Part shown: piece by piece, positions 1 through 64,000 of the stretch
How positions within the stretch are numbered: the first letter of the stretch is position 1
Layout: each line of letters opens with the position of its first letter
Source: Gemmatimonadota bacterium
GTDB taxonomy: Bacteria; Gemmatimonadota; Gemmatimonadetes; Longimicrobiales; Gaopeijiaceae
Direction: 5' to 3'
Length of the DNA: 64,000 bases
Assembly (NCBI GenBank): GCA_039591855.1
Contig: JBDHCV010000002.1
Span: forward strand, 1-64,000
The notes under the pieces: model-generated
What the model was told of the DNA's origin: nothing
Database searches by the model: none
What the model saw: the letters and a program-made list of their open reading frames with translations, nothing else
Program-made: the position numbers and the translations under genes

Positions 1-58
1 CCCGCGTTGGTACTCCGGGACGAATGACCGCTCCGGGTCTCGGGGCCGCCGGGGCTTC

Positions 59-2290
59 CTAGCGCTCCCCCGGGCGGTAGACCCGCTCGGTGTGTCCTTC
101 GAGTTGGGACGGATAGAAATAGACCTCGCGAAGATCGCCCGTACTGTACCGAAGGGCCTGGTCGTTGAAGTGGGGCGACGCCGGGTCGTGGTTGAGCCCA
201 CCGGCCGTGACTGCACGGGCCCGGACGCTGTCTCCGAACTCCACCACCGCGACGAAGCTGTTGCCGCTGGTCCCGTACCACTTCTTCGACCCGTTCCGGG
301 GGGCCGCCCCGAAGGACGCCAGGGATCCCCAGCGGGCCGACGTGAAGCCCACGGGAATGCTGGGTCCGGCGTCGTCGAAGGGATGATCGATGTCCCCCGT
401 GAGCCGCTGGAACCGGTTGATGTCGCCCCAGGGCGTGCGCCACCCGCCGAAGTCCTCTTCCAGCCGTTGGACCGCGGCGGCCAGGGCCTCCAGGCGCTCC
501 CCACCCGCCGCGTCGGTGGCCATGTAGTCGTAGGCGGAGAGACCCGCCTCCCTGGCCGCTCCTCGGGTCCGCCTCATGAGCTCCTCGCCCCAGAAGACGG
601 CGAGTGAGGTGGGCACCGACTCCACGCTCCACCGCAGGTCCCAGTCTCGAAGCAGGTCGATGGGCTCGGCGAGCGTGCTCTTCCGGGGATCCGATTCCGG
701 GGTCCGGTCCCAATCCGCCACCAGTGCCGGGACCAACGGCTCGAAGGCGGTCAGGTAGCTGTCGTAGGCGGCATCGATGAGGGACTGAAGGGTGAAGTCC
801 GTCTTTCCGTCCAGTACCATGATGGCGTGGATTCCCCTGGGGTTCTCGCTGCCCGCGTCCATGTAGGGCGGGTAGTCCTCGGGGCGGGGACTGGTCGCGC
901 CGGTCACCGAGTAGGGCCAGTTGTTCGTGTTCTGGACCCAACCGTTCGACGGATTCACCGCGTTGGGGCTCTCGTCGAAGGCATGGACTCCCTGCCAGTC
1001 CGTCGAGGGGTCGCTCCCGTCCACCGGCTGTCCGTAGTCCAGACTGGGATCCCGGACCGGAACGAAGTTGGAGTGGAAGTACGCGATGTTGCCCTCGGCG
1101 TCGGCGAAGAGGGTGTTATTCGAGGAATTGGTGTGGAGCTCCAGGATCTCTCGGTATTCGGCGAGATTCTGTGCCTTCGTCCGAGTGTACGACTGGATGA
1201 GGGCGTTCAGGGGCTCCTCCATGAGGGCCACCGCCACCCAGCGCCCGTCGACCTCCCGGACGATGGGGCCGTGGTGGGTCCGGTAGACGGTGAACTCCCG
1301 CTCCGCCATTCCATCGGGGGTCCGGTAGGGGACCGTGACCTGCCGGGTCTCCACCGGCCGCTCCTCGTCGCCGTAGAGGTAGTAGAGCCCGTCCTCCCGC
1401 TCCACCACCGTCTCCAGGAACTCGTCGATGTTGTCCACGCTGCTGGAGGTATGCATCCAGCCCGCCGTCTCGTTGAACCCCTGGTAGATGAAGAACTGGC
1501 CCCAGGTCAGGGCACCGTAGGCGTTCAGCCCCTCGTCGCTGGTGACGTGGGCTTCGTGCCGGAAGAAGAACGAGGTGTGGGGGTTGATCAGGAGGAGGGC
1601 GTCCCCGTTGGCGGTGTTGGCGGGAGCGATGGCGAATCCATTGGACCCCGACGGCTCATGGTCCAGACCCAGGGCCTCGGCCGCACTGGCTACGGCCATG
1701 ATCCCGGTCTCCACCCGCTCTCCCTCAGCCTCCGCGGCCTGGGGCAGGGCCCGGGCCTCGCCGCCGTAGAAGGCTTCCAGGCGCTCCAGGTTCACGCGTT
1801 CGATATCTCCACCGATGCTCCCCTCGCTGAACGTGAGGGCCATCCAGGGCTCGAACTCCTGGATTACCCTGGGCTCCACCTCGGGGTGGGTGTGGAGGTA
1901 GTAGTTCAGTCCCGCGGCCCACGCGTCCATCAGGTCGACCAACCACGCGGGGCTCTGGGCGTAGAGTGCCTTCATCTCGTCGGGATCGATGAACAGCTTC
2001 ATCCGCAGATCCCGCCAGACCTCCCCTTCTCCGTCGGCTTCCGCCAGCCGTCCCTGGGAGAGGAGAAAGTTGTGCTCCACCCGGTTGAAGTCGTCCTCGG
2101 CCTGGGCATACATGAGCCCGAACACCGCGTCGGCGTCGGTCTCGGCCACGATGTGGGGAATGCCCCAGTCGTCCCGGGTGATGGTGACCCGCTCCGCCTG
2201 GGCCTCCCATGCGGCCACCGTGGGGTCGGAGGATCCCTGGGGAGCGCAGGCGGCGACCGCCAGCGTCAGGACTGCGAGGAGCTTCTTCAT
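59..2290 (-). CDS. Penicillin acylase family protein (Ntn-hydrolase, peptidase S45; could be an acyl-homoserine-lactone acylase). Start moved to the internal ATG of MKKLLAVLTLAVAACAPQ.
   Basis: Frame 59..2362 (-). Lipoprotein-like signal peptide MKKLLAVLTLAVAACA. Central GSNGFAIAPANTANGDALLLINPHTSF, typical of the penicillin amidase beta-subunit N-terminal Ser nucleophile region. Length about 740 aa fits PGA/PvdQ-type acylases. Confidence 0.75.
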   Translation of the reverse strand: MKKLLAVLTLAVAACAPQGSSDPTVAAWEAQAERVTITRDDWGIPHIVAETDADAVFGLMYAQAEDDFNRVEHNFLLSQGRLAEADGEGEVWRDLRMKLFIDPDEMKALYAQSPAWLVDLMDAWAAGLNYYLHTHPEVEPRVIQEFEPWMALTFSEGSIGGDIERVNLERLEAFYGGEARALPQAAEAEGERVETGIMAVASAAEALGLDHEPSGSNGFAIAPANTANGDALLLINPHTSFFFRHEAHVTSDEGLNAYGALTWGQFFIYQGFNETAGWMHTSSSVDNIDEFLETVVEREDGLYYLYGDEERPVETRQVTVPYRTPDGMAEREFTVYRTHHGPIVREVDGRWVAVALMEEPLNALIQSYTRTKAQNLAEYREILELHTNSSNNTLFADAEGNIAYFHSNFVPVRDPSLDYGQPVDGSDPSTDWQGVHAFDESPNAVNPSNGWVQNTNNWPYSVTGATSPRPEDYPPYMDAGSENPRGIHAIMVLDGKTDFTLQSLIDAAYDSYLTAFEPLVPALVADWDRTPESDPRKSTLAEPIDLLRDWDLRWSVESVPTSLAVFWGEELMRRTRGAAREAGLSAYDYMATDAAGGERLEALAAAVQRLEEDFGGWRTPWGDINRFQRLTGDIDHPFDDAGPSIPVGFTSARWGSLASFGAAPRNGSKKWYGTSGNSFVAVVEFGDSVRARAVTAGGLNHDPASPHFNDQALRYSTGDLREVYFYPSQLEGHTERVYRPGER

Positions 2291-2446
2291 TCTCTGCAAC
2301 CGGATGAGGGAATCGAGCATCGTGCCCGCGGGGAGCCTAGGAACCCCGGCCTGCCCTCGCAAGACGCGACCTCCCCCCCGCTGACGAACGCGAGGGGGAG
2401 GTCGTGTGCCCGGGGGGGGACCCCCGGGCAGGGGGTTCGACTGGGC

Positions 2447-3268
2447 CTACATGCCCGGCCCCCAGAAGTCCGGAGCGGCCGCCCTGGTCTCCGGGGCCAC
2501 GAAGGACATTCCCGGATCCAGCCGGAACCGATTGGTAATGGAGAGCTGGATGGCGTTGGACATGAAGTTCTCCATCAAGGTCATCTCGTCGGGTGTGATG
2601 GCGCCCATCACCATCTCCTCCTGGGCCATGGTGTCGTCGAACTCGGCGTAGGAATTGACGGACGAGAACATCATGAAGTAGCCCCAGGGCATCCCCGCGG
2701 TGACCTGGTAGGTGCGGAAGCTCATGTCGACCCCGGCTCGCTCCGCCGCGGCCACGTACGCTTCAACCGCCTCCTGGAACGCACCCTCCTGGCCGGCGCG
2801 GATCCGGAACATGGTGATGTCCCAGAACCGGGCCATGGCCAGGTCCGGGAAACCCCCGTGGCTGAGATCGGGACGGGCCACCGCCCTGACCTGGCGGGTG
2901 TCGTCCAGATACTCCGCGTCGGCCCTCCAGAGGCGGGCCAGTTCTGCGCTCAGAGCCGGATCGGACTCGTTCCGCTCCATGAAAGCGGCCTCTTGGGCGT
3001 GGGAGTCATACGGAGAGACGTACCAGACTTCGTTGGGGCCGCTCATGGAGACCATGGCCAGGTAGTAGTCTTCCGAGCCCGCCCGGGCGAAGGCGGCGGG
3101 CCACCCGAGTTCATTCGCACGGTGGTCGGCGTTCATGCCAACCTTCACCTCTTCGATGAAGATATTCAGGATGCCCGGCTGTGTGGTGGGCATCCCCTGG
3201 GCCGCGACCGCCGCAGCCGATGCGGCGAGAAATGCCAGGGGAAGGGTCATCCGAAAGAGTGGTCGCAT
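2447..3268 (-). CDS. Hypothetical secreted protein
   Basis: 273-aa ORF with N-terminal signal peptide (MTLPLAFLAASAAAVAAQG). No recognisable catalytic motif. Confidence 0.45.
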   Translation of the reverse strand: MRPLFRMTLPLAFLAASAAAVAAQGMPTTQPGILNIFIEEVKVGMNADHRANELGWPAAFARAGSEDYYLAMVSMSGPNEVWYVSPYDSHAQEAAFMERNESDPALSAELARLWRADAEYLDDTRQVRAVARPDLSHGGFPDLAMARFWDITMFRIRAGQEGAFQEAVEAYVAAAERAGVDMSFRTYQVTAGMPWGYFMMFSSVNSYAEFDDTMAQEEMVMGAITPDEMTLMENFMSNAIQLSITNRFRLDPGMSFVAPETRAAAPDFWGPGM

Positions 3269-3494
3269 ACATGCCTCCAGGGTCGGTGGCGTCGAGGGAC
3301 GCCCGGGGGGCGACCGCCACGGCCGGTGGGCCGTCGCGCGTCGCTCAGCCTATCCCGCATCGTGCGGGAAGGTGGTCGATTCTGAAGGCAGCTTAACCGC
3401 CATGTCGGTCGCGCGCCAGTCGGGGCCCAGTCGTGCCCGGTAGCCCCGGGGCGGTGACCTGCCAGGAGGACTGGGGTGGCGGTTGGCGGCTCGG

Positions 3495-5036
3495 CTACCG
3501 TCCCGGCGGCGTTCCGTAGGGGAACATGGTCTCCAGGTCCACGTGCTCGTAGGGGAGGGCGTCCAGGTACGTGGTGCCCACGAACGGGCCCGGCGCCTCG
3601 ACCACCACGATGGTCGGTGCGAACCCCGTCTCGTCGAATCCCCGCCGGAAGTGGACCCGGGACTTCACCACAAAGACCTGGTAGTCCTCGGGTGCGACCG
3701 GTCCGAACCGGAACCGCTCGGGGTCCGTGATCTGGGTGTAGGCCGGTGTGATCAGGACCATGTTCCCCCTCCCGAAGGAGACGGCAGCGGTGCGCTCGTA
3801 GCCCGCCCACGGCCCCACGTACTCCAGGGTCCCCCGGATTCGCACCGGCGTCCCTCCGGAGGGGGTGTATCCCCCGATCTCCATGTCGAAGGGGTCGCCC
3901 ACCGCCGCCTCGCTCTCGGCCAGGGCGTCCAGGGTCTGGGGAGAGGAGATGGCGCCGTAGAGGACCCGCTCGATCCCCGCCGCCTCGAAGGCCTTGAGGA
4001 TGTGGGTGGCGTCACCCGGCCGATCGGAGTGATCGCCCACCGCCACCGGGGTCTCTCCGGCGGACACGGCCCGGGCCACGATTCGGGCGGCCTGGTCCGG
4101 GACCGGGAAGCGGCCCAACGCGAAGTCCTCCCGTACCCGCCAGATGAAGTCGTTCATGTCGTCCGCGATCCGGTCCGCCAGGGCCTGGTCCCCGTTGGTC
4201 ATGACGTGAACCGTGGCGCCCACGTCGGGGACGTCCGACCACGGATACCCGTAGAAGACGCTCACGAAGGCGTCCGTCTCCCGGGCCTCCCAGCGCCGGG
4301 CCCGCTCCATGATGTCCATGGAGGGGGACTGCCCCGTCCACTGGAGGACCGTGGGGGTGAGGACGCCGGGTTTGCGGGTGGCGTTGGTGGGGACGTAGGT
4401 CCCGCTCATGACCCGGTGGAGGGCCCGCGCGGCCCGGGCGCCCTGGATGCCGGCGTCGTAATGGGGATATCGCTTGGTCACGAAGGCGAATTCGGCGTGT
4501 TCCAGGAACTCGGCGTCCTCGTTGCCGTGGAGGTCGAACGAGCCCGCGATGGGCACGCCGGGCCCGACGACTTCCCGGACCCTGCGGGCGATCTCGGCCT
4601 CGGGGCGGGGTACGTCGCGGACCGCCATGGCTCCGTGGAGCGCCAGGTACACCCCGTCCACTGGCATGGCCGCCCTCAGATCGGAGAGTATTCCCTCCAT
4701 GAAGTGCTCGAAAGTCTCCTCGGTGTTCCAACTCCGAGAGGAGCCGCCGAAGACGTTGTTCGGGGAGGTGAGGGGCACCAACGCCATGTCCCCGTAGTCT
4801 TCGGCCTGGCGGACGAACCCTCGGACGTAGCTCCCGGAGTCCAGCACGTCCGGCCCGGAGAGCACCTCCTGCCAGTCCTCCACCTCCACGTCGCCACCGG
4901 GGCAGAAGGTGCATGTCTCGTGCTGGAACTTGGCCACCGCCACCCGGAATAGGGTCTGTTCGTCGGTCTGCGCGGGACCGCAGGCGGCGAGGGCGAGGGT
5001 CGCGCCCAGGATGAGGGCTGAGCTTGAGCGTTTCAT
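3495..5036 (-). CDS. M81 family metallopeptidase (microcystinase MlrC-like, DUF1485 N-terminal domain)
   Basis: Lipoprotein signal (LALAACGPAQ) followed by FRVAVAKFQHETCTF, matching the conserved FxHETNTF motif of MlrC N-termini. About 510 aa is typical for the family. Confidence 0.6.
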   Translation of the reverse strand: MKRSSSALILGATLALAACGPAQTDEQTLFRVAVAKFQHETCTFCPGGDVEVEDWQEVLSGPDVLDSGSYVRGFVRQAEDYGDMALVPLTSPNNVFGGSSRSWNTEETFEHFMEGILSDLRAAMPVDGVYLALHGAMAVRDVPRPEAEIARRVREVVGPGVPIAGSFDLHGNEDAEFLEHAEFAFVTKRYPHYDAGIQGARAARALHRVMSGTYVPTNATRKPGVLTPTVLQWTGQSPSMDIMERARRWEARETDAFVSVFYGYPWSDVPDVGATVHVMTNGDQALADRIADDMNDFIWRVREDFALGRFPVPDQAARIVARAVSAGETPVAVGDHSDRPGDATHILKAFEAAGIERVLYGAISSPQTLDALAESEAAVGDPFDMEIGGYTPSGGTPVRIRGTLEYVGPWAGYERTAAVSFGRGNMVLITPAYTQITDPERFRFGPVAPEDYQVFVVKSRVHFRRGFDETGFAPTIVVVEAPGPFVGTTYLDALPYEHVDLETMFPYGTPPGR

Positions 5037-5063
5037 CGCGTTATCGGCTTCCGTTTCGGTGAA

Positions 5064-6311
5064 TCAGGCCGCGATGGCCTGCATGATCAGTCCGCAAATC
5101 CAGGCGGCGTAGGTCCCCAGCGCGTATCCCAGGACCGCGAGTAGCACGCCCGCCGGCGCCAGGCTGGGATGGAATGCGGACGCGACCACCGGGGCCGACG
5201 CCGCGCCGCCCACATTCGCCTGGCTTCCCACCGCCATGTAGAACACCGGGGCTCGAATCAGCTTCGCCACCAGGAGCAGGAGCACCGCGTGGAACGTGAT
5301 CCAGATCCCGCCCACCGCGAACAGGCCCGGGTTGCTGAAGATGGAACTCACGTCCATGCCCATCCCGATGGAGGCCACCAGGACGTAGAGCATGGCCGAG
5401 CCGACCCGGGACGCTCCGGCCCCTTCCAGGTTCTTGGCCCGTGTGAAGGAGAGCAGGAGGCCGCCGGTGGTGGCGATGACCACGATCCAGAAGAACGTGC
5501 TGGTCAGGCTCAGTCGCTCCAATCCAGGCGCCGACACGGAGATCCACCCGGAGATCCCCCCGCCCAGCGCATGAGCCAGCCCGGTCACGCCGAAACCCAC
5601 CGCCACCATGAGCATGAGGTCGGTGAGGTTGAGGACCCTGGCGTGCTCGTCGTGGAAGGCCTCCACGCTGGCCTTCAGCTCTGCGATTGCCGAGGTGTCC
5701 GCCCCGGAGCGTCGATCCATGGCGTCGGCCCGCCCGGCCATGAAGAGAAGGATCGCCATCCACACGTTGGCCCACAGGACATCCACGGCGATCATTTGCC
5801 CGAACAGTCGGTCCCCGACCTCGAAGACCTCCTTCATGGCGGTCTGGTTCGCGCCTCCACCGATCCAGCTTCCGGCCACCGTGGTGAGGCCCCGCCAGAC
5901 CGCCTCAGGACCGTCGCCGCCCACCGTCTCCGGACTGATGGATCCCACGATCAGGAGGGCGAGGGGGCCCCCCAGGACGATCCCCACCGTCCCGGTGAAG
6001 AACATGATCAGGGCCTTGGACCCCAGGCGCAGGATGGCCGGGAGGTCCACGGACAGGGTCAGGAGGACCAGCGTCGCCGGCAGCAGGTAGCGGGAGGTGA
6101 CGAAGTACAGGTTGGACTGCTCCGAGTCCACGATATTGAAGGTGTTCAGGAGCGACGGGAGGAAGTAACAGAGGAGAAGCCCGGGAACGTAGGTGTAGAA
6201 CTTCTTCCAGAAGGGGTGCTCACTCTTCTCGGTGTAGAAGACGAAGCCCAGAATGACGGCCAGCAGGCCGAGCACCACCGCATCGTTCGTGACAAGGGCT
6301 TGTGTTTCCAT
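5064..6311 (-). CDS. DUF819 (YjcL-like) polytopic membrane protein. Start moved to internal METQALVTN.
   Basis: About 10 predicted TM helices. Resembles YjcL/DUF819 (FYTYVPGLLLCYFLPSLLNTFNI). The 32 residues upstream of METQ are low complexity and probably untranslated. Confidence 0.45.
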   Translation of the reverse strand: METQALVTNDAVVLGLLAVILGFVFYTEKSEHPFWKKFYTYVPGLLLCYFLPSLLNTFNIVDSEQSNLYFVTSRYLLPATLVLLTLSVDLPAILRLGSKALIMFFTGTVGIVLGGPLALLIVGSISPETVGGDGPEAVWRGLTTVAGSWIGGGANQTAMKEVFEVGDRLFGQMIAVDVLWANVWMAILLFMAGRADAMDRRSGADTSAIAELKASVEAFHDEHARVLNLTDLMLMVAVGFGVTGLAHALGGGISGWISVSAPGLERLSLTSTFFWIVVIATTGGLLLSFTRAKNLEGAGASRVGSAMLYVLVASIGMGMDVSSIFSNPGLFAVGGIWITFHAVLLLLVAKLIRAPVFYMAVGSQANVGGAASAPVVASAFHPSLAPAGVLLAVLGYALGTYAAWICGLIMQAIAA

Positions 6312-6460
6312 GGCTCCCGTGGGGTTCGGTTCGGCGCGGGCCGGTGGAAGAGGCTGGCCCGACGGGCCTCGACGGCGGAAGATGAGGGTCGGGAGCGCAC
6401 CGGGCAAAGTGGCCGGCCCAACGGGTCGCAGGCGCGCGCCATCATCAGGGACCGACAGGA

Positions 6461-8041
6461 GTGAGTGCGATGGATCGAGAAGGAGCTCTGGCTCGGCTGG
6501 CGGACCAGCGCGACCGATGGGATTTCATCATCATCGGAGGGGGCGCCACGGGCATCGGTACGGCCCTGGACGCCGCCGCCCGGGGGTACTCGGTGGCCCT
6601 CCTGGATCGGAGCGATTTCGGCAAGGGCACTTCCAGCCGAAGCACTAAACTGATCCACGGCGGGGTCCGCTATCTCCAGCAGGGCAACATCCCCCTGGTC
6701 ATGGAGGCCCTGAAGGAGCGAGGAATCCTGCGGCGCAACGCCCCCCACCTGGTCCAGGATCTCCCGTTCGTCGTCCCCAACTACTCCTGGTGGGAGGCGC
6801 CCTTCTACGGGATCGGCATGAAGGTCTACGACGCCCTGGCCGGCAAGTACGGCTTCGGCCACTCCCGGGTCCTTTCGAGGGAGGAGACCCTGGAGCGGAT
6901 CCCCACCATCGAGACCGATGGCCTGAACGGAGGCGTGGTCTACCACGACGGCCAGTTCGACGACTCCCGACTCTTGATCAACCTTGCTCAGACGGCGGTG
7001 GAGCAGGGGGCCGTGTTGATCAACTACGCTCCGGTGACCGGGCTGACCAAGTCGTCGGACGGTCTGGTGGACGGGGTGAGGGCCCGAGACCTGGAGTCCG
7101 GGCGGGAGCTGGAGCTGCGAGGGCGGATCGTGGTGAACGCCACCGGGGTTTTCGCCGACGAGGTTCGCCGCATGGACGACCCGACAGCGGCGCCGGTGAT
7201 CCGGCCCAGCCAGGGGGTCCACGTGGTGCTGCCCCGCCGCTTCCTTCCCGGGGACTCGGCCATCATGGTGCCTCGCACCGACGACGGGCGCGTCCTGTTC
7301 GCCATCCCCTGGTACCACACCGTGGTCATCGGGACCACGGACACGCCCGTGGACAGACCGGAGCTGGAGCCCCGCCCCCTGGACGAGGAGGTGGACTTCC
7401 TGCTGGAGCACGCCGCTCGGTACCTGGAGGAGGATCCGGGCCCCGGGGACGTTCTATCCGTATTCGCCGGCCTGCGTCCCCTCGTGGACCCGTCGGGTGG
7501 GGAGGGGGAGACCTCGACGATCTCCCGGGAACACGTGATCCTGGTGCCTCCGTCGGGACTGTTGACCATCGCCGGGGGCAAGTGGACCACGTATCGGAAG
7601 ATGGCGGAGGACGTGGTGGACCATGGGGCGGTGCTCGGGGGCATGGAGATCCGGCCCTGCCCCACCCGGGAGTTGAACATCCACGGGTATCACCTAAACC
7701 CGGAGCGATTCGGACCCCTGGCCCCCTACGGCGCCGACGCCGCAGCCGTGGCCGCGCTGGAGCGGCACGATCCGGGACTCGCGGATCGGGTTCATCCCCG
7801 GCTGCCGGTGACCGCGGCCCAGGTGGTCTGGGCGGTCCGCGCCGAGATGGCCCGCACCGTGGACGACGTGCTGGCCCGGCGAACGAGGGCGTTGTTGTTC
7901 GATGCGGCGGCGGCGGCCGAGGCCGCGCCGGAGGTGGCCCGACTCATGGCCGTGGAGCTGGAGCGGGACCGGGGCTGGGAACAGGAGCAGGCGGATGACT
8001 TCCGGGCCCTGGCCGCCGGATACCGGCTCCCTGCCGGCTAG
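6461..8041 (+). CDS. glpD: FAD-dependent glycerol-3-phosphate dehydrogenase
   Basis: N-terminal FAD dinucleotide fold DFIIIGGGATGIGTALDAAARGYSVALLDRSDFGKGTSSRSTKLIHGGVRYL, typical of GlpD/GlpA. 526 aa. Start is ambiguous: GTG at 6461 or ATG at 6470. Confidence 0.85.
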   Translation: MSAMDREGALARLADQRDRWDFIIIGGGATGIGTALDAAARGYSVALLDRSDFGKGTSSRSTKLIHGGVRYLQQGNIPLVMEALKERGILRRNAPHLVQDLPFVVPNYSWWEAPFYGIGMKVYDALAGKYGFGHSRVLSREETLERIPTIETDGLNGGVVYHDGQFDDSRLLINLAQTAVEQGAVLINYAPVTGLTKSSDGLVDGVRARDLESGRELELRGRIVVNATGVFADEVRRMDDPTAAPVIRPSQGVHVVLPRRFLPGDSAIMVPRTDDGRVLFAIPWYHTVVIGTTDTPVDRPELEPRPLDEEVDFLLEHAARYLEEDPGPGDVLSVFAGLRPLVDPSGGEGETSTISREHVILVPPSGLLTIAGGKWTTYRKMAEDVVDHGAVLGGMEIRPCPTRELNIHGYHLNPERFGPLAPYGADAAAVAALERHDPGLADRVHPRLPVTAAQVVWAVRAEMARTVDDVLARRTRALLFDAAAAAEAAPEVARLMAVELERDRGWEQEQADDFRALAAGYRLPAG

Positions 8042-8664
8042 TTGATGTGGCCCTTCCCCGTTCGGGGCGGGGAGCGGCCGAAGACCCCGAACTTGAAGAG
8101 GAGCGTGCCTGCCCAGCCACTGACGTCCTGGTTGGTGAGGTTCACCAGGTCCACGTCCTGGACGAAGCGGTAGCTGCCCCCGGCGGAGATCCGCATGAAG
8201 TGGGTCACGTTCAACTCGAGGTTCACCCCCGGCTCGGCCACGAAGACCGCGTCCCAACTGGTGGGGTGGACCGGGTCGAAGCGATAGGTCACGCCGCCTC
8301 CGCCGATCAGACCCTGGAGGGTCAGGTGGACGAGGTCGTCGGAGCGCAGAAGCACCTCCAGGTCCAGGCCGCCGTATCCCATGCGGAGCTTTCCTGGCCG
8401 GTTGTACTGGTCGTAGACGTCGGTCCAGATGTCGCTGACCAATCCGTACCCGCCTCCGCCCAGGACCAGGGTGCGGTTGAGGATCCACCCGCCCCGTCCT
8501 CCCAGGAGTACAGCGAAGTCTCCCCGCATGGACGTGAACTTGGTGGCGAATCCGCCGAAACCGCCGCTCTCGATGTCCGAACCCACCAGGGTCCGGCCGC
8601 CCTGGGCGGCCAGGCCAGCCGGCAGAAACGCAAGCAGAACAAGGCCTATCGCGAATTTCCTCAT
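8038..8664 (-). CDS. Putative outer-membrane beta-barrel protein
   Basis: Signal peptide MRKFAIGLVLLAFLPAGLAAQ. Gly/aromatic-rich alternating pattern with a C-proximal LLFKFG beta-signal-like motif. Convergent with glpD with a 4-nt overlap. Confidence 0.4.
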   Translation of the reverse strand: MRKFAIGLVLLAFLPAGLAAQGGRTLVGSDIESGGFGGFATKFTSMRGDFAVLLGGRGGWILNRTLVLGGGGYGLVSDIWTDVYDQYNRPGKLRMGYGGLDLEVLLRSDDLVHLTLQGLIGGGGVTYRFDPVHPTSWDAVFVAEPGVNLELNVTHFMRISAGGSYRFVQDVDLVNLTNQDVSGWAGTLLFKFGVFGRSPPRTGKGHIN

Positions 8665-9055
8665 CGTCGTCCTCCCGAGCTGTCACCGCTTCCCAGGTCA
8701 CTCGGGACCCGCCTGGGCCCCGGTCCGAATTCGGCAGTGCGAATCCGATCTGCTGCCAAGAGGAGCATGGGGCGTGCCGCGGGCCGGGCCTGGTAGCGCC
8801 GGGGAGTTCTGCCTCTGCCTCCCGAGACGGCCCCGAGCCCGAACACGCCCTGCGTCATTCCCGTCTCCCACTCTCATGAGACGGGCGATTGGTCCTTACA
8901 GCGGCTCGCCGGCGGCCCGTTGAAACGACGGTAGCCCTGGGCATTCCGGGGACGCCAGGCAATCCTGGAAGTCCTCGCCGCTTGGCGAACCCCGCAACGC
9001 CGCCCATACTCTCAGCCACACGGAATCTCCAAGCCGACCGCCCGGAGGATCGACC

Positions 9056-11104
9056 ATGCACCGCATTCGGACCCTGTTCGCCGCCGCGCTTCTCCTCCTT
9101 CCCGGCCTGCTTTCGGGCCAGGAAGTCCGGCTTGAGGTGGGCCAGACCCGCTCCGGCACGCTCGCCAGCGGCGACACCGCCTCGTTCAACTTCCAGGCCG
9201 GAGACGACTTCCTCCTGTACGGCGAGGTGAACCAGATCAGCGTGGACGTGGTGGTGACGCTGGAGAACGCAGACGGGCAGCGGGTAGGCCCGAGTTGGGA
9301 TGGCCCGGCCCGGGGAGCGGAGGCGTTTTCGACATCCATCGCCGAGGCAGGGCTCTACACCCTGAAGGTGGCGCCCTTCGAGGAGGAGACCGGCGACTTC
9401 GAGGTCACGATCCTCCTGCTCGAGGCTGAGGCCGACGACCCCGAGCGCCTGGCGGATCAGCTCATGTTCGCCTACGACCGTCCGGGGAGTCCGGGAGGGG
9501 CGATCCAAGTCTGGCGGGACGGGCGGACCGTCTTCTCGAAGGCCTATGGCCTGGCGGATCTCGCCCACGGAATCGATTTCCAGACCACGACGGCCACCAA
9601 TATCGGGTCCACGTCCAAGCAGTTCACCGCCTTCGCGGTGCTCTTGGAGCAGGAGCGGGGCAACCTCACTCTGGACGACGACATCCGGGATTACTTCCCG
9701 GAGATCCCGGACTTCGGCGAGACCATCACGATCCGGAACCTCCTCAACCATACCTCGGGGCTTCGGGAATTCCTGAACCTCTGGGCGCTGTCCGGCGCCG
9801 ACACCCGGACCCTGACTCGGGACGACGTGCTCCGGGCCGCCACCCGTCAGCCCGCGCTCCAGAACTCCCCCGGCGCCGAGTTCAACTACAACAACACGGC
9901 CTTCTCCCTGGCCGCGCAGATCGTCGAGAAGACGTCGGAACAGGACTTCGACGACTACATGCGGGAGAACGTGTTCGGTCCGCTGGGGATGAACGACACC
10001 TATGTGCGCATGACGCCCCAGACCATCATACCGGGACGGTCCGACGGGTACACGCCCGGGAGCGAGGGGTGGACCGCGCCCGGTGACCTGGGAGGCGCCG
10101 TTGGCGCGGGCGGGATCTACGCGTCGGTCGAGGACCTGCAGCGCTGGGGGCAGAACCTGCTCTCGCCTACGGTGGGAACGCCCGAGATGGTCGAGGCGAT
10201 GATGACCGAGTTCCAACTCACCGACGGGGAGGGCTCGGGATACGGTCTGGGCCTCTTCATCGACGAGCAGCGGGGACTGAAGCGGGCCCATCACGGGGGC
10301 GCCGACGTCTCCCACCGCTCCATGATCGTCCACTACCCCGAGATCGGGGCCGGCCTCACCGCCCAGAGCAACGCCTCCAACTTCAACAGCGGCGGGACCG
10401 CGTTCCAGCTGGGGGGCGCGTTCTTCGACGACGCCATGGAGCCCGAGGAGGACGACGCGGTGGCCGCCGACGACGGGGACTTCGACCCCGAGACCTGGGA
10501 CCGGGCCGAGTTCGCGGTGGTGGAGGGCACGTACAGCCTCGACCAGGCCCCCCAGATCCAGGCCCGTCTCTGGAACTCCGGGGACAGTCTCTTCGTCCAG
10601 TTGACGAACCAGCCTGCGGCGGAGATCCGTCCCACCTCTCCCACCAGCTTCGAGCTGCTGATCGTGGACGCCCGGATCGTGTTCGAGGTCGAGGACGACG
10701 CCGAGGAGGCGTCCGGCTTCACCCTGTTCCAGAACGGCCAGGAGGTCCACGCCACCCGGGTCGCCGAGGAGGAGGTCGAGGCCGAGGAGGATTGGGAGCC
10801 CACGGCGGAGGAGTTGGCGGCGTTCGAGGGCCGCTATTACAGCGACGAGATCGAGACGTTCTACACCGTCGAGCTGCAGTGGCCCGAGGACGAGGGCGAG
10901 GAAGCGGGTGAGGAGTCCGCCCCGCGCCTGGTGATGAGGCAGCTTCGCATGGGCGAGGTCTCCATGACTCCCACGGAGCGCGATGCGTTCAGGACCGCGA
11001 GAGGGTTCAGCCTGGAGTTCGAACGGGACCGACACGGCGACGTGATCGCGCTCTACGCCGATGCGGGCCGTTCCCGGGACGTCCGGTTCGAGCGGGTGCG
11101 CTGA
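9056..11104 (+). CDS. Serine hydrolase of the beta-lactamase/PBP (class C-like) family, secreted, with a long C-terminal extension
   Basis: Signal peptide, then SxxK active-site motif (IGSTSKQFTA), then a YxN-like NHTSGL motif. The overlapping 726-aa antisense ORF has no motifs. Confidence 0.7.
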   Translation: MHRIRTLFAAALLLLPGLLSGQEVRLEVGQTRSGTLASGDTASFNFQAGDDFLLYGEVNQISVDVVVTLENADGQRVGPSWDGPARGAEAFSTSIAEAGLYTLKVAPFEEETGDFEVTILLLEAEADDPERLADQLMFAYDRPGSPGGAIQVWRDGRTVFSKAYGLADLAHGIDFQTTTATNIGSTSKQFTAFAVLLEQERGNLTLDDDIRDYFPEIPDFGETITIRNLLNHTSGLREFLNLWALSGADTRTLTRDDVLRAATRQPALQNSPGAEFNYNNTAFSLAAQIVEKTSEQDFDDYMRENVFGPLGMNDTYVRMTPQTIIPGRSDGYTPGSEGWTAPGDLGGAVGAGGIYASVEDLQRWGQNLLSPTVGTPEMVEAMMTEFQLTDGEGSGYGLGLFIDEQRGLKRAHHGGADVSHRSMIVHYPEIGAGLTAQSNASNFNSGGTAFQLGGAFFDDAMEPEEDDAVAADDGDFDPETWDRAEFAVVEGTYSLDQAPQIQARLWNSGDSLFVQLTNQPAAEIRPTSPTSFELLIVDARIVFEVEDDAEEASGFTLFQNGQEVHATRVAEEEVEAEEDWEPTAEELAAFEGRYYSDEIETFYTVELQWPEDEGEEAGEESAPRLVMRQLRMGEVSMTPTERDAFRTARGFSLEFERDRHGDVIALYADAGRSRDVRFERVR

Positions 11105-11137
11105 GGGACCCCGGGTTCCAGCCCCGGGGCGTCGGGA

Positions 11138-12304
11138 TCAGATCCGAAGGCCCAAGCCGGAGAGAAGCGTTCTGAGCTGCCTGCGTCGGACTGCGCTGCG
11201 GAGTCCGCTCCAGACGGAGTCCTCCGCCACGCCGTTCTCCGCCGCCAGCTCGAGGAGGTGCCGGGCGAATCGGATGTGATAGGACTTCTCCAGGCGAAGG
11301 GTGGCCGCCTGGGTGGCCGTGGGCGCAGGGGTCAGGGAGCCCGGAACGAGAAGCCCGTTGGCCATGAATGCCAGCTTGGTGAGAAGGCACTTGCTGCACA
11401 CACCGCAGTTGCTGTCGGGGGTGGGTGTCTCCCAACAGACCCGAAGGTGAGCCATCCCCTCGGGCCACTCCGAGATCAGGCGCGTCTTGGCCGAACGCCC
11501 CGTCTCCGAGCCGTCGTGGATCATCTCCATCAGGGGGCTGCTGAAGTACCGGTCGGTCAGGGCGTGGGAGCCGGCGGGTCCGGTTCTGCTGGCCGGGCGG
11601 ATGCTCCGCATGCCCCGGTGGTAGTTGGAGGCGGCGAGGATCGCAGCGGAACACCCTCCCGCGTAGCAGTGAAGGGCGGCCGCCAGGCCGGTGCCGTGGG
11701 CATAGAACCAGTGGGCTTTGAAGTCGCGGAAGTTCGTGCTGAGCTTCCAAAGGTCATATCCAAGGCTGGAGAGCATGGCCCGGGAGCCCTCCGCCGCCGC
11801 GTCGAAGTAATCCGCCCGATCCCGGGATATGTCGAACCCCAGGATCATCAGGCCGGCCTCGATGTTCTTCGTCCTTCGGCCCAACACTCCCAGTGCGTGG
11901 CGACGGGCTGTGTAGGCGCTGTCCAGTCCCCCCGAGAAGGCCAGCAGGGCCGGGCCGTCTCCAGGCTCCGGATGTACCTCCCGATCCGCGAACATCTCGA
12001 TGGGGCTGTAGCGATCCGGCACGAACGACGACCACATGGCCTGGAAATGCTCCATGTTGCGAAGGAGCATGTGGGAGACGTCTCCATGGACGTGGAGCGC
12101 ACGATGCGCTTCCATCGCCGGGAAGAGGAGCCCCAGGAGGAAGGAGTCCGCCACGTCGGGGATCTTGTCTCGGTGCCGCGCCTCCAGGTCGAACCAGAGG
12201 GTGTCCGGCTGGCCCGGAAGCCCCTCCACTCGGGCTGCGAGACGGATCCATCCGTCCCGCTCCTCGGGGGGCAAGGGATAGGCGTGAACGGTATCGGGGC
12301 TCAT
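11138..12304 (-). CDS. QueC-like PP-loop ATP pyrophosphatase with an N-terminal extension of about 100 aa
   Basis: PP-loop LLAFSGGLDSAYTARRHA (SGGxDS). C-terminal VCWETPTPDSNCGVCSKCLLTK aligns with the QueC zinc motif TCYNG..GDGCGHCAACNLR. 388 aa against about 230 aa for canonical QueC. Confidence 0.55.
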   Translation of the reverse strand: MSPDTVHAYPLPPEERDGWIRLAARVEGLPGQPDTLWFDLEARHRDKIPDVADSFLLGLLFPAMEAHRALHVHGDVSHMLLRNMEHFQAMWSSFVPDRYSPIEMFADREVHPEPGDGPALLAFSGGLDSAYTARRHALGVLGRRTKNIEAGLMILGFDISRDRADYFDAAAEGSRAMLSSLGYDLWKLSTNFRDFKAHWFYAHGTGLAAALHCYAGGCSAAILAASNYHRGMRSIRPASRTGPAGSHALTDRYFSSPLMEMIHDGSETGRSAKTRLISEWPEGMAHLRVCWETPTPDSNCGVCSKCLLTKLAFMANGLLVPGSLTPAPTATQAATLRLEKSYHIRFARHLLELAAENGVAEDSVWSGLRSAVRRRQLRTLLSGLGLRI

Positions 12305-12716
12305 GCGCTGCTCTGGGTTCGGTTCATTTGCGGATGTAGGGCATCACCCACGACAGGTTGCCGTGCCTGCGCAACACGCCGGCGGCGCGGGTTCCAGGCC
12401 CACGGGCCCCACGGTTCCTCGGGCCCCAGGCGACCCAGAACGGCCTGCCGTGCCGGGAATCCATACGAAATGTGGTGGATTCTGTCGAGATGGTATGGGT
12501 CCCCGTCCCGGAGGATACCCTGGGAGAAGGGTGAGAGCGAGGTCTTGGACGGTAGTCGTCCTGTAGCGCGTGTGTCTCCATGGAGGCAGAGAAGTGCAAG
12601 GAGTCTGCCTCCTGGTCGGTTCCGGGGCGCGGGCGGGGGTGGTCCGGCCCCGGAGCGCCCCGGGCCGGCTCGAGGGTAGAGCCCGCCCTCGGCGCTGATT
12701 ATCTTGTTCGTTGCTC

Positions 12717-12789
12717 GGGGCCTTAGCTCAGTTGGGAGAGCGCCTGCTTTGCAAGCAGGAGGTCGCCGGTTCGATCCCGGCAGGCTCCA
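12717..12789 (+). tRNA. tRNA-Ala (anticodon TGC)
   Basis: GGGGCCTTAGCTCAGTTGGGAGAGCGCCTGCTTTGCAAGCAGGAGGTCGCCGGTTCGATCCCGGCAGGCTCCA folds as a cloverleaf: 7-bp acceptor stem with one G-U, D-arm GCTCAGTTGGGAGAGC, anticodon loop CTTTGCAAG (TGC), T-arm GCCGGTTCGATCCCGGC. A terminator-like hairpin follows. Confidence 0.9.
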
Positions 12790-12919
12790 CTTTTACAAAG
12801 CTAGGCCCCGTTTGAGGTTACAGCCGCGGACGGGGTCTGGTGTTTCGGCCTGTGAGGCCGATGTGTCCATTTGATGTGTGAAGTGCTCCCCGATCCGCGG
12901 TGGGCTGCACCGTCGCTCT

Positions 12920-13261
12920 CTACTTCAGCTCTCGGAGAACCCTCTCCAGGCTCGGACGCAAGATCGGCACATCCGACACCGCCGTCTCCCAGACGATTTC
13001 GAGATCGACCACGAAGTACTCGTGAATCACCTTGTTGCGCATGCCGGCGATCTGGCGCCAAGGTATCTCGGGGTAGGCGTCGGTAACAGTGCCCGAGACC
13101 TTTCGAGCGGCCTCGCCCAGGACCTGTAGCTGCCGGAGCACGGCGTCCTGCTTCTCCGGATCGGCCCCGAACTGCTCCTCGGACACCCCCTCGACGTACC
13201 GCCCGATGCGATCCACCGCATCGAGCATGTGCTGGACCAGGACCTTGTCAGGATTCGGCAT
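12920..13261 (-). CDS. hepT: HepT-like (DUF86) toxin of a HepT/MntA toxin-antitoxin pair
   Basis: 113 aa with the Rx4HxY motif (RNKVIHEY). Overlaps the upstream nucleotidyltransferase gene by 14 nt. Confidence 0.8.
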   Translation of the reverse strand: MPNPDKVLVQHMLDAVDRIGRYVEGVSEEQFGADPEKQDAVLRQLQVLGEAARKVSGTVTDAYPEIPWRQIAGMRNKVIHEYFVVDLEIVWETAVSDVPILRPSLERVLRELK

Positions 13262-13538
13262 CGAAGAGCACGGTCGCCGAGGCGAGGATCGCCTCCTTCA
13301 TGTGCGGGCTCAGTCCTCGCTCGGTGACCAGGTCCACCTCACGACCGAAGAGCTTGGCAAGCTCGTCTTCGAGCTCGACGAACTCGAAGAACCCCCGACG
13401 TCCGTCATAGTCGACGATCAGATCGATGTCGGAGTCGGGGCGGTCCTCTCCCCTGGCTCCCGATCCGAAGATCCGAAGCCTCCGCACACCATATTCCTGG
13501 CACATACGTGCCAACCCTGATCGGTCGAAGTGAACCAT
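13248..13538 (-). CDS. mntA: MntA-like minimal nucleotidyltransferase antitoxin
   Basis: 96 aa with GSxxxG-type motif IFGSGARGE and DSDIDL, typical of the NTase-fold MntA partner of HepT. Confidence 0.8.
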   Translation of the reverse strand: MVHFDRSGLARMCQEYGVRRLRIFGSGARGEDRPDSDIDLIVDYDGRRGFFEFVELEDELAKLFGREVDLVTERGLSPHMKEAILASATVLFDAES

Positions 13539-13883
13539 GCTCCAATCTCCGCCGCCGGGGGCGATCCGGTCAACCTACAGGCCGGGATCATGCGAACGGT
13601 GGGGCGCTGCTGCCCGGGAGTGGGCCCCTCTCGAATAACTCGGCCCTCGAACGACTTTCACACCTGTATTGGCCTGACGTGACCCCCGAAGTTGCTCCCT
13701 GAAGGTGGACGCCTGCCAACGGGAGAGGGACACTTTCAGGCTCAGTCGAACTCACAAAGGACTGGCTCCGGCAAATCGGGGCGGTTCAGTCCTTCGGACC
13801 GCCGTCACGGCGCCCAAGCAGTGAGCCTGAACGGTCTTCCGAGAACCCCGGGGTAGTTCAGCCCAAGCTCCGGGCCGTCGCCG

Positions 13884-14321
13884 CTATCGCCGCCCACGAA
13901 CGAAGACGTGGTCGAAGTCATCATCGACAACGGTCATTAGCGTCAGCGTATCGCCGCTTAGGTGCACGACCCAGTCCGTATCCAATAGGAGTGGAGGGGA
14001 GTCAGACAGCACAAGAAGCGGCCCTCGCTCCTTAGAGCGGGCTGCCACATCTGTGCCCTGTACCAGAAATGTCCCGCGACCGACCACGGAATCGCCATCG
14101 AAGATAGAGAACTCACGCTCCCCAAAGCGCAGCTGCTGTCCTCGGCCGAGGGTCGTGTTGAAGCCCTCCAAGTGTCCACCGATTGCTGCGGCCCAGTCCC
14201 AATCGCCCACCAGAGAGGTCTCCTCCGATTCCCTCAACTCCCCGCCGCAAGCAACAAGGGCCAAGCCGAAGACCGAAATCAGGGGCCGTCTCAACGGCGA
14301 CTTCATGGCCAGACCCTCCAC
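13884..14321 (-). CDS. Small lipoprotein, putative immunity protein for the upstream HExxH RHS-CT toxin
   Basis: Lipoprotein signal LALVACGGE. Start overlaps the end of the orphan toxin cassette by about 19 nt. Position matches toxin-immunity pairs. Confidence 0.4.
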   Translation of the reverse strand: MEGLAMKSPLRRPLISVFGLALVACGGELRESEETSLVGDWDWAAAIGGHLEGFNTTLGRGQQLRFGEREFSIFDGDSVVGRGTFLVQGTDVAARSKERGPLLVLSDSPPLLLDTDWVVHLSGDTLTLMTVVDDDFDHVFVRGRR

Positions 14322-14830
14322 GAACTCAAGACGCGCTGGGTGTGGACCGCCTGGGCCCTAAGCCAGGGGGGTAGTCCGGCGAGAATGCGGGCCTGATCGG
14401 CGTAGATATCCCTATGCTCACTAACCGCCCTCCCTTGCCTGTGCTGAAGCTCATGCCACGCGGTCATGCCGATATCCACCGCATTGCCTACAGCAAGGTC
14501 GATCCGGACATAACCCCAAGGACCCTGACCGCGATTGCCACCGAGACTACCGGCAGCCACACGGTCGGACCTGTTGGTGAAGACCACGTCCACCTCAAGG
14601 TCTTCGTAGCCTTGGATCGCATCTTTCAATTGCGTCCGGGCTTCGTCGGAGAGTCCCGGTCTAACCAGAACACCCTTGAGGATGTTGATTACCGCACGGC
14701 ATTCGAGATCTTCCCGCCCCTCCTCCTCCTTACACAGCCCAAACGGATCCGAGAAGTTGATCGGATCCCCGCCGGCGTACCCGTAGAGGTTGAGCCCACC
14801 GGCGATCCCAATGGGATCTTGTTGGGTGAA
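14303..14830 (-). CDS. Orphan, 5'-truncated RHS repeat-protein C-terminal cassette: RHS core end followed by an HExxH putative metallopeptidase toxin domain. No ATG; the frame opens straight after a stop.
   Basis: Reverse-strand translation from 14830 gives SIGQFTQQDPIGIAGGLNLYGYAGGDPINFSDPFGLCKEEEG..., the RHS core terminal DPxGL motif, then a CT domain containing MTAWHELQH (HExxH). The track ORF 14303..14629 is the same frame with a TTG pseudo-start. Confidence 0.6.
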   Translation of the reverse strand, partial: FTQQDPIGIAGGLNLYGYAGGDPINFSDPFGLCKEEEGREDLECRAVINILKGVLVRPGLSDEARTQLKDAIQGYEDLEVDVVFTNRSDRVAAGSLGGNRGQGPWGYVRIDLAVGNAVDIGMTAWHELQHRQGRAVSEHRDIYADQARILAGLPPWLRAQAVHTQRVLSSWRVWP

Positions 14831-14836
14831 CTGCCC
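14733..14836. repeat. 104-bp direct repeat copy 1 (encodes the RHS core C-terminal end). About 99% identical to 15841..15944.
   Basis: cacagcccaaacggatccgagaagttgatcggatccccgccggcgtacccgtagaggttgagccc[a/g]ccggcgatcccaatgggatcttgttgggtgaactgccc occurs at both positions with one mismatch. Confidence 0.9.
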
Positions 14837-14982
14837 GATTGACGCACTTCAGCGTAACTCAGCCCGCTAAGTGCCCGACGTTTTTACTCTTGGCCGCTCA
14901 CTTTTTCTGAAATCACTTCGATTTCGCCGATATGCCCTGACGTGGGGCTTTAGGAGCTCTCCGCTGGGCGCGTTTCGGGCCA

Positions 14983-15351
14983 TTATCTACGACCCATCAA
15001 TTTCACCACGGCCGGGATCGAGAATAGCCCCAGCAAGGCGGCCGTGCCCCAACCCAATCCACCCCACCGGACCGACGGAATCGCAACGGCGCTCAGGACT
15101 ACGGCGAGGGTGCACTTCGCAACCAACCACGGGGATCGCCGACTGCCGCTGGCGATGAAGGCGATCGCCGCGAACCCAAACCCAGCCGCAGACACGACGG
15201 CCCTCATAGAGTTCCCGCGGTCACTCAGAGACTCCATGTCGAAGAACACGGGGATGAGAGCGTTAGCCGCCAACCCGATCACGATCGCCGTCATCGCCGA
15301 CGATATCTCTGGCACATCCGCCCCGCGCGAAGTCTCCGGCCCGTGGCTCAT
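14983..15351 (-). CDS. Small integral membrane protein, putative immunity protein for the glycine-zipper RHS-CT toxin
   Basis: 122 aa with 3-4 predicted TM helices. Start overlaps the stop of the upstream cassette by 4 nt (coupled). Confidence 0.4.
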   Translation of the reverse strand: MSHGPETSRGADVPEISSAMTAIVIGLAANALIPVFFDMESLSDRGNSMRAVVSAAGFGFAAIAFIASGSRRSPWLVAKCTLAVVLSAVAIPSVRWGGLGWGTAALLGLFSIPAVVKLMGRR

Positions 15352-16001
15352 CGGTTGACCGCGCCCTGAACCAGTCCGGCGACGAATCCCGCGAGCTCGC
15401 TCCGGCGATTCTCGAACACCTCCATCACCACCCCTCGGAATCGGTCCAGTTCAGCTCTCGGCACGCCTTGCGCCGCGTGGTGAGCCACGAACTCGTCGAG
15501 GTACCCAGGGAACGACTCCAGGGCCTCCCCGGCCACCCCTTCTAGGAGCTGGCCGCCGGCTTCGCCGAGGAATCCAAATACAGCGCCCTGAGCGATGTCA
15601 CCGCCGGACCCAAAGCTGCGCTGATCACCACCTCCCAGGAGCCCCCCGAGTCCTCCGATCGCAGCTTGCCCCATGAGCATCGCCGACTTCCCGACTTTCA
15701 GGGCCGCGAATTGCCCGGAGAGGGCTCCAGTCGCGCCTGCCGTAACAAGTGCATTGCCATTGAACGACCTACTGGCGGCCTGGGACAGGCCCTCGGTAAC
15801 AACCCCGACCACGCCACCGATCACCGCTGGGCACCACGGACACAGCCCAAACGGATCCGAGAAGTTGATCGGATCCCCGCCGGCGTACCCGTAGAGGTTG
15901 AGCCCGCCGGCGATCCCAATGGGATCTTGTTGGGTGAACTGCCCACTCGCCATCCCCCCCGCCGGTGCCGATTCCGGGATCCCCGGGGCCAGCCTCTGCA
16001 T
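15348..16001 (-). CDS. Orphan RHS C-terminal cassette: RHS core end (DPxGL) followed by a glycine-zipper, membrane-active putative toxin domain
   Basis: SGQFTQQDPIGIAGGLNLYGYAGGDPINFSDPFGLC is the RHS core end. The CT is rich in GxxxG repeats (VIGGVVGVV, AIGGLGGLLGGG), typical of pore-forming or ionophore toxin domains. Only about 17 aa precede the core motif, so this is an orphan module. Confidence 0.6.
   Translation of the reverse strand: MQRLAPGIPESAPAGGMASGQFTQQDPIGIAGGLNLYGYAGGDPINFSDPFGLCPWCPAVIGGVVGVVTEGLSQAASRSFNGNALVTAGATGALSGQFAALKVGKSAMLMGQAAIGGLGGLLGGGDQRSFGSGGDIAQGAVFGFLGEAGGQLLEGVAGEALESFPGYLDEFVAHHAAQGVPRAELDRFRGVVMEVFENRRSELAGFVAGLVQGAVNR
15841..15944. repeat. 104-bp direct repeat copy 2 (RHS core end)
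   Basis: See copy 1 at 14733..14836. Confidence 0.9.
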
Positions 16002-16038
16002 TACCCATGCCCGACCTACTCACAACCTGGAGGTCGGC

Positions 16039-16962
16039 ATGGCACACCACACCATGGGCGCATGGGTCGAATCGCACCTAGAATGGCTGGAGGCGAAGGG
16101 ATATGCGAGGGGCACGATCCAATCGCGGCGGGGATACCTTCGGAAGTTCGTCGCTTGGAGCGCTGGACAGGGCGCGACGCAGCCGCATGACTTCGCGCTC
16201 CCGCTCATCGAGGCCTACCGGGTCCACCTCCACACGCTCCGGCGCCGGGACGGTGCTCCGTTGGGCTGGGGTTCGCGGGCGCAACCGCTCCTGGCGATCC
16301 GGGGGCTCTTCCGCTGGCTGACTCTCACCGGGGAGTTGAGCTCGAACCCGGCGGCGGACGTGGAGTTGCCACGTCGGGGACGCCGCCTGCCGCGTCGGGT
16401 GCTCTCCGCGTCCGAGGTCGAGCGGGTCCTCGCCCTGCCGAACATCCGGACCGGGACGGGCCTACGGGACCGCACGATCCTCGAAGTCCTCTACTGGACG
16501 GGGATCCGCCGGGCCGAATGCGCGAACCTCGACCTCAGGGATCTCGACCTGGGCCGTGGCGTCCTGCTGATCCGAGATGGAAAGGGAGCCCGGGACCGGT
16601 TCGTCCCCCTGGGCCGTCGGGTCACCGTGTGGCTGACTCACTACATACGGCGGGGCCGTACGTCCCTCCTCAAGAGCGGCGACCCCGGCGCGCTCTTCCT
16701 ATCCCGGCTGGGAGGCCAGATCAGTGTGAAGCGGCTGGGGGCCATGGTACACGATGCCCTTTGGGCGGCGGGGCTGGGCGGAGGCGGGGCGTGTCACCGG
16801 TTTCGGCACACGGTGGCCACGCTGATGCTGGAAGGCGGCGCGGACATCCGCGACCTGCAGGAACTGCTCGGCCACGAGCAGCTGAACACCACGGCGCTCT
16901 ACGCGCGGGTGTCGATCCAACGACTGCAGGAGGTGCATCGACGCACGCACCCGGCCTGGTGA
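16039..16962 (+). CDS. Site-specific tyrosine recombinase/integrase (XerC/XerD-like)
   Basis: N-terminal SAM-like core-binding domain, catalytic domain with R...HxxR (HRFRHTVAT) and C-terminal LLGHEQLNTTALYARV carrying the Tyr nucleophile. Start at the ATG of MAHHTMGAW; the track ORF begins earlier at a non-ATG codon. Confidence 0.85.
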   Translation: MAHHTMGAWVESHLEWLEAKGYARGTIQSRRGYLRKFVAWSAGQGATQPHDFALPLIEAYRVHLHTLRRRDGAPLGWGSRAQPLLAIRGLFRWLTLTGELSSNPAADVELPRRGRRLPRRVLSASEVERVLALPNIRTGTGLRDRTILEVLYWTGIRRAECANLDLRDLDLGRGVLLIRDGKGARDRFVPLGRRVTVWLTHYIRRGRTSLLKSGDPGALFLSRLGGQISVKRLGAMVHDALWAAGLGGGGACHRFRHTVATLMLEGGADIRDLQELLGHEQLNTTALYARVSIQRLQEVHRRTHPAW

Positions 16963-17063
16963 TCGGGAGGGTTGAAACCGGGGTATTCCTGGGGCGAAAG
17001 GTGGGCCACTTGGGCCGGATAATGGGCCTTTTCAGGGCGGCAGATTCCGGCATCGCGAGGCGG

Positions 17064-17180
17064 CAAGAACGGCAGATCGTGCGCTCTACCAATGAGTTAG
17101 ACGTGTTCTTGCCGTGATTCGGCTTGGCCGATTATCGATTTGCAGGCAGGAGGTCGCCGGTTCGATCCCGGCAGGCTCCA
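17064..17180 (+). repeat. Composite tRNA-derived repeat, copy A. A 9-bp-stem hairpin holds an inverted tRNA D-arm-like segment, then a spacer, then a direct copy of the tRNA-Ala 3' half (17139..17180). attR-like.
   Basis: ggcaagaacggcagatcgtgcgctctaccaatgagttagacgtgttcttgcc is a hairpin (ggcaagaac/gttcttgcc) whose loop resembles the reverse complement of the tRNA D-arm (GCGCTCTCCCAACTGAGCTAAGG). ttgcaggcaggaggtcgccggttcgatcccggcaggctcca matches the tRNA-Ala 3' 42 nt with one mismatch. Confidence 0.8.
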
Positions 17181-17193
17181 CTGGCGTAAGGCG

Positions 17194-17226
17194 AAGCCCC
17201 GTAGTCGTTTAGGCTGCGGGGCTTTT
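17194..17226 (+). terminator. Hairpin plus short T-tract after repeat copy A (intrinsic-terminator-like). A homologous hairpin follows copy C at about 43043..43075.
   Basis: aagccccg...cggggctt 8-bp stem followed by ttctgtg. Confidence 0.35.
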
Positions 17227-17488
17227 CTGTGTCAAGCCCGGACTGTGCCACATCCTAACGTTCGCACTGGTCTCGTTTCAGGGGGTCACGTCACCGGAGG
17301 GATGATCCAGACGGGCACGGGCGGAGTTGACCCCTGAGGGGGGACAACTGTCCTACGCCACGGAGACCGGAGCGCACTTCGCCCGCGCTTGCAGCCCTAA
17401 ATCCGACTGTGCCAGAAACTGTGCCAGATTCGGGAGAAACTAACCCGGAAAAGGAGTTCTGGGCTGGACCTCGGCTCATCTCAGGGGG

Positions 17489-18877
17489 TCATGACCGCTC
17501 GCCGCGATTGGACCGGAAGAACTCGTGGTAGTGCTCCCGTAGTGCCTCGCGTAGCACGGTCTCGAAGGCGAGCAGCTCGAACCGTTGCTCCTTCCCAAGG
17601 GACTGGAGGAAGGGCGAGCGGTGGAAGCAGCGAAGGAAGATCCGGGGCTGCTCGGACTCCCGCCGAAGGACCAGTCCCGCGCGGAGGTTCACGAGCTCGT
17701 CCGACTCGCACAGCAGATAGATCGGGGTGCCCTCGATGGAGCTGACCTGAGTACCGACGGCCTCCCATGTACCCGGGTCGTCCAGGTCGAGATCGAGACC
17801 AAGAATCGGGACTGAAGTATCGCCCACGTCTGCCTTGAACCGTCGCAGGTGCAGAGTCGCCTCCGGGTCCACTACAACGACGGCCGCCAACTCGGCTCCC
17901 GCCTCCTTCAGCAGGAGTTCGAGAATGGTCTGGGCAAATCGACCGAATCCGGCCAATACGACGATGTCCCGCGCTTCCGTGGCCTCGAAATGAAGAGCGA
18001 GATGGATCTGATAAAGGTACGAAGCCGTCACCTGACGGGTATTGAACCCTTTGGGCACGGTGTGCCCCTTTGCTGCCCGCTCCACCGGGCGGAGCAGGGC
18101 GAGGTCTCCGACGTGGACCGCGATGGGTAGGTCCGGGGCGCCTGACTGGGCCGACCAGGCCAACTCCAGATTCGCCAGGTCGTCGTCCGTGACGACCACG
18201 AGGCCGAGAGCACCCTCGAGATGCAGAGGCGCCAATGCGTCCTCCCCCGCTCCAGACAGTCGGACGGTCTCCACGTCCGTCAGCTCTTCTGACCGATCGA
18301 CCTCGTCGGCCAGGAGGACCGGCACCTCCGGGTCCAACGATCGAATCGCGTTCAGGTAGATCCGTCCGATCGGGCCTCCCCCGACCACCACCATGTGCCC
18401 GCTCGATCGTCTCTTGAACCACTGGGGCCGAACGAGCTTGAGAAACGCCTCGGCGACGGCCGTCGTGGTGAGGGTGGGAGCGAGGAAGTAGGCCAGCCAG
18501 AGCATTCCGCGTCCCGCGGCGGACCCGCCGGTGGGTACCCCCAGGTCCAGCCCTCCGAAGACGAAGAGCCCCCCCGCATAATAGATCCAGGCGATCCACG
18601 GGTCCGAGGCGAGGGCAGGCCGCTCGCTGGTACCGACGCCAGTCGCGAATGCGACACCCGCCAGGACGAATACGGACAGGAAGGCGATCCATCGGAAGGA
18701 GCGCAGTGTCCGGGCGACCCGCTGGAGGGTGAGGCTCACCGTTGCGAAACCGGATTCAAGTGCCGGGAGCCACGCCCGCTGCCTCGCGGACCAGGGCGGT
18801 GACCACGGCTCGCCGGTCCTCGGAAACGGCGGCAATGAACGGTCCCGAGTGGGACACCGGATCCACCGCTCTACCAT
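17489..18877 (-). CDS. Two-TM ion-channel-like membrane protein with a cytoplasmic TrkA-N/RCK (Rossmann) domain and no GYG selectivity filter. The true start is probably downstream of the annotated ATG because the first ~120 nt overlap the IMPase gene.
   Basis: TM1 FRWIAFLSVFVLAGVAFATG, pore-helix-like WIAWIYYAGGLFVFGG, TM2 MLWLAYFLAPTLTTTAVAEAF, then HMVVVGGGPIGRIYLNAI (GxGxxG NAD-binding fold of RCK/TrkA-N). Confidence 0.55.
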   Translation of the reverse strand: MVERWIRCPTRDRSLPPFPRTGEPWSPPWSARQRAWLPALESGFATVSLTLQRVARTLRSFRWIAFLSVFVLAGVAFATGVGTSERPALASDPWIAWIYYAGGLFVFGGLDLGVPTGGSAAGRGMLWLAYFLAPTLTTTAVAEAFLKLVRPQWFKRRSSGHMVVVGGGPIGRIYLNAIRSLDPEVPVLLADEVDRSEELTDVETVRLSGAGEDALAPLHLEGALGLVVVTDDDLANLELAWSAQSGAPDLPIAVHVGDLALLRPVERAAKGHTVPKGFNTRQVTASYLYQIHLALHFEATEARDIVVLAGFGRFAQTILELLLKEAGAELAAVVVVDPEATLHLRRFKADVGDTSVPILGLDLDLDDPGTWEAVGTQVSSIEGTPIYLLCESDELVNLRAGLVLRRESEQPRIFLRCFHRSPFLQSLGKEQRFELLAFETVLREALREHYHEFFRSNRGERS

Positions 18878-19673
18878 CCAGATCGGTCACCATCCCACCC
18901 GCGCCCTTCATGAGCAGGATTCCCGCCGCCAGGTCGTACGGACTGGCGGGCCGCTTGGACCAGAGGTTGACGTAGACAAAGTCCCCACGGGCTGCTTCCA
19001 CCAGGGCCCAGGCAGGGGAGCCTCCCGGGGACCGGACCATCCGGACCGTCTCGGACTCCCAGGCCCGATACAGGCGCCCGACCAGATCCGACCCTCTTCT
19101 GCCCGGGTGGACGTTCACGAGGAGCGGCCCCGTTTCGGCGCCGGGCCCAGGGAGGGTAGCGCCGTAATCCGCCTCCCCGTAGACCGAGAGCTGCAACAAC
19201 CGTGTGGGCCTCCCAGCTGCGGCATAGCCGATCTGGCCGGTGGCCGGGTTGGACACCATTCCGAGTACCGGGACCCCATCTCGGAAGAGGGCGAGGGTGG
19301 TGGAGTACGTTTCGGTCCCGGTGAGAAACGCCCAGGTGCCGTCCACAGGATCCACGGCTAGAGCCATTCCCCGGTCGACCAGAACTCCACCCAGCTCCTC
19401 GCCCACCAGCACGGCATCCGGATCGAAGTCTCCGAGTCTGGAGGTGATCCGCTCCTCCACTCTCGTCTCGAGCTGCGTGACCGGAGATCCGTCGGTCTTA
19501 AGCGACACGTCGGCTTCCCCTCCCCGAGATCCCCGCACGGCTTGCGCTGCCTCGAGAAGGACATGCAGGCCGAACTCGACCCAGGCTGAGCTCACCTCTC
19601 CAGCTCTGGGAGGGGGGGCGTCGCCGGCTCGGAACCGCGCGATCACACTGGACTCGAGGTCGTTCAATGACAT
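18756..19673 (-). CDS. Inositol monophosphatase family protein (IMPase/SuhB/CysQ-like phosphatase)
   Basis: Signature AVDPVDGTWAFLTGTETYSTTLAL (DPxDGT) and C-terminal PYDLAAGILLMKGAGGMVTDLDG (WDxAAG-like). Start at the internal ATG of MSLNDLES, 4 nt after the stop of the upstream gene. Confidence 0.8.
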   Translation of the reverse strand: MSLNDLESSVIARFRAGDAPPPRAGEVSSAWVEFGLHVLLEAAQAVRGSRGGEADVSLKTDGSPVTQLETRVEERITSRLGDFDPDAVLVGEELGGVLVDRGMALAVDPVDGTWAFLTGTETYSTTLALFRDGVPVLGMVSNPATGQIGYAAAGRPTRLLQLSVYGEADYGATLPGPGAETGPLLVNVHPGRRGSDLVGRLYRAWESETVRMVRSPGGSPAWALVEAARGDFVYVNLWSKRPASPYDLAAGILLMKGAGGMVTDLDGRAVDPVSHSGPFIAAVSEDRRAVVTALVREAAGVAPGT

Positions 19674-19677
19674 CGCA

Positions 19678-22278
19678 TCATCCGGTTCGCGAGAGCATTT
19701 CTTCGGCCTCCGAGGATTCCACCTGCCCCCGTTCAGCCAGTTCCTGGATAGCACTCCGAATGAACTCCACCTGTCTACCCGGCACCCGGTTCACCACATC
19801 GGCCGTCAACGGCCACCAGCGAATCTCATCGAACTCGCCGCCGGGGTCGAATGCGGGAAGACCGACCCCCGGGTCGAGAAGAAGGAGGTAGGCCTTGCCC
19901 TCGACCCAGGCGTGGTCTGTTTGCCGTCGGTCGTAGGTGAATCCCTCCGAGACGAGCCAGGTCTCGGCATCTCCGACCGTCACCCCGGTCTCGTCCGCCA
20001 GGACACGGGCCACAGCAGCGGACGGCGCCTCTCCCGGCAGCACGAAGCCCTGCGGAAGGCCGAGATCGGAGCTTCCATCGACTCCTCCGAGGACGATCTC
20101 CAGGCTCCCCGAGGCTGACTCTCTTCGGACCACGAGCACCGCGACCGCCGCGTTGGGCCCCCAGAGCCCCAGGAGCCCACGACCCGCGATGCCCGTGCGG
20201 CCATGCGGGTTCAACGGCCGGCCCTCATCGTCCCGGAACCTCGCCTCAATGGCAGCGAGTGCCTCGGCGATCGATTGGTAGTCTTCCGGGTCGGCCCAGC
20301 CCCCTTCGCCTCGACTCCGGTCGCTCGATGTTACCGACGGGTCCACGTGGTAGGGCGGATCATACTCCTCGCAATCCAGCAACCACGGAGCCTGGTCGAT
20401 GGAGATCCTCTGCCGAGGCGGATACGAAGGCGGGCGCTCACCACGGATCTTCAGGTGGAAGTCGTCCTGGACCAGATCGAACACGAGGGCGTTCACCGAA
20501 CTGAGGGCATACAGGAGGGCCGGCACATCACACTCGCCCCTGTCCCGGCGCTTGTCGAAGCTCAGCGTGTGCAGAGCGTATCGAAGTAGCGCGACACGGT
20601 AGGCCAGCCAGTCGTCCCCCTCCTTGAGCAGGAAATACGACTCCCGTATCCGGCGCACGGCATCCAGGACCTTCCGGAAACGGAGATCCCACTTAACAAA
20701 CCGCAACTCGTCCGGCAGATTGGTCGACTCAGGGGGTATCGCGTGGGCCAGCAGGTAATCTTCCAGCTTATTGAGCCGATCCGCGTCCTCGAGCTCGAAC
20801 TCCTTGCTCATGACGAACTTGACGTCACTCTCCATCTTTGCGAAGTCGAGTTCGAGCGGTGCCTGGCCACTGTGTGTCCAATCGATGAACCATATGTTGT
20901 CGCCGTCATCACAGATGATGTTGGCGAAGTTCAGATCTCCGTGGCTCAAGCTAACGGTGCTCTCCAGGCCGTCCTCGTTGGCGGACACGAGCCGCAGGAG
21001 CTTCGCGAGGCGATCCACGTCGAGTCCCTCGGCGGAGTGGCCGGCCTCGGACACATAGCTCAGGATCAGCTCTGCGTTCTGGCGCATCCATCGGACCTGT
21101 TGCTCCGTATGCAGGCCGAAGGCGCGATAAGGCGCGACCCAACTCCGGTCCGCAGTGTTTCCGTATAGCTTTTCGGAGAGGAGTCCCAGGGACCTGTCCA
21201 GCCGGCGCATGAACCGCTCTAGCCCCGCCTCTCCCTCCGCCTCTTCAAAGGTGTCCTGAAGCGTCTGGGGACGGCCCTCCATGGCGGCGAGATCCATCCC
21301 CACCCCGATCGAATCGCCGAGGGCCACAGGGTAGCCGAAGGTCGGTACGTGCTTCCCGAAGAAGTCCTTTACCTGGTGATACCCGTTCAACTCCCGCCGC
21401 ATCTGCTCGAATGCGTCGATCTTCACGACCAGGGGCTCGGTCCGGGCGTTCCCCTTCCAGCCATCCGCCAGGAACAAGAGGCTGCCGCTGAACCCACCGG
21501 CCAGTGGGCGCAGCCGGGCGCGGCTCCAGTGCATGCAGAGAAGCTCGACGATCCTGCGTTCGGAGTCTTGCAGAGCCTCCAGGGCTTCCGGCGGCTCGAT
21601 GGCCACGGGAGCGAACCCAGAGCCGTCGATGCGTTCCGGATCCAGCCCCACGAAACGTGCGGCCTCTTCCAGATCCAGGATCACGTCGATCCCCGATGCG
21701 GGAAGCGTGTGGCGCAACGCCGCGAGATGGGCCTCTTGGGTGGAACTTCCGACCAGATGCGGACAGACCGCCACTCGCTCACAACGCCAGACGTTCCGCA
21801 GGAAGGACGCGAGGCCCAGAACTCTCCTTTCGGTGTGGCAGCCCACGACCAGGAAGGGAATGTCCCGGACGGCGTCGGCGTCGAGACCCATGTCCTGGAG
21901 TGCCCGACCGAGGCCGTCCGCGGGGATCACTCCCGGTGGAGCGGACACGGTGACGGCTGCTTCGGCCGGGTGGGTCAGAGGATCGATGACGGCGGTGGAC
22001 CCCGGTACCGGAGCCTCACCGGGCTTGGCCTCCGGCTTCAGCCCCGGCTCCAACAGGATCAGCGCAGGGTCGCCGGCGCCTCCCACGCTCTCCGCCACCG
22101 CCTCCAGGAAGACGACCAGGGGTCCATCTCCGAACGTCTTCCCTCTCCCGACCAGTCGCTCGATCTCCCGGTCCCCGACGTTGTCACGGGACGTGCGGTG
22201 GGGATGGTCCGGGCTAAGGAAGTCGGGGGCGAGACCGTCCGCGATCACGATCGCGCGCACGGAGTCTTGGTCTTTCAC
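19678..22278 (-). CDS. 866-aa three-domain fusion protein: N-terminal isochorismatase/cysteine-hydrolase-like domain, central aminoglycoside-phosphotransferase (APH/choline-kinase fold) kinase-like domain, C-terminal NUDIX hydrolase domain
   Basis: N-terminal IPFLVVGCHTERRVLG is a candidate Cys nucleophile region. Central GGFSGSLLFLADGW (Gly-rich loop), VSLSHGDLNFANII (HGDxxxxN catalytic loop) and IWFIDWTHSG (IDW) mark the APH fold. C-terminal GFVLPGEAPSAAVARVLADETGV fits the Nudix box Gx5Ex7REUxEExGU. GTG start overlaps the TGA stop of the upstream K+ channel gene (GTGA coupling). Confidence 0.65.
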   Translation of the reverse strand: MKDQDSVRAIVIADGLAPDFLSPDHPHRTSRDNVGDREIERLVGRGKTFGDGPLVVFLEAVAESVGGAGDPALILLEPGLKPEAKPGEAPVPGSTAVIDPLTHPAEAAVTVSAPPGVIPADGLGRALQDMGLDADAVRDIPFLVVGCHTERRVLGLASFLRNVWRCERVAVCPHLVGSSTQEAHLAALRHTLPASGIDVILDLEEAARFVGLDPERIDGSGFAPVAIEPPEALEALQDSERRIVELLCMHWSRARLRPLAGGFSGSLLFLADGWKGNARTEPLVVKIDAFEQMRRELNGYHQVKDFFGKHVPTFGYPVALGDSIGVGMDLAAMEGRPQTLQDTFEEAEGEAGLERFMRRLDRSLGLLSEKLYGNTADRSWVAPYRAFGLHTEQQVRWMRQNAELILSYVSEAGHSAEGLDVDRLAKLLRLVSANEDGLESTVSLSHGDLNFANIICDDGDNIWFIDWTHSGQAPLELDFAKMESDVKFVMSKEFELEDADRLNKLEDYLLAHAIPPESTNLPDELRFVKWDLRFRKVLDAVRRIRESYFLLKEGDDWLAYRVALLRYALHTLSFDKRRDRGECDVPALLYALSSVNALVFDLVQDDFHLKIRGERPPSYPPRQRISIDQAPWLLDCEEYDPPYHVDPSVTSSDRSRGEGGWADPEDYQSIAEALAAIEARFRDDEGRPLNPHGRTGIAGRGLLGLWGPNAAVAVLVVRRESASGSLEIVLGGVDGSSDLGLPQGFVLPGEAPSAAVARVLADETGVTVGDAETWLVSEGFTYDRRQTDHAWVEGKAYLLLLDPGVGLPAFDPGGEFDEIRWWPLTADVVNRVPGRQVEFIRSAIQELAERGQVESSEAEEMLSRTG

Positions 22279-23648
22279 AGCAGCACTCCCTCGAGTAGCA
22301 GGTCCGAACTCAGGTCACTTCGCTCCGAGGAGACCCGCTTGAGCACGTCGCGGAACTCCGGGTACGTATCGCGTATGGCTCCAAAGTCCCGCTCGCTCAG
22401 TGAGAATGTCTCGCTGAAGGTCAGCGCGCGCACGGAACCGGTACGTTTCTCGTTTAGCAACATGGACAGGTCGCCAAAGTAATCTCCCTCTCGGAGTACG
22501 CCGACCCGGTGTTGCTCCGGGGACAGGACCTCCAACTGGCCCTGGGTCAGGAATTGAATCTCCGCCCCGGCCTCGCCAGCGTGGGAGACCCAACTTCCTG
22601 GGACGAAGACCCGCGGCTGCAGGGCCATGAGGAGGACGTCCCGCAACGGCCGGCTGCATTCCCGGAAGAGTGGTACGTGCCGTGTGAGGTCTCCGGCAAG
22701 ATGGGCCAGCACATCGAGACGGATCGAATCGGGGAGGTCCTGGAGGGCCTCTCGGGCTGAGATCCCCCTGTATCGAGCCCAGACGTAGTCGTGGTAGTCA
22801 CGGACCTGCCGGGTAAGCTCCTGAGGCACTTTCCGGTTCTTCAGGTACTGGTTCACCGAGTCGACACGGTTGCGGAATACGGCCCGTGCCGAATCGATGC
22901 TCGAGACCAGCGCAGCAATATTCCCGATGATGTAAGCCCACAGGGATGCCCCCAGGAGCATGACCGCCATCGCGAAGCCGTACTCCAGGTTGTGCCGGGG
23001 GGTGATGTCGCCGTACCCGACGGCGGTCATGGTCACGATCGCCCAGTAAAGTGAGCGAACGTACTGCGTTCCTCGGGTCTCGCCCACCAGTCCTTCGACG
23101 GCGGCCCATGAATCGGGCGGGAATCCGGCGGCATGGTCCATCAAGAACCACGCGCTCGCCGTCCAGTGGAGGAACAGGGTCGCCACGGCAGCGAGCTTGG
23201 CGATCCGAAGAACGCCGAGGTTCGCCCTTCCCTGGGCCTCCCACCTCCGGAAGATCAGGAACATCCGCGCCACCCGGAGGAGTCGGGGAACCCGGGCCCA
23301 GAGGACGATCGACACCCCCCCAACGGAGACGGACGCCCAGGGGAGGAGTAGCAAGTCGAACGGGATCGATCCGAGGAGATCGACACCGAACATGCCGCCC
23401 CCATACCGCCCTCGCACCGACTCGGGTTCGCTGACCTCGACGCCTCCCGTGCGATAACTCGTGCGGAAGTTGAGAGCGATGTCGGCGAGGAAGAAAGCAT
23501 CGATCAGGTAAAGCCCGATCGATGAAAGGAGGATGGGTCGGTGTACGAAGCCCACCTGGTACGGAACCAACAGGCACGAAACGCCGACCAGAACGAGCGC
23601 GACAAGATCCCATCGGGATCGGAACCGCGACCCCTCAGGGATGATCAC
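22275..23648 (-). CDS. Cyclic-nucleotide-gated potassium channel (voltage-gated-like 6TM K+ channel with a C-terminal cNMP-binding domain, MloK1-like)
   Basis: Selectivity filter TMTAVGYGDITP. C-terminal CNB-domain features LREGDYFGDLSMLL ... RTGSVRA (cAMP/cGMP phosphate-binding-cassette-like). Confidence 0.8.
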   Translation of the reverse strand: MIIPEGSRFRSRWDLVALVLVGVSCLLVPYQVGFVHRPILLSSIGLYLIDAFFLADIALNFRTSYRTGGVEVSEPESVRGRYGGGMFGVDLLGSIPFDLLLLPWASVSVGGVSIVLWARVPRLLRVARMFLIFRRWEAQGRANLGVLRIAKLAAVATLFLHWTASAWFLMDHAAGFPPDSWAAVEGLVGETRGTQYVRSLYWAIVTMTAVGYGDITPRHNLEYGFAMAVMLLGASLWAYIIGNIAALVSSIDSARAVFRNRVDSVNQYLKNRKVPQELTRQVRDYHDYVWARYRGISAREALQDLPDSIRLDVLAHLAGDLTRHVPLFRECSRPLRDVLLMALQPRVFVPGSWVSHAGEAGAEIQFLTQGQLEVLSPEQHRVGVLREGDYFGDLSMLLNEKRTGSVRALTFSETFSLSERDFGAIRDTYPEFRDVLKRVSSERSDLSSDLLLEGVLL

Positions 23649-23667
23649 GCTGGCAACCCCAGGATCC

Positions 23668-24000
23668 TCAGAACCCCTCCAGGGCTTCGGCCTCCGTGCC
23701 GAATACGCTCAAGATCATGCTGAAGCCGGAGATCTCGAACACCTCGTTCACGGTCTCGTTCAGACCGCAAATCCGAAGGTTACCACCGGAGGCCGACATC
23801 TTCTTCGCAGTGCCGAGAAGCACACGGAGTCCTGCGCTGCTGATGTAGTCCAGATCCTGGAAGTTGACGATGATTTTCTTCACGCCCTCAGCCCCCAGCC
23901 GGTCAAGGCTGTCCTGTGCCTCCGGGGCAGTGTTGGTATCGAGGTTCCCCTCGAAGTGGACGACGCTCACGTCGCCCTGATCATTGACCGAGATGTTCAC
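23668..24000 (-). CDS. STAS-domain anti-sigma-factor antagonist (RsbV/SpoIIAA-like)
   Basis: 110 aa. DYISSAGLRVLLG carries the conserved phosphorylatable Ser/Thr region of SpoIIAA-type STAS proteins. Confidence 0.75.
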   Translation of the reverse strand: MNISVNDQGDVSVVHFEGNLDTNTAPEAQDSLDRLGAEGVKKIIVNFQDLDYISSAGLRVLLGTAKKMSASGGNLRICGLNETVNEVFEISGFSMILSVFGTEAEALEGF

Positions 24001-24008
24001 GTGCGATG

Positions 24009-25703
24009 CTACTCCTTGTCGCTCTCTGAGAGGTACTTGACGAGCACGACCACGTTTCGGTCGGTACGTCGGGTATAGGACACCTCGTCCATCAGACTTT
24101 CGACGAGGTGGATGCCCAACCCGCCGATTTCACGCTCGTCGACGGGTTGGGCAGTATCCGGGGAAATGCGGCCAAATGGGTTGAACGGTCGACCGTCATC
24201 GGCCATGCGAACCGCGAGTCGGTCCGAAGACAGCTCGACATGGATGTCGATGATACGCTCGAGGTCATCCTCATAGGCATAGGAAATCACGTTGTTCAGA
24301 AGATCGTCGAAGACGAGCTTCAGACTCCTGCGGACCCGGGTCGGTAGCCCATGCAACTCCGCGAATTCGTCGAACGCACGGTTCACGGCGTCGATCTCTT
24401 CGTAGCGGTTCCGAGCTTCGAGGTGGAGTCTGTGGACGTCGGAAACACCGAGGGCTCGTCCCGCGAACTTGACTGCGAGAACCGTGACGTCATCCGCCTG
24501 CTCTGCGTCAGCCTGGAACCGCCACACGTCCTCGGTCGAGGCCCCCACCACCTCTTCCACGGAGGGCGACTCCTGGGCGCTCAACACCTCCACCAAGCGC
24601 GCCTCCTCGTAGAGGGTCCCCGCTGGGTCCATTGCCTCGGTGACCCCATCCGTATACAGAAAGACGAGATCATCAGGCTGCAGAGTCGTGGACTCTTGGC
24701 CATAGACCAGCCCCTCGACGGCCCCGACCACCGGGCCGTGGCGCGCGTCGAGGCGCACGGGATCACCCCCGTCAGGCTTCACGTAGGGCGGGTTGTGCCC
24801 AGCATTCGTGTACACGAGCGCGCCGGAAGTCACATCGAGGATTCCGAGCCACAGGGTCACGAACATGGCGGAGTCGTTATTCCGCGCGATCTCCTCGTTG
24901 ACGTGGGTCATTATGCTCGCGGGCGAGAAGTCGTTCGAGGCGCGGGACTTGATGAGCGTTTTGGTCACGGCCATGAACAGCGCGGCCGGGACACCTTTCC
25001 CCGACACGTCCCCGACGCAGAAGCAGAAGCGATCCTCGTCGATAAGGAAGAAGTCGTAGAAGTCGCCCCCGACCTCACGAGCAGGCTCCAGTGTGGCGAA
25101 GACCGTGAACTCGTTCCTGTGGGGGTACGGGGGGAACTCCAGGGGCAACATGCTCATCTGGATGTCCCGACCGATGTTCAGTTCGCTCTCCATCCGCTCC
25201 TTTGCGGTGGTGGTCCGACGAAGGTCGTCGAACGATGCTTGCAGCTCCCGGTTCTTGACCGTCAGCTCCTGCATCAATGCGTCCCGGCCCTTTTGCTCGA
25301 TGAGTCTTCGGAGGCGACCGATCACCGAGTCCGTGAGCCCATTCTTCGGTATCTGCACGAGATCGACACCGAGACGCAGGCCAGGGATCCCATCGACTTC
25401 GGCGGGCTGAACGGTGTCGAAGAACGCCTCGGCCATTCCGCGGTCGATCTCATCTCGGACACCAACCAGCTCGAGAACGAACTCTGGCGGCTCCCGATCC
25501 GTGCGGATCCCGACCTCGATCCGACCGTCCTCGGAATGGCGGTCGACCAACCGGATAAGCTGTGATGTGGCGGATGCGATCCGACTTGCCAGCATCCCGT
25601 CTCGAGTCAGCTCCTCGAGCGCGAGCCGAACGTTCCTTCGTCGTTCCCGGACTGAACCGGTAGCCCCTACCGACAACGAGCCGAGCCTGATCATCGCTCC
25701 CAC
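24009..25703 (-). CDS. PP2C-type phosphatase (SpoIIE/RsbU-like) fused to a C-terminal RsbW-like HATPase_c anti-sigma kinase domain
   Basis: PP2C motifs VGGDFYDFFLIDEDRFCFCVGDVSGKGVPAALFMAV and YTDGVTEA. C-terminal ATP-lid GGLGIHLVESLMDEVSY. Coiled-coil N-terminal region as in RsbU. Confidence 0.75.
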   Translation of the reverse strand: MGAMIRLGSLSVGATGSVRERRRNVRLALEELTRDGMLASRIASATSQLIRLVDRHSEDGRIEVGIRTDREPPEFVLELVGVRDEIDRGMAEAFFDTVQPAEVDGIPGLRLGVDLVQIPKNGLTDSVIGRLRRLIEQKGRDALMQELTVKNRELQASFDDLRRTTTAKERMESELNIGRDIQMSMLPLEFPPYPHRNEFTVFATLEPAREVGGDFYDFFLIDEDRFCFCVGDVSGKGVPAALFMAVTKTLIKSRASNDFSPASIMTHVNEEIARNNDSAMFVTLWLGILDVTSGALVYTNAGHNPPYVKPDGGDPVRLDARHGPVVGAVEGLVYGQESTTLQPDDLVFLYTDGVTEAMDPAGTLYEEARLVEVLSAQESPSVEEVVGASTEDVWRFQADAEQADDVTVLAVKFAGRALGVSDVHRLHLEARNRYEEIDAVNRAFDEFAELHGLPTRVRRSLKLVFDDLLNNVISYAYEDDLERIIDIHVELSSDRLAVRMADDGRPFNPFGRISPDTAQPVDEREIGGLGIHLVESLMDEVSYTRRTDRNVVVLVKYLSESDKE

Positions 25704-26791
25704 CTGCAGGCAACGACCGCCGCGTCGTCATGGCGCTTGCCGTAGCGCGACACCACACGATCGGCGATCACGGCGGCGCCATGAAAGCGGAGCTGTGGGT
25801 AGTCCTTGAAGGAGGTTCTCTCCGAGATCCCATCGCTGTGGATCAGGAGAACCTCGCCTTCCTGGAGAGTCGCGGTCTCGACGCGCACTTTCTTGAGTCG
25901 GGTCCCGACCGTTCCAGCGGTAGCGGCGATGCGGCGGGACGTGTCGCCCTCGAGGCGAAGAACCGTGTTCCCCACCGCGGCGTAGCGGAAGGCGCCCGAT
26001 CCCAGGTCTATCCAACAGAGCGACACAGCGGCTCCAACAGTCCGAGCAAGCCTCTCATTCACCTGGATCATCAACTGCTCCAGCTGAAGGGTTCCGCGCT
26101 CTCGGATCAGGCGAACCGCCGCCTTGGCCGCGGCATTCGCCTCACGCCCGTGCCCCATCCCATCCACGACCCCGATCAGGACGCCGCCGTCCGCCTCCGT
26201 GATCGAAACGGCGTCGCCGCTGACAAGTTCTCCCCGGCAAGGGCGGTTGACGAAGGCGAGTTCGAGCGTTGCGGCGGTATCACTCTTTCCCGGGAAACGA
26301 GCCTCTCCGCGCGTGGTGCCCCGCTCCGCGAATGCGTCACTGTGAGCCGACGCGACCGCAGCGGACCGATACCGCGACGATGAGTGACGAGAGCCCCTCC
26401 ACTTCCGCACGATCACCTTCGTCCCGACCCCGACTTTGGAGGTCAGATCGAAGTCATCGACCATCCGCCGCACACCGGGAAGACCGAGTCCCAGCGTTCC
26501 ACTGGAACTGAAGTGGTCCTGCAACGCCTCGTCGACGTCCTCGATCCCCGGTCCGCGATCCGTGACCGTGACCTGAAGTCCGGATCGGGATCCCTCCTGG
26601 ACCTCCTCGAGCAGGACGATTCCACTCGTGGCGTATTTGAGTACGTTGGTGGCGAGTTCCGAGACTACGGTCCCAAGGGCCTTGGCCTCGGACTCCTCGA
26701 ACCCTGCGCTCCGTGCGATGGCCACCGCGGAACCCACTGCGTGGGCGACGTCCGCGTCCCGTCGTACCCGCTGTATGGCCCTACGCGTCAT
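25691..26791 (-). CDS. RsbT/RsbW-like HATPase_c Ser kinase domain fused to a C-terminal PP2C (SpoIIE-like) phosphatase domain
   Basis: N-box ELATNVLKYA, G1 VTDRGPGI, G2 GTLGLGLPGV. Then PP2C motifs LIGVVDGMGHGREA and LIHSDGI. Confidence 0.75.
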   Translation of the reverse strand: MTRRAIQRVRRDADVAHAVGSAVAIARSAGFEESEAKALGTVVSELATNVLKYATSGIVLLEEVQEGSRSGLQVTVTDRGPGIEDVDEALQDHFSSSGTLGLGLPGVRRMVDDFDLTSKVGVGTKVIVRKWRGSRHSSSRYRSAAVASAHSDAFAERGTTRGEARFPGKSDTAATLELAFVNRPCRGELVSGDAVSITEADGGVLIGVVDGMGHGREANAAAKAAVRLIRERGTLQLEQLMIQVNERLARTVGAAVSLCWIDLGSGAFRYAAVGNTVLRLEGDTSRRIAATAGTVGTRLKKVRVETATLQEGEVLLIHSDGISERTSFKDYPQLRFHGAAVIADRVVSRYGKRHDDAAVVACRWER

Positions 26792-27269
26792 CGTCGTGCA
26801 CGACGGCCTGGGCCCAATCTTCCGGCGTCGCTTCGCCGGGCAATTCAGACCCCTCTGGGCCGGCTATCACCGGTCCGGAGACCTCCGAGCCGGACCCCTC
26901 CTCCTGACCGAAAACGCTGAATGCGTCGTCGAGCGTTGCGGTCGCTTCGACGCCTCTCGTGTCCACTCCGAGATCGATCAGCGCGGCCACGACCCCGGCG
27001 TTCAACCCCGACAACACCGTTCTTGCTCCCATGAGCAAAGCCATTCTCATGGTGTCCCTGATCGCCCGGTAATCCTCGCCATCCATCACGTCCACTCCGG
27101 ACAGATCGAGGATCACCCCCCGGGCACCCGACGCTTGGAGGAAGTCGAGGAGCTCGTCTCTGAACGCGGCCAAGATGCCCTCGTCCAGATCGACCTGTAT
27201 CGACGCGACGACGCACCCCTGGGCGAGCTGCAGGGGGATTCGGGAAAGCGAATCCGCCGCGGGCCTCAC
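26781..27269 (-). CDS. RsbS-like STAS-domain protein (stressosome scaffold/antagonist)
   Basis: 162 aa. STAS fold with ILDLSGVDVMDGEDYRAIRDT. Overlaps both neighbours by 4-11 nt. Confidence 0.7.
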   Translation of the reverse strand: MRPAADSLSRIPLQLAQGCVVASIQVDLDEGILAAFRDELLDFLQASGARGVILDLSGVDVMDGEDYRAIRDTMRMALLMGARTVLSGLNAGVVAALIDLGVDTRGVEATATLDDAFSVFGQEEGSGSEVSGPVIAGPEGSELPGEATPEDWAQAVVHDDDA

Positions 27270-28177
27270 CGCTCGCGCGTCCCTAGTCGGCCCGGAGCCC
27301 CGACGACATGAGACAACGCGTCCCTCATGGTCGCAGTGGTCTTGACCTCACCGACGTCGATGCCCAGATCGACGATCGTCTGTGCGATGGCGGGAGAGAC
27401 TCCTGAGATCGTGGTTTCACAGCCCATGAGTTTGGTGGCGCGGGTGATCTTGATCAGATGGTTCGCCACCGCGGTATCCACGACTCCCACACCGCTGATG
27501 TCGAGAATGAACACCCTGGCTTGGGTCTCCGAAATCTTACCGAGGGTCGCGTTCATGATGTCTCGCGAACGCTTGGAGTCGATGATCCCGACGATCGGTA
27601 GGAACAGCAATCCCTGCCAGATCTCGGTTACGGGCGTGGACATCTCCATCAGGGACCTGGATGCTGCGGTCAACTCCTGCTCCACCAGGTAGTTGTAGGT
27701 GTCCACAACGATAGCGGTGTCGAAGTGGAGTAGCTTGACCACGGACTCCACCATCAGGTCGCGGTCGCCTGGGTCGATGTCGCACTCCCGAATCGTCTCG
27801 CTGAACAACTCGTGGAACATGTTCATGCCGGCGAAGAAGATGTTGAGCGGCAACCCGATGCGGGCGTGGGTCTCGCCGACCACGGACCGGCGGCGCACAT
27901 AGTCCTCGTCGACCTGGCCGTCCATGAAGAGGTTCCAGTATGGCTCCTGGAGCTTCTGGACCCGGCGAACAGTCTCCGGATCGGAAAAGAACTGGTCATA
28001 GTCGGGATGCTCTTCCAACCAGGCATACCATCGGTCCACGATCTCGTCCATCCGGGCGAGCGCTAGCTCTCCGAAACTGCGGATCCGTTCCAGGTCTTCC
28101 TCTCCGATCCGGTACAAGTCCAGTAGTTCACGATGATCCGGATGGGTCGGGTGGTTGATCGCGTGATGGTCTGCCAT
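27266..28177 (-). CDS. RsbR-like stressosome sensor (N-terminal non-haem globin-like sensor domain + C-terminal STAS domain)
   Basis: 303 aa. C-terminal STAS with ILDISGVGVVDTAVANHLIKI and a conserved Thr region. N-terminal ~150 aa all-helical, as in RsbR. Confidence 0.7.
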   Translation of the reverse strand: MADHHAINHPTHPDHRELLDLYRIGEEDLERIRSFGELALARMDEIVDRWYAWLEEHPDYDQFFSDPETVRRVQKLQEPYWNLFMDGQVDEDYVRRRSVVGETHARIGLPLNIFFAGMNMFHELFSETIRECDIDPGDRDLMVESVVKLLHFDTAIVVDTYNYLVEQELTAASRSLMEMSTPVTEIWQGLLFLPIVGIIDSKRSRDIMNATLGKISETQARVFILDISGVGVVDTAVANHLIKITRATKLMGCETTISGVSPAIAQTIVDLGIDVGEVKTTATMRDALSHVVGAPGRLGTRER

Positions 28178-28241
28178 TGAATCCTCTTTGGTTGTTGACC
28201 AGGCCGCCGAAGTACATTCTGGTCAGCTCAATGCGTCGTGT

Positions 28242-30101
28242 CTATGCGTCGTGCGCTTCCGTGAGCCGGATCGCGTCCCGGAGGGTCCTCGCGGTGAGAA
28301 TGCCATCGAGTTCCACCCCCTGGTCGGCCATCTCGGAGGCCAACGCAGGTTGGATCCCGGAGATGATAACTCCCGCGCCGAGTAGCCGAGCTGACTGCGC
28401 TATGCCCAGGAGTTGGAGCGTCACGCGTTCATCCAGCCGAGGCACACCTGTGAGATCGAGAATCGCAAAGCGTGCCCCCTTCTCATGCAGTTCCCGGGTC
28501 AGGTTCCGACGGATCTGGTCGCAACGGACCTCGTCGAGCTCGCCGACGAGCGGGAGCACGACGACATCGTCATGGATCGGAATCAGGGGGGTAGAGAGCG
28601 CCTCGATGGATCGGTTCTGACGATCGATCAGGTCACGAAGCGACACGCGCATTGTCTCGAAACTCCTCGCGAGATCCCCGATCTCGTCCCCCCGGCCTAC
28701 ATCTACCTCGACCTCCAACTTCCCGTTTGCGAGTCGTGCTGCCGTCTCGGCGAGTCCAAGGATCGGGCGGACCAGATTCGCCGCGAACCAGAACCCCAGA
28801 AGACCCAGGAGGGGCAGGAGTCCGGCAAGAGCGATCAGCATTCTGCGACCCAGCGCTCCAACCGGAGCGAGGGCCTCCTGAACGTCGATCTCGCTCATCA
28901 ACACCCAGTCCAACCCAGTTATGGACAGGGGACGGAAGCTCGAGAACACCTCGATTCCTCGATAGTCGAGGAACCGCGCAACGCCGGATTCGCCAGTCAA
29001 CGCCCGTCGGACTCCTTCAGTCGACACCGGTTGGAGGCCGACCGCGCTCCCCTGGGCAGCGATGGCGCGAACCACATCCTCGCCCACCCCTCCCTCCCGG
29101 ATCGCCTGCAGATACCCCTCGAAGTCCTCGATCAGGAACCGGGATTCGGTGCGTAGCCGTTCGTCAGGGCCCACGAGGTAGGCCTCGCCGCTCTCGCCCA
29201 TCCCCACCGATCGCCAACCTCCACCGCTGGTCATGGTCTCGTTGATCCGGTCCAAGGGCAGTTGGAACACGAGGACTCCGAGGAGTTCATCCCCGTCCAT
29301 GACCGGAGACGCGATGAATGACGCCGGTGCGCCATACGAGGGCGGATAGGGCGCGAAGTCGATCAGGCGGCTGAAGGAGTCCGACTCGGACTCCCGGGCG
29401 ACCCGATACGCCTCCGCCAAATTGGAATCCCGGTGGGGGCCCACCTCCAGGGACGTGCCGAAATCCACCTCTTTGAACACGGTATACACGATCCGGTGGT
29501 CGGTCGCGCTCACCAGAAAGAGGTCGTAGAACCCGAACCGCTCCAGGAAGGACCTGAAAATCGGGTGATACAGCCCATGGACGCCATCGTAGCGGGTCCC
29601 CGAGTCAGACCCGTCGAGCAGTTGCTTCGACCCTACCTCGAACGGATTCCCGCTGATGAACAGGTGCTGGAGATGTCGCGCCGATTGGTCCTGGGGGATG
29701 TAGGCGGTGGCCGGTCCCGGATCGTCCACGTTCGCCGAGAGGCGAGGAAGGAATTCGTCCTGGTAGTACAGGCTGAGAGCGAGATTTGCTTCGCCGTCTA
29801 GGGGTGGGACGGCTCCAAGTTCCTCGGTCGCCGCGGAGAACTCCCGGAGGGCGTCTACTACCATCCGGTTCTCCGACAGGGAGACGACCTGAGCGCGGAT
29901 CATCTCGAAGTATGCTTCGACCTGGCGTCCCTTCAACTCGCGAACGGAGGTCAGGTGATCGATCGCCTGGCGCTCCAGGGTCGAAACTCCCAGCCGGTAC
30001 GACACCGTTGCCATCGTGCCGAGGGCCAGGACTGCGACCAGTCCCAGTACCACGTGCACCCTGTAGCGAATGGACCGGTCACGGCGGAAGGTATCGAGCA
30101 C
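28242..30101 (-). CDS. Membrane sensor: N-terminal TM, periplasmic dCache-like domain, second TM, HAMP, C-terminal STAS (RsbR-paralog-type membrane stressosome input)
   Basis: TM1 VVLGLVAVLALGTMATV, about 330-aa periplasmic region, TM2 LIALAGLLPLLGLLGFWFAANL, HAMP (PILGLAETAARLANGKLEVEVD...GDEIGDLARSFETMRVSL), then STAS ILDLTGVPRLDERVTLQLLGIA. Confidence 0.65.
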   Translation of the reverse strand: MLDTFRRDRSIRYRVHVVLGLVAVLALGTMATVSYRLGVSTLERQAIDHLTSVRELKGRQVEAYFEMIRAQVVSLSENRMVVDALREFSAATEELGAVPPLDGEANLALSLYYQDEFLPRLSANVDDPGPATAYIPQDQSARHLQHLFISGNPFEVGSKQLLDGSDSGTRYDGVHGLYHPIFRSFLERFGFYDLFLVSATDHRIVYTVFKEVDFGTSLEVGPHRDSNLAEAYRVARESESDSFSRLIDFAPYPPSYGAPASFIASPVMDGDELLGVLVFQLPLDRINETMTSGGGWRSVGMGESGEAYLVGPDERLRTESRFLIEDFEGYLQAIREGGVGEDVVRAIAAQGSAVGLQPVSTEGVRRALTGESGVARFLDYRGIEVFSSFRPLSITGLDWVLMSEIDVQEALAPVGALGRRMLIALAGLLPLLGLLGFWFAANLVRPILGLAETAARLANGKLEVEVDVGRGDEIGDLARSFETMRVSLRDLIDRQNRSIEALSTPLIPIHDDVVVLPLVGELDEVRCDQIRRNLTRELHEKGARFAILDLTGVPRLDERVTLQLLGIAQSARLLGAGVIISGIQPALASEMADQGVELDGILTARTLRDAIRLTEAHDA

Positions 30102-30113
30102 GGTTCGACTCGG

Positions 30114-30515
30114 TCAGACCTTTGAGACCTGAACGCGGCCCGCAGGCAGCGTCAGGTAGAACACCGGCTCGGTGATCACCGAGAGGACCGGGTAGATTCG
30201 GCCGCCTTGCTTCAGGACGTCGCCCAGGCGGACGGCGACTGTGGTACGCCCGTCTTCCGACCACTGGCTGTCAGAGGTCGTGGTGAAGGCGAGCCCCGGC
30301 CCGATCTGAGCGGCCAACGAGGTCGCTCCCCCCTCGTAGACGTTCACCACGGCCTCGGATGGATCCGGATTCGCTGCGATGGTCCATGCCCCGGTGTCGG
30401 GATCCTGGCTCAGAAAGTCCTCCAGTGATTCCCGGAACAGGATAGTGTCTGAGGTAAAACCACTCTCCTCCAACACCTGTCGGAGTCTCTCATCCATCTT
30501 CGCGTCATTCGTCAT
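30114..30515 (-). CDS. Hypothetical protein (133 aa from the internal start MTNDAKMDERL)
   Basis: ORF 30114..30578. The first 21 codons overlap the flotillin gene end, so the internal ATG is used. Acidic, no TM. Confidence 0.35.
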   Translation of the reverse strand: MTNDAKMDERLRQVLEESGFTSDTILFRESLEDFLSQDPDTGAWTIAANPDPSEAVVNVYEGGATSLAAQIGPGLAFTTTSDSQWSEDGRTTVAVRLGDVLKQGGRIYPVLSVITEPVFYLTLPAGRVQVSKV

Positions 30516-30537
30516 CCAGGCCACTCCGCTATTCGAT

Positions 30538-31827
30538 TCAGTCGAGTTCACCAGGGAGCCCCGCTTCGCCCCCCCCACTCCCCTTCGCCAGCCTCGCTAC
30601 GTCGATCCCCGTCGCGTTCTCCACCTGTTCCAACATGGTGATCGCGCTCTTCGAGAGGTTCTTCACGTAGTTTGGGAGCCCCTCCCCGTCGCCGCCGTCG
30701 AGAATGGTAAGCTTGTCCACCCGCAGGTTGTCGGCCATGACCCGAGTGACCTTGTCCAGGAGGCCCGGCAACATCTGGATCAGAAACAGGTCGCTGGTCG
30801 CGCCGCCGGCCACCTGCTTCTGCATCAACTCCACCGCCTCCGACATCGCCCTCCCGTTTTCGAGAATCCGAGAGGCCTTCCCCTCGGCCTCCATGGCGAG
30901 CGCCTTCTGCCGGGCCTGTGCCGGCACGACCGTATCAGCTTCCTCGCGATGGGCGCTGACCTCGACTCTCTTGGCCTCCAACTCGATCTCGCGCTCAGCT
31001 CGGGCGATCTCACCTGAGATAGCGGCCCGCCCCTCCGCCTCGTTCGCCTTCGCCGCGAGGTCCGCACGTTCTACAGCGAGTTCGTTCTCCCGGAGGATCA
31101 CCACCCTCTCCGAGGCGATCTCGGCCTCTCGGCCGATGCGGGTCTGCTCGGCCGCAACCTGGCGGGCCTCAGCCTCAGCCTCTGCCTCGGCAATACGGGC
31201 GTCCCGGCTCACCTCCGCAGTCCGCTTGCGGCCGATGGCATCCAGATATCCCTGGTCATCGGTGATGCTCTGGATCTGGAGGAAGTCCAGGACAATGCCG
31301 AGGCGGTTCAGGTCCTCGCGAGCACGCTCCACGACCTTCCCTGCGATTTCCAGGCGCTGGGCATTGGCCTCCTCCGGACTTACCGACGCGACGATGCCGC
31401 GAAGCGAACCCTCCAGCACCTGCCGCGCGGTCTTGTCCACGGCCTCCGTGCCCTTGCCAAGGAAGCGCTCCACAGCACTCTCAAGCCCCTCTTCGGGCCG
31501 CCCCGCCAGCTTCACGTTGGCCCGGCCCTCTATGTTCACGGGAATCATCCCGGCACAGAGAACCTTCGAGAGGTGAATGTCGACCGTGCGGGTCGTAAGG
31601 GGCAATCTCATCACCGACTCCACGAACGGTCGCTTGAAGCCCCGACCGCCCCGGATCACCCGGTACCCGATCGAGGTGCCGTCAGCGAGCTTGCGGGACC
31701 GCCCCGCCAGAATCACGACCTCGTTGGGCTGGCAAATCACCATGTTCGACTTGATGAACACGATGAGGAGGAACACGGCGAGTATCCCAACCCCGAGGGA
31801 AATCCCGATCAGTTGTGCTGAGTCCAT
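30538..31827 (-). CDS. SPFH/Band-7 family protein, flotillin-like (YqiK/FloA-like)
   Basis: N-terminal TM ISLGVGILAVFLLIVFI, SPFH domain, then long Ala/Glu-rich coiled coil (EAEAEAEARQVAAEQTRIGREAEIASE...), characteristic of bacterial flotillins. Confidence 0.75.
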   Translation of the reverse strand: MDSAQLIGISLGVGILAVFLLIVFIKSNMVICQPNEVVILAGRSRKLADGTSIGYRVIRGGRGFKRPFVESVMRLPLTTRTVDIHLSKVLCAGMIPVNIEGRANVKLAGRPEEGLESAVERFLGKGTEAVDKTARQVLEGSLRGIVASVSPEEANAQRLEIAGKVVERAREDLNRLGIVLDFLQIQSITDDQGYLDAIGRKRTAEVSRDARIAEAEAEAEARQVAAEQTRIGREAEIASERVVILRENELAVERADLAAKANEAEGRAAISGEIARAEREIELEAKRVEVSAHREEADTVVPAQARQKALAMEAEGKASRILENGRAMSEAVELMQKQVAGGATSDLFLIQMLPGLLDKVTRVMADNLRVDKLTILDGGDGEGLPNYVKNLSKSAITMLEQVENATGIDVARLAKGSGGGEAGLPGELD

Positions 31828-31857
31828 TGTCCGTCCTCTCCGATCTCGGAGCTCGGT

Positions 31858-33297
31858 CTACACGTTGAAATAGAGCGCAAACTCGGCAGGGTGCGGACGA
31901 AGCCGCACGTATTCGAGTTCGTCTGTACGCTTGGTCTGGATCCAGGTATCGATCACGTCCCTGGTAAAGACGTCTCCCCGCAGCAGGAACTCGTGGTCCC
32001 GCTCCAAGGCGTCCAGTGCCTCGCCAAGGCTCGCGGGGGTCCGTCCGATGGCCTTGCCACGCTCTGTCTCCGCCAGCGCATATAGATCCTCGTCCACCGG
32101 GTCCGGTGGCTCGATATCGCTGAGCACGCCATCCATTCCCGCCATGAGCAGGGCGGCGAATCCCAGGTATGGATTGCAGGAGGGGTCGGGGGTACGGAAC
32201 TCGATGCGCTTCGCCTTGGGACTGGACCCCCCGACCGGAACTCGTACACAGGCGCTTCGGTTGCGGCCCGAGAAGATCAGGTTCATCGGAGCCTCATACC
32301 CGGGCACCAGACGCCGGTAGGAGTTGGTGGTCGGCGAGCAGATGGCACAGAGCGCCGGCGCGTGCTTCAGGAGTCCGCCGATGAACTGTAGGGCGAACGG
32401 ACTCAGGTCAGCGTATCCGCCCTCCTTGTAGAACAGATTCTGCCCGGCCTTCCAGAGGCTCACGTTCATGTGCATGCCCGAGCCGTTTTCCTGTAGAAGG
32501 GGCTTGGGCATGAAGGTAGCGGTCTTCTTGTAGCGGTCGACGACGTTCTTGACGGTGTACTTGTACTTTATCGCCGCGTCGGCCTGAAGCAGGAGGGTGC
32601 CGAAGCGGAATCCGATCTCACACTGCCCCGCAGCACCCACCTCGTGATGGTGCAGTTCCGGCTCCAGCCCCACCTGCTGCAGCACGTTGGAGATCTTGGA
32701 TCGCAGGTTGTTGTACTGATCGACCGGTGGCGCCGCGAAGTAAGCCTGCTTCCGGCCGGCCTGGTGCCCCAGACTCGGGCCCCCTTCCTGCCCACCTGAG
32801 CTCCAGAACGCAGCGGCGCTGTTCAGGAAATAGTAGCCGTGCTGGGTCGCCTGATCGAAGCGGACCTCATCGAACACGAAGAACTCGATCTCGGGTCCGA
32901 AGAAGACCTGGTCGGCCAGCCCGAGTGACCGGGCGAGTCGTTCAGCTCGCCCCGCGATCCCTCGTGGATCCCTGGAGTAGGGGGTCCGACGGATCGGATC
33001 GGCGATGTCGCAGAAGACGGAGAGCGCCGGATCGTCAAAAAAGGGATCCTTGAATACCGAGGCCGGGTCCGGCATCAGCAACATGTCGCTCTCGCTGATC
33101 TTCTGGAACCCCCGAACGGACGACCCGTCGAAGGCAAATCCGTTTCGGAACGTGTCCTCGTCCACGGCTTCGCTGGGTACGGTCAGGTGCTGAAGCGTGC
33201 CGATGAGATCCACGAACTTCAGGTCGAGAAACCGGATTCCGTCCTCTCGGATCATCTTCATCACGTCGCGCGCCGTGGCGCGCCGGTCCCTAGACAT
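31858..33297 (-). CDS. glnA: Glutamine synthetase type I
   Basis: 479 aa. GS motifs FDGSSVRGF, ATFMPKPLLQENGSGMHMNVSLWK, NSYRRLVPGYEAP, and the adenylylation-loop region. Confidence 0.9.
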   Translation of the reverse strand: MSRDRRATARDVMKMIREDGIRFLDLKFVDLIGTLQHLTVPSEAVDEDTFRNGFAFDGSSVRGFQKISESDMLLMPDPASVFKDPFFDDPALSVFCDIADPIRRTPYSRDPRGIAGRAERLARSLGLADQVFFGPEIEFFVFDEVRFDQATQHGYYFLNSAAAFWSSGGQEGGPSLGHQAGRKQAYFAAPPVDQYNNLRSKISNVLQQVGLEPELHHHEVGAAGQCEIGFRFGTLLLQADAAIKYKYTVKNVVDRYKKTATFMPKPLLQENGSGMHMNVSLWKAGQNLFYKEGGYADLSPFALQFIGGLLKHAPALCAICSPTTNSYRRLVPGYEAPMNLIFSGRNRSACVRVPVGGSSPKAKRIEFRTPDPSCNPYLGFAALLMAGMDGVLSDIEPPDPVDEDLYALAETERGKAIGRTPASLGEALDALERDHEFLLRGDVFTRDVIDTWIQTKRTDELEYVRLRPHPAEFALYFNV

Positions 33298-33309
33298 CAG
33301 CGTCCCCCG

Positions 33310-33645
33310 TCACGACAGAATCCGCGGACCGCGTTCGCCGGTCCAGATCGAGATGACCTCATGCAGCTCCGTTACGAAGATCGATCCCCATCCACCGATC
33401 TCGTGAGCCCCGTCGGAGATGGCCTGGATCGCCCGCTCCAGGTCGGCGTCGGTAACCGCTAGTTCGACCCGCACACGCCGAAACAGGCTCACCTTCTGCT
33501 CCACCCCCCGGTATTTGCGCTGCTCCGTTCGCGGCGCGGTGCCCATTACGGTCGAAGCGGTGAGCTTGGGGAATCCCGCCTCGTGTAGACTCGTCTTCAC
33601 GGACGGAAGTTGTTCCGGCCGGATCACGGCGACGACCAGCTTCAT
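33310..33645 (-). CDS. glnK: Nitrogen regulatory protein P-II (GlnB/GlnK)
   Basis: MKLVVAVIRPEQLPSVKTSLHEAGF and a T-loop region (TEQRKYRGVE, uridylylation Tyr). 112 aa from the internal ATG; the track ORF has a 23-codon upstream extension. Confidence 0.85.
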   Translation of the reverse strand: MKLVVAVIRPEQLPSVKTSLHEAGFPKLTASTVMGTAPRTEQRKYRGVEQKVSLFRRVRVELAVTDADLERAIQAISDGAHEIGGWGSIFVTELHEVISIWTGERGPRILS

Positions 33646-33661
33646 GGCCAGGTCCTCCCGC

Positions 33662-34948
33662 TCAATCAGTAGTGAAGATCTGGAAGCCGCTGTACGACTC
33701 CAGACCGTGCTCATCGATGTCCAGCCCCCTCAGCTCCGTCTCATGGGAAACTCGGAGTCCGACGGAGGCATCGATGGCCTTGAAGACGATCCACATCACG
33801 ATCGCGACGAACGCAAGACAGGCGACTACTCCCAGGGTCTGGATCCCCAACTGGCCGAACCCACCCCCAAAGAAAAGGCCGTCGGAAGGAGAACCGAATG
33901 CAGCCTGACCAAAGAGGCCCACCGCCAGCGTACCCCAGATTCCAACCATCCCGTGTACAGGAACTGCGCCGACCGGGTCGTCGATGCCGAGACGGTCGAG
34001 GAGTTCGATCCCGTACACGATCAGAATCCCGCCTGCAGCTCCGATCCAAATCGCGCTTCCCGGACCTACCGCGGCGCACGGCGCAGTGATCGCCACCAAC
34101 CCGGCCAGGGCCCCGTTGAGGGCGATGGTCAGGTCGGGTCTTCCGTACTTCACCCACGCGAAGACCATGGCCACGATCCCGCCCATGCTCGGGGCGAGTG
34201 TGGTGTTCATGGCGACCCGCGCGACCACGTCGGGTTCAGCCATCCCCAGAGTGGACCCGGCGTTGAACCCGTACCATCCGAACCAAAGGACGAGCACCCC
34301 CAGGGTGGCCAGGGGCATGCTGTGCCCCAGGATCACGTTGGACGAGCCGTCCTCATTGAATCGGCCGATCCGGGGGCCGAGCATCCAGGCCCCGACCAGA
34401 GCGGCCACCCCGCCCACAGCGTGAACAACCGTGGACCCGGCGAAGTCATGGAAGCCCAGCCCGGCCAGCCATCCCCCACCCCAGACCCAGTGCCCCACGA
34501 TCGGGTAAACAAAGGCGGAGATGAGGAATGAGTAGGCCAGATAGGCGGCAAACCTCATGCGCTCCGCAACCGCTCCCGCCACGATGGTTGCCGCGGCTCC
34601 GGCGAACACCGCCTGGAACAGCCAGAAAGCTTCCAGAGGGAGGCCGTCCACGGGTGATTCGGCGCCGATCATGAACCAGCCCCGAGTCCCGAACAGGGCG
34701 CCGTCGCCCCCGTACATGAGAGCGTACCCGAAGATGAAGTAAGCCAAGGCCGCGAAGCAGAAGTCCAAGACGTTCTTGGTCAGGACGTTCGCAGCGTTCT
34801 TCGTGCGCACGAGCCCCGCTTCGAGCATGCCGAACCCCGCCTGCATGAAGAAGACGAGGAACGCCGCCAGCAGAACCCATAGTGTGCTGAGACCGTCGAA
34901 CGCCTGACCGGCCTCCTGAACGGATGCGGCTAGCACCGGAACCTCCAT
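33662..34948 (-). CDS. amtB: Ammonium transporter
   Basis: 428 aa, 11 TM, Amt signatures (FLVFFMQAGFGMLEAGLVRTKNAANVLTKNVLDF; twin-His region). Confidence 0.9.
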   Translation of the reverse strand: MEVPVLAASVQEAGQAFDGLSTLWVLLAAFLVFFMQAGFGMLEAGLVRTKNAANVLTKNVLDFCFAALAYFIFGYALMYGGDGALFGTRGWFMIGAESPVDGLPLEAFWLFQAVFAGAAATIVAGAVAERMRFAAYLAYSFLISAFVYPIVGHWVWGGGWLAGLGFHDFAGSTVVHAVGGVAALVGAWMLGPRIGRFNEDGSSNVILGHSMPLATLGVLVLWFGWYGFNAGSTLGMAEPDVVARVAMNTTLAPSMGGIVAMVFAWVKYGRPDLTIALNGALAGLVAITAPCAAVGPGSAIWIGAAGGILIVYGIELLDRLGIDDPVGAVPVHGMVGIWGTLAVGLFGQAAFGSPSDGLFFGGGFGQLGIQTLGVVACLAFVAIVMWIVFKAIDASVGLRVSHETELRGLDIDEHGLESYSGFQIFTTD

Positions 34949-35136
34949 GCCGACTCCTATCGCGAATTGGCCTCCTGGAGAGGCGCGGGCCGGACTCCCC
35001 GGCTTATAGTCGCCTCACCGTAAGCCCTAGCAACCATCGCGACAAGGCGCCGGCCAAGCGCTTCCCGAGCCGCGGATCAGCGCCGAAAAGAAAGGTGAGG
35101 GGGGTAAACAGACCGTCAGCGGCAGGTTGCTGCGAC

Positions 35137-35247
35137 CGGCAGATCGTGCGCTCTACCAATGAGTTAGACGTGTTCTTGCCTTGATTCGGCTTGGCCGATT
35201 ATCGATTTGCAAGCAGGAGGTCGCCGGTTCGATCCCGGCAGGCTCCA
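35137..35247 (+). repeat. Composite tRNA-derived repeat, copy B (tRNA-Ala 3' half at 35207..35247, exact match, preceded by the conserved hairpin-remnant segment)
   Basis: cggcagatcgtgcgctctaccaatgagttagacgtgttcttgccttgattcggcttggccgattatcgatttgcaagcaggaggtcgccggttcgatcccggcaggctcca. Followed by a terminator-like hairpin (caatgcccag...ctgggcattg). Confidence 0.8.
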
Positions 35248-35692
35248 CTTACATAAAACAATGCCCAGAAATCGCTTATGCGGTTGCTGGGCATTGTCTG
35301 TTTTGCCGCCATGTGGGTGGCGATCACGCTAAGTCATCATTGCGTCATCAATCGAGATCCGTCTCAGGGCCGTCGCCAGCGTCCACCCCGCCCCGTCGTT
35401 CCTCTGTCCCCCAGGACGGCACCTCCCTGAAGTCCTCCGGCCACCATATGACGATTCCCACGCGCACCCTCCGGTTTAGGGTTGCCTGGAAGCGGGCGTG
35501 GGGGGTAGGCGATAGGATGGCGGGATGGGACAGATTACAGCTCGGCCCGGTTGCCCTCCCGCGCCCACAAGCAAGAGGCTCACCGATCCCTCTGGAAGGC
35601 ACGGCTCTTGCGAACTACACCGCACCCAACTGAGGGCGTGCGGCGCACTCTCCCCTCAGCAGTCACACCTTCCCGCCGTACTTGGAGGTTCC

Positions 35693-36274
35693 TTGAAAAA
35701 CCCCGCCATCTTCGCCATTGCCCTCGCTGTCACAGCTTGTGGCGCAAACCCTGCAGCCCTGGACCCAGACGACCTCGTTCTCGCTTCCGATCAGGGAGGC
35801 GCCGTCCTTCAAACCGTGACTGGAGGAGGAAGGGCGGACCTCACGACCTTCGGGCCCGCCGGCTACGAAGGATTCATGGAGACCTACGGATTCACGGCAC
35901 GGAAGACGGCTTACGGCGGCGTCTCGGGAAATCTGCACGCTGACTGGAGCGAGCTGGACGGCGTCGTGATGGACCTGGACATCGTCTGCCTCTCGGTCGT
36001 GGGCAACAGCGCCTACCTCGGCGGGTTCGTCACCGCCAGTTCCGACCCGGGTTACATCCCGGTGGGACTTGCGATGGCCTGGAAAGTGACCGACTACGGC
36101 GAGGGACAGGCCGAGGACGACCGCATCAGTGGTCTCGACAACCGAATCGGTGGTGACCCGTCGGTGTGCAGCGACCCTGCCTGGCAGGATTTCTTCGACG
36201 GCAAAATCGCCCGGAATCACACCGACTCTCCCTTAACCGCGGGTCACGTGCAGATCGTCGACCGTACCCCGTGA
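35693..36274 (+). CDS. Hypothetical lipoprotein (TTG start preceded by GGAGG)
   Basis: LKNPAIFAIALAVTACGANPA signal and lipobox. The track ORF 35525..36274 has a non-signal N-terminal extension. Start choice is uncertain. Confidence 0.4.
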   Translation: MKNPAIFAIALAVTACGANPAALDPDDLVLASDQGGAVLQTVTGGGRADLTTFGPAGYEGFMETYGFTARKTAYGGVSGNLHADWSELDGVVMDLDIVCLSVVGNSAYLGGFVTASSDPGYIPVGLAMAWKVTDYGEGQAEDDRISGLDNRIGGDPSVCSDPAWQDFFDGKIARNHTDSPLTAGHVQIVDRTP

Positions 36275-36759
36275 GCTGACCAACCTCTGACGACGGGCGG
36301 CGCCTTCGGGTGTCGCCCGTTTCGTATCCGTGCTCCTGGAGCGGGGGGGGACTTCAGGTCGTGGATCGGGACCTGCTACCCTTGGTCGCACTTTCGCTGA
36401 CGCGGAACCCTGCTGCTAGCCCGGAAAGGCGGTGGCCCGCCCGGGTAGGGAGGGGAACGCCCCCTAAGTGAAGATCCTCAGACGCTGCTCTAGGGTCCGG
36501 CAATCCAAGATGCCCGTCGAATTGAGGATCTCGCCGTCGAAGACCTTGCCCCCAGTCCGCTCAAGCCACTCCTCGCAGAGCCACCTCAGGTCCTCAGCTG
36601 GGATCACGGCCCGGTCCCGTCTGAGCCACCTGGAACCCTGGCCCGGCCATCCACGACGCACTCTCCGCACCCTGCGTACGCAACCCGACGGACGGTGTCG
36701 CGGTCGCAATCGCGCACCATGGCGGTGCAGGCTGATCGAACCGTCGCACCCTACAAACC

Positions 36760-37137
36760 ATGAACGCGCGCTTCGGCATCGCTACCATCGCGATCACCCT
36801 CCTGCTTGGGGGCTGTCGGACCATGGCTGAGACGAGTCCGTTTCAACCCGGTCCTAGCACCGAGGTTACCACGGTCCCAGCAATCTCCACTGGTCACGTT
36901 GAAGTGTCGGGGCCGTCGGATTCCGCGTCCGTGGATGGCACCAACCTCCCGGTCTGCACGAGCACCGGCGCTCGGTACGAGGATTCTCCCGAACACCAGT
37001 GGATTCACCTCGCTGGAGCCGTCATCGAGCCGTGGCTCTTCACGGTCACCGAAGCCGTCTTCGTAGGGTTTGCTTACATCTGGGTCAGAACGGATTGGAT
37101 CTACTTCTGCCGACCATCCTATGAGTGTTCGCTGTAA
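36760..37137 (+). CDS. Hypothetical lipoprotein
   Basis: MNARFGIATIAITLLLGGC lipobox. 125 aa. Confidence 0.4.
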   Translation: MNARFGIATIAITLLLGGCRTMAETSPFQPGPSTEVTTVPAISTGHVEVSGPSDSASVDGTNLPVCTSTGARYEDSPEHQWIHLAGAVIEPWLFTVTEAVFVGFAYIWVRTDWIYFCRPSYECSL

Positions 37138-37359
37138 CGGCGGCCTGCACGGCCTCACGCCGCGTCTCCCGTCAGTTCACGCACCGCGTCAGCGAACGAC
37201 TCACGACGGGCCTGCATCCAGAGCTTGATCGCATCGCCACCCTCGCCACACGGGAAGCAATACCAGACGCCCTTGTCGGGATCGATGGCAATGCTTGGGT
37301 CGTGATCGTCATGCAGGATGTCCTGCTAGCAGGATCGCGGTCCCTCCCCTCTGGAATCC

Positions 37360-40050
37360 TCAACCGCCGCCTTCGCCGCTCCGGAGCCGTTCGGTCCAGT
37401 TCATGACCACCACCGCTTCGCCGGTGGCCCCGGATCTCCCGCGGAGGACCATGAGGAAACGCTGTCCGTCGTCCGACACGTCGTACTGGGTGCTGAAGAT
37501 GTTGGACCCGAAGTCGAGCCCGGAGAAGAGGACCTGCTGGCGCGTCACACGGAACGACGGCTCGGTGACCACCGAAGCCGCGACGATGTCCCCGTTTCCG
37601 TTCCGGTAGAAGAGTTCCCCGCCCGAACGCCCCCACGCGGGCTCCGTTCCTCCCTCCGTGGACACCCGGTAGACGGCCGCGTCGGCATCGGGAAAGGGGC
37701 GGACGTAGACCTCGTTGGATCCCCCCTCGTCGGAGACGTACGCCAGCCAGCGGTGGTCCGGGCTCACGGCCGGAGTGAGCTCGCCCGCCTCCGTGGCCAC
37801 CAGGGGCGTGACGGTGGTCGTCGCCCCCATCTCCACCAGGAGGATGTCCCCGGCGCCGGGCTCCTGGTTGTCCGTCCGGATCACGAGGCGCTGGGCGTCC
37901 ACGGGGACCACCTCGAAGATCGCCCGGGTCTCGGGGATGACCACGGCCTCCGGTAGGCCTGTGGCGTCCACACGCTTTCGGTAGACAGCGCCCACGCTGG
38001 CTCGATCGGAGATGAAGTAGACCGCCTCCCCCGAGGGGGACCAGTTCAGCCGCCAGTTCAGCTCGCCTTGGAAGGTGTGGCGAACCGCATCTCCACCCCC
38101 GAGCGGCTTGGTCCAGATGTGCGTCCCCTCCTCGGACTGGACCACGGCGGCCAACACCGACCCGTCCGGAGAGATCCGTACGCCCGCGAGCGTGCTCCTC
38201 ACGTCCGGCAGGAGCCCATCCTCGGTGGCGCCGGTCCGATCCACCCAGACGAGGTCGTCCACCGCGTCCCCGGCTCCCCGGTAGACGAGGGTGCCCGCCT
38301 CGGCCAGGGCCAACCGAGCGGCGCCGTACGCCACCACGTCCACCGTCTCCTGAAGAGCTAGAGGGGCGCCGGTGACCTCGAGCCGGTCGGCGTCGAAGCG
38401 GGCCGCGAGCAAGGTTCCGTCCGCCTGAGCCACCACCACGTGTCCGGTGGGGGAGTAGCGGGCGTAGACCCCCTGGAAGAGGGCCTGGATCCGGGAGTTG
38501 GCGAAGTCGACGACGGCGACCTGATAGGCGTCGAGATTCCGGGAGGCCATGGGGATGACCGTCATCAGCGCGCCTCTTCCCGAGGGCAGGGCGTCCACCC
38601 ACGCGTGGGTCCGTTCTCCCTCCGACAGGGTGGTGATGCGCTCCCGGCTCCCGTCTTCGGGTGAGACCCTCCACACGCCATCCAGCATGGAGACGTAGAT
38701 GAGTCCGTCCTCGCCCCAGTCCACGCCCCCTCCATACAGGCTCGGATCCTGGACGCCGGAATCCACGAGCGTCCTGGGGAGCCCACCGGCGATAGTGACG
38801 ACCTTCAGTTCCAGGAGCGTCGTCAGAAAGGCCAGGGACTCCCCGTCAGGGGAGAACGACACGCAACAGCGCACGTCGCCGGTGCCTCGCACCGGCACGG
38901 GGTCGAGTCTGTCCCGCTCCCGGATCATCACCTGGGGCAGCGCTCCGGTCACGCTGGCGAACGCGATCCGGCTTCCGTCCGGGGAGATGGCCAGCCCCGG
39001 ATCGAAGAAGGCTCCGCCGCCTGCCTCCCGGTCGCCAGGGAGGTCGATGATGAAGCGGGTGACGTCCCGGTCGGGCTCCGGGGGACGCCCGGTCAGGAGT
39101 GCGGCGACCGCCACGGTGAGGATCCCGACGGCCACGGCGAGACCAGTGGTGACTGGCGTCCATGTCCGGGCTGGGGCAGCCCCGGGACGGCCCGGGATCA
39201 TCCGGCCCGTGAATCCGGGGTCCAGGAGGGCGGCCCGAAAGTCCCCGGCGGTCTCGAATCGGTCGGCCGGGAGCTTCTCCACGGCCTGCGCCACTGCCGC
39301 CGCCACGTTGGGCGGGACCGACCTGCGGAGCCGGGTCACCGGGCCCGCTTCCTCGGTGAGAATCTTCATGATGACCTGCTGGACCGACGCGCCGGTGTGC
39401 GGCGGGGCGCCGGTGAGCATCTCGTAGAGGACGCTCCCCAGGGAATAGATGTCGGCCCGGGCGGTCAGGTCCCGGTCCGCCGTCGCCTGCTCCGGGCTCA
39501 TGTAATGCGGCGTCCCCAGGCTGAGCCCCGTCTCCGTCATGCGCCCTTGGCCGGCGGCGCTCACGGCCAGCGCGATCCCGAAGTCGGCGACCACGGGCCG
39601 GCCGTCCTGCAGCAGGATGTTCTCCGGCTTGATGTCCCGGTGGATGATCTCCTTGCGGTGGGCGTAGTCCAGGGCGTCGGCCACGTCCCGGGCGATGCGA
39701 ACGGCCTCTTCCACCCCCAGTTGCCCCTCCCGGTCGATGCGCTGCCGGAGCGTCTCGCCCTCGATGTAGGGCATGACGTAATACAGGAACGAGTCCGCTT
39801 CGCCCGAGTCGAAGAGCGGCAGGATGTGGGGGTGCTGCAAGTTGGCCGTGGTCTTGATCTCCGCCAGGAACCGCTCGGCACCCAGGACGGCGGCGAGTTC
39901 GGGACGGAGGACCTTGATGGCGACCTTGCGGTCGTGCTTGAGATCCTCGGCCAGGTGGACGGTGGCCATGCCGCCCTGGCCGAGCTCCCGCTCGATGCGG
40001 TAGCGGTCGGCCAGAGCTGCGGCGAGGCGCGAGGGCTGTGTATCGCTCAA
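37360..40050 (-). CDS. Ser/Thr protein kinase fused to a C-terminal TolB-like beta-propeller (WD40-like) region, paralog 1. Probable TTG start overlapping the stop of the upstream paralog; the track ORF extends to 40146.
   Basis: Kinase subdomains ELGQGGMATVHLAED, DRKVAIKVL, HRDIKPENILL, DFGIA, SPEQ. One TM after the kinase domain, then repeated propeller blades. Confidence 0.7.
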   Translation of the reverse strand: MSDTQPSRLAAALADRYRIERELGQGGMATVHLAEDLKHDRKVAIKVLRPELAAVLGAERFLAEIKTTANLQHPHILPLFDSGEADSFLYYVMPYIEGETLRQRIDREGQLGVEEAVRIARDVADALDYAHRKEIIHRDIKPENILLQDGRPVVADFGIALAVSAAGQGRMTETGLSLGTPHYMSPEQATADRDLTARADIYSLGSVLYEMLTGAPPHTGASVQQVIMKILTEEAGPVTRLRRSVPPNVAAAVAQAVEKLPADRFETAGDFRAALLDPGFTGRMIPGRPGAAPARTWTPVTTGLAVAVGILTVAVAALLTGRPPEPDRDVTRFIIDLPGDREAGGGAFFDPGLAISPDGSRIAFASVTGALPQVMIRERDRLDPVPVRGTGDVRCCVSFSPDGESLAFLTTLLELKVVTIAGGLPRTLVDSGVQDPSLYGGGVDWGEDGLIYVSMLDGVWRVSPEDGSRERITTLSEGERTHAWVDALPSGRGALMTVIPMASRNLDAYQVAVVDFANSRIQALFQGVYARYSPTGHVVVAQADGTLLAARFDADRLEVTGAPLALQETVDVVAYGAARLALAEAGTLVYRGAGDAVDDLVWVDRTGATEDGLLPDVRSTLAGVRISPDGSVLAAVVQSEEGTHIWTKPLGGGDAVRHTFQGELNWRLNWSPSGEAVYFISDRASVGAVYRKRVDATGLPEAVVIPETRAIFEVVPVDAQRLVIRTDNQEPGAGDILLVEMGATTTVTPLVATEAGELTPAVSPDHRWLAYVSDEGGSNEVYVRPFPDADAAVYRVSTEGGTEPAWGRSGGELFYRNGNGDIVAASVVTEPSFRVTRQQVLFSGLDFGSNIFSTQYDVSDDGQRFLMVLRGRSGATGEAVVVMNWTERLRSGEGGG

Positions 40051-42716
40051 CGGCCGGCTCCGCGCATGATCCGGTTCACTTCCTCCAACCAGTTCTCCAC
40101 GATGACCAGCGCCGGCTCGTCCTGCGCACCGACCTGGTCCCTCCATCGCACCAGCAGGAACCGGGAGTCGTCCGGGCTGACGTCGAAGGAGCGGTAAAAC
40201 TCTACCTCTCGGTAGCCAGCTGCGCTGAACAGGACCTGCTGTTCACCCCGCTGGAACACCGCGCCCGGCAGCACCGCCTGCGAGGCCAGCTCCCGGTTGC
40301 TGTTGATGAAGAAGAGCTCCCGCCCGCTGTGGGCCCACACCGGGCTCGTGCCGCCGGCGTTCGAGACCTGCCACTTGCCCGCCTCCACGTCGGGGAACGG
40401 CCGCACGAACACCTCCCGCCGTCCCGTCTCCGTGGACACGTAGGCCAACCAGCGTCCATCGGGTGAGAGCGCGGGCGAATCTTCATCGTAGGGCGCCACC
40501 AACAGTGGGCGGGGCACCGTATCCTGCCCCACCCGGAGCGCCACGACATTGCGCAGGTTGTCGCCCGTGCCCGTCCGCATGACGATCCATTGTCCGTCCC
40601 GGGACCGATGGGCCTCCCATATCGCGGCCTCGAGGTCGAGCACGAGGGAATCTGCTCCGGTCCCGTCCGCCCGACGCTGGTAGAGGTCGAAGTCCCCGCC
40701 GCGATTGGAGAGGAAGGTCACAGCGCGGCCATCCGGCGTCCAGCGCGGTCGAATCTCCTGGGACTCAGTGAAGGTGAGCCGCGACACCGGGCCCTCGTCC
40801 AGTTCTTTGACGAAGACGTCCGCGTTCGCTTCGATCCGCGGGGTGATGGCAAGGCGTGTTCCGTCGGGAGAGAGCGCCCAACCGGGAAGATTGTCTTCGA
40901 GCCGAAGACCCCATGCCGTATCGACCGGTTCGGCCCGGCCATCTCGGGACACCCACACCGCCTCACTCGCCAACCCCGATCCGCCCCCGGCGAGGTAGAC
41001 AAGTGTGCCCGAGGCGGCGAGCGAGATCTGTGCACGGTTTGTCACGGTCACGCCTTCGAAGAGCGGCACTGGAGCTCCCGTCACACTGAGCGTACCCAGG
41101 TCGAACGGCGCCCCGAACACGGCGCCGTCCCGTCGCGCGAAGAGCAGTCGGCCATCCGCGTACGCCGCCCAGGCCACGTCCGGCAGCAGCAGCTTCACCT
41201 CGCCGGAGCGGCCGTCGGCCACCCAGAGCTCGGAGGTCGGCACGCAGCTTGCCGAGCAGTGGGTGAACAGGATCCCCCGGCCATCCGGCAGGGCCGCCAT
41301 GGCACCGGCGAACCGCCCGGCTTCCGGCGTGAACACCACTTCCGAGTTGCCTCCGCCCGCGGGCATGCGCCGCAAGCGCCACTCGCCGTCCTGGTAGGCG
41401 ACGGTCCCGTCGTCCAGCCAGATGGCGACCCCCTGGGCGGTGTCTGCGATCGTCGTGGCGACACCGCCGTTCGCCGGAATCCTCCACAGTCGGCCGGCGG
41501 CGATGAAGCCAATCCACTCCCCGTTCGGTGACACGGAGGGGATCTGGGCTCCCGTCGTGCCGGCCAGCGGTGTCGCTTCCAGCCGATCGCGAGCCTTCAC
41601 CCACAGCTGCGTCTCCCCGGGGGCGTCGCCGGGTCCCGTGTAGACCAGCCACGACCCGTCCGGAGCAACATTCAACTGCGGGTATTCGCTGATGACCAGT
41701 GAACGGTCCGGCGGGATCGTCAGCGCGTACCGGGTCACCGGCTTCGGGGGCGGCCGCAGGAGGGCCCACGTAGCGACGGCAGCGAAGAGGAGCGTAGTCG
41801 CGGCGAGCCCGGCGGTGAGAACGGAACGGCGGCGGGCCGGCGGGGCGGTCGCGCCCACCGCACCGGCGGTCGCGGTCGTGAAGGTCAGGTCGCCCAGTGC
41901 GTGGGCGAATTCCCTTGCCGTGTCGAATCGGTCCGCCGGCAGCTTCTCCAGGGCCTTCGCCAGCGCGGCCGCCACGTTCAGCGGCACCGAACCGCGTAGC
42001 TCCGTCACCGGCTGCGCCCGCTCGGCGATGATCTTCATGATGATCGCCTGCGCCGAGTTGCCCATGTGCGGCGGCTCGCCCGCCAGCATCTCATACAAGA
42101 CGCTGGCCAGCGAATACACGTCGCTCCGCGCCGTGATCGCCTTGTCCGCCGTCGCCTGCTCCGGGCTCATGTAGTGTGGCGTGCCCAGGCTCAGCCCCGT
42201 CTCCGTCATCCGCCCGCCCGCCGCCGCGCTCACCGCCAGCGCGATCCCGAAGTCCATCACCATCGCCCGCCCGTCGTGCAACAGGATGTTCTCCGGCTTG
42301 ATGTCCCGATGGATCACCCCGTTCCGGTGTGCATAGTCCAGCGCGTCCGCCACCTCCGTCGCGATCCGCACCCCATCCTCGATCCCGAACTGCGTGTCCC
42401 GATCCAGCTTCTCACGGATCGTCTCGCCCTTGATGTAGGGCATGACGTAGAACAGAAAGCTGTCCGCTTCACCGGAGTCGAACAGCGGTAGGATGTGGGG
42501 GTGCTGCAGGCTCGCCGTCGTCTTGATCTCCTGCACGAATCGATCGGCGCCCAGGACGGCGGCCAACTCGGGCTTGAGGACCTTGATGGCGACCTTGCGA
42601 TCGTGCTTCAGGTCTTCGGCCAGATACACCGTGGCCATCCCCCCCGCGCCGAGCTCGCGCTCGATGCGGTAGCGGTCGGACAGGGCGGCGTTGAGACGGG
42701 AGGGGATGTCGGTCAT
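40047..42716 (-). CDS. Ser/Thr protein kinase fused to a TolB-like beta-propeller region, paralog 2 (start at MTDIPSRLNAALSDRYRIEREL)
   Basis: Same architecture as paralog 1 (kinase domain about 70% identical by eye). The 67-codon extension in the track ORF lacks features. Confidence 0.7.
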   Translation of the reverse strand: MTDIPSRLNAALSDRYRIERELGAGGMATVYLAEDLKHDRKVAIKVLKPELAAVLGADRFVQEIKTTASLQHPHILPLFDSGEADSFLFYVMPYIKGETIREKLDRDTQFGIEDGVRIATEVADALDYAHRNGVIHRDIKPENILLHDGRAMVMDFGIALAVSAAAGGRMTETGLSLGTPHYMSPEQATADKAITARSDVYSLASVLYEMLAGEPPHMGNSAQAIIMKIIAERAQPVTELRGSVPLNVAAALAKALEKLPADRFDTAREFAHALGDLTFTTATAGAVGATAPPARRRSVLTAGLAATTLLFAAVATWALLRPPPKPVTRYALTIPPDRSLVISEYPQLNVAPDGSWLVYTGPGDAPGETQLWVKARDRLEATPLAGTTGAQIPSVSPNGEWIGFIAAGRLWRIPANGGVATTIADTAQGVAIWLDDGTVAYQDGEWRLRRMPAGGGNSEVVFTPEAGRFAGAMAALPDGRGILFTHCSASCVPTSELWVADGRSGEVKLLLPDVAWAAYADGRLLFARRDGAVFGAPFDLGTLSVTGAPVPLFEGVTVTNRAQISLAASGTLVYLAGGGSGLASEAVWVSRDGRAEPVDTAWGLRLEDNLPGWALSPDGTRLAITPRIEANADVFVKELDEGPVSRLTFTESQEIRPRWTPDGRAVTFLSNRGGDFDLYQRRADGTGADSLVLDLEAAIWEAHRSRDGQWIVMRTGTGDNLRNVVALRVGQDTVPRPLLVAPYDEDSPALSPDGRWLAYVSTETGRREVFVRPFPDVEAGKWQVSNAGGTSPVWAHSGRELFFINSNRELASQAVLPGAVFQRGEQQVLFSAAGYREVEFYRSFDVSPDDSRFLLVRWRDQVGAQDEPALVIVENWLEEVNRIMRGAGR

Positions 42717-42913
42717 GGCGGGGGGATTCGAGGATTGGCGCAAGATTCGCCTCGCGCAGGTAGGTCCGCAAGTAGTCAGACGCCGGAAGGCGCCGTGGGG
42801 CCGATGCTTCTGACGGGCCCGGAGTCCACGTCCCGGTTGCAGGTACGTACCGGTGTCCACTTGGGCCCGATATTGGGCCCCATCAGGGCTGCAGATCCTG
42901 GCCTCGCCGGGCG

Positions 42914-43029
42914 ACAAGAACGGCAGATCGTGCTCTCTACCAACGAGTTAGACGTGTTTTGCCGTGATTCGGACTAACCGATTATCGATTTGCAGGCAGG
43001 AGGTCGCCGGTTCGTTCCCGGCAGGCTCC
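42914..43029 (+). repeat. Composite tRNA-derived repeat, copy C (tRNA-Ala 3' half at 42988..43029 with 2 mismatches). Flanks are also homologous to copy A over about 75 bp on each side.
   Basis: gacaagaacggcagatcgtgctctctaccaacgagttagacgtgttttgccgtgattcggactaaccgattatcgatttgcaggcaggaggtcgccggttcgttcccggcaggctcca. Upstream gtgtccacttgggcccgatattgggcc... and the downstream hairpin aagccccgcagtcggttcggctgcggggctt match the copy A flanks. Confidence 0.8.
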
Positions 43030-43152
43030 ACTGCCCCAAGTCCAAGCCCCGCAGTCGGTTCGGCTGCGGGGCTTCGGTATTCTGGACACGGACCGTGCCA
43101 GAGAGTGTGTCGGATTCCCCGAGAATCCGGTCCCTACCGCCTCTTCGAGGCC

Positions 43153-45873
43153 CTACGCCGTGCTCAGGTACACGCTCTCGATGTGTTCCCTGAGGGACGC
43201 CAGCGACCCGCCGTCCCAGCCGTCGCAGATCTCGTCGATGGTCTGGAGCCCCAGGAGCCGATAGCTCTCGGTCTGGGACTCGTCGAACCATTGGTCCGCG
43301 GTGCTCTGGTGGGGGAAGGTGGGATTGGCGGCGGCGTAGCTCGCCACGTCGGGGGACTCGTTCCCCAGGAGCAGCGGCTTGACGTACACGAGGAACCCGT
43401 CCTCCGACGGCGGATCGGCCTTCGAGTACTCCACCGTGGCCACTGCGCAGCGGCGCACCCCCTCACGCAGGGGATTGGTGCCCGCGTCGGAGAACGTGAT
43501 CGGCACGCCCATGTCGATGCGGATCTTCCGCAGGGCGTTTCCCAGGTCGTCGTAGTTGAAGTCCGGATCGCACCCGGCGTCGAAGACCACGATCTGCCGG
43601 CACCGGCGCCGCACCATCTCGTACAGCCCCAGGTTCTCGAAATGTCCCCCGTCGGACAGGTACACGTAGGGGGTCTCGTCGGAGGTCTGGCCCAGCGCTT
43701 CCTTCACCAGTGACCGGATGGCGGAGAGGGGGCCGGGCAGCTTCCAGCTCCGCGCCCCCGGGGTCCCCGGATTCCCCAGCCAGGCTCCGAGGCGGGTGTT
43801 GAAGAGGGTCATGATGAACCCCACCACCGGGGAGGAGTGGTAGCCCATGTTGGGGCTCGCAGCGGCGCCCGAAAGGGCCACGGCCGTTCCCAGCGTGATC
43901 CCCCCCCCGTACTCATCCGTGGGACGGAACCCGAGTGACGCGTTGCCGCAGTGGAGTGGGGTCACCGTAAAGGGTTCGGCCTTGCGCTGCTGCCAGGCCA
44001 GACGGCTGGATCCCACCAGGTTCAGGGTGAGGTTCACGACATGGAACGGTCGAAGCGCCGGGTCCAGGTCCGCCATGGGGAGATCGTCGTTGGCCGCGAA
44101 GCCGGTGAAGTGGCTGGCCCTGCGATGGGGGTTGGAGGCTCCCAGGTAGGCCCGGATCAGCCGGTCCCGGTACATGGCGTGGAGCGAGAAGGTGTTGATG
44201 TTCACGTAGCGCGCCATGATCCAGCTCACCGACAGGAGGGCGAGGGCCAGCAAAGCCACGTGGGCGGGATGGGACCGGTCGAGGATCCCATAGTGGTTCG
44301 CCCAACCGACCACCTGCCCGTCCGGGCCGAGCATCTGGTGGCCCGAAAGTGCGTGCATGGCCTTCAGGAGGACGTTCGTGAGGACCGACAGGGCGCCGGC
44401 CAGGAGCGCGACGAAGACGGGCGGGGCCACGCGAGCGGCCAGGGAGAGGATGCGAGATGGCTTCTGGGTTTCGCCTGCCGCCCCGGCGTTGGCGTTGGCC
44501 ACGAAAGACCCGCTGAAGGTACTGAGCCAACCGGCGGCAACGGCCACGCTGGCCAGGAGGCCGTGCGCCCACGCCCGCCAGCCCAAGGCCCACTCGGGCA
44601 GCATCAGCACGACCCCGCACACCCCGAACCATCCGATGGCCACCAGGAGCACCCCGGCCACAGCCCGTGACATCCATTCCCGGTCTTCGTCCCGGAGGAA
44701 CGTGCTGGAGAGGCCCACGAAGAAGACGGTGGCCAAAGCGAAGCCGAGCAGGATCAAAGGCAGGCCCAGGGTGACGTACGCCGCCCAGGACAGGTCGAGC
44801 TCGGGCTTGGGATTCCACAGCACGAAGTTCGTGGTCACCCAGGTGGCGACGCCGGTCCCGACCGCCATGCACAGCACGGCCAGCGACAGGGGCCCGATGA
44901 GCAGGCGCATGCGCTCGCCGAAGGGACGGGGACTGACGGCCAAGCTCAGGAGCCACGCCACGCCGCACGCGAGGAGCATCCACCACAGGACGTCACTGAG
45001 GTTGCTTTCGTCGACGAACGAGTTGCCGAGGTAATGGAGGGAGTCGAAGGCCATGAAAGTCAGGACCCCGACGACCAGGGGGACCAACATGTTGCGGATG
45101 TAGTCGTAGCGGGTGTGGTCCCTCCCCCCGAGGCCGGGCAGATAGCGCAGGATGAAGAAGAGCGCCGTCGCCAGGCAGGCCAGGGCGATTCCGGGAAGGA
45201 CGTAGGAGACGAGGGCCGACTCGCTGACGGCGTTCAGCACAGGAGCGCCGTAGTCGGGCTCGGTGCCGGGGCCGGGGAAGACCGCATCGCTGAACACCAC
45301 CTCGGGGAAGGCGAGGAGGGACAGGAAGAGCCGCGGGATCATCAGCACGAACATCAGGAGCGGGATCAGCACCAGCCAGTTGAGCAGGATGTTGCGCAGG
45401 ACGGTTGCCAGAAGGGTCCACAGGTCCGTGGAGAAGGTCCCCACCCGGGGGGACATGTAGCTGTTGTAGTCCCTCAGGTGCTGGATGGGGTCGGACTCGC
45501 CGGGCTTAGGCAGGGGGGCGTCCCGGCGAAGGCGCGGGACGACCCCGGCGAGGCCTTTGGCCCGGTTGACCCATGCGGTGAGCCAACTGCCGATGAACCC
45601 GCCCCCCGACACGGTCGAGATGTAGTCGAGTTTCTCCAGGATCCCGTGCTCGGCGAGTCCCTGGATCGCCCCCATCCCGAAGGTGGCGCTGCGGATGCCT
45701 CCGCCGGAGATACAGAGGGCGCTCACGGGCTGCGATTCGTCGGAGGCGCCGTCGGGCTGCATCGCCTGGCGTTCGCGGGCGAGGACGTCGTCGATACCGA
45801 GGGGGGTGTCGTCGGCCACTAGGAACCTCTGGGCGGAATGATCGTCGGGAGCCTCGGCGGGAGGTCCCCGCAC
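43153..45873 (-). CDS. Patatin-like phospholipase fused to a large polytopic membrane domain (906 aa)
   Basis: Oxyanion-hole CISGGGIRSATFGMGAIQGL (GGxR), nucleophile elbow STVSGGGFIG (GxSxG), catalytic Asp motif YLSDGGHFENLG (DGG). More than 10 predicted TM helices in the middle. Confidence 0.7.
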   Translation of the reverse strand: MRGPPAEAPDDHSAQRFLVADDTPLGIDDVLARERQAMQPDGASDESQPVSALCISGGGIRSATFGMGAIQGLAEHGILEKLDYISTVSGGGFIGSWLTAWVNRAKGLAGVVPRLRRDAPLPKPGESDPIQHLRDYNSYMSPRVGTFSTDLWTLLATVLRNILLNWLVLIPLLMFVLMIPRLFLSLLAFPEVVFSDAVFPGPGTEPDYGAPVLNAVSESALVSYVLPGIALACLATALFFILRYLPGLGGRDHTRYDYIRNMLVPLVVGVLTFMAFDSLHYLGNSFVDESNLSDVLWWMLLACGVAWLLSLAVSPRPFGERMRLLIGPLSLAVLCMAVGTGVATWVTTNFVLWNPKPELDLSWAAYVTLGLPLILLGFALATVFFVGLSSTFLRDEDREWMSRAVAGVLLVAIGWFGVCGVVLMLPEWALGWRAWAHGLLASVAVAAGWLSTFSGSFVANANAGAAGETQKPSRILSLAARVAPPVFVALLAGALSVLTNVLLKAMHALSGHQMLGPDGQVVGWANHYGILDRSHPAHVALLALALLSVSWIMARYVNINTFSLHAMYRDRLIRAYLGASNPHRRASHFTGFAANDDLPMADLDPALRPFHVVNLTLNLVGSSRLAWQQRKAEPFTVTPLHCGNASLGFRPTDEYGGGITLGTAVALSGAAASPNMGYHSSPVVGFIMTLFNTRLGAWLGNPGTPGARSWKLPGPLSAIRSLVKEALGQTSDETPYVYLSDGGHFENLGLYEMVRRRCRQIVVFDAGCDPDFNYDDLGNALRKIRIDMGVPITFSDAGTNPLREGVRRCAVATVEYSKADPPSEDGFLVYVKPLLLGNESPDVASYAAANPTFPHQSTADQWFDESQTESYRLLGLQTIDEICDGWDGGSLASLREHIESVYLSTA

Positions 45874-46382
45874 GCCGACGGGCCGGGCTCAGGCGATCCG
45901 GGCCCCGTTCGTCGCGTGCGCAAGGATGGGCGGGGGGAGATCGGTGGGTCAAGGATGATCGTGAAGGAAAGGCGGGGGTGATGCGGATATGCCGTATTGC
46001 CGGCAGGAACCCCGGCGGGCAGCAATCCACGCCACCCGCCGTGTTCGTTCCCGGCAGGCTCCATCCCGCGGCACCCGTCGCTTCGGACCGCGACTCTGTG
46101 CTCCGAGCGAACGACCCCCTCCTCACTGGCGCCGGATACCCGGTCTGAGCCTTCCAAGCGGAATCGAGCTTCCGACAGGCGGCAGAAATGTCCTTCCCCA
46201 GGGCGCCTTTCCACCCACACGGTCTCGCCCGGAGTCCCGTATCTCCTGAAGCCACTGGGACATATTTGTTTCCCCCCCGTCATCGTATCGTTGGGAATGT
46301 CCCTTGCACCGTCCGTAGGGAATCACGACCCGGGACGTCCCCGGTTCCCGCCCTTCCGGACGCTTGATCCAAGGAGTCCCTG

Positions 46383-47306
46383 ATGACCCGTAAGCATATC
46401 GTGGCATGGGCCAAGGCCCTGGCCTTCGTCGTTGTCTTCTCCGCATGTAGCGACCGCACCGGAGCCGGAGCCCCGGGCAAGATGTCCGTCCTGCTCACCG
46501 ATGCCGAGGGGGACTTCCTCCAGGCCTGGGTCGAGATCAGGCGCGTCGAGCTGGTCGGAGACGGGGGCGGAGAAGACGACGGAGCCGCGGTTCTCCGGGA
46601 GACCCCCTTCGTCACCGACCTCCTGACCCTCTCCAACGATTTCGCCACCCTCGTGAACGGCGCGGTGGTGCCGGCGGGGACCTATTCGCAACTCCGGTTC
46701 GTGATCCCCAACGCCTGCATCGAGGTGGAGGGCCCCGATGAGAGCAGCATGGTCTACGCCTCAGAGGGGTTCACGAGGTGCGGGGACGTCGATGGACCCC
46801 TCCAGCTTCCGTCCTTCGACCAGAGCGGCCTCAAGGTCAACCTTCCCGGAGGCGCGGTGACCGTCGACGGCGACGCCCAGATCCTCCTTGCGGACTTCGA
46901 CGTCTCCCAGAGCTTTGGCCAAGTGGCGGGGAGTTCGGGGCAGTGGGTGATGCACCCCGTCATCCGGGCCGAGGACTTCAGCTTTGCCGGCACGATCGCC
47001 GTGGAACTCACGGCGGCCGAGGACGCGGGTCTGGACGGCGTGGGCGGCAGCCTGGCCGACTTCCAGGCGCGCCTGAGCTCCGAGGAGACCCCGGTGGCCT
47101 TCGAGGATCCGGAAGCGGACGGGATCTGGACCGCCACCTTCTTCCTCCTCCTGCCAGGCGACTACCAAGTATCGGTGGAGCGGAAGGATGGCGTGACCTA
47201 CGACTTCACCACCAATCCCGAGTCGCCGCAGAACGTGGAGCTCGGACAGGGTGGGGACGTCACGGTCCCCTTCGTCTTGACCTCGGCCACACCTCCCGCG
47301 AGCTGA
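46383..47306 (+). CDS. Secreted lipoprotein (DUF4382-like)
   Basis: Signal and lipobox ALAFVVVFSACSD. 307 aa, beta-rich. Confidence 0.4.
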   Translation: MTRKHIVAWAKALAFVVVFSACSDRTGAGAPGKMSVLLTDAEGDFLQAWVEIRRVELVGDGGGEDDGAAVLRETPFVTDLLTLSNDFATLVNGAVVPAGTYSQLRFVIPNACIEVEGPDESSMVYASEGFTRCGDVDGPLQLPSFDQSGLKVNLPGGAVTVDGDAQILLADFDVSQSFGQVAGSSGQWVMHPVIRAEDFSFAGTIAVELTAAEDAGLDGVGGSLADFQARLSSEETPVAFEDPEADGIWTATFFLLLPGDYQVSVERKDGVTYDFTTNPESPQNVELGQGGDVTVPFVLTSATPPAS

Positions 47307-47399
47307 AGAAGGACGGGTCCCCATCCCACCGGTTTCGCGAGCAGGGCGCCCGACCGGGTGCCCTGCTCGCTCGCACGCGTCGGCCCCGCCCGGTCCGTC

Positions 47400-48254
47400 C
47401 TACCGCCCCATCCGACCAGCGAGCTTTCGCAGCGCCTCCAGCGCCCGACCGCGGTCGGCGAGCACGCCGTCGTTGTGTGCGGCCTCCAGAGGGATCAACT
47501 CCGCGTCACGGGAGGCCCCTGCGAGGGCGAGGCCATGGTGGAACGGGACCACCCCGTCGCTTCGACCGTGGAACAGGACCCAGGGCAGGTCGAGGGTGGG
47601 GGCCCGGGCGAGATTGTCGAAGCGGGTGCGCATGAGGAGGCGGACCGGAACCCAGGGGTAGAGTTCGGCCGCCCGGTCGGGAGCCGAGGTCGGAGCGCCC
47701 TCGGTGATCAGCGCGGCCGGGGCGAGCTCGCCCGCCATGTACATGGCCGGCCCGGATCCGAGGGACCACCCGTACACCGCGATCCTCTCGGGATCCACGA
47801 GGAGGTCGCGGGTGAGGTAGTCCCAGCCAGCGCGGGCGTCCGCGTACAACCCGGACTCGGACGGCGTCCCCACGTCCGCGGAGACCCCGTAGCCCCGGAA
47901 CTCCACCGCCAGGACGTTGAAGCCCGCCTCGTGAAGTAGCCGGTAACGCTCGATCGAGCCGGGAGTCCCCACCAGCCCTCCGTTGCCGTGGAAGTAGATG
48001 GCCCACGGGGCTTCCGATGGGGCGTCGGGACGCGGGGCGGCGAGGAGGAAGACGGGCACGCCGTCGTCCGCAGGCACGCGAGTCGAATCCCAGTTCAGTC
48101 CGGGCTCGGCGGGTACCGCCCATTCCCCCGCCGCCCTCCCGGCTCCCGGGAACACGAGAGCCGTCTCCCGAGCGACCAGGAAGACCAGAAGGACCAGGTA
48201 GGCCGGCCCGAGAATCAGGAGGCCTCGGACGGCGAGGCGTGCGACGCGTCTCAT
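47400..48254 (-). CDS. Alpha/beta hydrolase
   Basis: N-terminal TM/signal, HGNGG oxyanion region, nucleophile elbow GWSLGSG (GxSxG), C-terminal His. Confidence 0.65.
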   Translation of the reverse strand: MRRVARLAVRGLLILGPAYLVLLVFLVARETALVFPGAGRAAGEWAVPAEPGLNWDSTRVPADDGVPVFLLAAPRPDAPSEAPWAIYFHGNGGLVGTPGSIERYRLLHEAGFNVLAVEFRGYGVSADVGTPSESGLYADARAGWDYLTRDLLVDPERIAVYGWSLGSGPAMYMAGELAPAALITEGAPTSAPDRAAELYPWVPVRLLMRTRFDNLARAPTLDLPWVLFHGRSDGVVPFHHGLALAGASRDAELIPLEAAHNDGVLADRGRALEALRKLAGRMGR

Positions 48255-48409
48255 ATGAATCTGAACATGTCGAGCCCGAACGCCCGGGGCGAACGGGCTC
48301 GCGTTTCATGCCGACCGCCGTGTTCCCGATTCCGATGGCCGCCCCCGGGCCCGAACCCTATCTTCACCCCGATCTCCCGCGCCCCGGAAACCGTCGTATG
48401 GAGCCGACC

Positions 48410-51400
48410 ATGATCAAGGTCCGTTCGCTGGTTCTTTTCCTTCTTTCCGTAGCGATGCTCGGAGCCTCCGCCCCGCCTCCGGACCCCATCCAGTTCATGC
48501 GGGATCCCCATGTGAGCGGGGACCTCATCGCATTCTCCTATCAGGGGGACATCTGGGTGGCCTCCCGGGATGGCTCGAACGCCCGACGCCTCACCAACCA
48601 CGTCGCCCGGGACGTGCTCCCGCGATTCTCGCCGGACGGGCAGTGGGTGGCTTTCTCCAGCGACCGGTTCGGCAACTACGACGTCTTCCTGATTCCGGTG
48701 GAGGGGGGGGAGCCCACCCAGCTGACCTTCCACACCACGGCGGACCGGGTGGCGGGATGGACGCTTGATGGGACCATCATGTTCGTGACCTCGAGGGGGA
48801 GTCATCCCTTCCTCTCGCCCATGCACACCGTTTCGCCCGACGGCGGACTGCCCATGCCCATGGAGATGGACCAGGCGGCCGCAGCGGCGGTGAGCCCGGA
48901 CGGGCGATTCGTGGCCTTCAACCGCATCGGGGTGAACACCACGCGGAAGGGCTACAAAGGCAATCGGGCTCCGGACGTCTACGTGATGGACCGGGAGTCG
49001 GGGAGCGTCACACAGCTGACGGACACCAACCTGCAGGACTTCCGGAATCACGTTCCGGACGGGGAGGCCATGTGGGGCCAGGACGGGCGCCTCTACTACC
49101 TGAGCGAGCGGGACGGGACCTTCAACATCTGGTCCATGGCGCCGGACGGGAGCGACGATACCCAGATCACCCGGCACTCGGGGGACGGGGTCAACTATCC
49201 GTCCATCAGCCCGGACGGAAGCACGATCGCCTACACCCGGGGACACGAGTTGTGGACCCTGGACGTGCCCGGTGGCGAGCCCACCCGGATCACCGTGGCT
49301 CTCGCGTTCGATCCCACCATGAACCGGGTCGAGTGGGTGGACGTCGCCAACCGGGCCGAGGGTTTCGCCCTCCACCCGGACGGGAAGACTCTGGCCGTGG
49401 ACAGCCGGGGCGAGATCTTCATGGTCCCCGTGGATCCCGAGAAGGGGGAGAAGACCCAGGTCACATCGTCGGCGTGGCGGGACCGCTACCAGAAGTTCTC
49501 ACCCGACGGGTCCATGCTCGCCTACGTCTCAGACGACGGGGGGCAGGAGGAGATCTGGGTCCGGGACCTGGCCACCGGTGAGAGCCGGAAGCTCACGGAC
49601 CACGACTCCAAGAAGGACGACAACTACGTCTGGTCGCCGGATTCGGAGCGAATCGCCTTCGAGGCCGCCAATCGGCTCTTCGAAGTGGATGTGGCCACGG
49701 GCCGAACCACCGAGCTGGCTTTCAACGTCAACCGCGGGTTCACCCTCTCCCAGTATTCGCCGGACGGGGGCTGGCTTCTCTATTCCCGCCGGGATCTGGA
49801 CGAGGACGACGAAGTCTATCTCCTCGAGGTCTCGTCCCGGAACGAGATCAACGTCACCCGGGATCCGTTCCGGGACATCGGCGGGGTGCTGACCCCCGAC
49901 GGGAAGCACCTGGTGTTCGCTTCGATGAGGGACGGGGGCACGGCGCACCTGTTCGTCACCCCCCTGGCCCGACTGACCGAAGACCCGGACGATCCCCTGG
50001 TACGGGGTCGGGAGGCGGATCGGTCGGAGGATTCGGATGAGGTGGATCCCCTCCAGGTCGACGGCGACGGCATCGAGAAGCGTGTGAAACAGCTGACCTC
50101 GGGCGAGAACGGCATCCGGGGGATGGTCCTCTCCCACGACGGAGGGACGGTCTACTACACCTCGAGGGACGACGACGGACCCGCGCTGTTCGCGGTGCCC
50201 GTCACCGGCGGGGAGGCCCGGCGGGTAGCCGGGGGCAACTTCTCCGACATGCAGATCCCCGACGAGGGGGGGCGGGTCTTCTTCTTCCGCACCCAGGGTG
50301 GGGGCGGGTTCGGCGGTGCGCCCTCCGGGGGATCCGAGATCTTCCAGATGCCGTTGACCGGGGGGCAGCCCCGGGCCGAGCGGATCCCCTTCGCCTTCTC
50401 GGTGAAGGTGGATCACCGGGGGGAGTGGGAGCAGATCTTGGAGGAGAGCTGGCGGGTCATGAAGCACCTCTTCTACGACCCGGACATGCACGGGGTGGAC
50501 TGGGACGGGGCCCGGGACACCTACAAGCCCCTGCTGGCGCACGTGGGCACCTACGAGGACGCCTACGACCTGGCCAACCAGATGATCGGGGAGCTCAACG
50601 CCTCCCACGTGGGGGTGCGGGGCTCGCCCAGCGTCTCCATGGAGGAGGAGTACCAGACCCGGCTTCCGGGCTTCGAGCTGGAGCCGGCGGACGGAGGGTA
50701 CCGGGTGACCCACGTCTATCGGGACGGCCCCGCGGACAAGGAGTGGTTGGATATCCAGGTGGGAGACTACGTGATGGCCATCGACGGGAAGGAGACCCGG
50801 GCCGGCGACAACTACTGGATGCACCTGAACTCCGCGATCAACGAGTACGTGACCGTGCGCGTGGCCGACTCGGCGAACGGCGGGAACGCCCGGGATCTCC
50901 GGATCCGGACCATGACCTCTCTGCGCAACGTCCAGTACCAGGAGTGGGTCGAGGGCAACCGGGACTACGTCACGGCCGAAACCGACGGGCGGATCGCCTA
51001 CGTCCACATCCGGGCCATGAACCAGGCGTCGCTGCGGGTCTTCGAGAACGAGATCGACCGGTTCTGGAACGCCGAGGGGATCATCGTCGACATCCGATAC
51101 AACGGTGGGGGCAACATCGATCAGCAGATCCTCGACATCCTGGAGCGCCGCCCCTACGAGTACTGGAACAACCGCTGGGCGGCTCCGAGCGCGGGACGTC
51201 GGCCCCGGCAGGCCATCGCTGGACCAAAGGTCATGCTCATCAACTACCGGTCCGCGTCGGACTCCGAGGTGACCCCCCTGGGCTTCCGGGACCTGGAGCT
51301 GGGTCGGATCGTGGGGAATCCCACCATGGGTGCCGTGATCGCCACCGGGAGCTACCGGCTCATCAACGGGGGCACCATCCGGACGCCCGGTTCACTGGTC

Positions 51401-51601
51401 GTGAACTACGACCCGAGCCAGCCCAACAACCACGGGCTGAACCTCGAGAACTACGGCGTGGCCCCGGACGTCTGGGCGGAGAACACCCCCGAGGACGAGT
51501 TGGCCGGCTTCGACCGGGAGCTCAAGGCCGCCATCGACGAGGCCATGCGGATGCTGGGCGAGGGGAATTGGCAGTACCGGGCGAACGGCGGGGAGGAATA
51601 A
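48410..51601 (+). CDS. Tricorn-protease-like S41 peptidase with N-terminal TolB-type beta-propellers and a C-terminal PDZ + tail-specific protease domain
   Basis: Signal peptide MIKVRSLVLFLLSVAMLGASA, repeated WxxDG propeller blades (FSPDGQWVAF, SPDGSTIAY, ...), C-terminal S41 domain with the catalytic Ser region (SASDSE) and a PDZ. GGAG 6 nt upstream of the ATG. The 131 codons upstream in the track ORF look untranslated. Confidence 0.7.
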   Translation: MIKVRSLVLFLLSVAMLGASAPPPDPIQFMRDPHVSGDLIAFSYQGDIWVASRDGSNARRLTNHVARDVLPRFSPDGQWVAFSSDRFGNYDVFLIPVEGGEPTQLTFHTTADRVAGWTLDGTIMFVTSRGSHPFLSPMHTVSPDGGLPMPMEMDQAAAAAVSPDGRFVAFNRIGVNTTRKGYKGNRAPDVYVMDRESGSVTQLTDTNLQDFRNHVPDGEAMWGQDGRLYYLSERDGTFNIWSMAPDGSDDTQITRHSGDGVNYPSISPDGSTIAYTRGHELWTLDVPGGEPTRITVALAFDPTMNRVEWVDVANRAEGFALHPDGKTLAVDSRGEIFMVPVDPEKGEKTQVTSSAWRDRYQKFSPDGSMLAYVSDDGGQEEIWVRDLATGESRKLTDHDSKKDDNYVWSPDSERIAFEAANRLFEVDVATGRTTELAFNVNRGFTLSQYSPDGGWLLYSRRDLDEDDEVYLLEVSSRNEINVTRDPFRDIGGVLTPDGKHLVFASMRDGGTAHLFVTPLARLTEDPDDPLVRGREADRSEDSDEVDPLQVDGDGIEKRVKQLTSGENGIRGMVLSHDGGTVYYTSRDDDGPALFAVPVTGGEARRVAGGNFSDMQIPDEGGRVFFFRTQGGGGFGGAPSGGSEIFQMPLTGGQPRAERIPFAFSVKVDHRGEWEQILEESWRVMKHLFYDPDMHGVDWDGARDTYKPLLAHVGTYEDAYDLANQMIGELNASHVGVRGSPSVSMEEEYQTRLPGFELEPADGGYRVTHVYRDGPADKEWLDIQVGDYVMAIDGKETRAGDNYWMHLNSAINEYVTVRVADSANGGNARDLRIRTMTSLRNVQYQEWVEGNRDYVTAETDGRIAYVHIRAMNQASLRVFENEIDRFWNAEGIIVDIRYNGGGNIDQQILDILERRPYEYWNNRWAAPSAGRRPRQAIAGPKVMLINYRSASDSEVTPLGFRDLELGRIVGNPTMGAVIATGSYRLINGGTIRTPGSLVVNYDPSQPNNHGLNLENYGVAPDVWAENTPEDELAGFDRELKAAIDEAMRMLGEGNWQYRANGGEE

Positions 51602-51604
51602 CCA

Positions 51605-51925
51605 ATGACGAAACTCATGAAAGCACTCGCGCTAGCCGCCCTTCTGGCCACCGGGGGCTGCATGACCTATCCCGTCGCGGCCACGGTGATCATCGAGCCG
51701 GGGCAGAGGGTCACGGCGGAGGCTTCGAAGTTCAGCTTCCTCTTCCTCTCCCCCCTCCCTTCGTCCACCGGAGGGGAACTACTGAACCAGCTCGTGGAGC
51801 AGTGCGGGGGTGGTAGCGTGACGGGCATCACGACGGGCATGTCCTTGGCCTTCGCCGTGATCGGCCAGGTAGAGACGATGACGGTATCCGGGTATTGCAC
51901 CGAGACCCGGGAGCAACTCAGGTGA
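51605..51925 (+). CDS. Small lipoprotein, co-operonic with the tricorn-like protease (4-nt gap)
   Basis: MTKLMKALALAALLATGGC lipobox. 106 aa. Confidence 0.4.
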   Translation: MTKLMKALALAALLATGGCMTYPVAATVIIEPGQRVTAEASKFSFLFLSPLPSSTGGELLNQLVEQCGGGSVTGITTGMSLAFAVIGQVETMTVSGYCTETREQLR

Positions 51926-51997
51926 GCTGAGTAATCGGCAAAGGTGACACAACCGGGCCCGTTGGGAGATCCCCGCCGGGCCCGGGTTGCACCCTCG

Positions 51998-53725
51998 CTA
52001 CTCCGCTCCCAGGAAGGCCTTCGCGTGGGCCACCTCCGGGAGGGGGCTGTCCGGACCGGTCAGGGCCACGACATCCGCGTAGCCTCTCGCGGCGGCGGCC
52101 GCGTCACCGGCCATCTCCGACGCCCGGGCACTGCCGTAGATGCTGTTGAGGCGGTTAGGTGACCGCTCGAGCACCGAGCGGAACGCCGCCCGCGCTTCGC
52201 CCGGCCGACCCATGGACAGCAGCATGTCCCCGAGAAGCTCTCCCGCAGGCACCACCTCCCCGGGGGTCACCGGGTGCTTCTGGTTCATCGACTCGAGTTG
52301 TGTTGCCCGGCGCATCAAGGACAGGGCCCGATCGTGGTCGCCCTCGGCGAAGGCAAGCCATGCGCTCGCCCCGATCTTCTGGATCTCCACCTGCGCGCCC
52401 CAGTCGTACCGATCCGGGAGCTCGGAGGCTGCCTCCTGCAGGGCCTCCAGGCGCTCGACCGCGGCGTGGGCGGTCGGCAGGTCACCCGTCTGCGCGGCTG
52501 CGAGAGCGTGTCCGAAGCGGACGATGGCCTCCAAGTGGGGATAGCGATCCCACGTCAGGTCCCGGGGCCAACGCGCGGGGATGGCTTCCGCGGCCCGCCA
52601 GTCCCGTCGCTCCACTGCGATCCGCACCGGCACGGCCGCGAAGGCGTAGGCGGTCACCACGTTGTCCACCACCGGGCCGTCCAGTGCGTTCAAGTGCATC
52701 CGGACCTCCCGCGCCTCGTCATCCCGTCCCTGCTGTAGGTACGCGTACGCCAGGTAGTCCAGGGCGTGGAGGTGATGGTGTGAGGTGGCTCCCCCGATGG
52801 GGTGGGACAGGGCCGCCGCGGCGGACCGCCGGTTGTAGTCGATGGACTCGTCCCAGAGACCGAGTCGGGTGAAGATGTGCGACGTCATGTGGAGGGCGTG
52901 GGCGTTCTCGGGGGCCACGAGCCCGTAGCTCCGTGCCGCGGACAGCGCCCGCTCGGCCAGTCCCGGGACGTCATAGGCGTGGATGATGTAGTGGAGGGCG
53001 CCGGGGTGGTCCGGCACGAGGGCCAGAACCTCTTCGGCCATCTCCCCGGCGCGGATCTGGTTGGCGAACGTCGTGTCGGTACCCGGGGCCGTGGCGATGA
53101 GGGTCAGCGCCGTGAACAAGCGGGCCTCCAGGTCCCCGGGGTGCCGCTCGGTCACCCTTGCCCATGCCTCGGCGTAGCCCGCCAGCCGTTCGGGCTCGGT
53201 CCGGTCCACCCCCTCGGCGTAATAGGCTTCGAGGGCTACGACCCAGGCCTCCTCCCGGTCCGATGCGAAGCCGGCCGCCCGCGCCTGTTGAAGGAGCTCC
53301 CATCCCCGGGCGAATTGGTCGTCGGAGGGTACGTCCGGCCAGACCGGGTGCACCCAGGAGATGGCCTGTCCCCAGTACCCGAGCGCGCACCCCGGGTCGA
53401 TTCCCGTGGCCTCGCGGAAGGCGTCCTCGGCCTCGACGTGGGTCATGTTGTGGAGGAGGGCCAGTCCTCGGGTGACGAGCGTCGAGGCCTCGGGGGCGCA
53501 TTCGACCGTCAGGGCTACGCTCCCCAGCGACGTTCCCGTGTCATCCAGGACCTGCGTCACCCGGGACGGGTCCACCGCCGGGATTGTCCTCCCTGCCACC
53601 TCGGGCGAGTCCTCTTCGCGCTCGGAGGCCCACCGGTCGACCTGACCGCAGGCGAGGACGAGTGCCCCCGCCATGAGGGCCATTCCCACTCCGCTCCGTC
53701 CGAGACCCATCGTGGTCCGCTTCAT
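51998..53725 (-). CDS. Secreted TPR-repeat protein
   Basis: Signal and lipobox LVLACGQ. Repeated helical Ala/Leu-rich 34-aa-type units. Confidence 0.45.
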   Translation of the reverse strand: MKRTTMGLGRSGVGMALMAGALVLACGQVDRWASEREEDSPEVAGRTIPAVDPSRVTQVLDDTGTSLGSVALTVECAPEASTLVTRGLALLHNMTHVEAEDAFREATGIDPGCALGYWGQAISWVHPVWPDVPSDDQFARGWELLQQARAAGFASDREEAWVVALEAYYAEGVDRTEPERLAGYAEAWARVTERHPGDLEARLFTALTLIATAPGTDTTFANQIRAGEMAEEVLALVPDHPGALHYIIHAYDVPGLAERALSAARSYGLVAPENAHALHMTSHIFTRLGLWDESIDYNRRSAAAALSHPIGGATSHHHLHALDYLAYAYLQQGRDDEAREVRMHLNALDGPVVDNVVTAYAFAAVPVRIAVERRDWRAAEAIPARWPRDLTWDRYPHLEAIVRFGHALAAAQTGDLPTAHAAVERLEALQEAASELPDRYDWGAQVEIQKIGASAWLAFAEGDHDRALSLMRRATQLESMNQKHPVTPGEVVPAGELLGDMLLSMGRPGEARAAFRSVLERSPNRLNSIYGSARASEMAGDAAAAARGYADVVALTGPDSPLPEVAHAKAFLGAE

Positions 53726-53879
53726 CTCGACCTCCTGCCTGCTGTCGGGTCATCCATGCCTTCCTCCGCGTCGTCGATCCGGGGACGCAGGGGCCTTCCT
53801 ACCGAGAGAGGCGCGCTTCTCCCGCGACTCCGCTCATCCCTCACCACCTCCCCCTGTAGCGGTCCGCTCCACCCCTGAT

Positions 53880-54140
53880 GCTTGGTTGCATCAGATCGAG
53901 CCGTATTACGCCATTTGTTTCCGGTAAAAAAACGCGCAAAACATTTTGCAGTAGTGATTTAGCATTCACATCGGTCCCTCGTGCGATTCTTGCGGTATCC
54001 TGCCTCTTACCCGTTCGGAGGGGACGGGTCGATTCGACAGGAGAATCCGTTCATTTCGGTCCGGAGACTCGGGCGGTTCGCGAACCGCCGGGAGTCATCC
54101 GACCGCGATTTCGTGTTTTTCCCATCCAAGGAGGTCGAGT
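53880..54140 (+). promoter_or_regulatory. AT-rich intergenic region, putative promoter/leader upstream of the lipoprotein gene at 54141
   Basis: Locally low GC (gtattacgccatttgtttccggtaaaaaaacgcgcaaaacattttgcagtagtgatttagcattcac) in an otherwise very GC-rich genome. Contains TTGCAG...TAGTGAT-like -35/-10 candidates. GGAGG 7 nt before the ATG at 54141. Confidence 0.35.
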
Positions 54141-54980
54141 ATGAAGCGCTGGATCGTTCTAACCCTCGTCATCGGGCTGGCTGCGTGCGCGGGAGAGCCC
54201 ACGTCGCCGGACTTCGCGGACGCTCCGGACACTCCGGACCTGACCCTGCAGGCGGACGCGCACACGGGGAACGGGTTTCCGCAGGGCGCCCACGACTACA
54301 AGCTCAACATCATCGGCGTGCCCCACGGCAAGACCGCCGACATGGACGACAACAACGGCCGTCGGATCTTCGTTCTGCTCAACGGCGGCGAGACCGTCAC
54401 CAACGCCGGCGGAAAGTGGAAGACCGACACCGACTACTGGAAGCAGGACAGCCGGGTCAACAAGATCCTCCTCGTCGAGGGCGATGGCTACGGGGTCCTC
54501 GACGCCAATGCGACGGACAAGGACGGCGCCCAGTTCATGCTACCGGATCCGTGTGTGGGCGATGATTCCACGGACGGATGTACTCCCGTCTACGATGTCT
54601 ATGCGCGCGCCCTCGGCACGCCCAACGGCAAGGCGATCGTTACCACCTGCGCCGACGAAGATGGCGATGGGTACGACGATTACGACGACATCTGGTGCGG
54701 CTCGAATCAGCTCGAGGTCGAGCGAAAGGCTGGGCGCTCCAAGGCGGAACTCGTGAACGACGAGCTCCTGAGGATGGTCGTCACCATCGATCCGACATCC
54801 GATCCGGAGCTCTACAATTGCGTGAATGGTGACCCGCTTGACACCGACGTTTCTGCCCTCGCGCCGTCGAGCTATGACGTCTACCTTTTCGACCGTTGCT
54901 TCGAGAACTACTTCTGGAACTTCGACAACAACGGATTGAAGCTGCTGGAGCTGCGCTTCTACGCGGTGCCCGCGGTGTGA
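54141..54980 (+). CDS. Hypothetical lipoprotein (Asp/Gly-rich, possible Ca-binding)
   Basis: MKRWIVLTLVIGLAACAG lipobox. DGDGYDDYDD and Cys pairs. Confidence 0.45.
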   Translation: MKRWIVLTLVIGLAACAGEPTSPDFADAPDTPDLTLQADAHTGNGFPQGAHDYKLNIIGVPHGKTADMDDNNGRRIFVLLNGGETVTNAGGKWKTDTDYWKQDSRVNKILLVEGDGYGVLDANATDKDGAQFMLPDPCVGDDSTDGCTPVYDVYARALGTPNGKAIVTTCADEDGDGYDDYDDIWCGSNQLEVERKAGRSKAELVNDELLRMVVTIDPTSDPELYNCVNGDPLDTDVSALAPSSYDVYLFDRCFENYFWNFDNNGLKLLELRFYAVPAV

Positions 54981-55110
54981 TGCGGACAAGACCCTCGATC
55001 TGGTAAAACGAAGGGGGGAGGGCGGATCATCCGCCCTCCCCCCTTCCTCATCTCACCCGGCCCGGACGCTCGAGACCTCGGTCCCGCCGGCGAAGGACCT
55101 GGCGGTCGCG

Positions 55111-55914
55111 CTATGGCTTCACTCGCCGCCGATATCCCTGGAGCAACTCTCCCACCATCCCACCGACGAGCCCCAACACCGCCGCCCCGACGATCCCGAT
55201 CACAATGATGGAGATGAAGAACGGGGTGTCCATGACGGTCCAGAGAAAGACGCCTTCGAGAAACACCACTCCGGCGCCGGCGATGCATGGTTCGGCCAGG
55301 GTGGCGCCCGGGGAGTAGTACCCGACGAAGGCACCGGTCACGACGAAGCTCACGCAGTAACAGAGGAGGATGACGAGTTCGCTGACGTCGAATAGGGCCC
55401 GGGTAACGAACACGGAGTAGTTGCTGAGCATGAAGCCCATCAGGATGCCCACGCCGATCCATCGCACAGCCAGCCCGGGATCCCGGGACGACTCTTCCAA
55501 CGAGCCCTCCAGCATCTCACCCACCCAGGCTCCAGCCATGGTCAGGACCGGTCCTCCGACCGCCCCCACCACCACCATCTTCAGCGGGATGAAGAACCCC
55601 AGACCCAGGATCAGCACCACGCCGGTGAGGACCGCGAGGACTCCCCCGGCCGCCAGGCCCTCCAGGATCGTCGTCCCGGGAGACTTGAACCCCAGGAGAA
55701 TCCCGGTGAAGAGGAATGTCAGGGCTCCGATCAGGATGGCCACGTCGGGGCGGGGAATCTCCGGCGCCACGATGTAGGTGAAGGTGCTGATGAGGGGCAC
55801 CCCCAGGAGTACGGCGATGCTGGTCCACTTCCAGTCGATTCCGCTGTGAGTGACAGGAATGGAAGGGATTGCGGAGGCGACCAGCTGCGTGTCGGTCCGA
55901 GAACGCATACACAC
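55111..55914 (-). CDS. Hypothetical polytopic membrane protein
   Basis: About 8 TM helices, no motif recognised. Confidence 0.4.
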   Translation of the reverse strand: MCMRSRTDTQLVASAIPSIPVTHSGIDWKWTSIAVLLGVPLISTFTYIVAPEIPRPDVAILIGALTFLFTGILLGFKSPGTTILEGLAAGGVLAVLTGVVLILGLGFFIPLKMVVVGAVGGPVLTMAGAWVGEMLEGSLEESSRDPGLAVRWIGVGILMGFMLSNYSVFVTRALFDVSELVILLCYCVSFVVTGAFVGYYSPGATLAEPCIAGAGVVFLEGVFLWTVMDTPFFISIIVIGIVGAAVLGLVGGMVGELLQGYRRRVKP

Positions 55915-56153
55915 CTCTCCCGTTCGGGTGGCAGGAGAATCCAGGGCGCAGAACGTCTCTGCGCGTTGGATTCCGCCCGGGCGGGAGAGCGGGTCTCAAC
56001 GGTCCTGATGAACCCAGTATAGGATGCGATGGGAGAGGGGACAAACCGACATGGGGGATCCAAGTTCCCGGCCGGTCGGGGCTGGTTTCTGCCGCCGCCG
56101 GGGCCTACCGTTGCCCCCGGGGTCGATCCGACAACGAGCAACTGGAGATCACG

Positions 56154-57881
56154 ATGGGCGAGCCGGAATCCGAGAATGCGGCGACACAGTCCGACCTCAC
56201 TGCGGACGACCCGGGCGGCCGCGACGTAAGCCGTCGGCAGTTCCTGGGCCTCGGGGCGGCTGCCGGGGCGGTCACCCTCACCGGGCTGGGCTCGGCCTGC
56301 ACGGCCGCGGGGCCTGACGATCAGGGCGGCCCGGGGACCGGCGCCGGGGGGGGCGCGGGTTTCGAACTTCCCCATCCGGAGTTGGAGGAGGTCACCCTCG
56401 ATCGCCTCCAGGCCGGGATGGCTTCCGGCGAATGGACGTCGGAGCAGATCACCCGTGTATACCTGGATCGGATCGCCGCCGGGAACCTCCGAGGGCCCGA
56501 GCTTCGGGCGGTCATTGAGACCAACCCCGATGCGCTGGCCATCGCGGCCGATCTGGATCGGGAGCGGGCGGAAGGACGCGTCCGGGGACCGCTCCACGGG
56601 GTCCCGATCCTCCTCAAGGACAACATCGACACGGCCGACGGGATGACCACGACGGCCGGAAGCCTCGCCCTGGAGGGGTCCACGCCGCTCCAGGACGCCT
56701 TCATCGTGGAGCGCCTCCGGGAGGCCGGAGCCATCGTCCTGGGGAAGGCGAATCTCTCCGAGTGGGCGAACTTCCGTTCCAACCGGTCCTCGTCGGGCTG
56801 GAGCGGGCGGGGCGGGCAGTGTCGGAACCCGTTCGCCCTGGACCGCAATCCGTGCGGCTCCAGCTCCGGGTCAGGGGCCGGCGTCTCGGCCAACTTCACC
56901 GCCATCGCCATCGGCACCGAGACCAACGGCTCCATCGTGTGTCCCTCGTCCGCCAACGGCGTGGTGGGGATCAAGCCCACCGTGGGCCTCTGGAGCCGGA
57001 GCGGGATCATCCCCATTTCCGTGACCCAGGACACCGCGGGCCCCATGTGCCGAACGGTCCGGGACGCCACGATCCTCCTCGGCGCCTGCATGGGCATCGA
57101 TCCCCGGGATTCCCATACCCAGCGGAGCGAGGGCCACGCATCCACCGACTACACCCCCTTCTTGGATCCCGAGGGCCTTCGAGGCGCCCGGATCGGGATC
57201 GTGAGGGACACCTTCGGAAGCCACGAGGGGGTCACGGCGATCCTGGAGGAGGCCATGGAGGTAATGCGGGCCGCCGGTGCGGAACTGGTGGACCCGGTGG
57301 AGATCCCGGATCAGCGCGGGGTCGGTGGCGTCGCGTATCAGACCATGCTCTACGAGTTCAAGGCCGGCCTGAACGAGTACTTCGCGTCCCTCGGGCCTGA
57401 CGCTCCGGTTCGGACCCTGGAGGACGTCATCGCGTTCAACGAGGCGAACGCCGATCGCTCCATGCCCTACTTCCAGCAGGAGACCATGCTCCTGGCCCAG
57501 GAGAAGGGCCCGTTGTCGGAGCAGGCCTACCAGGAGGGAATCGCGGAAAAGCGCAGGAGAGCCGGGCCCGAAGGCATCGACCGGGTCATGAACGAGCACA
57601 ACTTGGACGCCCTGTTCGGCCCCACCGGAGGTCCGGCCTGGGTCACCGACCTCATCGACGGCGACAACTACAGCATCAGCAGCTCCAGTCCGGCCGCCAT
57701 CTCCGGCTACCCCAACGTCACCGTCCCCGCCGGATTCGTGTTCGGGATGCCCGTGGGGGTGTCCTTCTGGGGAAGGGAATGGAGCGAGGGCCCGCTCATC
57801 CGGATCGCCTACGCTTTCGAGCAGGCCACCCTGCACCGGAGAGCGCCCGGCTTCCTCCCCACGGCGGACCTGAGCGTCTGA
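56154..57881 (+). CDS. Amidase (amidase-signature family) with a Tat signal peptide
   Basis: SRRQFLGLGAAAGAVTL twin-arginine signal. AS signature GGSSSGSGAGVSA and catalytic Ser/Lys context (LLKDNID). Start at MGEPESE; the upstream extension in the track ORF is not signal-like. Confidence 0.75.
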   Translation: MGEPESENAATQSDLTADDPGGRDVSRRQFLGLGAAAGAVTLTGLGSACTAAGPDDQGGPGTGAGGGAGFELPHPELEEVTLDRLQAGMASGEWTSEQITRVYLDRIAAGNLRGPELRAVIETNPDALAIAADLDRERAEGRVRGPLHGVPILLKDNIDTADGMTTTAGSLALEGSTPLQDAFIVERLREAGAIVLGKANLSEWANFRSNRSSSGWSGRGGQCRNPFALDRNPCGSSSGSGAGVSANFTAIAIGTETNGSIVCPSSANGVVGIKPTVGLWSRSGIIPISVTQDTAGPMCRTVRDATILLGACMGIDPRDSHTQRSEGHASTDYTPFLDPEGLRGARIGIVRDTFGSHEGVTAILEEAMEVMRAAGAELVDPVEIPDQRGVGGVAYQTMLYEFKAGLNEYFASLGPDAPVRTLEDVIAFNEANADRSMPYFQQETMLLAQEKGPLSEQAYQEGIAEKRRRAGPEGIDRVMNEHNLDALFGPTGGPAWVTDLIDGDNYSISSSSPAAISGYPNVTVPAGFVFGMPVGVSFWGREWSEGPLIRIAYAFEQATLHRRAPGFLPTADLSV

Positions 57882-58059
57882 GGAAGCCTGCTCCCCACAG
57901 CCGAGAGCCCGCCGCGAAGGTATCGACGCACCATTGAATCCTCCCGGCTGCACGGACGTATTCAATCCGACGCATCCAGCTGAACGCACCGTTGGGGAAG
58001 GGGTGACCGCGTAGGGGAGCCGCTCCTGCGCACGGTCCACGCCCAACCGAGGATCCGCC

Positions 58060-59115
58060 ATGTACTCGACATGCATGTTCTGCAGCCATTCCCTGGGACG
58101 GAACGAAGTGGTCGAGCACTTCCCCGTGGGTCGACGGCTCGCCTTCGACGCCCATCGGGGGCGCCTGTGGGTGGTCTGCCGGAAGTGCGAGCGGTGGAAT
58201 CTGACCCCCATCGAGGAGCGCTGGGAGGCGGTGGAGGAGTGCGAGCGGCTCTTCGAGGGCATGCGCACACGGGTCTCCACGGAGCACATCGGGCTGGGAC
58301 GCCATCCGGGAGGCCTGGATCTGGTGCGGATCGGTCCGGCGCTCCGCCCCGAGTTCGCGGCGTGGCGCTACGGGGATCAGTTCGGACGCCGGCGGAGGAA
58401 GGCCATGCTCTACGGGGCCGCCGGGTTCGGCGTCATCGGCGTGGTGGCGGTGGTCGGGGTGACGACGGGACTCATCAGCGGGGCGCTCCTGGGACAGAGC
58501 GGGAACTTCGTGAATATCTGGGTGAACGGTCGGGTGTTGGCCCGTGTGCCGGCCGGGGACGGCGAGGTCCTGAAGCTGAAGCTCCCCGATCTGAAGAAGG
58601 CTCGCATGATCCAGAGTGACGGCGAGTGGGGTGTGGAGGTGATGAAGGGAAAGCGGGTGGAGCGGTTCACCGGGGAGGAGGGCAGGGAGGTGGCGGGAAT
58701 CCTGGTGTCACGCCTCAATCGGGGTGGCGCCCGAGCTGCGGAGGTGCAGAACGCCGTGGGGTTCATCGAGGAGGCCGGCCACCCCGAAGCCTACCTGGGC
58801 GGTCTCGTGGAAGCGGCCTCGGTCCCTGCCGGGACGGCGAAGAAGGCCACCCGCCGGGTCGAACGTCCCCGAGACAGCGCCGGGCTCCTTCACAAGCTCC
58901 CCACCCCCACGCGCCTGGCGCTCGAGATGGCCCTCCACGAGGAGTCCGAGCGAAGGGCGCTGGACGGAGAGTTGGCGGGCCTGAAGGCGGCCTGGCGCCA
59001 AGCGGAGGAGATCGCCGCGATCTCGGACAACCTGCTCCTCCCGGAGGGCGCCGAGGCATTCGTGGAGGAGCACCGAGAGACCCCCGAGCCCCCCGGGCCC
59101 TCCAGGTCGGGGTAG
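58060..59115 (+). CDS. Hypothetical protein with an N-terminal C4 zinc ribbon and one TM helix
   Basis: CMFCSHS...CRKCERW. TM MLYGAAGFGVIGVVAVVGVTTGLISGALLG. Confidence 0.4.
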   Translation: MYSTCMFCSHSLGRNEVVEHFPVGRRLAFDAHRGRLWVVCRKCERWNLTPIEERWEAVEECERLFEGMRTRVSTEHIGLGRHPGGLDLVRIGPALRPEFAAWRYGDQFGRRRRKAMLYGAAGFGVIGVVAVVGVTTGLISGALLGQSGNFVNIWVNGRVLARVPAGDGEVLKLKLPDLKKARMIQSDGEWGVEVMKGKRVERFTGEEGREVAGILVSRLNRGGARAAEVQNAVGFIEEAGHPEAYLGGLVEAASVPAGTAKKATRRVERPRDSAGLLHKLPTPTRLALEMALHEESERRALDGELAGLKAAWRQAEEIAAISDNLLLPEGAEAFVEEHRETPEPPGPSRSG

Positions 59116-59131
59116 TCCGGCCTCCCGTGGT

Positions 59132-60187
59132 CTAGGCGTCCGGGGCCAGCTCCCGGTACCATGCCTCGACGGCGAGTTGGTTGTACCGTTGGCTGAAACG
59201 GAACCACTCACCGAATTCCTCGGGAATGGCGTACGCGGACGCGGCCGCCTCGGCGGGGGTTCCCGCTTCGGCCGCCATGCGGGCGTACCCCTCCAGGTGC
59301 TCCAGCACCGAGCGATACCGTTCCATGTCCGACCCACTCGCCAGCTCGCCGTGTCCCGGAACGAATACGGTCCCGGGATCCGATCCCAGGGCCCGGACCG
59401 AGTCCATGAGCCGACCCGGCTGGGCGTCCACGAAGTTGGGGAACATGTCCTTCCAGACCAGGTCGCCGCAGAAGACGACCCGTTCTCCGCCCGACTCCAC
59501 CTCTACGGTGACGTCCGAGGGGGTGTGTCCGCCCCGAGAGTGGATCCGAGCGACCACCCCTCCCAGATCCAGTTCGTGGTCCCCACCCCATGGTGGCAAG
59601 GCCCCCTCCGGCAGGGGCCGGCCTCCCGCCGAGTCCGCCTCCCGCCACCCGGCTTCGATCAGATCCCGCGTCCCCGCAGTGGACAGGATGGCCACCGGCC
59701 GATCCGGAGTGGCCTGGGCACCCCCCAGCCCGTCGGTGTGATCCCGGTGGTAGTGGGTGACCACCTGGTGGGTGGGGCGCAGGCCCGACAGCGCTTCGGC
59801 CTGGTCGCTCATCCACCGGGCTCCCTCGGCGGTGGCGAAGGCCTCCACCATCAATACGCCTTCGGTTCCGGCCACCAGGCCCCCGTTGCACAGGGTGAAC
59901 CGTCCGGCGTCCCCCTCGGCGAACGGGTTGGATACCATTCCGTACACCCCCTCCGCCACCCGGTAAAGGGTGCCCCAGGCCTCCTGGGTCACCGGCCGGA
60001 TCTGGCGGCCCCCGATGGTGGGGATGACCTGGCCGTGACCCAAGGCCCCCAGCAGTCGGCCCGGCAGCACGCCAGCGGCCAGCAAGTGTGCGACGCAGCC
60101 TCCGCCGACCCGGAGAAAGCCCCGCCTGGACCATTCCGGTCCGGAGGAACCCGGATTGGATGGCTCCCGATTGGATTTCTGCTCCAT
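59132..60187 (-). CDS. MBL-fold metallo-hydrolase with a Tat-like signal
   Basis: SRRGFLRVGGG signal. HxHxDH motif VVTHYHRDHTDG, plus downstream His/Asp ligands. The upper 978 nt of the track ORF (to 61165) overlap the dienelactone hydrolase gene in another frame and are rejected. Confidence 0.7.
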   Translation of the reverse strand: MEQKSNREPSNPGSSGPEWSRRGFLRVGGGCVAHLLAAGVLPGRLLGALGHGQVIPTIGGRQIRPVTQEAWGTLYRVAEGVYGMVSNPFAEGDAGRFTLCNGGLVAGTEGVLMVEAFATAEGARWMSDQAEALSGLRPTHQVVTHYHRDHTDGLGGAQATPDRPVAILSTAGTRDLIEAGWREADSAGGRPLPEGALPPWGGDHELDLGGVVARIHSRGGHTPSDVTVEVESGGERVVFCGDLVWKDMFPNFVDAQPGRLMDSVRALGSDPGTVFVPGHGELASGSDMERYRSVLEHLEGYARMAAEAGTPAEAAASAYAIPEEFGEWFRFSQRYNQLAVEAWYRELAPDA

Positions 60188-60249
60188 GCTACCGCTCCCG
60201 TGGTTCGTTCGACCCCCATCCAGGGGGTCCGTCCCGCGCCGCCGGGGTC

Positions 60250-61098
60250 TCAGCTTCCCAGATACTGTTGGAAGAACGCAACAGTTCGGGGCCAGGCTGC
60301 CCGGGTGGCGCGCATGTTGGCGCCCTCCTGCCCGGGCTGATTCCGGAGGAATCCGTGCCCGGCTCCGTCGTAGATCTCCACCTCGTATGTCTTGCCCAGG
60401 CGGTCCATCTCCTGACGGGCATCGGGGATGGTGGCGTTGACCCGGTTGTCGTCCCCGCCATAGAGCCCCAGGACGGGTGCCGTGATGGCCGAGAGCGTCT
60501 CCGTGGCGGGGGAGGACCCGTAGTAGACCACTGCCGCGTCCAGGCCGTCCCAGGCGCCGGCCAGAAGGAATGAGCTGCTCCCGCCCCAGCAGAATCCCAC
60601 GACCCCAACCTGGTCCCCGGCCGCCGGGAGACCGGTCGCGTAGGCTGCGGCGGCCTCGAGCCTCCGGTTCACCTCCGCCCGCTCCAGGCCTCGTATCGCC
60701 GCTACGGCGCCCTGTCGGTCCATGGACGGGGATCCGCCGCCGTCCACACCCTTGCCGGATAGAAGGTCCGGAGCGATGGCGATGAAGCCCTCCGCGGCCA
60801 ATTGGTCGGCCACCGAGCGGATCCAGTCCGTGAGCCCGTAGATCTCGTGGATCACGATGACCACGGGGGCCGCGTCGCTTCGCTCGGGATACACGACCCA
60901 CGCCGTCACCTCGTCCCCGCCGCCCGCCGGGAAGCTGACCCATTCCCCGTGACGAGGGGACGCGTCCAGGCGGGCCACGGCACCCGCCTCGTCCGAGGGA
61001 AGGTCCTGCGCCGACAGTTGAAACGGGGTGGCGAGAACCGTTGCGGCGGCCATGGCTGCGATGGCGACAACCGGGGCGTGGCGCAAAGTCATGTTCAT
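60250..61098 (-). CDS. Dienelactone hydrolase family protein (secreted alpha/beta hydrolase)
   Basis: Signal peptide. VIVIHEIYGL and nucleophile GFCWGG (G-x-C-x-G, the DLH family uses Cys/Ser). Catalytic Asp/His region GGDDNRV...GAGHGF. Confidence 0.7.
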   Translation of the reverse strand: MNMTLRHAPVVAIAAMAAATVLATPFQLSAQDLPSDEAGAVARLDASPRHGEWVSFPAGGGDEVTAWVVYPERSDAAPVVIVIHEIYGLTDWIRSVADQLAAEGFIAIAPDLLSGKGVDGGGSPSMDRQGAVAAIRGLERAEVNRRLEAAAAYATGLPAAGDQVGVVGFCWGGSSSFLLAGAWDGLDAAVVYYGSSPATETLSAITAPVLGLYGGDDNRVNATIPDARQEMDRLGKTYEVEIYDGAGHGFLRNQPGQEGANMRATRAAWPRTVAFFQQYLGS

Positions 61099-61362
61099 TC
61101 GAGAACTCCGAGACGATAATGGCGGGATCGAGCCGGGTCCCGTTCGGCGAACGCGGCAGGCACACGCCTACGTTACCGCGGATCCCACCGGGAGTTCAAA
61201 CGCCGGGTCGTTGGAGGGTAGCCGCCGGTGGCCGTCCGTCCCCTCCTCACGGCACGCAAGTTGCTCGATTGTGACCCTGTTGCGACGGCCGCGCGGGCGT
61301 TCGAGCGCCGGTGGCCGAGGACAATTGTTCCCCAGTGGATAACAGGTGCGAGGGATCGACTC

Positions 61363-64000: not shown

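Follow-up and report, generated by a model that had tools for sequence, protein, structure and literature searches.

A stand-alone gene for a predicted zinc-binding PP-loop enzyme of a large, unnamed QueC-fold family

QueC-fold enzymes have recently been found at work beyond queuosine synthesis, since in CBASS, and probably in Qat as well, they attach nucleobases to proteins. Within QueC itself the motifs YxQxHxxE, VPxRN and YPDC are essential, through their Tyr and Arg residues (PMC13329287), and the 2026 survey of the QueC family, from which this comes, was built on PF06508. Cap9, of type IV CBASS, is a minimal protein of ~185 aa in which the catalytic motifs of QueC are retained, and its gene adjoins one for a CD-NTase (PMC13329287). 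QatC is without the canonical QueC substrate motifs (PMC13279940, PMC13329287), carries a C-terminal extension of three helices (PMC13279940) and has a zinc motif of the form C-x19-CGxCxxRR (PMC13329287).

Here we consider a gene within a 64-kb window (the whole stretch of DNA that was analysed) which had been predicted to encode either a divergent housekeeping QueC or a QueC-like enzyme in a solitary or novel context. The latter idea of the original prediction pointed in the right direction, although the very large unnamed family that we describe below had been missed.

The gene, its domains and its neighbours

The features of the locus are as follows, with the basis of each assignment in brackets where one applies:

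8038..8664, minus strand: signal-peptide, Gly-rich protein, 208 aa (context; no Pfam match)
9056..11104, plus strand: Beta-lactamase-family serine hydrolase, 682 aa (context; PF00144, E 2.8e-64)
11138..12304, minus strand: the whole gene, for a 388-aa PP-loop enzyme, with predicted zinc binding, of an unnamed QueC-fold family (ORF, homologues, model)
11141..11338, minus strand: C-terminal helical extension, residues ~323-388 (model helices)
11339..11968, minus strand: QueC-fold PP-loop (adenine-nucleotide alpha-hydrolase) core, residues ~113-322
11387..11437, minus strand: QueC-type zinc motif C290-x9-C300-xx-C303-xx-C306, residues 290-306, CWETPTPDSNCGVCSKC (translation)
11585..11623, minus strand: clade-specific low-confidence loop, residues 228-240, YHRGMRSIRPASR (pLDDT <50)
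11918..11935, minus strand: PP-loop SGGLDS, residues 124-129, ATP pyrophosphate-binding motif (translation)
11969..12304, minus strand: family-specific N-terminal alpha/beta domain, residues 1-112 (conservation and model)
12305..12716, minus strand: 412-nt leader between the tRNA-Ala and the start codon (intergenic)
12717..12790, plus strand: tRNA-Ala(TGC), attachment site of the neighbouring island (context; ARAGORN; Rfam, 70.6 bits)

The gene is real and, judged by its sequence, encodes an intact enzyme with predicted ATP use and zinc binding, which is probably active. Its 388-aa open reading frame opens with ATG, and its third-position GC (0.84) is like that of the left-hand genes at 59..11104 (0.84-0.91), the genes of the nearby island being lower (0.68-0.83). 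The protein retains 42 of the 45 columns conserved in a 105-member family alignment, including all PP-loop and Cys positions; the identical protein (100%) is encoded on contigs from five samples; and the AF2 model of the whole protein reaches a pLDDT of 90.6 and a pTM of 0.89. In E. coli QueC the PP-loop lies at residues 9-14 of 231, so the excess here is 157 aa, close to the ~160 aa first estimated, and it is split between the N-terminus (~110 aa) and the C-terminus (~50-65 aa).

The N-terminal extension had been put at ~100 aa; we find a region of ~110 aa that is conserved across more than 100 homologues. At a threshold of 85%, 45 columns are conserved among the 105 family members, and 12 of these fall within residues 53-96; the conserved residues of the domain are D53, M64, G74, V76, S77, L80, L81, N83, W91 and P96. 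In models, residues 1-112 form a compact alpha/beta domain, with a pLDDT of 94.5 when modelled alone and of 88-98 within the full model. Because this region is conserved in homologues, which also share the same start position in the alignment, and because it folds confidently, the concern that the start might have been mis-called, with the true one near residue 100, can be set aside. The suggested closer look at residues 1-100 was carried out as a fold search of the PDB with the N-domain model, which gave no significant match (best E 0.12, with QatC absent among the hits shown), and the fold was therefore uninformative for this region. A homologue of the N-domain, aligned over 71 columns (hhalign 96.9%), occurs without a PP-loop domain in a related locus, at L006:12166-12867.

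Within the core, SGGxDS closes the first strand of a Rossmann-like sheet, as in the PP-loop ATP pyrophosphatase superfamily, and S124, G125, G126 and D128 are conserved in 95-100% of the 105 members. The pattern SGGxD[ST] occurs only once among the window's gene calls (from a GC3-based ORF picker), in this gene, and no second PP-loop protein was found in the 64 kb. The four Cys residues of the predicted zinc site and N299 are invariant among the 105 members, and K305 is conserved within the same motif. Other conserved residues of the core are D158, N191, W199, S246, R270 and K273, which with K305 are candidates for lining the pocket. The insertion at residues 228-240 is limited, in the alignment, to four sequences, that of the window protein and those of P0002, P0003 and P0005, its closest relatives. 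The C-terminal extension, which has no counterpart in canonical QueC, is modelled as helices at 330-334, 341-356 and 363-383, and its sequence conservation is weak.

That the gene stands alone, without an adjacent TatD-like, ATPase, CD-NTase or TGT-like partner, is borne out at the locus: its neighbours are the Beta-lactamase-family gene, convergent with it across a 33-nt gap, and the tRNA-Ala(TGC), 412 nt upstream of its start codon. We considered the Beta-lactamase-family gene as a partner and rejected it, as it lies beside no homologue among the loci L001-L076, where its sole other tblastn match (L061, 28% identity) is ~4 kb from the family gene. The 208-aa protein was rejected as a functional partner too. 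In L075, the closest relative with flanking sequence, a 76%-identical orthologue of it comes immediately downstream of the family gene, whose product is 59% identical to the window protein, but the remaining family loci among L001-L076 lack one; being found only with the closest relative, this neighbour reflects local synteny. The leader gave no match to any Rfam family, the preQ1 riboswitch included, nor to a sigma-70-like promoter or a terminator, and it holds a doubtful 91-aa ORF (12324-12599) that has no Pfam match.

The gene had been described as lying beside a tRNA-Ala integration hotspot, and it does adjoin the tRNA. However, the att direct repeat (12748-12811 and 17139-17202), in which the 3' half of the tRNA recurs at 17139-17202, puts the island beyond the tRNA, so that the gene is beside the island and outside it; for this reason the connection with the hotspot or with defence that had been implied is a coincidence.

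Distance from QueC and size of the family

Fold searches with the window protein rank QueC, Cap9 and QatC first, and its catalytic core, PP-loop and four-Cys motif are of QueC type; but by sequence the original placing of the protein in the QueC family from SGGLDS and its zinc motif fails, the models all remaining below their cut-offs. With PF06508 the score is 11.1 bits, where 22 are required (E 0.28), and only the 27 residues 289-315 are covered; TIGR00364 does not match at E<=10, touching five of the 105 relatives faintly. Aligned by hhalign, the 105-sequence profile and E. coli QueC share 25 columns, all in the zinc motif, and the gene is missed when E. coli QueC serves as the tblastn query. 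Identity to QueC (PF06508 / TIGR00364; PDB 3BL5) is 13%; the zinc motifs align, with a spacer one residue longer here (C-x9-C) than in QueC (C-x8-C). By direct reading, none of YxQxHxxE, VPxRN and YPDC is present in the 388-aa sequence, and the family consensus has GFDIxL, TNxR and SSxxY roughly where the QueC motifs would stand. QueC is a protein of ~220 aa, often linked to queD/queE, whereas the window protein has extra domains at both ends and its relatives, unlike QueC, occur as tandem paralogues and in glycan clusters. A tblastn search of the window with E. coli QueD, QueE, QueF, QueA and Tgt found no homologue (best E 0.022). The window protein very probably makes no preQ0 for queuosine, and it is probably part of neither Qat nor type IV CBASS.

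Its sequence places it in a large family without a name, apart from the known QueC relatives. Sequence and profile searches found thirteen close homologues and more than 9,000 distant ones, spread over many bacterial phyla; among the representatives of clusters at 50% identity, a profile of the homologues matches 9,414 at E<=1e-3, of which 4,376 reach E<=1e-30, and most of the 150 listed representatives (of the 9,414) are 380-420 aa long and cover the whole profile. The window protein aligns over its full length with 12 homologues, at 25-62% identity, and with the 105 members of alignment A4. It carries the A4 signature, which runs HG.VS..LL.NL..F...W in the N-domain, then SGGxDS, GFD, TN...W, GS, DG..R..K and RVC-x9-CxxCxKC, in a protein of ~390 aa.

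Curated resources are nearly silent on this family. None of the 105 members reaches the threshold of a Pfam, NCBIfam or PADLOC model. The window protein itself matches nothing in NCBIfam or PADLOC and gives only noise in Pfam (E 0.22-0.32, to RexB, the QueC C-terminus and POTRA_TamA_1). Searched against PDB sequences, the single sequence gave chance-level matches only, and the 13- and 105-sequence profiles retrieved PP-loop similarity only (GMP synthase, the nitrile synthetase ArtA, QatC), at E 0.02 or worse. A metagenome scan with the single protein gave no match and was repeated with a closer alignment. Every source name retrieved for family members was 'hypothetical protein', and little was gained when source names were sought by a further profile-based search.

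Gene contexts across the family

Glycan genes occur within five genes of the family gene in 48 of 106 loci, or, counting only loci with seven or more called genes, in 38 of 75; these counts and those that follow are approximate, because a simple GC3-based ORF picker was used to call genes in the fetched loci, and representatives of the neighbour groups were confirmed by Pfam. Pyruvyl transferases (PS_pyruv_trans) are near the family gene in 28 loci of the 106, and AsnB-like genes of ~600 aa, the commonest direct neighbours, in 26 (directly upstream on the same strand in 18); GT2 neighbours are found in 26 loci, GT1 in 10 and Wzt in 10. In our family tree, a rough neighbour-joining one, the largest clade is characterised by ABC-transporter-type glycan clusters (Wzm, Wzt, AsnB-like protein, family member, pyruvyl transferase) or by fusion to a pyruvyl transferase or GT2. 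The fusions to PS_pyruv_trans are P0033, P0035, P0039 and P0167; P0101 is fused to GT2 and P0119 to Methyltransf_24. Tandem paralogues of family members are present in 16 loci. Carriers of a family gene in the genome scan include Streptomyces sp. NPDC005931, Kitasatospora sp. NPDC001527, Psychrobacter sp. 72-O-c, Aliterella atlantica CENA595 and Crocosphaera watsonii WH 8501; among these five, glycan genes adjoin it in Psychrobacter (L042) and Aliterella (L028) only. The glycan context and the fusions of the largest clade suggest that the typical substrate of the family is most likely a carboxylated sugar or glycan, for example the carboxylate of a pyruvyl ketal or a uronic acid. The literature that we searched ties no PP-loop enzyme to pyruvyl groups, and searches on QueC-like proteins and polysaccharide returned only phage and genome-description papers, irrelevant by title and abstract.

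Clustering the neighbours by BLAST across 102 loci yielded no universal partner, and no homology links the downstream neighbours of P0006, P0008, P0010 and P0012 with one another. A methyltransferase lies directly downstream of, or overlaps, the family gene in L007 (Methyltransf_11), with a weaker case in L006; a SnoaL-like gene is directly downstream in four loci, and short-chain dehydrogenase neighbours also occur.

The window protein's own clade (L074, L075, L006 and L078, at 46-62% identity) consists of stand-alone genes in mixed contexts without glycan neighbours, and P0030 (41% identity) has none either. A glycan role therefore transfers only weakly to the window copy, and any such link for it is one that we infer from the wider family.

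Proposed activity, alternatives and known systems

Our main reading, which includes the chemistry set out below and to which we give a probability of roughly 0.55, is that the gene is intact and encodes a probably active PP-loop ATP pyrophosphatase with a zinc site and a QueC-fold core, one of a large family that has no name. By analogy, the protein is most likely a PP-loop adenylating amidoligase that would act on a carboxylated substrate, since ATP-dependent adenylation with amidation is chemistry common to QueC, Cap9, NAD+ synthetase, asparagine synthetase and GMP synthetase. SGGLDS would bind ATP; a carboxyl or carbonyl oxygen of the substrate would be adenylated with the departure of PPi; and a nitrogen nucleophile, ammonia or an amine, would then displace AMP to give an amide. 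The four-Cys site we take to hold a structural zinc next to the substrate pocket, in the manner of QueC.

A more tentative proposal, which we would rate well short of even, is that the family is a third 'long' QueC-fold lineage, beside QatC and outside PF06508, with an ancestral role in the ATP-dependent modification of ABC-transporter-type glycans, the stand-alone copies being offshoots with other substrates. Such enzymes might amidate, or ligate an amine to, a pyruvyl-ketal or uronic carboxylate, together with the pyruvyl transferase and the AsnB-like enzyme, possibly producing a chain-terminating cap read by Wzt.

The window protein could alternatively tailor a small molecule, as an amide or nitrile synthetase resembling ToyM/ArtA or in an amidation accompanied by a methyltransferase or SnoaL-like protein. 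The methyltransferase genes of L007 and L006, the P0119 fusion, the four SnoaL-like genes and the short-chain dehydrogenases are consistent with this, as are the absence of glycan genes from more than half of the loci and the appearance of ArtA, at the PP-loop level only, among both fold and sequence matches. Yet each of these associations is confined to few loci, no partner recurs in the window clade, and the window gene has neither a methyltransferase, a SnoaL-like gene nor a biosynthetic cluster adjacent; we regard the idea as possible, albeit doubtful. A protein-modifying role may apply since QatC is the best full-length Foldseek match, in which case a solitary enzyme akin to QatC or Cap9 would modify the N-terminus of a protein from another locus with a deazaguanine or some other carboxylated base, perhaps within an unrecognised defence system beside the mobile island. 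This is unlikely: the QatC models NCBIfam NF041925 and PADLOC PDLC02214 do not match the window protein and find only four of the 105 relatives, faintly (best E 4.4e-4 and 1.7e-3); the N-domain alone fails to retrieve QatC; qatA (ATPase), qatB, qatD (TatD nuclease) and a CD-NTase are not adjacent, and neither these Qat partners nor a conserved QatB-like one recur in 102 loci; the zinc motif has the C-x9-C form and not the C-x19-CGxCxxRR of QatC (PMC13329287); and the gene lies outside the att-bounded island, with third-position GC like the left flank and unlike the island.

Could the gene be a decaying remnant, that is, a pseudo-enzyme or scaffold surviving by chance at a recombination hotspot? 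It does stand alone without a recognisable promoter or terminator, and it has a clade-specific disordered loop, but the retention of 42 of 45 conserved residues, among them every PP-loop and Cys position, the identical protein in five samples, the GC3 typical of left-flank genes and the high-confidence model make this quite improbable. A divergent housekeeping QueC, converting 7-carboxy-7-deazaguanine to preQ0 for queuosine, is very unlikely indeed: PF06508 halts at 11.1 of the 22 bits, on the zinc motif only, with TIGR00364 silent; hhalign spans 25 columns and tblastn misses the gene; the motifs defined for QueC (PMC13329287) are absent; no queD, queE, queF, tgt or preQ1 riboswitch is nearby; and relatives occur as tandem paralogues and in fusions with glycan enzymes.

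Our preferred reading, a probably active PP-loop enzyme of a family of its own, would have consequences for how the QueC scaffold is viewed. A large, multi-phylum lineage that has an N-domain of its own and in which the QueC-type zinc site is invariant would widen the scaffold's reach, and this lineage is missed by PF06508, the basis of the 2026 survey (PMC13329287). For annotation, the pairing of SGGxDS with CxxCxxC is no proof of queuosine synthesis or of phage defence. That family members repeatedly adjoin pyruvyl transferases, or are fused to them, offers a concrete, testable lead to an undescribed glycan modification.

Among described systems, Cap9 (PDB 9NTO) differs in each of the traits named above from the window protein, which at 388 aa is far from minimal, is missing the catalytic motifs and has no CD-NTase among its Pfam-annotated neighbours. 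QatC (QatABCD; NF041925; PDB 9Y01/9Y02) is the top full-length Foldseek match, with a TM score of 0.49, and the two proteins are alike in having an N-terminal extension, a QueC core and C-terminal helices, and in having lost the canonical QueC substrate motifs; their lengths are similar too (~390 aa here, ~430 aa in QatC). They differ in their signature motifs and zinc sites (C-x9-CGVCSKC with a conserved K305 here, RR in QatC) and in context, which is glycan or mixed for this family and defence for QatC. The uncharacterised DUF6395, nowhere mentioned in the literature that we searched, is probably a sister lineage: 61 of the 105 family members match it below threshold (best E 1.1e-5) over the region holding the zinc motif, although none reaches the 25-bit cut-off and the window protein does not match at E<=10. 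The window protein neither matches TIGR03573 nor finds an N-acetyl sugar amidotransferase as its closest fold. WbpG/PseA (TIGR03573; PDB 8WEX) and the AsnB-like uronamide synthases are, however, ATP-dependent PP-loop enzymes of polysaccharide clusters, and as such they may serve as a functional analogy for the glycan-associated clade.

The gene and the tRNA-Ala island beside it

The gene and its surroundings comprise the following features.

Features of the gene (residues refer to its minus-strand translation) and of its surroundings
8038-8664, minus strand: 208-aa secreted Gly-rich protein with signal peptide, no Pfam match
9056-11104, plus strand: Beta-lactamase-family gene, 682 aa, convergent with the QueC-like gene (33-nt gap)
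11138-12304, minus strand: QueC-like gene, an ORF with ATG start, 388 aa
Residues 124-129: PP-loop SGGLDS
Residues 290-306: QueC-type four-Cys motif CWETPTPDSNCGVCSKC
12324-12599, minus strand: leader ORF, 91 aa, between tRNA-Ala and gene
12717-12790, plus strand: tRNA-Ala(TGC), 412 nt upstream of the gene's start codon
12920-13261, minus strand: HepT, in the island
13248-13538, minus strand: MNT, in the island
15898-16962, plus strand: tyrosine integrase, in the island

The PP-loop and C-terminal zinc motif named in the original prediction are both located, and its N-terminal extension of ~100 aa is real. E. coli QueC, used for comparison, is 231 aa long and has its PP-loop at residues 9-14, so the excess here is ~110 aa ahead of the QueC-fold core and ~50-65 aa past the zinc motif. 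The 12 closest homologues (25-62% identity) have a common start position and share L36, W37, G74 and L81; of the 45 columns that are at least 85% conserved in a 105-member family alignment, 12 lie in residues 53-96; and AlphaFold2 models residues 1-112, the N-domain, as a compact alpha/beta domain (pLDDT 94.5 alone and 88-98 in the full-length model, which has mean pLDDT 90.6 and pTM 0.89). The N-terminal part is therefore coding, and these results speak against a mis-called start near residue 100, which the original prediction had named as a refuting condition.

A 64-nt direct repeat (86% identity; 12748-12811 and 17139-17202), which includes the 3′ half of the tRNA, brackets an island of ~4.4 kb (12748-17202) integrated at the tRNA-Ala 3′ end, holding the HepT/MNT toxin-antitoxin pair, the integrase and several small unknown ORFs. 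The QueC-like gene sits 5′ of tRNA-Ala, beyond both repeats: it is truly adjacent to the predicted hotspot, but lies outside the repeat-bounded island and is not its cargo. GC at third positions is 0.84 in the gene and 0.84-0.91 in the left-hand genes (59..11104), and lower (0.68-0.83) in neighbouring island genes. Farther left lie metabolic genes (G3P dehydrogenase-like DAO, DUF819, MlrC and penicillin amidase). The leader ORF, called in one metagenome annotation (L003), is of low complexity and without Pfam match, and so is probably not a gene.

Within the island there is also a 105-nt direct repeat (14732-14836 and 15840-15944, 99% identical), and in a metagenome contig (L002) exactly the 1108 bp separating its copies are missing, so that long and short versions of the island occur in different samples. 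Sixteen same-strand genes start just past the island (17489-34948, minus strand), including, by Pfam on an identical contig (L001), an 866-aa TCAD9 + NUDT9_N + NUDIX protein (19678-22278) and a cNMP-binding ion channel (22275-23648); TCAD9 is linked to conflict systems.

A lineage outside the curated families

The original placement in the QueC family was not upheld by sequence. Pfam QueC (PF06508) scores 11.1 bits against a cut-off of 22 and matches the last 27 residues only; an NCBIfam scan (including TIGR00364 QueC, NF041925 QatC and TIGR03573 sugar amidotransferase) gave nothing at E<=10, and a PADLOC scan no match. Aligning the family profile with E. coli QueC by hhalign covered only 25 columns at the zinc motif (probability 31%), and E. 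coli QueC as tblastn query did not find the gene. None of the 105 relatives matches a curated model at threshold; faint matches are to DUF6395 (61 proteins, best E 1.1e-5), an apparent sister of the family, and to QueC (47), LarE (11) and QatC (4).

Thirteen relatives only, all unnamed or ‘hypothetical’, came from a word-indexed search; an exhaustive profile search, counted as representatives of 50%-identity clusters, gave 9,414 at E<=1e-3, 7,814 at E<=1e-10 and 4,376 at E<=1e-30. Of the 150 profile matches listed, most have 380-420 aa and align end to end, N-domain included, and every retrieved name of a family member is ‘hypothetical protein’. The signature runs HG.VS..LL.NL..F...W in the N-domain, followed by SGGxDS, GFD, TN...W, GS, DG..R..K and RVC-x9-CxxCxKC. 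Scans of genomes and metagenomes gave 106 distinct loci, those in genomes spanning Cyanobacteria, Planctomycetota, Verrucomicrobiota, Actinomycetota, Chloroflexota, Gemmatimonadota, Acidobacteriota, Proteobacteria, Spirochaetes and others. The enzyme type, a PP-loop enzyme with QueC fold, is already known; the lineage itself is outside Pfam, NCBIfam, PADLOC and the 2026 PF06508 survey, and our literature search turned up no publication about either the lineage or DUF6395.

In locus L006, a 233-aa product (12166-12867) has 75 initial residues homologous to the N-domain (hhalign 96.9%, E 1.6e-10), no PP-loop domain behind them, and DUF364 as next gene; unless this is a gene fragment, the N-domain occurs detached from the core.

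Gene context across the family

Genes in all loci were called with a GC3-aware ORF picker, and the ten nearest neighbours were clustered by BLAST and named via Pfam on cluster representatives. At least one glycan-type neighbour was found in 48 of 106 loci (38/75 among loci with at least seven genes).

Neighbours of family genes, by number of loci
Polysaccharide pyruvyl transferase: 28
AsnB-like protein of ~600 aa (PP-loop part of Asn_synthase): 26, of which 18 directly upstream on the same strand
GT2: 26
GT1: 10
Wzt ABC ATPase with Wzt_C: 10
Giant PKD/Golvesin_C protein: 7
ABC-2 permease: 5

One pyruvyl transferase cluster (10 loci) is always the next downstream gene on the same strand, and a module of Wzm, Wzt, AsnB-like protein, family member and pyruvyl transferase recurs. 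The family domain is fused to PS_pyruv_trans in four homologues (P0033, P0035, P0039, P0167), to GT2 in P0101 and to a methyltransferase in P0119; P0014, P0016 and P0058 are double-domain proteins, and sixteen loci hold at least two paralogues. The remaining contexts are mixed: 37 loci of the genome collection that lack glycan flags contain 154 Pfam families, each matched by three proteins at most. The P0167 loci (L127-L129) encode a 726-aa fusion of family domain, pyruvyl transferase and, weakly matched, a PqqD-like domain. Next to it are a sulfotransferase, a GT1-PqqD fusion and a pair of GT2 genes; it is unusual for a glycan cluster to contain PqqD-like domains.

A rough NJ tree groups the window protein with those of L074 (62% identity), L075 (59%), L006 (47%) and L078 (46%). 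This group is separate from the clade with strong glycan linkage, and glycan neighbours are absent from all four loci. L075, the closest relative with flanks, carries directly downstream of its family gene a 76%-identical orthologue (1654-2148) of the 208-aa Gly-rich protein, possibly a small beta-barrel. In the window the Beta-lactamase-family gene stands between the two, which suggests that it was inserted here or lost in L075. Among loci L001-L076 the 208-aa protein is absent from every other family locus, so its neighbourhood is local synteny. Elsewhere we found a convergent DsrE-like gene (L074), DUF364 (L006 and L078), an overlapping Methyltransf_11 gene (L007), a tandem paralogue (P0007) and unrelated genes (P0030, 41% identity); the clade is without an informative partner. 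In its sister group (L021, L088, L094) a conserved ~440-aa protein with no Pfam match is always next downstream on the same strand, and could be an unrecognised partner.

Proposed chemistry and likeness to QatC

To our knowledge, in all characterised PP-loop enzymes ATP adenylates a carboxyl or carbonyl oxygen, and an N or S nucleophile then displaces AMP. In QueC and Cap9 such adenylation acts on the 7-carboxy-7-deazaguanine carboxylate (PMC13279940, PMC13329287). Judging by the unvarying PP-loop, the zinc site of QueC type and a set of polar residues conserved around the core (D158, N191, S246, R270, K273, K305), the window enzyme would best be seen as an ATP-dependent adenylating amidoligase or amidotransferase. 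In the glycan-linked clade the carboxylate substrate, judged solely from gene context and fusions, would be a pyruvyl-ketal or uronic-acid group.

We give a probability of about 0.55 to an active enzyme of an unnamed family, with adenylating amidoligase-class chemistry and belonging to neither queuosine nor Qat/CBASS. The context of this window's gene is uninformative and its chemistry would follow by analogy; tailoring of a small molecule is a weaker, though tenable, reading. An inactive remnant seems very improbable: 42 of the 45 conserved columns are retained, so that the protein looks like a working enzyme, and an identical protein (100%) occurs on contigs of five metagenome samples.

A housekeeping QueC is the least credible reading. 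The YxQxHxxE, VPxRN and YPDC motifs, required for queuosine synthesis (PMC13329287), are not present in the protein; the 64-kb window has no further SGGxDS protein among its called genes, E. coli QueD, QueE, QueF, QueA and Tgt have no homologue in it, and no preQ1 riboswitch lies in the 412-nt leader. A protein modifier of QatC-like kind is unlikely; the original prediction rightly held that Qat and CBASS partners are absent from the neighbouring genes. What we propose as a concrete and testable lead lies at family level: QueC-fold enzymes tied to pyruvyl transferases within glycan export clusters.

Among PDB structures Foldseek matched the model to QatC (9y02_B, 9y01_B; E 1.5e-6, ~400 columns, TM 0.49), with Cap9 third, and we take the modelled core to be a PP-loop domain of QueC fold that carries a four-Cys site of the QueC type. 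QatC consists of an N-extension, core and C-terminal helices (PMC13279940), and the window protein has the same three-part order. However, the N-domain alone gave nothing significant in the fold search (best E 0.12), QatC not being among the 50 matches listed (all E<=1), and the zinc spacing is C-x9-C as in QueC, whereas QatC has C-x19-C; the parallel with QatC may thus be only architectural.

What the first reader, a model, noticed from the sequence alone, without database searches (positions are those of the whole stretch)
12717..43115. Intact tRNA-Ala followed by three same-orientation copies of a composite repeat ending in the tRNA-Ala 3' half (at about 17.1, 35.2 and 43.0 kb)
Each copy consists of a conserved ~45-nt segment whose loop resembles an inverted tRNA D-arm (in copies A and C it forms a 9-bp-stem hairpin), a ~28-nt spacer, and then 42 nt matching the anticodon-stem-to-acceptor 3' half of the tRNA-Ala gene with 0-2 mismatches. 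Each copy is followed by a terminator-like hairpin. Direct repeats of a tRNA 3' half downstream of the intact gene are the hallmark of integrase-mediated insertion at the tRNA (attL/attR). Three copies suggest a tandem array of successively integrated elements at the same tRNA-Ala hotspot. Only the first segment retains an integrase. The second would then contain glnA-glnK-amtB and the signalling operon, which is unusual cargo. Alternatively these copies are a dispersed tRNA-derived repeat family.
Basis: seen in the sequence. Interest (0 to 1): 0.7.

Follow-up and report, generated by a model that had tools for sequence, protein, structure and literature searches.

The report
Tandem genomic islands at tRNA-Ala
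A tRNA-Ala gene in an uncultured, probably Gemmatimonadota, bacterium is followed by three leftover integrase attachment sites that bound about 30 kb of inserted DNA, including a nitrogen-assimilation gene block; this is a well-known kind of genome architecture, here with one contig that suggests the sites still recombine.

Summary
tRNA-Ala(TGC) lies at 12717-12790. Three same-strand copies of its last 42 nt sit at 17139-17180 (A), 35206-35247 (B) and 42989-43030 (C), with 1, 0 and 2 mismatches. The 42 nt run from the first base of the anticodon loop to the discriminator base. Each copy is preceded by a conserved arm and followed by a hairpin.

These are attR-type scars of a tyrosine-recombinase element family that targets the anticodon loop of tRNA-Ala. 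They form an accreted array:
- a 4.3-kb integrase + HepT/MNT element;
- an 18-kb block of foreign composition (amtB-glnK-glnA and signalling genes);
- a 7.6-kb segment with two Ser/Thr kinases.

New evidence: a contig from a sister sample joins the left half of A to the right half of C. The exchange maps to 37 nt that include the anticodon loop. GC3 of all 13 genes between A and B is shifted (0.785 vs 0.86, p=3e-5). The unit is not a dispersed repeat.

Not shown: an empty site, a circular form, or three separate integrations. Unexplained: a 47-nt arm core conserved in distant MAGs, and a strain variant that has lost exactly the tRNA 5' half. This is a new member of a known kind, of modest interest.

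The parts
12717..12790 (+). Intact tRNA-Ala(TGC). In the att model this is attL: the 5' half is native and the 3' 42 nt (12748-12789) are the shared core.
   Evidence: ARAGORN; Rfam tRNA 70.6 bits; sequence.
12791..17005 (.). Segment 1, a 4.2-kb small integrative element. It carries HepT toxin (12920-13261 -), MNT antitoxin (13248-13505 -), five ORFs with no family match, and the integrase. GC3 is 0.68-0.83.
   Evidence: Pfam; JGI gene calls on identical contigs; GC3.
16054..16962 (+). Tyrosine recombinase, 302 aa, XerC/D-like, with no extra N-terminal arm-binding domain. The R..K..HxxR..H..Y motifs are present. It is transcribed toward copy A.
   Evidence: PF00589 1.2e-34; translation; exact match to P0001 'integrase/recombinase XerD'; PHROG integrase.
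17006..17226 (+). Copy A module: arm 17006-17138 (conserved 47-nt core 17069-17115; GGATAATGGGCC 17017-17028; GATTATC 17130-17136), core 17139-17180 (TTTGCAG variant), hairpin + T tail 17196-17226.
17227..35133 (-). Segment 2, 18 kb, with all genes on the minus strand: TrkA_N, IMPase, TCAD9-kinase-NUDIX, cNMP-gated channel, two SpoIIE/HATPase proteins, STAS, protoglobin-STAS, dCache-HAMP-STAS, Band7, glnA, PII (glnK), amtB. No integrase. GC3 is 0.785+/-0.017.
   Evidence: Pfam; GC3 and Mann-Whitney p=3e-5 against flanks.
35134..35300 (+). Copy B module, truncated on the left: arm 35134-35205, core 35206-35247 (TTTGCAA, identical to the tRNA), hairpin 35261-35294.
35301..42856 (.). Segment 3: a low-GC stretch with ORFs of no known family (35.3-37.3 kb), then two tandem paralogous Ser/Thr kinase-PD40 genes (37360-40146 -, 40047-42716 -) with host-like GC3 (0.85-0.87).
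   Evidence: Pfam; repeat D1; GC3.
42857..43076 (+). Copy C module: arm 42857-42988 (core 42920-42965 with a 1-nt deletion), core 42989-43030 (TTTGCAG variant plus a T-loop A-to-T change), hairpin 43046-43072. It is followed by the 3' end of the patatin gene at 43153.
17128..17164 (+). The 37-nt interval (equivalent to 42978-43014 in C) in which the A x C exchange seen in contig L019 must have occurred. It contains the anticodon loop.
   Evidence: Alignment A4; megablast; coordinates.

Best explanation
The locus is an accreted array of site-specific integrative DNA at a tRNA-Ala gene.

A tyrosine recombinase (16054-16962) of a small element recombines at the anticodon loop of tRNA-Ala. Each integration rebuilds the tRNA from the element's own copy of the 3' 42 nt. 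It leaves the displaced 3' part, preceded by the element's arm, as an attR-type scar. Copies A, B and C are three such scars from related elements.

Segment 1 (integrase + HepT/MNT) is a live-looking element. Segments 2 and 3 are integrase-less, att-flanked DNA (CIME-like). They can still be deleted, or inserted, by recombination between co-oriented sites, most readily between A and C, which share the same loop variant TTTGCAG.

Segment 2, carrying amtB-glnK-glnA, is horizontally acquired DNA. It may be a stretch of a relative's chromosome that lay next to that relative's tRNA-Ala.

Shown: the repeats and their exact boundaries, the adjacent integrase, the compositional break, and an A/C hybrid joint in a sister population.

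Inferred: that the integrase made the joints, that the crossover lies in the loop, and the order of events.
For: (1) The 42-44-nt identity starts at the first anticodon-loop base and runs to the tRNA end in all three copies. This matches the known anticodon-loop class of tRNA att sites (10.1101/2020.11.02.365908, read).

(2) The integrase has all catalytic motifs and ends 44 nt before the arm of copy A. Its 55-58% relatives sit in HTH-primase-integrase mobile modules.

(3) Segment 1 carries a HepT/MNT toxin-antitoxin pair.

(4) All 13 genes between A and B have GC3 of 0.755-0.82, against 0.86 for 18 flank ORFs, p=3e-5. The shift starts and stops at A and B.

(5) Contig L019 (JGI 3300041075) is 100% seg1+arm-A up to 17127. 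It then carries C's T-loop T and 60 nt of C-specific downstream sequence. The exchange lies within 37 nt that include the loop. The TrkA_N protein of segment 2 was not found on any contig of that sample, while the integrase was.

(6) Contig L035 (sample 3300041085) breaks 3 nt from the point where the arms of A and C diverge. Other contigs break at the proven 1.1-kb indel.

(7) There are only three copies in 64 kb, all co-oriented downstream of the tRNA. No other copy occurs in about 100 kb of population contigs, and only two contigs among 185,579 species genomes carry the arm.

(8) In MAG contigs L001/L002 the arm is followed by CGATTTGTCAGCAGGGGGG. Similarity persists through the loop and the 3' anticodon-stem strand and then stops, as expected for a secondary integration site.
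Against: No empty tRNA-Ala site was found. Relatives of the left-flank gene (62%, 47% identity) and of the patatin gene (78%, 72%) have no tRNA-Ala nearby and little synteny.

No circular junction was seen.

L019 shows only 76 nt of C-type sequence before it ends. Gene conversion of A by C, without loss of segments 2+3, is therefore not excluded.

The exchange interval is also the longest identical block between A and C, so RecA-type recombination would land there too.

The sequence left of the loop in the copies (GATTATCGA) is not an inverted match of the right half-site GCAGGAGG.

The integrase lacks an arm-binding domain, so the function of the long conserved arm is unexplained.

The kinases of segment 3 look native in composition, and a kinase-start + arm pairing is shared with a distant MAG.

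A's downstream region is 82% identical to C's. A simple 'element arm vs native flank' model does not predict this.
Confidence: 0.7

Rival explanations
1. The repeated 220-nt modules are only patches of homology. Segments were imported from a related genome, or rearranged, by RecA-dependent homologous recombination between tRNA-Ala-linked modules. The integrase plays no present role. On this view L019 is a homologous deletion or gene-conversion product.
For: A and C are homologous over about 220 nt on both sides of the tRNA half (86% upstream, about 82% downstream). The L019 exchange lies in the longest perfect block, 37 nt. The uniform GC3 of segment 2 fits a chunk of a relative's chromosome.
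Against: This does not explain how modules ending exactly at the anticodon loop arose in the first place. It does not explain why an integrase abuts one of them, or why similarity in L001/L002 stops just after the loop and half-site. A 37-nt identity is near the lower limit for efficient RecA recombination (general knowledge).
Confidence: 0.15
2. The composite unit is a gene in its own right: a small RNA with a tRNA-like 3' end, or a 31-codon peptide gene. It would be present in three paralogous copies, each with its own terminator, and its link with the integrase would be secondary.
For: The 47-nt core is 44/45 identical between copy A and MAG contigs L001/L002, while neighbouring arm sequence is about 65% identical and the tRNA-like part has decayed. 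This implies selection on the core itself. Every copy is followed by a hairpin. One + strand frame is open, with the start (ATG/TTG) and stop (TGA/TAA) at the same places in A, C and L002.
Against: No Rfam family matches. Folding z-scores are -0.2 to -2.2. The 9-bp stem is not maintained by compensatory changes. No sigma-70-like promoter was found. The tRNA-like 3' part is not conserved in L001/L002. In the upstream half of the ORF, 4 of 12 changes are synonymous, which is indistinguishable from neutral. Copy B lacks the ORF start.
Confidence: 0.08
3. The copies are former full tRNA-Ala genes (duplicates) that each lost the 5' half by a small deletion, like the variant seen in contig L027. On this view they are not recombination scars.
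For: L027 (sample 3300041087) has lost exactly the 32 nt from just before tRNA position 1 to the last base before the anticodon loop. The junction has the same right boundary as copies A-C. The 7-mer GATTATC lies upstream both of the intact tRNA (12 nt before it) and of each copy's core.
Against: Apart from GATTATC, the arm shows no convincing homology to the tRNA's upstream region. The L027 deletion has 4-nt microhomology (TGCT), so it may be unrelated slippage. The model does not explain the integrase, the composition break or the A/C hybrid.
Confidence: 0.05

Closest known systems
Tandem accretion of integrative elements with cis-mobilizable elements (CIMEs), e.g. ICESt1/ICESt3-related islands of Streptococcus thermophilus (review PMC5704250, read)
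   Same: An integrase-encoding element lies next to integrase-less segments that keep att sites. The array is built by site-specific integration into an existing att site. Composite excision patterns are possible. The A x C hybrid joint fits cis-mobilization of segments 2+3.
   Different: No conjugation or mobilization genes are present here. The target is a tRNA-Ala anticodon loop. The host is an uncultured, probably Gemmatimonadota, lineage. Mobility is inferred from one metagenomic contig, not shown experimentally.
Tycheposons of Prochlorococcus (10.1101/2020.12.28.424599, read)
   Same: Tyrosine-recombinase elements sit at tRNA genes and are flanked by partial tRNAs. Successive integrations push older elements and remnants further into an island. 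The cargo is nutrient-assimilation cassettes (nitrate there, amtB-glnK-glnA here). Populations are heterogeneous for presence or absence.
   Different: Segment 1 has no replication module; primase genes occur only next to 55-58% integrase relatives elsewhere. The phylum is different. No sequence relationship was tested.
Anticodon-loop class of tRNA att sites (Williams 2002 classification, as summarised in 10.1101/2020.11.02.365908; example ICEAfe1)
   Same: [quoted passage not shown] The island lies downstream of the intact gene.
   Different: The integrase is a short XerC/D-like protein. The element-side sequence next to the loop does not mirror the anticodon stem. A long, strongly conserved arm containing an inverted tRNA-5'-half-like stretch accompanies the core.
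ssrA-specific genomic islands of Dehalococcoides (PMC3146451; abstract only, seen)
   Same: Islands carrying metabolic cargo integrate site-specifically at the 3' end of a tRNA-like gene.
   Different: The target gene is tmRNA, not tRNA-Ala. I did not read that paper's details.

Membership tests
tRNA-targeting integrative genomic island (tyrosine recombinase, anticodon-loop sublocation) | Intact tRNA gene at one end and a direct repeat of its 3' part at the other end | tested here: met
   tRNA at 12717-12790 and three co-oriented 42-44-nt repeats with 0-2 mismatches; 0 expected by chance.
tRNA-targeting integrative genomic island (tyrosine recombinase, anticodon-loop sublocation) | Identity block begins in the anticodon loop and runs to the 3' end of the tRNA | tested here: met
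   Identity starts at T of TTTGCA(A/G), the first loop base. The 5' strand of the anticodon stem is not shared.
tRNA-targeting integrative genomic island (tyrosine recombinase, anticodon-loop sublocation) | Tyrosine recombinase gene with catalytic R-K-H-R-H-Y next to an att site | tested here: met
   PF00589 1.2e-34. TGIRRAE, GKGARDR, HRFRHT, LLGH and LYARV motifs are in the translation. The stop codon is 44 nt before the arm of copy A.
tRNA-targeting integrative genomic island (tyrosine recombinase, anticodon-loop sublocation) | Presence/absence polymorphism: an empty site or a deletion joint in related genomes | tested here: inconclusive
   No empty site in relatives of either flank. One A-left/C-right hybrid joint was found (L019), but only 76 nt of the C side are visible.
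tRNA-targeting integrative genomic island (tyrosine recombinase, anticodon-loop sublocation) | Excised circular form with an attP junction | not testable with these tools
   This needs raw reads or PCR. The collection DNA scans were exhausted and no read data are available.
tRNA-targeting integrative genomic island (tyrosine recombinase, anticodon-loop sublocation) | Composition different from the host chromosome | tested here: met
   Met for segments 1 and 2 (GC3 0.68-0.83 and 0.785, against 0.86 in flanks; p=3e-5). Not met for the two kinase genes of segment 3 (0.85-0.87).
CIME / tandem accretion array | att-flanked segment without its own recombination or transfer genes, adjacent to an element whose integrase uses the same att | tested here: met
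   Segments 2 and 3 have no integrase or transfer-gene hits in the Pfam (both segments) or PHROG (segment 3 ORFs only) scans. They are bounded by A/B and B/C, which share arm and core with the integrase-proximal copy A.
CIME / tandem accretion array | Demonstrated excision or transfer of the composite | tested here: inconclusive
   The L019 hybrid joint is consistent with loss or gain of segments 2+3 (25,850 bp), but no contig spans it on the right side.
Tycheposon | Tyrosine or serine recombinase together with a replication module (primase/helicase) in the element | tested here: not met
   No primase or helicase in segment 1. Such modules occur only beside 55-58% integrase relatives in other metagenomes.
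MITE/REP-like dispersed tRNA-derived repeat | Many copies scattered through the genome without link to the parent tRNA | tested here: not met
   Exactly three copies in 64 kb, all downstream of the tRNA and co-oriented. Two contigs in 185,579 species genomes carry the arm, and no true match occurs in the metagenome or viral scans. The whole source genome could not be scanned.
Structured non-coding RNA gene | Match to a curated family, or conserved structure with compensatory changes and unusual stability | tested here: not met
   Rfam gives only the tRNA at gathering threshold and nothing credible at E<=10. Z-scores are -0.96, -2.15, -0.84 and -0.23. Stem changes in C and L002 are not compensatory. 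Only four distinct sequences are available, so power is low.

The most novel reading that the evidence does not exclude
The 47-nt core of the arm (ACGGCAGATCGTGCNCTCTACCAAYGAGTTAGACGTGTTCTTGCCGT) is a functional element in its own right. Its reverse complement mimics a tRNA 5' half up to the anticodon loop. It may be a small RNA, a peptide-coding end, or an accessory recombination site. It has been kept by selection in distant Gemmatimonadota genomes even where the integrase, the tRNA half and the neighbouring gene have decayed. Together with the strain variant that has lost exactly the tRNA 5' half, this would point to an unrecognised interplay between tRNA halves and this element family, rather than to passive att scars.
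Probability: 0.12. Interest if true: 0.7.

Novelty: new member of a known kind. Interest (0 to 1): 0.33.

Why it matters
The locus shows that tRNA-linked island accretion operates in a poorly studied, uncultured lineage, probably Gemmatimonadota. This process is well documented in Firmicutes, Proteobacteria and Prochlorococcus.

A complete ammonium-uptake and assimilation cassette (amtB-glnK-glnA) with a large signalling operon sits inside an att-bounded block of foreign composition. That block may be gained or lost as a 26-kb unit within a natural population.

If confirmed by read mapping, the locus would be a natural example of nitrogen-metabolism genes behaving as a plug-in cassette. It would also give defined att sequences for a short XerC/D-like integrase that targets a tRNA anticodon loop.

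Tried and rejected
(1) Known RNA family. Rfam at gathering threshold on the whole window, and at E<=10 on copy A, gave only the tRNA.

(2) Permuted or two-piece tmRNA, or split tRNA. ARAGORN finds no tmRNA. The inverted 5'-half-like piece and the 3' half cannot pair into one tRNA. Rejected.

(3) Stable RNA structure. Folding z-scores are unremarkable and there is no covariation.

(4) Dispersed repeat. Pattern scans of genome, metagenome and viral collections found only L001/L002; the other 13 loci are chance 19-mer hits. nhmmer over all held DNA found nothing new. blastn against plasmids and phages found nothing.

(5) Empty site through flanking genes. Relatives of the 388-aa left-flank protein and of the patatin gene lack tRNA-Ala and lack synteny.

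(6) Other junctions through exact-protein look-ups of the integrase, left-flank protein, patatin and TrkA_N. Only L019 (hybrid) and L027 (5'-half deletion) differ from the window.

(7) Integrase relatives as a guide to the att site. The 55-58% relatives have no tRNA and no arm motif, only dif-like palindromes. Viral relatives are at most 37% identical.

(8) Excisionase or mobilization genes in segment 1, and annotation of segment 3 ORFs. No Pfam or PHROG hits.

(9) Sigma-70 promoter and strict terminator scans at the units. None found.

(10) Small ORF through the core. The frame is open and start and stop are conserved, but the substitution pattern is not distinguishable from neutral.

Full report
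**Observation**

The window has one tRNA gene, tRNA-Ala(TGC), at 12717-12790 on the + strand (ARAGORN; Rfam 70.6 bits). Its last 42 nt are TTTGCAAGCAGGAGGTCGCCGGTTCGATCCCGGCAGGCTCCA (12748-12789). They recur on the same strand at:
- 17139-17180 (copy A, 1 mismatch);
- 35206-35247 (copy B, 0 mismatches);
- 42989-43030 (copy C, 2 mismatches).

The next two bases (CT) are also shared. Shuffled sequence gives no such matches. The identity begins exactly at the first base of the anticodon loop. The 5' strand of the anticodon stem (CCTGC) is replaced by ATCGA in all three copies.

Each core is preceded by a conserved arm. It spans 72 nt in all three copies and 133 nt between A (17006-17138) and C (42857-42988), which are 86% identical. 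Each core, like the tRNA itself, is followed by a G+C-rich hairpin with a T-rich tail. The four downstream regions are recognisably related, and A and C are about 82% identical over 44 nt. None of them meets the strict terminator scan.

- The 9-bp stem is perfect only in A.
- The spacer is 25 nt.
- The most conserved part is a 47-nt block bounded by ACGGCA/TGCCGT (17069-17115).

The reverse complement of that block (…GTCTAACTCATTGGTAGAGCGCACGA TCTGCC…) looks like a tRNA D-arm plus the 5' strand of an anticodon stem, and the likeness stops at the loop. There is no fourth copy in the window.

**Surroundings**

Segment 1 (12791-17005) carries a HepT/MNT toxin-antitoxin pair, five ORFs with no family match and a 302-aa tyrosine recombinase (16054-16962, +). 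The recombinase is XerC/D-like, has all catalytic motifs and stops 44 nt before the arm of copy A.

Segment 2 (17227-35133) is one minus-strand block. It carries:
- TrkA_N, an inositol monophosphatase and a TCAD9-kinase-NUDIX fusion;
- a cNMP-gated channel;
- an RsbU-type partner-switching set (two SpoIIE/HATPase proteins, STAS, protoglobin-STAS, dCache-HAMP-STAS);
- Band7, glnA, PII and amtB.

Segment 3 (35301-42856) has about 2 kb of low-GC DNA without recognisable genes, then two tandem paralogous Ser/Thr kinase-PD40 genes. A patatin-like gene follows copy C.

**Composition**

GC3 of the 13 genes of segment 2 is 0.785 +/- 0.017. For 18 ORFs in the two flanks it is about 0.86 (Mann-Whitney p = 3e-5). 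The genes of segment 1 range from 0.68 to 0.83. The two kinases of segment 3 are host-like at 0.85-0.87. The shift therefore starts at the tRNA, persists to copy B and is bounded by the repeats.

**Distribution of the unit**

A 22-base pattern from the arm found only two contigs among one genome each of 185,579 species. Both are from Gemmatimonadetes MAGs (SZUA-318 and SZUA-440; L001, L002) and they are near-identical to each other. A 19-base pattern in the metagenome and viral collections gave only chance hits. Plasmid and phage collections gave nothing. This is not a high-copy dispersed family.

In L001/L002 the arm is 81% identical to copy A over 137 nt, but the 47-nt core is 44/45 identical. 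Similarity continues through CGATTTG and GCAGG(G)GG, that is, through the loop and the 3' strand of the anticodon stem. It then stops, with no T-arm or acceptor sequence, no tRNA and no integrase on those short contigs. Next to the L002 arm lies a 26-codon relic of a kinase N-terminus (MSDIRTRIQSALDGRHRIGHDLGQGG). It matches the start of the kinase that abuts copy C.

**Population variants**

Exact-protein look-ups recovered the same arrangement in several JGI metagenomes, 3300041074 to 3300041087. Two contigs differ.

(i) L019 (sample 3300041075, 2,341 nt) is identical to the window from 14901 through the integrase and the arm of copy A, up to the last A-specific base (17127). After 37 shared bases (CCGATTATCGATTTGCAGGCAGGAGGTCGCCGGTTCG) it carries the C-specific T in the T-loop and 60 nt of C-specific downstream sequence. 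The contig then ends. It is thus an A-left/C-right joint, the product expected if the 25,850 bp between A and C are deleted or had never been inserted.
- The T-loop change (A58 to T) would cripple a tRNA, so the right half derives from a pseudo-copy, not from a working gene.
- A and C share the loop variant TTTGCAG, whereas the tRNA and B share TTTGCAA. For a tyrosine recombinase, which needs identical overlap regions (general knowledge), A x C is a compatible pair.
- The TrkA_N protein of segment 2 was not found in that sample, although the integrase was.
- Contig L035 from another sample ends 3 nt from where the arms of A and C diverge. Other contigs end at a proven 1.1-kb indel. This suggests a branch in the assembly graph at that joint.
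- Caveats: only 76 nt of C-type sequence are visible, so gene conversion cannot be excluded. The 37-nt interval is also the longest perfect block between A and C.

(ii) L027 (sample 3300041087) lacks exactly 32 nt, from one base before tRNA position 1 to the last base before the anticodon loop. No tRNA is detected there. The right boundary coincides with the boundary of copies A-C. The deletion ends share 4 nt (TGCT), so slippage is the simplest cause. I leave the coincidence unexplained.

**Search for an empty site**

Relatives of the left-flank 388-aa protein (62% and 47% identity) and of the patatin gene (78% and 72%) have no tRNA-Ala nearby and share almost no gene order with the window.

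**Integrase relatives**

Proteins 55-58% identical to the integrase lie in HTH-regulator / ~1000-aa primase / integrase modules. These are followed by palindromes of the form GCATAATGG-N3-CCATTATGC. There are no tRNAs and no arm motif. The window arm contains GGATAATGGGCC (17017-17028) and a near inverse, GGCCGATTATC (17126-17136), flanking the 47-nt core. The shared ATAATGG is a lead for binding sites, not a result.

**Interpretation**

The best-supported explanation (confidence about 0.7) is an accreted array of site-specific integrative DNA at tRNA-Ala:
- Copies A-C are attR-type scars of related elements whose recombinase exchanges strands in the anticodon loop.
- Segment 1 is the element that still has its integrase.
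- Segments 2 and 3 are integrase-less, att-bounded DNA comparable to cis-mobilizable elements (review PMC5704250).

The anticodon-loop-to-3'-end repeat is a recognised class of tRNA att site (10.1101/2020.11.02.365908). Arrays of partial tRNAs with nutrient-assimilation cargo and population heterogeneity are described for Prochlorococcus tycheposons (10.1101/2020.12.28.424599).

Rather than three integrations into the tRNA, segments 2+3 behave as one unit bounded by A and C, entering or leaving an attR-type site. The region downstream of A resembles a tRNA-Ala terminator from a related genome, segment 2 has uniform foreign GC3, and its genes are of housekeeping type. Segment 2 may therefore be a stretch of a relative's chromosome that lay beside that relative's tRNA-Ala and was captured between att sites. 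That last step is inference.

**Rivals**

(a) Homologous recombination between the 220-nt modules with no current role for the integrase (0.15). This fits the position of the L019 exchange but does not explain the origin of modules ending at the loop.
(b) The unit is an RNA or small-peptide gene (0.08). The selective conservation of the 47-nt core is a real argument. However, there is no Rfam match, no notable stability, no compensatory change and no promoter. The tRNA-like part is not conserved in L001/L002, and the 31-codon frame shows a neutral-looking substitution pattern.
(c) The copies are tRNA-Ala duplicates that lost their 5' halves as in L027 (0.05). Apart from the 7-mer GATTATC, the arm is not homologous to the tRNA's upstream region.

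**Verdict**

The locus is a new member of a known kind: tRNA-linked tandem islands, or CIME-type accretion.

What remains odd:
- the strongly conserved, inverted tRNA-5'-half-like core of the arm;
- its survival in distant MAGs next to a decayed core;
- the strain variant that has lost precisely the tRNA 5' half.

These are worth a look if reads or more genomes become available, but they do not change the overall modest interest.

Noticed in passing
window 12716-12747; locus L027 (JGI 3300041087 Ga0452219_046531): One population contig lacks exactly the 32 nt that form the 5' half of tRNA-Ala. The junction is GTTCGTTGC|TTTGCAAGCAGG, at the first anticodon-loop base, the same boundary as in copies A-C. 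The deletion ends share TGCT. ARAGORN finds no tRNA there.
   Followed up: partly
window 14732-14836 and 15840-15944; loci L018/L025: A 105-nt 99% direct repeat inside segment 1 brackets a 1,108-bp indel polymorphism. Contigs from sample 3300041081 lack the intervening DNA and have a fused 180-aa ORF instead of four small ORFs.
   Followed up: partly
window 17069-17115, 35136-35182, 42920-42965; L002 2598-2644: This 47-nt block is 44/45 identical between the window and distant Gemmatimonadetes MAGs, while adjacent sequence is about 65% identical. Its reverse complement resembles a tRNA 5' half ending at the anticodon loop. One + frame is open, with start (ATG/TTG) and stop (TGA/TAA) at conserved positions (…ERQIVxSTNELDVFLP*).
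   Followed up: partly
L002 2330-2410 (minus strand) and window about 42640-42716 (minus strand): L002 keeps a 26-codon relic of a Ser/Thr kinase N-terminus, fused in frame upstream of a signal-peptide hydrolase gene, beside its arm copy. The kinase gene beside copy C starts with the homologous peptide. The kinase-start + arm pairing is therefore older than either genome's present gene content.
   Followed up: partly
window 19678-23648 (minus strand): A TCAD9-kinase-NUDT9-like NUDIX fusion protein sits next to a cyclic-nucleotide-gated ion channel, an inositol monophosphatase and a TrkA_N protein. This could be a nucleotide-signalling or conflict-system module within segment 2.
   Followed up: no
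window 24009-30101 (minus strand): A large partner-switching operon: two SpoIIE-phosphatase/HATPase proteins, a STAS protein, a protoglobin-STAS fusion and a dCache-HAMP-STAS sensor. It lies immediately upstream of Band7-glnA-glnK-amtB in the same orientation.
   Followed up: no
L020 6994-7474, L021 6922-7306, L022 6994-7282: Downstream of integrases 55-58% identical to the window's, in HTH-primase-integrase modules, lie dif-like palindromes GCATAATGG-N3-CCATTATGC. The window arm has GGATAATGGGCC (17017-17028) and a near inverse GGCCGATTATC (17126-17136).
   Followed up: partly
window 39239-39538 and 41908-42207: The two Ser/Thr kinase-PD40 genes of segment 3 are tandem paralogues, 78% identical over 300 nt and about 79-80% over 600-800 nt.
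   Followed up: no
L035 end (= window 42975); L019 ends (= window 14901 and 43091); L038 end (= window 16940): Contig ends in sister samples cluster at or next to polymorphic joints. L035 stops 3 nt from where the arms of A and C diverge, which suggests both joints coexist in sample 3300041085.
   Followed up: no
L001 3655-3745 and L002 2825-2870: A 31-nt unit cgctccgggggacacggcgcgcatagcgcgc occurs twice in tandem in L001 and once in L002. It is a small repeat-number difference between two otherwise near-identical MAG contigs.
   Followed up: no

Follow-up and report, generated by a model that had tools for sequence, protein, structure and literature searches.

The segment 12791-17182 of the window (the whole 64-kb stretch of DNA that was analysed) is probably a small integrative island that inserted at a tRNA-Ala gene, carries as cargo a fragment of an rhs tip array and a toxin-antitoxin (TA) pair, and encodes an integrase of an rhs-associated clade, its cargo having store and immunity roles. 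The islet, of about 4.4 kb (also given as 4.3 kb) and 7 genes, combines kinds of locus that are already known, namely a tRNA island, an orphan rhs array and a recombinase-linked immunity locus. All the components listed in an initial annotation of this DNA are present where it had placed them (Table 1), and its reading as a compact mobile or once-mobile element is supported by relatives with the same three-part design, described below.

Table 1. Features of the islet and of the two further arm and tRNA-half copies in the window.
Feature	Coordinates	Strand	Evidence and remarks
tRNA-Ala(TGC), intact; left junction (attL)	12717..12790	+	ARAGORN; Rfam tRNA 70.6 bits
HepT-like HEPN RNase toxin (predicted), 113 aa	12920..13261	-	Pfam PF01934 HepT-like 1.1e-28
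MntA-like nucleotidyltransferase antitoxin (predicted), 96 aa	13248..13538	-	Pfam NTP_transf_2 7.5e-15, Polbeta 3.6e-14
Putative immunity protein 1, 140 aa	13884..14306	-	Directly after tip 1; lipoprotein-type N-terminus (MKSPLRRPLISVFGLALVAC)
RHS tip 1, silent cassette	14303..14836	-	35-codon core-end stub (14732-14836), then ~140-aa toxin domain with HExxH; TIGR03696 3.4e-11
Putative immunity protein 2, 122 aa	14983..15351	-	Four hydrophobic segments (hydropathy); membrane protein
RHS tip 2, 217 aa from ATG at 16001 (JGI call: 201 aa)	15348..16001	-	TIGR03696 1.6e-10
Tyrosine integrase, 307 aa	16039..16962	+	Pfam Phage_integrase 1.2e-34; divergent from tip 2
Integrase-proximal arm	16963..17138	+	Conserved block 17006-17138 in rep3, 17067-17138 in rep2; also in L092/L093
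tRNA-Ala 3'-part copy (attR-like)	17139..17182	+	43/44; hairpin after it, 17194-17224
rep2: second arm and tRNA-half copy	35134..35249	+	97% identical to rep1 over 116 bp; no adjoining integrase
rep3: third arm and tRNA-half copy	42857..43074	+	87% identical to rep1 over 219 bp; no adjoining integrase

The boundaries are those typical of a tRNA island, as the initial annotation had proposed: an intact tRNA gene marks one side, and its 3' part is repeated directly on the far side. The last 44 nt of the tRNA (12748-12791) recur at the distal end with one mismatch, the two copies starting 4391 bp apart, and the block common to the tRNA and the distal repeats begins at the first base of the anticodon loop (12748). 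A 32-nt probe from the tRNA 3' part finds four matches in the window, with none expected from shuffles. Between the integrase stop codon and the distal repeat lie 177 bp; the arm found there contains two CGGCAGAT direct repeats and one 10-bp inverted repeat. No gene for an excisionase or another recombination directionality factor was identified, and a primase is likewise absent from the islet. The compositional difference from the flanks, also noticed initially, is real, though modest: GC is 0.639 in the islet against 0.675-0.677 in the flanks, with a minimum of 0.565 at 14.6-15.0 kb, and the dip extends into the following 18 kb. In the cargo genes GC3 amounts to 0.68-0.78, compared with 0.86 +/- 0.03 across 18 genes of the flanks; HepT and the integrase both show 0.83.

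The islet is the tRNA-proximal unit of three tandem segments, the other two of which end at 35.2 and 43.0 kb. All three terminate in one shared arm followed by a tRNA half, which in rep3 carries a T-loop mutation, and the integrase is retained in the islet only. The sole trace of a primase in the window, a 51-aa fragment (37164-37316), belongs to a different unit of the array. Since the arm occurs without an integrase in rep2 and rep3, it could stem from some other history.

Concerning the cargo, the pair next to the tRNA shows what characterizes type VII TA systems: a minimal nucleotidyltransferase (GSx10DxD) and a HEPN protein (Rx4-6H) encoded by adjacent genes, here overlapping by 14 nt, with Pfam matches above cut-off. 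Both family motifs can be read in the translations, GSGARGEDRPDSDID in MntA and RNKVIHEY (Rx4HxY) in HepT, and MntA also matches PADLOC PDC-S09 (1.6e-29). The resemblance to MntA/HepT type VII TA lies in this gene arrangement and in these motifs, whereas the islet pair, known here from sequence, scores under the NCBI equivalog cut-offs, with 44 bits for HepT (NCBIfam HepT_toxin) and 56.4 bits for MntA (NCBIfam MntA) against 60 bits in each case.

The two RHS tips begin with core-end stubs that match only the last ~35 positions of TIGR03696, both above the curated cut-off. They lie within a direct repeat (14732-14836 and 15840-15944, 99% identical) whose surroundings all differ; the repeat reported by the initial annotation is thus present, its length being 105 bp instead of 104. 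As expected for orphan modules, each tip opens with an RHS core-end (…DPxGL) and has no YD-repeat shell (no RHS_repeat Pfam match), and the C-terminal domains of both occur behind RHS cores elsewhere. A position downstream of a full-length rhs with a matching core, which is also typical of such modules, is not seen within the 64 kb: the window holds no RHS-repeat gene and no third core-end, in line with the earlier description of two orphan toxin/immunity cassettes that lack a full-length rhs.

Stop codons stand directly upstream of tip 1, and no start codon precedes 14629. Its toxin domain is represented by only 5 clusters among 1.84 billion, in all five as the C-terminal part and with H, E and H invariant; two of the five stand behind RHS core sequence (P0249, P0250), and the domain is also present in L009 and L089. 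Tip 2 possesses an in-frame ATG 18 codons ahead of its stub, annotated by gene callers, and continues after the stub as a glycine-rich domain (20% Gly, 12 GxxxG) with one hydrophobic segment, a composition which suggests that it is probably membrane-active. Homologues of tip 2 behind RHS core-ends show 36-48% identity over 73-91% of the query. The small gene after each tip is putatively an immunity gene, judging from gene position and co-occurrence. Immunity protein 1 matches no Pfam or NCBIfam family and has a 30%-identical homologue after a tip-1-like toxin in L089, while homologues of immunity protein 2 (33-34% identical) follow tip-2-like toxins in L089 and L090, so that the same pairings of toxin type and small-gene type recur in these two loci.

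A natural variant (L003/L005) has lost the 1108 bp between the stubs, 14836 being joined to 15840, which fuses the start of tip 2 to the toxin of tip 1 in a product of 196/180 aa; the variant is known from one assembly, where it could be an artefact of repeat collapse. Such a deletion needs no integrase, because 105 bp at 99% identity suffices for ordinary homologous recombination.

The XerC/D-like integrase that had been noted beside the attR-like repeat contains the candidate catalytic residues of its family (R in GIRRAE, K182, H253/R256, H279 and Y288). The best NCBIfam model, XerC PRK01287, scores 335 bits, under its cut-off of 371 bits, and the enzyme is therefore Xer-like and not a housekeeping XerC. 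In its closest relatives, from other metagenomes and unrelated samples (L092/L093; integrase 72% identical), the integrase is preceded at ~90 bp by an RHS core-end stub on the other strand and followed by a homologous arm, which in L093 leads into a tRNA-like 3' half with the anticodon loop TAC. The repetition of the three-part design points to a conserved layout and not to a chance mosaic, and the passage of the arm into a tRNA half, which the islet shares with L093, points to tRNA specificity. At lower identity, L090 (64%) has tip-2-like and imm2-like genes immediately ahead of the integrase, and L089 (58%) combines a tip-2-like and imm2-like pair with a tip-1-like (54%) and imm1-like pair, ten core-ends and interspersed ParE and HicAB modules.

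Full-length identities of 42-72% place the islet integrase in a wider clade, whose more distant members (42-64%) come from many phyla and usually stand behind a large primase; in IMG/VR, no relative exceeds 35% identity. The family backbone is a Zn-finger/Toprim primase of ~900-1040 aa followed by the integrase, with a primase match in 69 of 77 loci, mostly directly upstream of the integrase and co-oriented. Unlike these primase-integrase elements in rhs genes, the islet has no such primase adjoining its integrase. At least 28 of the 77 loci lie inside rhs gene arrays, as seen from their RHS core-ends (45 of 46 matches on the integrase strand), and L034 and L050 hold additional RHS-repeat genes. 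The tip array is co-oriented with the integrase in 27 of 28 other loci and divergent in the islet, which is flanked by the tRNA 3' part and not by rhs core-ends.

The attachment structure can be read directly in three relatives. In L046, attL, the unit junction and attR share GTCGCAAACGATCC within ...YVANDP... codons; a 14-bp repeat located in the rhs core-end codons borders the element on both sides, and a different, displaced old tip comes after attR. L056 has the same layout, and so has L012, there at TQEDPIG; the islet stubs start no more than 3 codons away from the L012 site. The relatives mostly do not target tRNA genes. Taken across phyla, the link between integrase and RHS tips is a trait of the clade, not a peculiarity of the islet locus, with the rhs gene itself as the apparent usual target, and integration of the clade into rhs arrays would explain why RHS tips travel with the integrase. 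On balance we favour, by a narrow preference, a cross-phylum family of primase and tyrosine integrase elements, many of which would integrate at rhs core-end codons (...YV(A/G)NDP..., ...TQEDPIG...), so that a newly arrived tip and immunity gene come into frame and the resident tip is demoted to a downstream orphan; within this family the islet would be an offshoot that lacks the primase and has switched to a tRNA target while keeping tips in its cargo.

With tRNA islands that use a tyrosine integrase, and with CIME-type arrays, in which derivatives without an integrase accumulate in tandem, the islet shares the tRNA and its 3'-part repeat at the ends, an integrase by the junction, atypical composition, accessory cargo and tandem units with shared att-type ends; unlike tRNA islands in general, it is very small, has no recognised excisionase and encodes a Xer-like integrase instead of a P4- or lambda-like one. 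Orphan rhs-CT/immunity arrays, explained by "C-terminal displacement", are known in Enterobacteria (PMC2935791; PMC3150448), and there too a DPxGL-ended stub is followed by a variable toxin and a small putative immunity gene, with repeated stubs that permit recombination, of which a natural recombinant exists here; the islet tips, however, sit on a tRNA island with an integrase and not behind a full-length rhs. P4-type satellites resemble the wider family in their primase and integrase backbone, small cargo, site-specific insertion and replacement of the 3' part that is displaced from the target gene, whereas the islet is without a primase and the family usually targets a protein-coding toxin gene instead of a tRNA.

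Recombinase-linked orphan and immunity arrays are also known in outline, as rAID-1 (10.1101/471110) and as polyimmunity loci (PMC3482391). In rAID-1 a 5' XerD-like recombinase sharing at least 44% identity with BF9343_RS08045 (Ross et al., 10.1101/471110), with close homologues reported in Bacteroidales only (10.1101/471110), precedes up to 31 co-oriented, mostly immunity-only genes (10.1101/471110). The islet likewise has a Xer-like tyrosine recombinase beside short orphan polymorphic-toxin genes, skewed GC and inter-cassette repeats, but its array is divergent, all six cargo genes lying upstream of the integrase on the opposite strand; it keeps the toxin tips, comprises two cassettes and belongs to a tRNA island in a high-GC organism. 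Zhang et al. 2012 described clustered immunity genes adjoining Xer-type recombinases, proposed to aid accumulation (PMC3482391), and the islet shows the same association; that work gives no att sites, primase partner or toxin-gene insertion, whereas att-type repeats are readable here.

In the explanation that we prefer, the island's own tyrosine integrase probably placed it into tRNA-Ala(TGC), with a crossover at or near the anticodon loop, the island supplying the replacement tRNA 3' half; both this insertion and present mobility are inferred. The cargo would comprise MntA/HepT together with part of an rhs tip array, namely the two toxin-tip/immunity cassettes, each with its 35-codon stub. 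In relatives within rhs arrays, integration would join the incoming tip and immunity gene in frame to the resident rhs, the old tip being shifted downstream as an orphan, and the islet stubs may have originated through site-specific displacement of this kind. The lineage of the islet and L092/L093 would then have lost the primase and changed its target to a tRNA. Having neither an RHS shell nor a secretion domain, the tips would be undeliverable in the present host. The functions likely under selection would be protection by the two small genes against RHS toxins of neighbours, stabilisation of the island or defence by the TA pair, and, for the tips, service as a reserve open to reshuffling by way of the 105-bp stubs.

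Other readings must be weighed against this one. Possible, though not probable, is that the orphan tips act as a classical silent store for a full-length rhs elsewhere in the genome, with which they would recombine homologously at the core-end, as happens in Salmonella and E. coli; the integrase and the tRNA would then explain their arrival only. Orphan arrays behind full-length rhs are common in the lineage, and a 34-35-aa core-end with 88-97% identity ends long RHS proteins or fragments of related metagenomic organisms (L009, L010, P0098, P0029), but 64 kb pass here without any such gene, and the tip-1 domain occurs in short proteins only, among 1.84 billion representatives. It also seems unlikely that the islet is a dead remnant, i.e. 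one or more old insertions at the tRNA-Ala that have decayed and become immobile, with tips as pseudogene debris and nothing under selection except perhaps the TA pair. Decay would account for a tip 1 that has no usable start codon, for a window lacking full-length rhs, primase and excisionase, for integrases already gone from the neighbouring units E2 and E3, for the presence of the islet in 6 of 6 population contigs reaching the site, and for small deletions segregating there, one of 87 bp at the 5' end of MntA and one of 32 bp within the tRNA. Against it, intact ORFs with preserved motifs remain for the integrase, the HepT and MntA pair, the two small genes and tip 2, the att repeats are still 43/44 identical, the stubs keep 99% identity amid differing surroundings, and the design is maintained in a lineage whose integrase has diverged by 28%.

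That the cassettes are intracellular addiction modules, in which tip 2, expressed from an ATG of its own, acts as a toxin inside the producer, is checked by the membrane protein and together with MntA/HepT stabilises the island, we regard as improbable. An intracellular toxin role has been reported for a Salmonella orphan Rhs (PMC7043789), the tip-2 start is in frame, called by gene finders and retained in the deletion variant with tip 1 swapped in, and ParE, HicAB and MntA/HepT are interspersed in related arrays; however, only 37-100 bp separate tip 2 from the integrase, and tip 1 is untranslatable in the main haplotype. Very improbable, finally, is a platform of the rAID or integron type, whose integrase would act on the core-end stubs to capture, delete and reorder tip cassettes, the tRNA repeats being older, unrelated insertions. 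Its precedents would be the Bacteroidales recombinase-associated orphan immunity arrays (10.1101/471110) and XerC/D beside polyimmunity loci (PMC3482391), and it draws on the crossover sequence within core-end codons in relatives, the closeness of the islet stubs to the L012 site and the natural stub-to-stub deletion. This deletion is explicable by homologous recombination, though, the array diverges from the integrase with two cassettes only, and the course of the arm into a tRNA half, here and in L093, speaks for the tRNA as target.

Returning to the integrative island and its clade, displacement of Rhs C-termini and the orphan arrays that it leaves have so far been attributed to homologous recombination. 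An integrase family found inserted in RHS toxin genes elsewhere suggests a route of toxin-tip swapping and, if the family-wide reading is true, would constitute a dedicated, integrase-driven mechanism for Rhs C-terminal displacement and for the formation of orphan arrays.

The stretch of the tRNA-Ala(TGC) gene running from the first base of the anticodon loop to the 3' end (12748-12791) is repeated, with one mismatch, at 17139-17182, and the interval between the gene and this first copy is occupied by seven genes (see the table). A 32-nt probe taken from the repeat matches four times in the 64 kb vs none in 100 shuffles, the two matches beyond the tRNA and its first copy lying at 35216 and 42999. 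All components described in the initial annotation, i.e. the tRNA, the 3'-half copy, the HepT/MntA pair, two RHS cassettes and the integrase, were located, and the lower GC that it ascribed to the islet was recovered (0.639 vs 0.676 in the flanks, with GC3 of the cargo at 0.68-0.78 vs 0.86 +/- 0.03), as a modest dip that extends over the following 18 kb. The integrase scores best with a XerC subfamily model, at 335 bits and thus under the 371-bit cut-off, and the candidate catalytic residues can all be found by reading its sequence.

Features of the tRNA-Ala islet (window coordinates)
Feature	Position	Strand	Remarks
tRNA-Ala(TGC)	12717-12790	+	sole tRNA gene of the window (ARAGORN; Rfam)
HepT	12920-13261	-	Pfam 1e-28
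MntA	13248-13538	-	14-nt overlap with HepT
140-aa lipoprotein-like gene (first small gene)	13884-14306	-	
RHS tip 1	14303-14836	-	TIGR03696
122-aa gene	14983-15351	-	four hydrophobic segments
RHS tip 2	15348-16001	-	TIGR03696
Tyrosine integrase	16039-16962	+	

The three partial tRNA copies (rep1 to rep3) all have a common non-tRNA sequence, or arm, in front of them and a hairpin behind. The arm stretch shared by all three copies is 72 bp, with 133 bp common to the first and third, and holds two CGGCAGAT repeats; overall, rep1 matches rep2 over 116 bp at 97% identity and rep3 over 219 bp at 87%. The integrase adjoins the first copy only, while the second adjoins amtB/glnA and the third a Ser/Thr kinase gene with host-like GC3. 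Our reading is that of an accretion in tandem of related elements at one tRNA, the distal two being without integrases through loss, although this does not account for the native-looking composition of the third unit. No tmRNA is found in the window by ARAGORN, and Rfam reports the tRNA alone, sub-threshold matches being driven by the terminator hairpin; an origin of the arm and tRNA-half repeats in a tmRNA or other structured RNA, lacking support from either program, was rejected. A by-eye likeness of part of the arm to an inverted tRNA 5' fragment (reverse complement TAACTCATTGGTAGAGCGCACG) was dropped, as no tRNA model matches it.

The second unit opens (17489-22278, minus strand) with genes for a TrkA-N protein, an inositol-monophosphatase-like protein and an 866-aa kinase-like protein with TCAD9 and NUDIX domains, a set similar to the NTP-dependent 'ternary' conflict systems known from comparative genomics. 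The remainder of this 18-kb unit (22275-35014, minus strand), with a uniformly lower GC3 of 0.76-0.81, carries a cNMP-gated ion channel, SpoIIE/HATPase/STAS partner-switching, protoglobin-STAS, Cache-HAMP-STAS and Band 7 proteins, glutamine synthetase and an ammonium transporter, which is odd as island cargo. At 37164-37316 (minus strand), 51 aa match the primase of a Novosphingopyxis locus (L046; E = 5e-6 in the window) in its CHC2 zinc-finger region, at 41% identity, and are probably what is left of a primase-integrase element in the third unit, oriented the other way. Two paralogous Ser/Thr kinases of ~930-960 aa with PD40/beta-propeller C-termini follow (37360-42917, minus strand); their GC3 of 0.85-0.87 is host-like although they lie between tRNA-half repeats, and is hard to reconcile with a foreign origin.

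Both tips open with GQFTQQDPIGIAGGLNLYGYAGGDPINFSDPFGL, whose similarity to the RHS-associated core model TIGR03696 is confined to the final ~35 model positions (3.4e-11 and 1.6e-10, above the cut-off). The DNA of these core-end stubs forms a direct repeat of 105 bp with 99% identity between the copies, and the adjoining DNA on both sides is unrelated. Beyond the core-end, the two tips and the two small genes that follow them yield no family, defence-system or solved-structure match in Pfam, NCBIfam, PADLOC and PDB sequence searches. For tip 2, 736 homologues are retrieved at E <= 0.001; the best 120 are mostly ~200-aa proteins opening with that core-end, and of the named ones among these 120 several are from Gemmatimonadota. 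The toxin part of tip 2 contains 20% glycine, 12 GxxxG motifs and one hydrophobic segment, from which we infer a putative membrane-active toxin, with the 122-aa partner as a membrane-embedded immunity protein. The tip 1 domain is rare, with five cluster representatives among 1.84 billion, in all of which it is C-terminal (in two behind RHS core sequence) and its HExxH is invariant; the partner has an N-terminus of the lipoprotein type. The same pairs of toxin type and partner type stand adjacent in two relatives of the islet (L089 and L090, see below), which supports cognate pairing of tips and small genes.

Tip 1 is silent in the main haplotype, because stop codons lie immediately upstream and there is no start before 14629. 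By exact-protein look-up the locus was found in JGI metagenomes 3300041074-87 and in three NCBI MAGs, on contigs >99.9% identical to the window, and every contig reaching the site carries the islet. In one assembly (L003/L005) position 14836 is joined straight to 15840, so that the 1108 bp between stubs are gone and tip 2 contributes its start codon and stub to a fusion with the tip 1 toxin, a single ORF of 196 aa (180 aa as called by JGI) followed by the first small gene alone. Such a stub-to-stub deletion would render tip 1 translatable, a possible repeat collapse being the alternative for this single assembly. Other contigs differ elsewhere: in L007, 32 nt (12716-12747) are missing between two TGCT microhomologies, removing tRNA-Ala positions 1-31 and leaving the 3' part, which implies either a dispensable tRNA copy or an error of assembly; one MAG (L002) has an 87-bp deletion (13488-13574) that takes the MntA start region, and another (L001) a 160-bp deletion (10847-11006) that shortens a beta-lactamase-family gene. 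A metagenome collection that does not include the source samples gave no match to the arm pattern and no relatives of the flanking 388-aa protein. Contigs with diverged alleles of the flank gene (P0244, P0245) end short of the tRNA.

The closest relative of the integrase (72% identity), recovered in two sequencing runs as L092 and L093, has an RHS stub ~90 bp upstream of its start codon, on the opposite strand, and keeps the arm downstream; in L093 the arm runs into a tRNA-like 3' half whose anticodon loop is TAC. Since this repeats the window layout, tips, divergent integrase, arm and tRNA half form a conserved element design, which lends support to the initial interpretation of the islet as a mobile or once-mobile element. 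In L092 an IS110-like transposase gene (1209-1726) is inserted directly after CTCTACCAGTGAGTTAG in the integrase-proximal arm and explains the divergence of L092 there, the arm of L093, with the same integrase, being uninterrupted. A crossover at GAGTTA within the arm, considered on account of that divergence, was rejected, as L093 runs on into arm and tRNA half. L090 (integrase 64%) has a tip-2-like gene and an imm2-like gene (imm1 and imm2 being the small genes after tips 1 and 2) immediately before the integrase and no primase. L089 (58%) is a ten-stub array with primase and integrase mid-array, whose cargo comprises tip-2-like and imm2-like genes, a tip-1-like gene (54%) with an imm1-like gene, and ParE and HicAB modules, and L023 combines six stubs, primase, integrase and a MntA/HepT pair. 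The nearest relatives of the design sit in rhs arrays.

Among species-representative genomes the best relatives of the integrase reach 42-54% identity only, and they are spread over Gemmatimonadota, Acidobacteriota, Verrucomicrobiota, Actinomycetota, Myxococcota, Sphingomonadales, Caulobacterales and others, nearly all away from tRNAs. In viral contigs, relatives are at <=35% identity and the arm pattern is absent; nor does the arm show similarity in the more distant integrase relatives. A primase match accompanies the integrase in 69 of the 77 loci compared, mostly as a ~900-1040-aa protein with CHC2 zinc finger and Toprim, co-oriented and immediately 5' of the integrase. RHS core-end motifs flank 28 of the 77 (20 at a stricter threshold), and 45 of 46 matches are on the integrase strand, a bias that serves as an internal control independent of any background rate; Pfam adds upstream RHS-repeat genes in L034, previously unflagged, and L050. 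Some members lie outside rhs genes, in apparently ordinary genes or in a relaxase/coupling-protein element: in L039 a type IV coupling protein and a TrwC relaxase (163-5085) stand immediately 5' of the primase-integrase pair, so that part of the family looks conjugative or mobilisable. Whole primase-integrase units of 6.5-8.4 kb are directly duplicated at 99.6-100% identity in L046 (4948-17986), L065, L082, L029, L074, L051 and L072, some in short-read assemblies, where collapse of such repeats is expected. Tandem multimers, replicating circles or effects of assembly could each account for them.

Three loci have readable junctions. In L046, a complete chromosome, a 6512-bp unit of tip, immunity gene, primase and integrase lies twice in tandem within an rhs gene; left, unit-unit and right junctions have in common GTCGCAAACGATCC, encoding the core-end VANDP, and a different tip and small gene lie beyond the right one. 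The same layout recurs in L056, where the sequence is TGTCGGCAATGATCC and the arm is homologous, and in L012 (Gemmatimonadales) at ACGCAGGAAGACCCCATCGGA, encoding TQEDPIG. Read from sequence, these are signatures of site-specific insertion into rhs core-ends with displacement of the resident tip. The window stubs start <=3 codons from the L012 crossover position, which suggests that they may have been made by such displacement in an ancestral rhs locus. Together with the family-wide statistics, the three loci make the integrase family a candidate driver of the C-terminal displacement proposed by Jackson et al. 2009. The literature searched, the coverage of which is incomplete, gave no account of primase-integrase elements sitting in rhs core-ends.

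With somewhat better than even confidence, we regard the islet as a small tRNA-targeting integrative island of this integrase clade, its cargo consisting of RHS tips, immunity genes and a TA pair. Four rival readings partly coincide with this one and with each other. The islet could be a dead remnant, a view favoured by the silent tip 1 and opposed by the intact ORFs of its other genes. It could also be a rAID- or integron-like platform whose integrase acts on the stubs: XerC/D genes adjoin polyimmunity loci (Zhang et al. 2012, PMC3482391), and rAID-1, the recombinase-associated orphan immunity arrays, is established in Bacteroidales, to which its close recombinase homologues are reported as confined (10.1101/471110). 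A classical store for an rhs gene elsewhere is a further option; the tip-2-like short genes of L009 and L010 are ordinary orphans 3' of long rhs genes. The last rival takes the tips for intracellular addiction modules.

The tips are undeliverable from the islet, as it encodes neither an RHS shell nor a secretion domain. Under the integrative-island reading, plausible present roles would be immunity against the toxins of neighbours, stabilisation of the island or defence by MntA/HepT, and a store of tips open to reshuffling. For the host the islet would probably be a portable package of immunity genes, by analogy with the rAID systems of gut bacteria, in a high-GC environmental lineage that best hits place, with some probability, in Gemmatimonadota; the window contains no universal marker gene. 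We read the islet itself as a new variation combining known kinds, and the tip-displacement role of the integrase family as the more novel claim. Rhs and other polymorphic toxins diversify through swaps of C-terminal tips, and spent tips accumulate as orphans. For the route by which new tips arrive, an integrase clade with tips as cargo, relatives within rhs genes and readable att-type junctions is a testable candidate.
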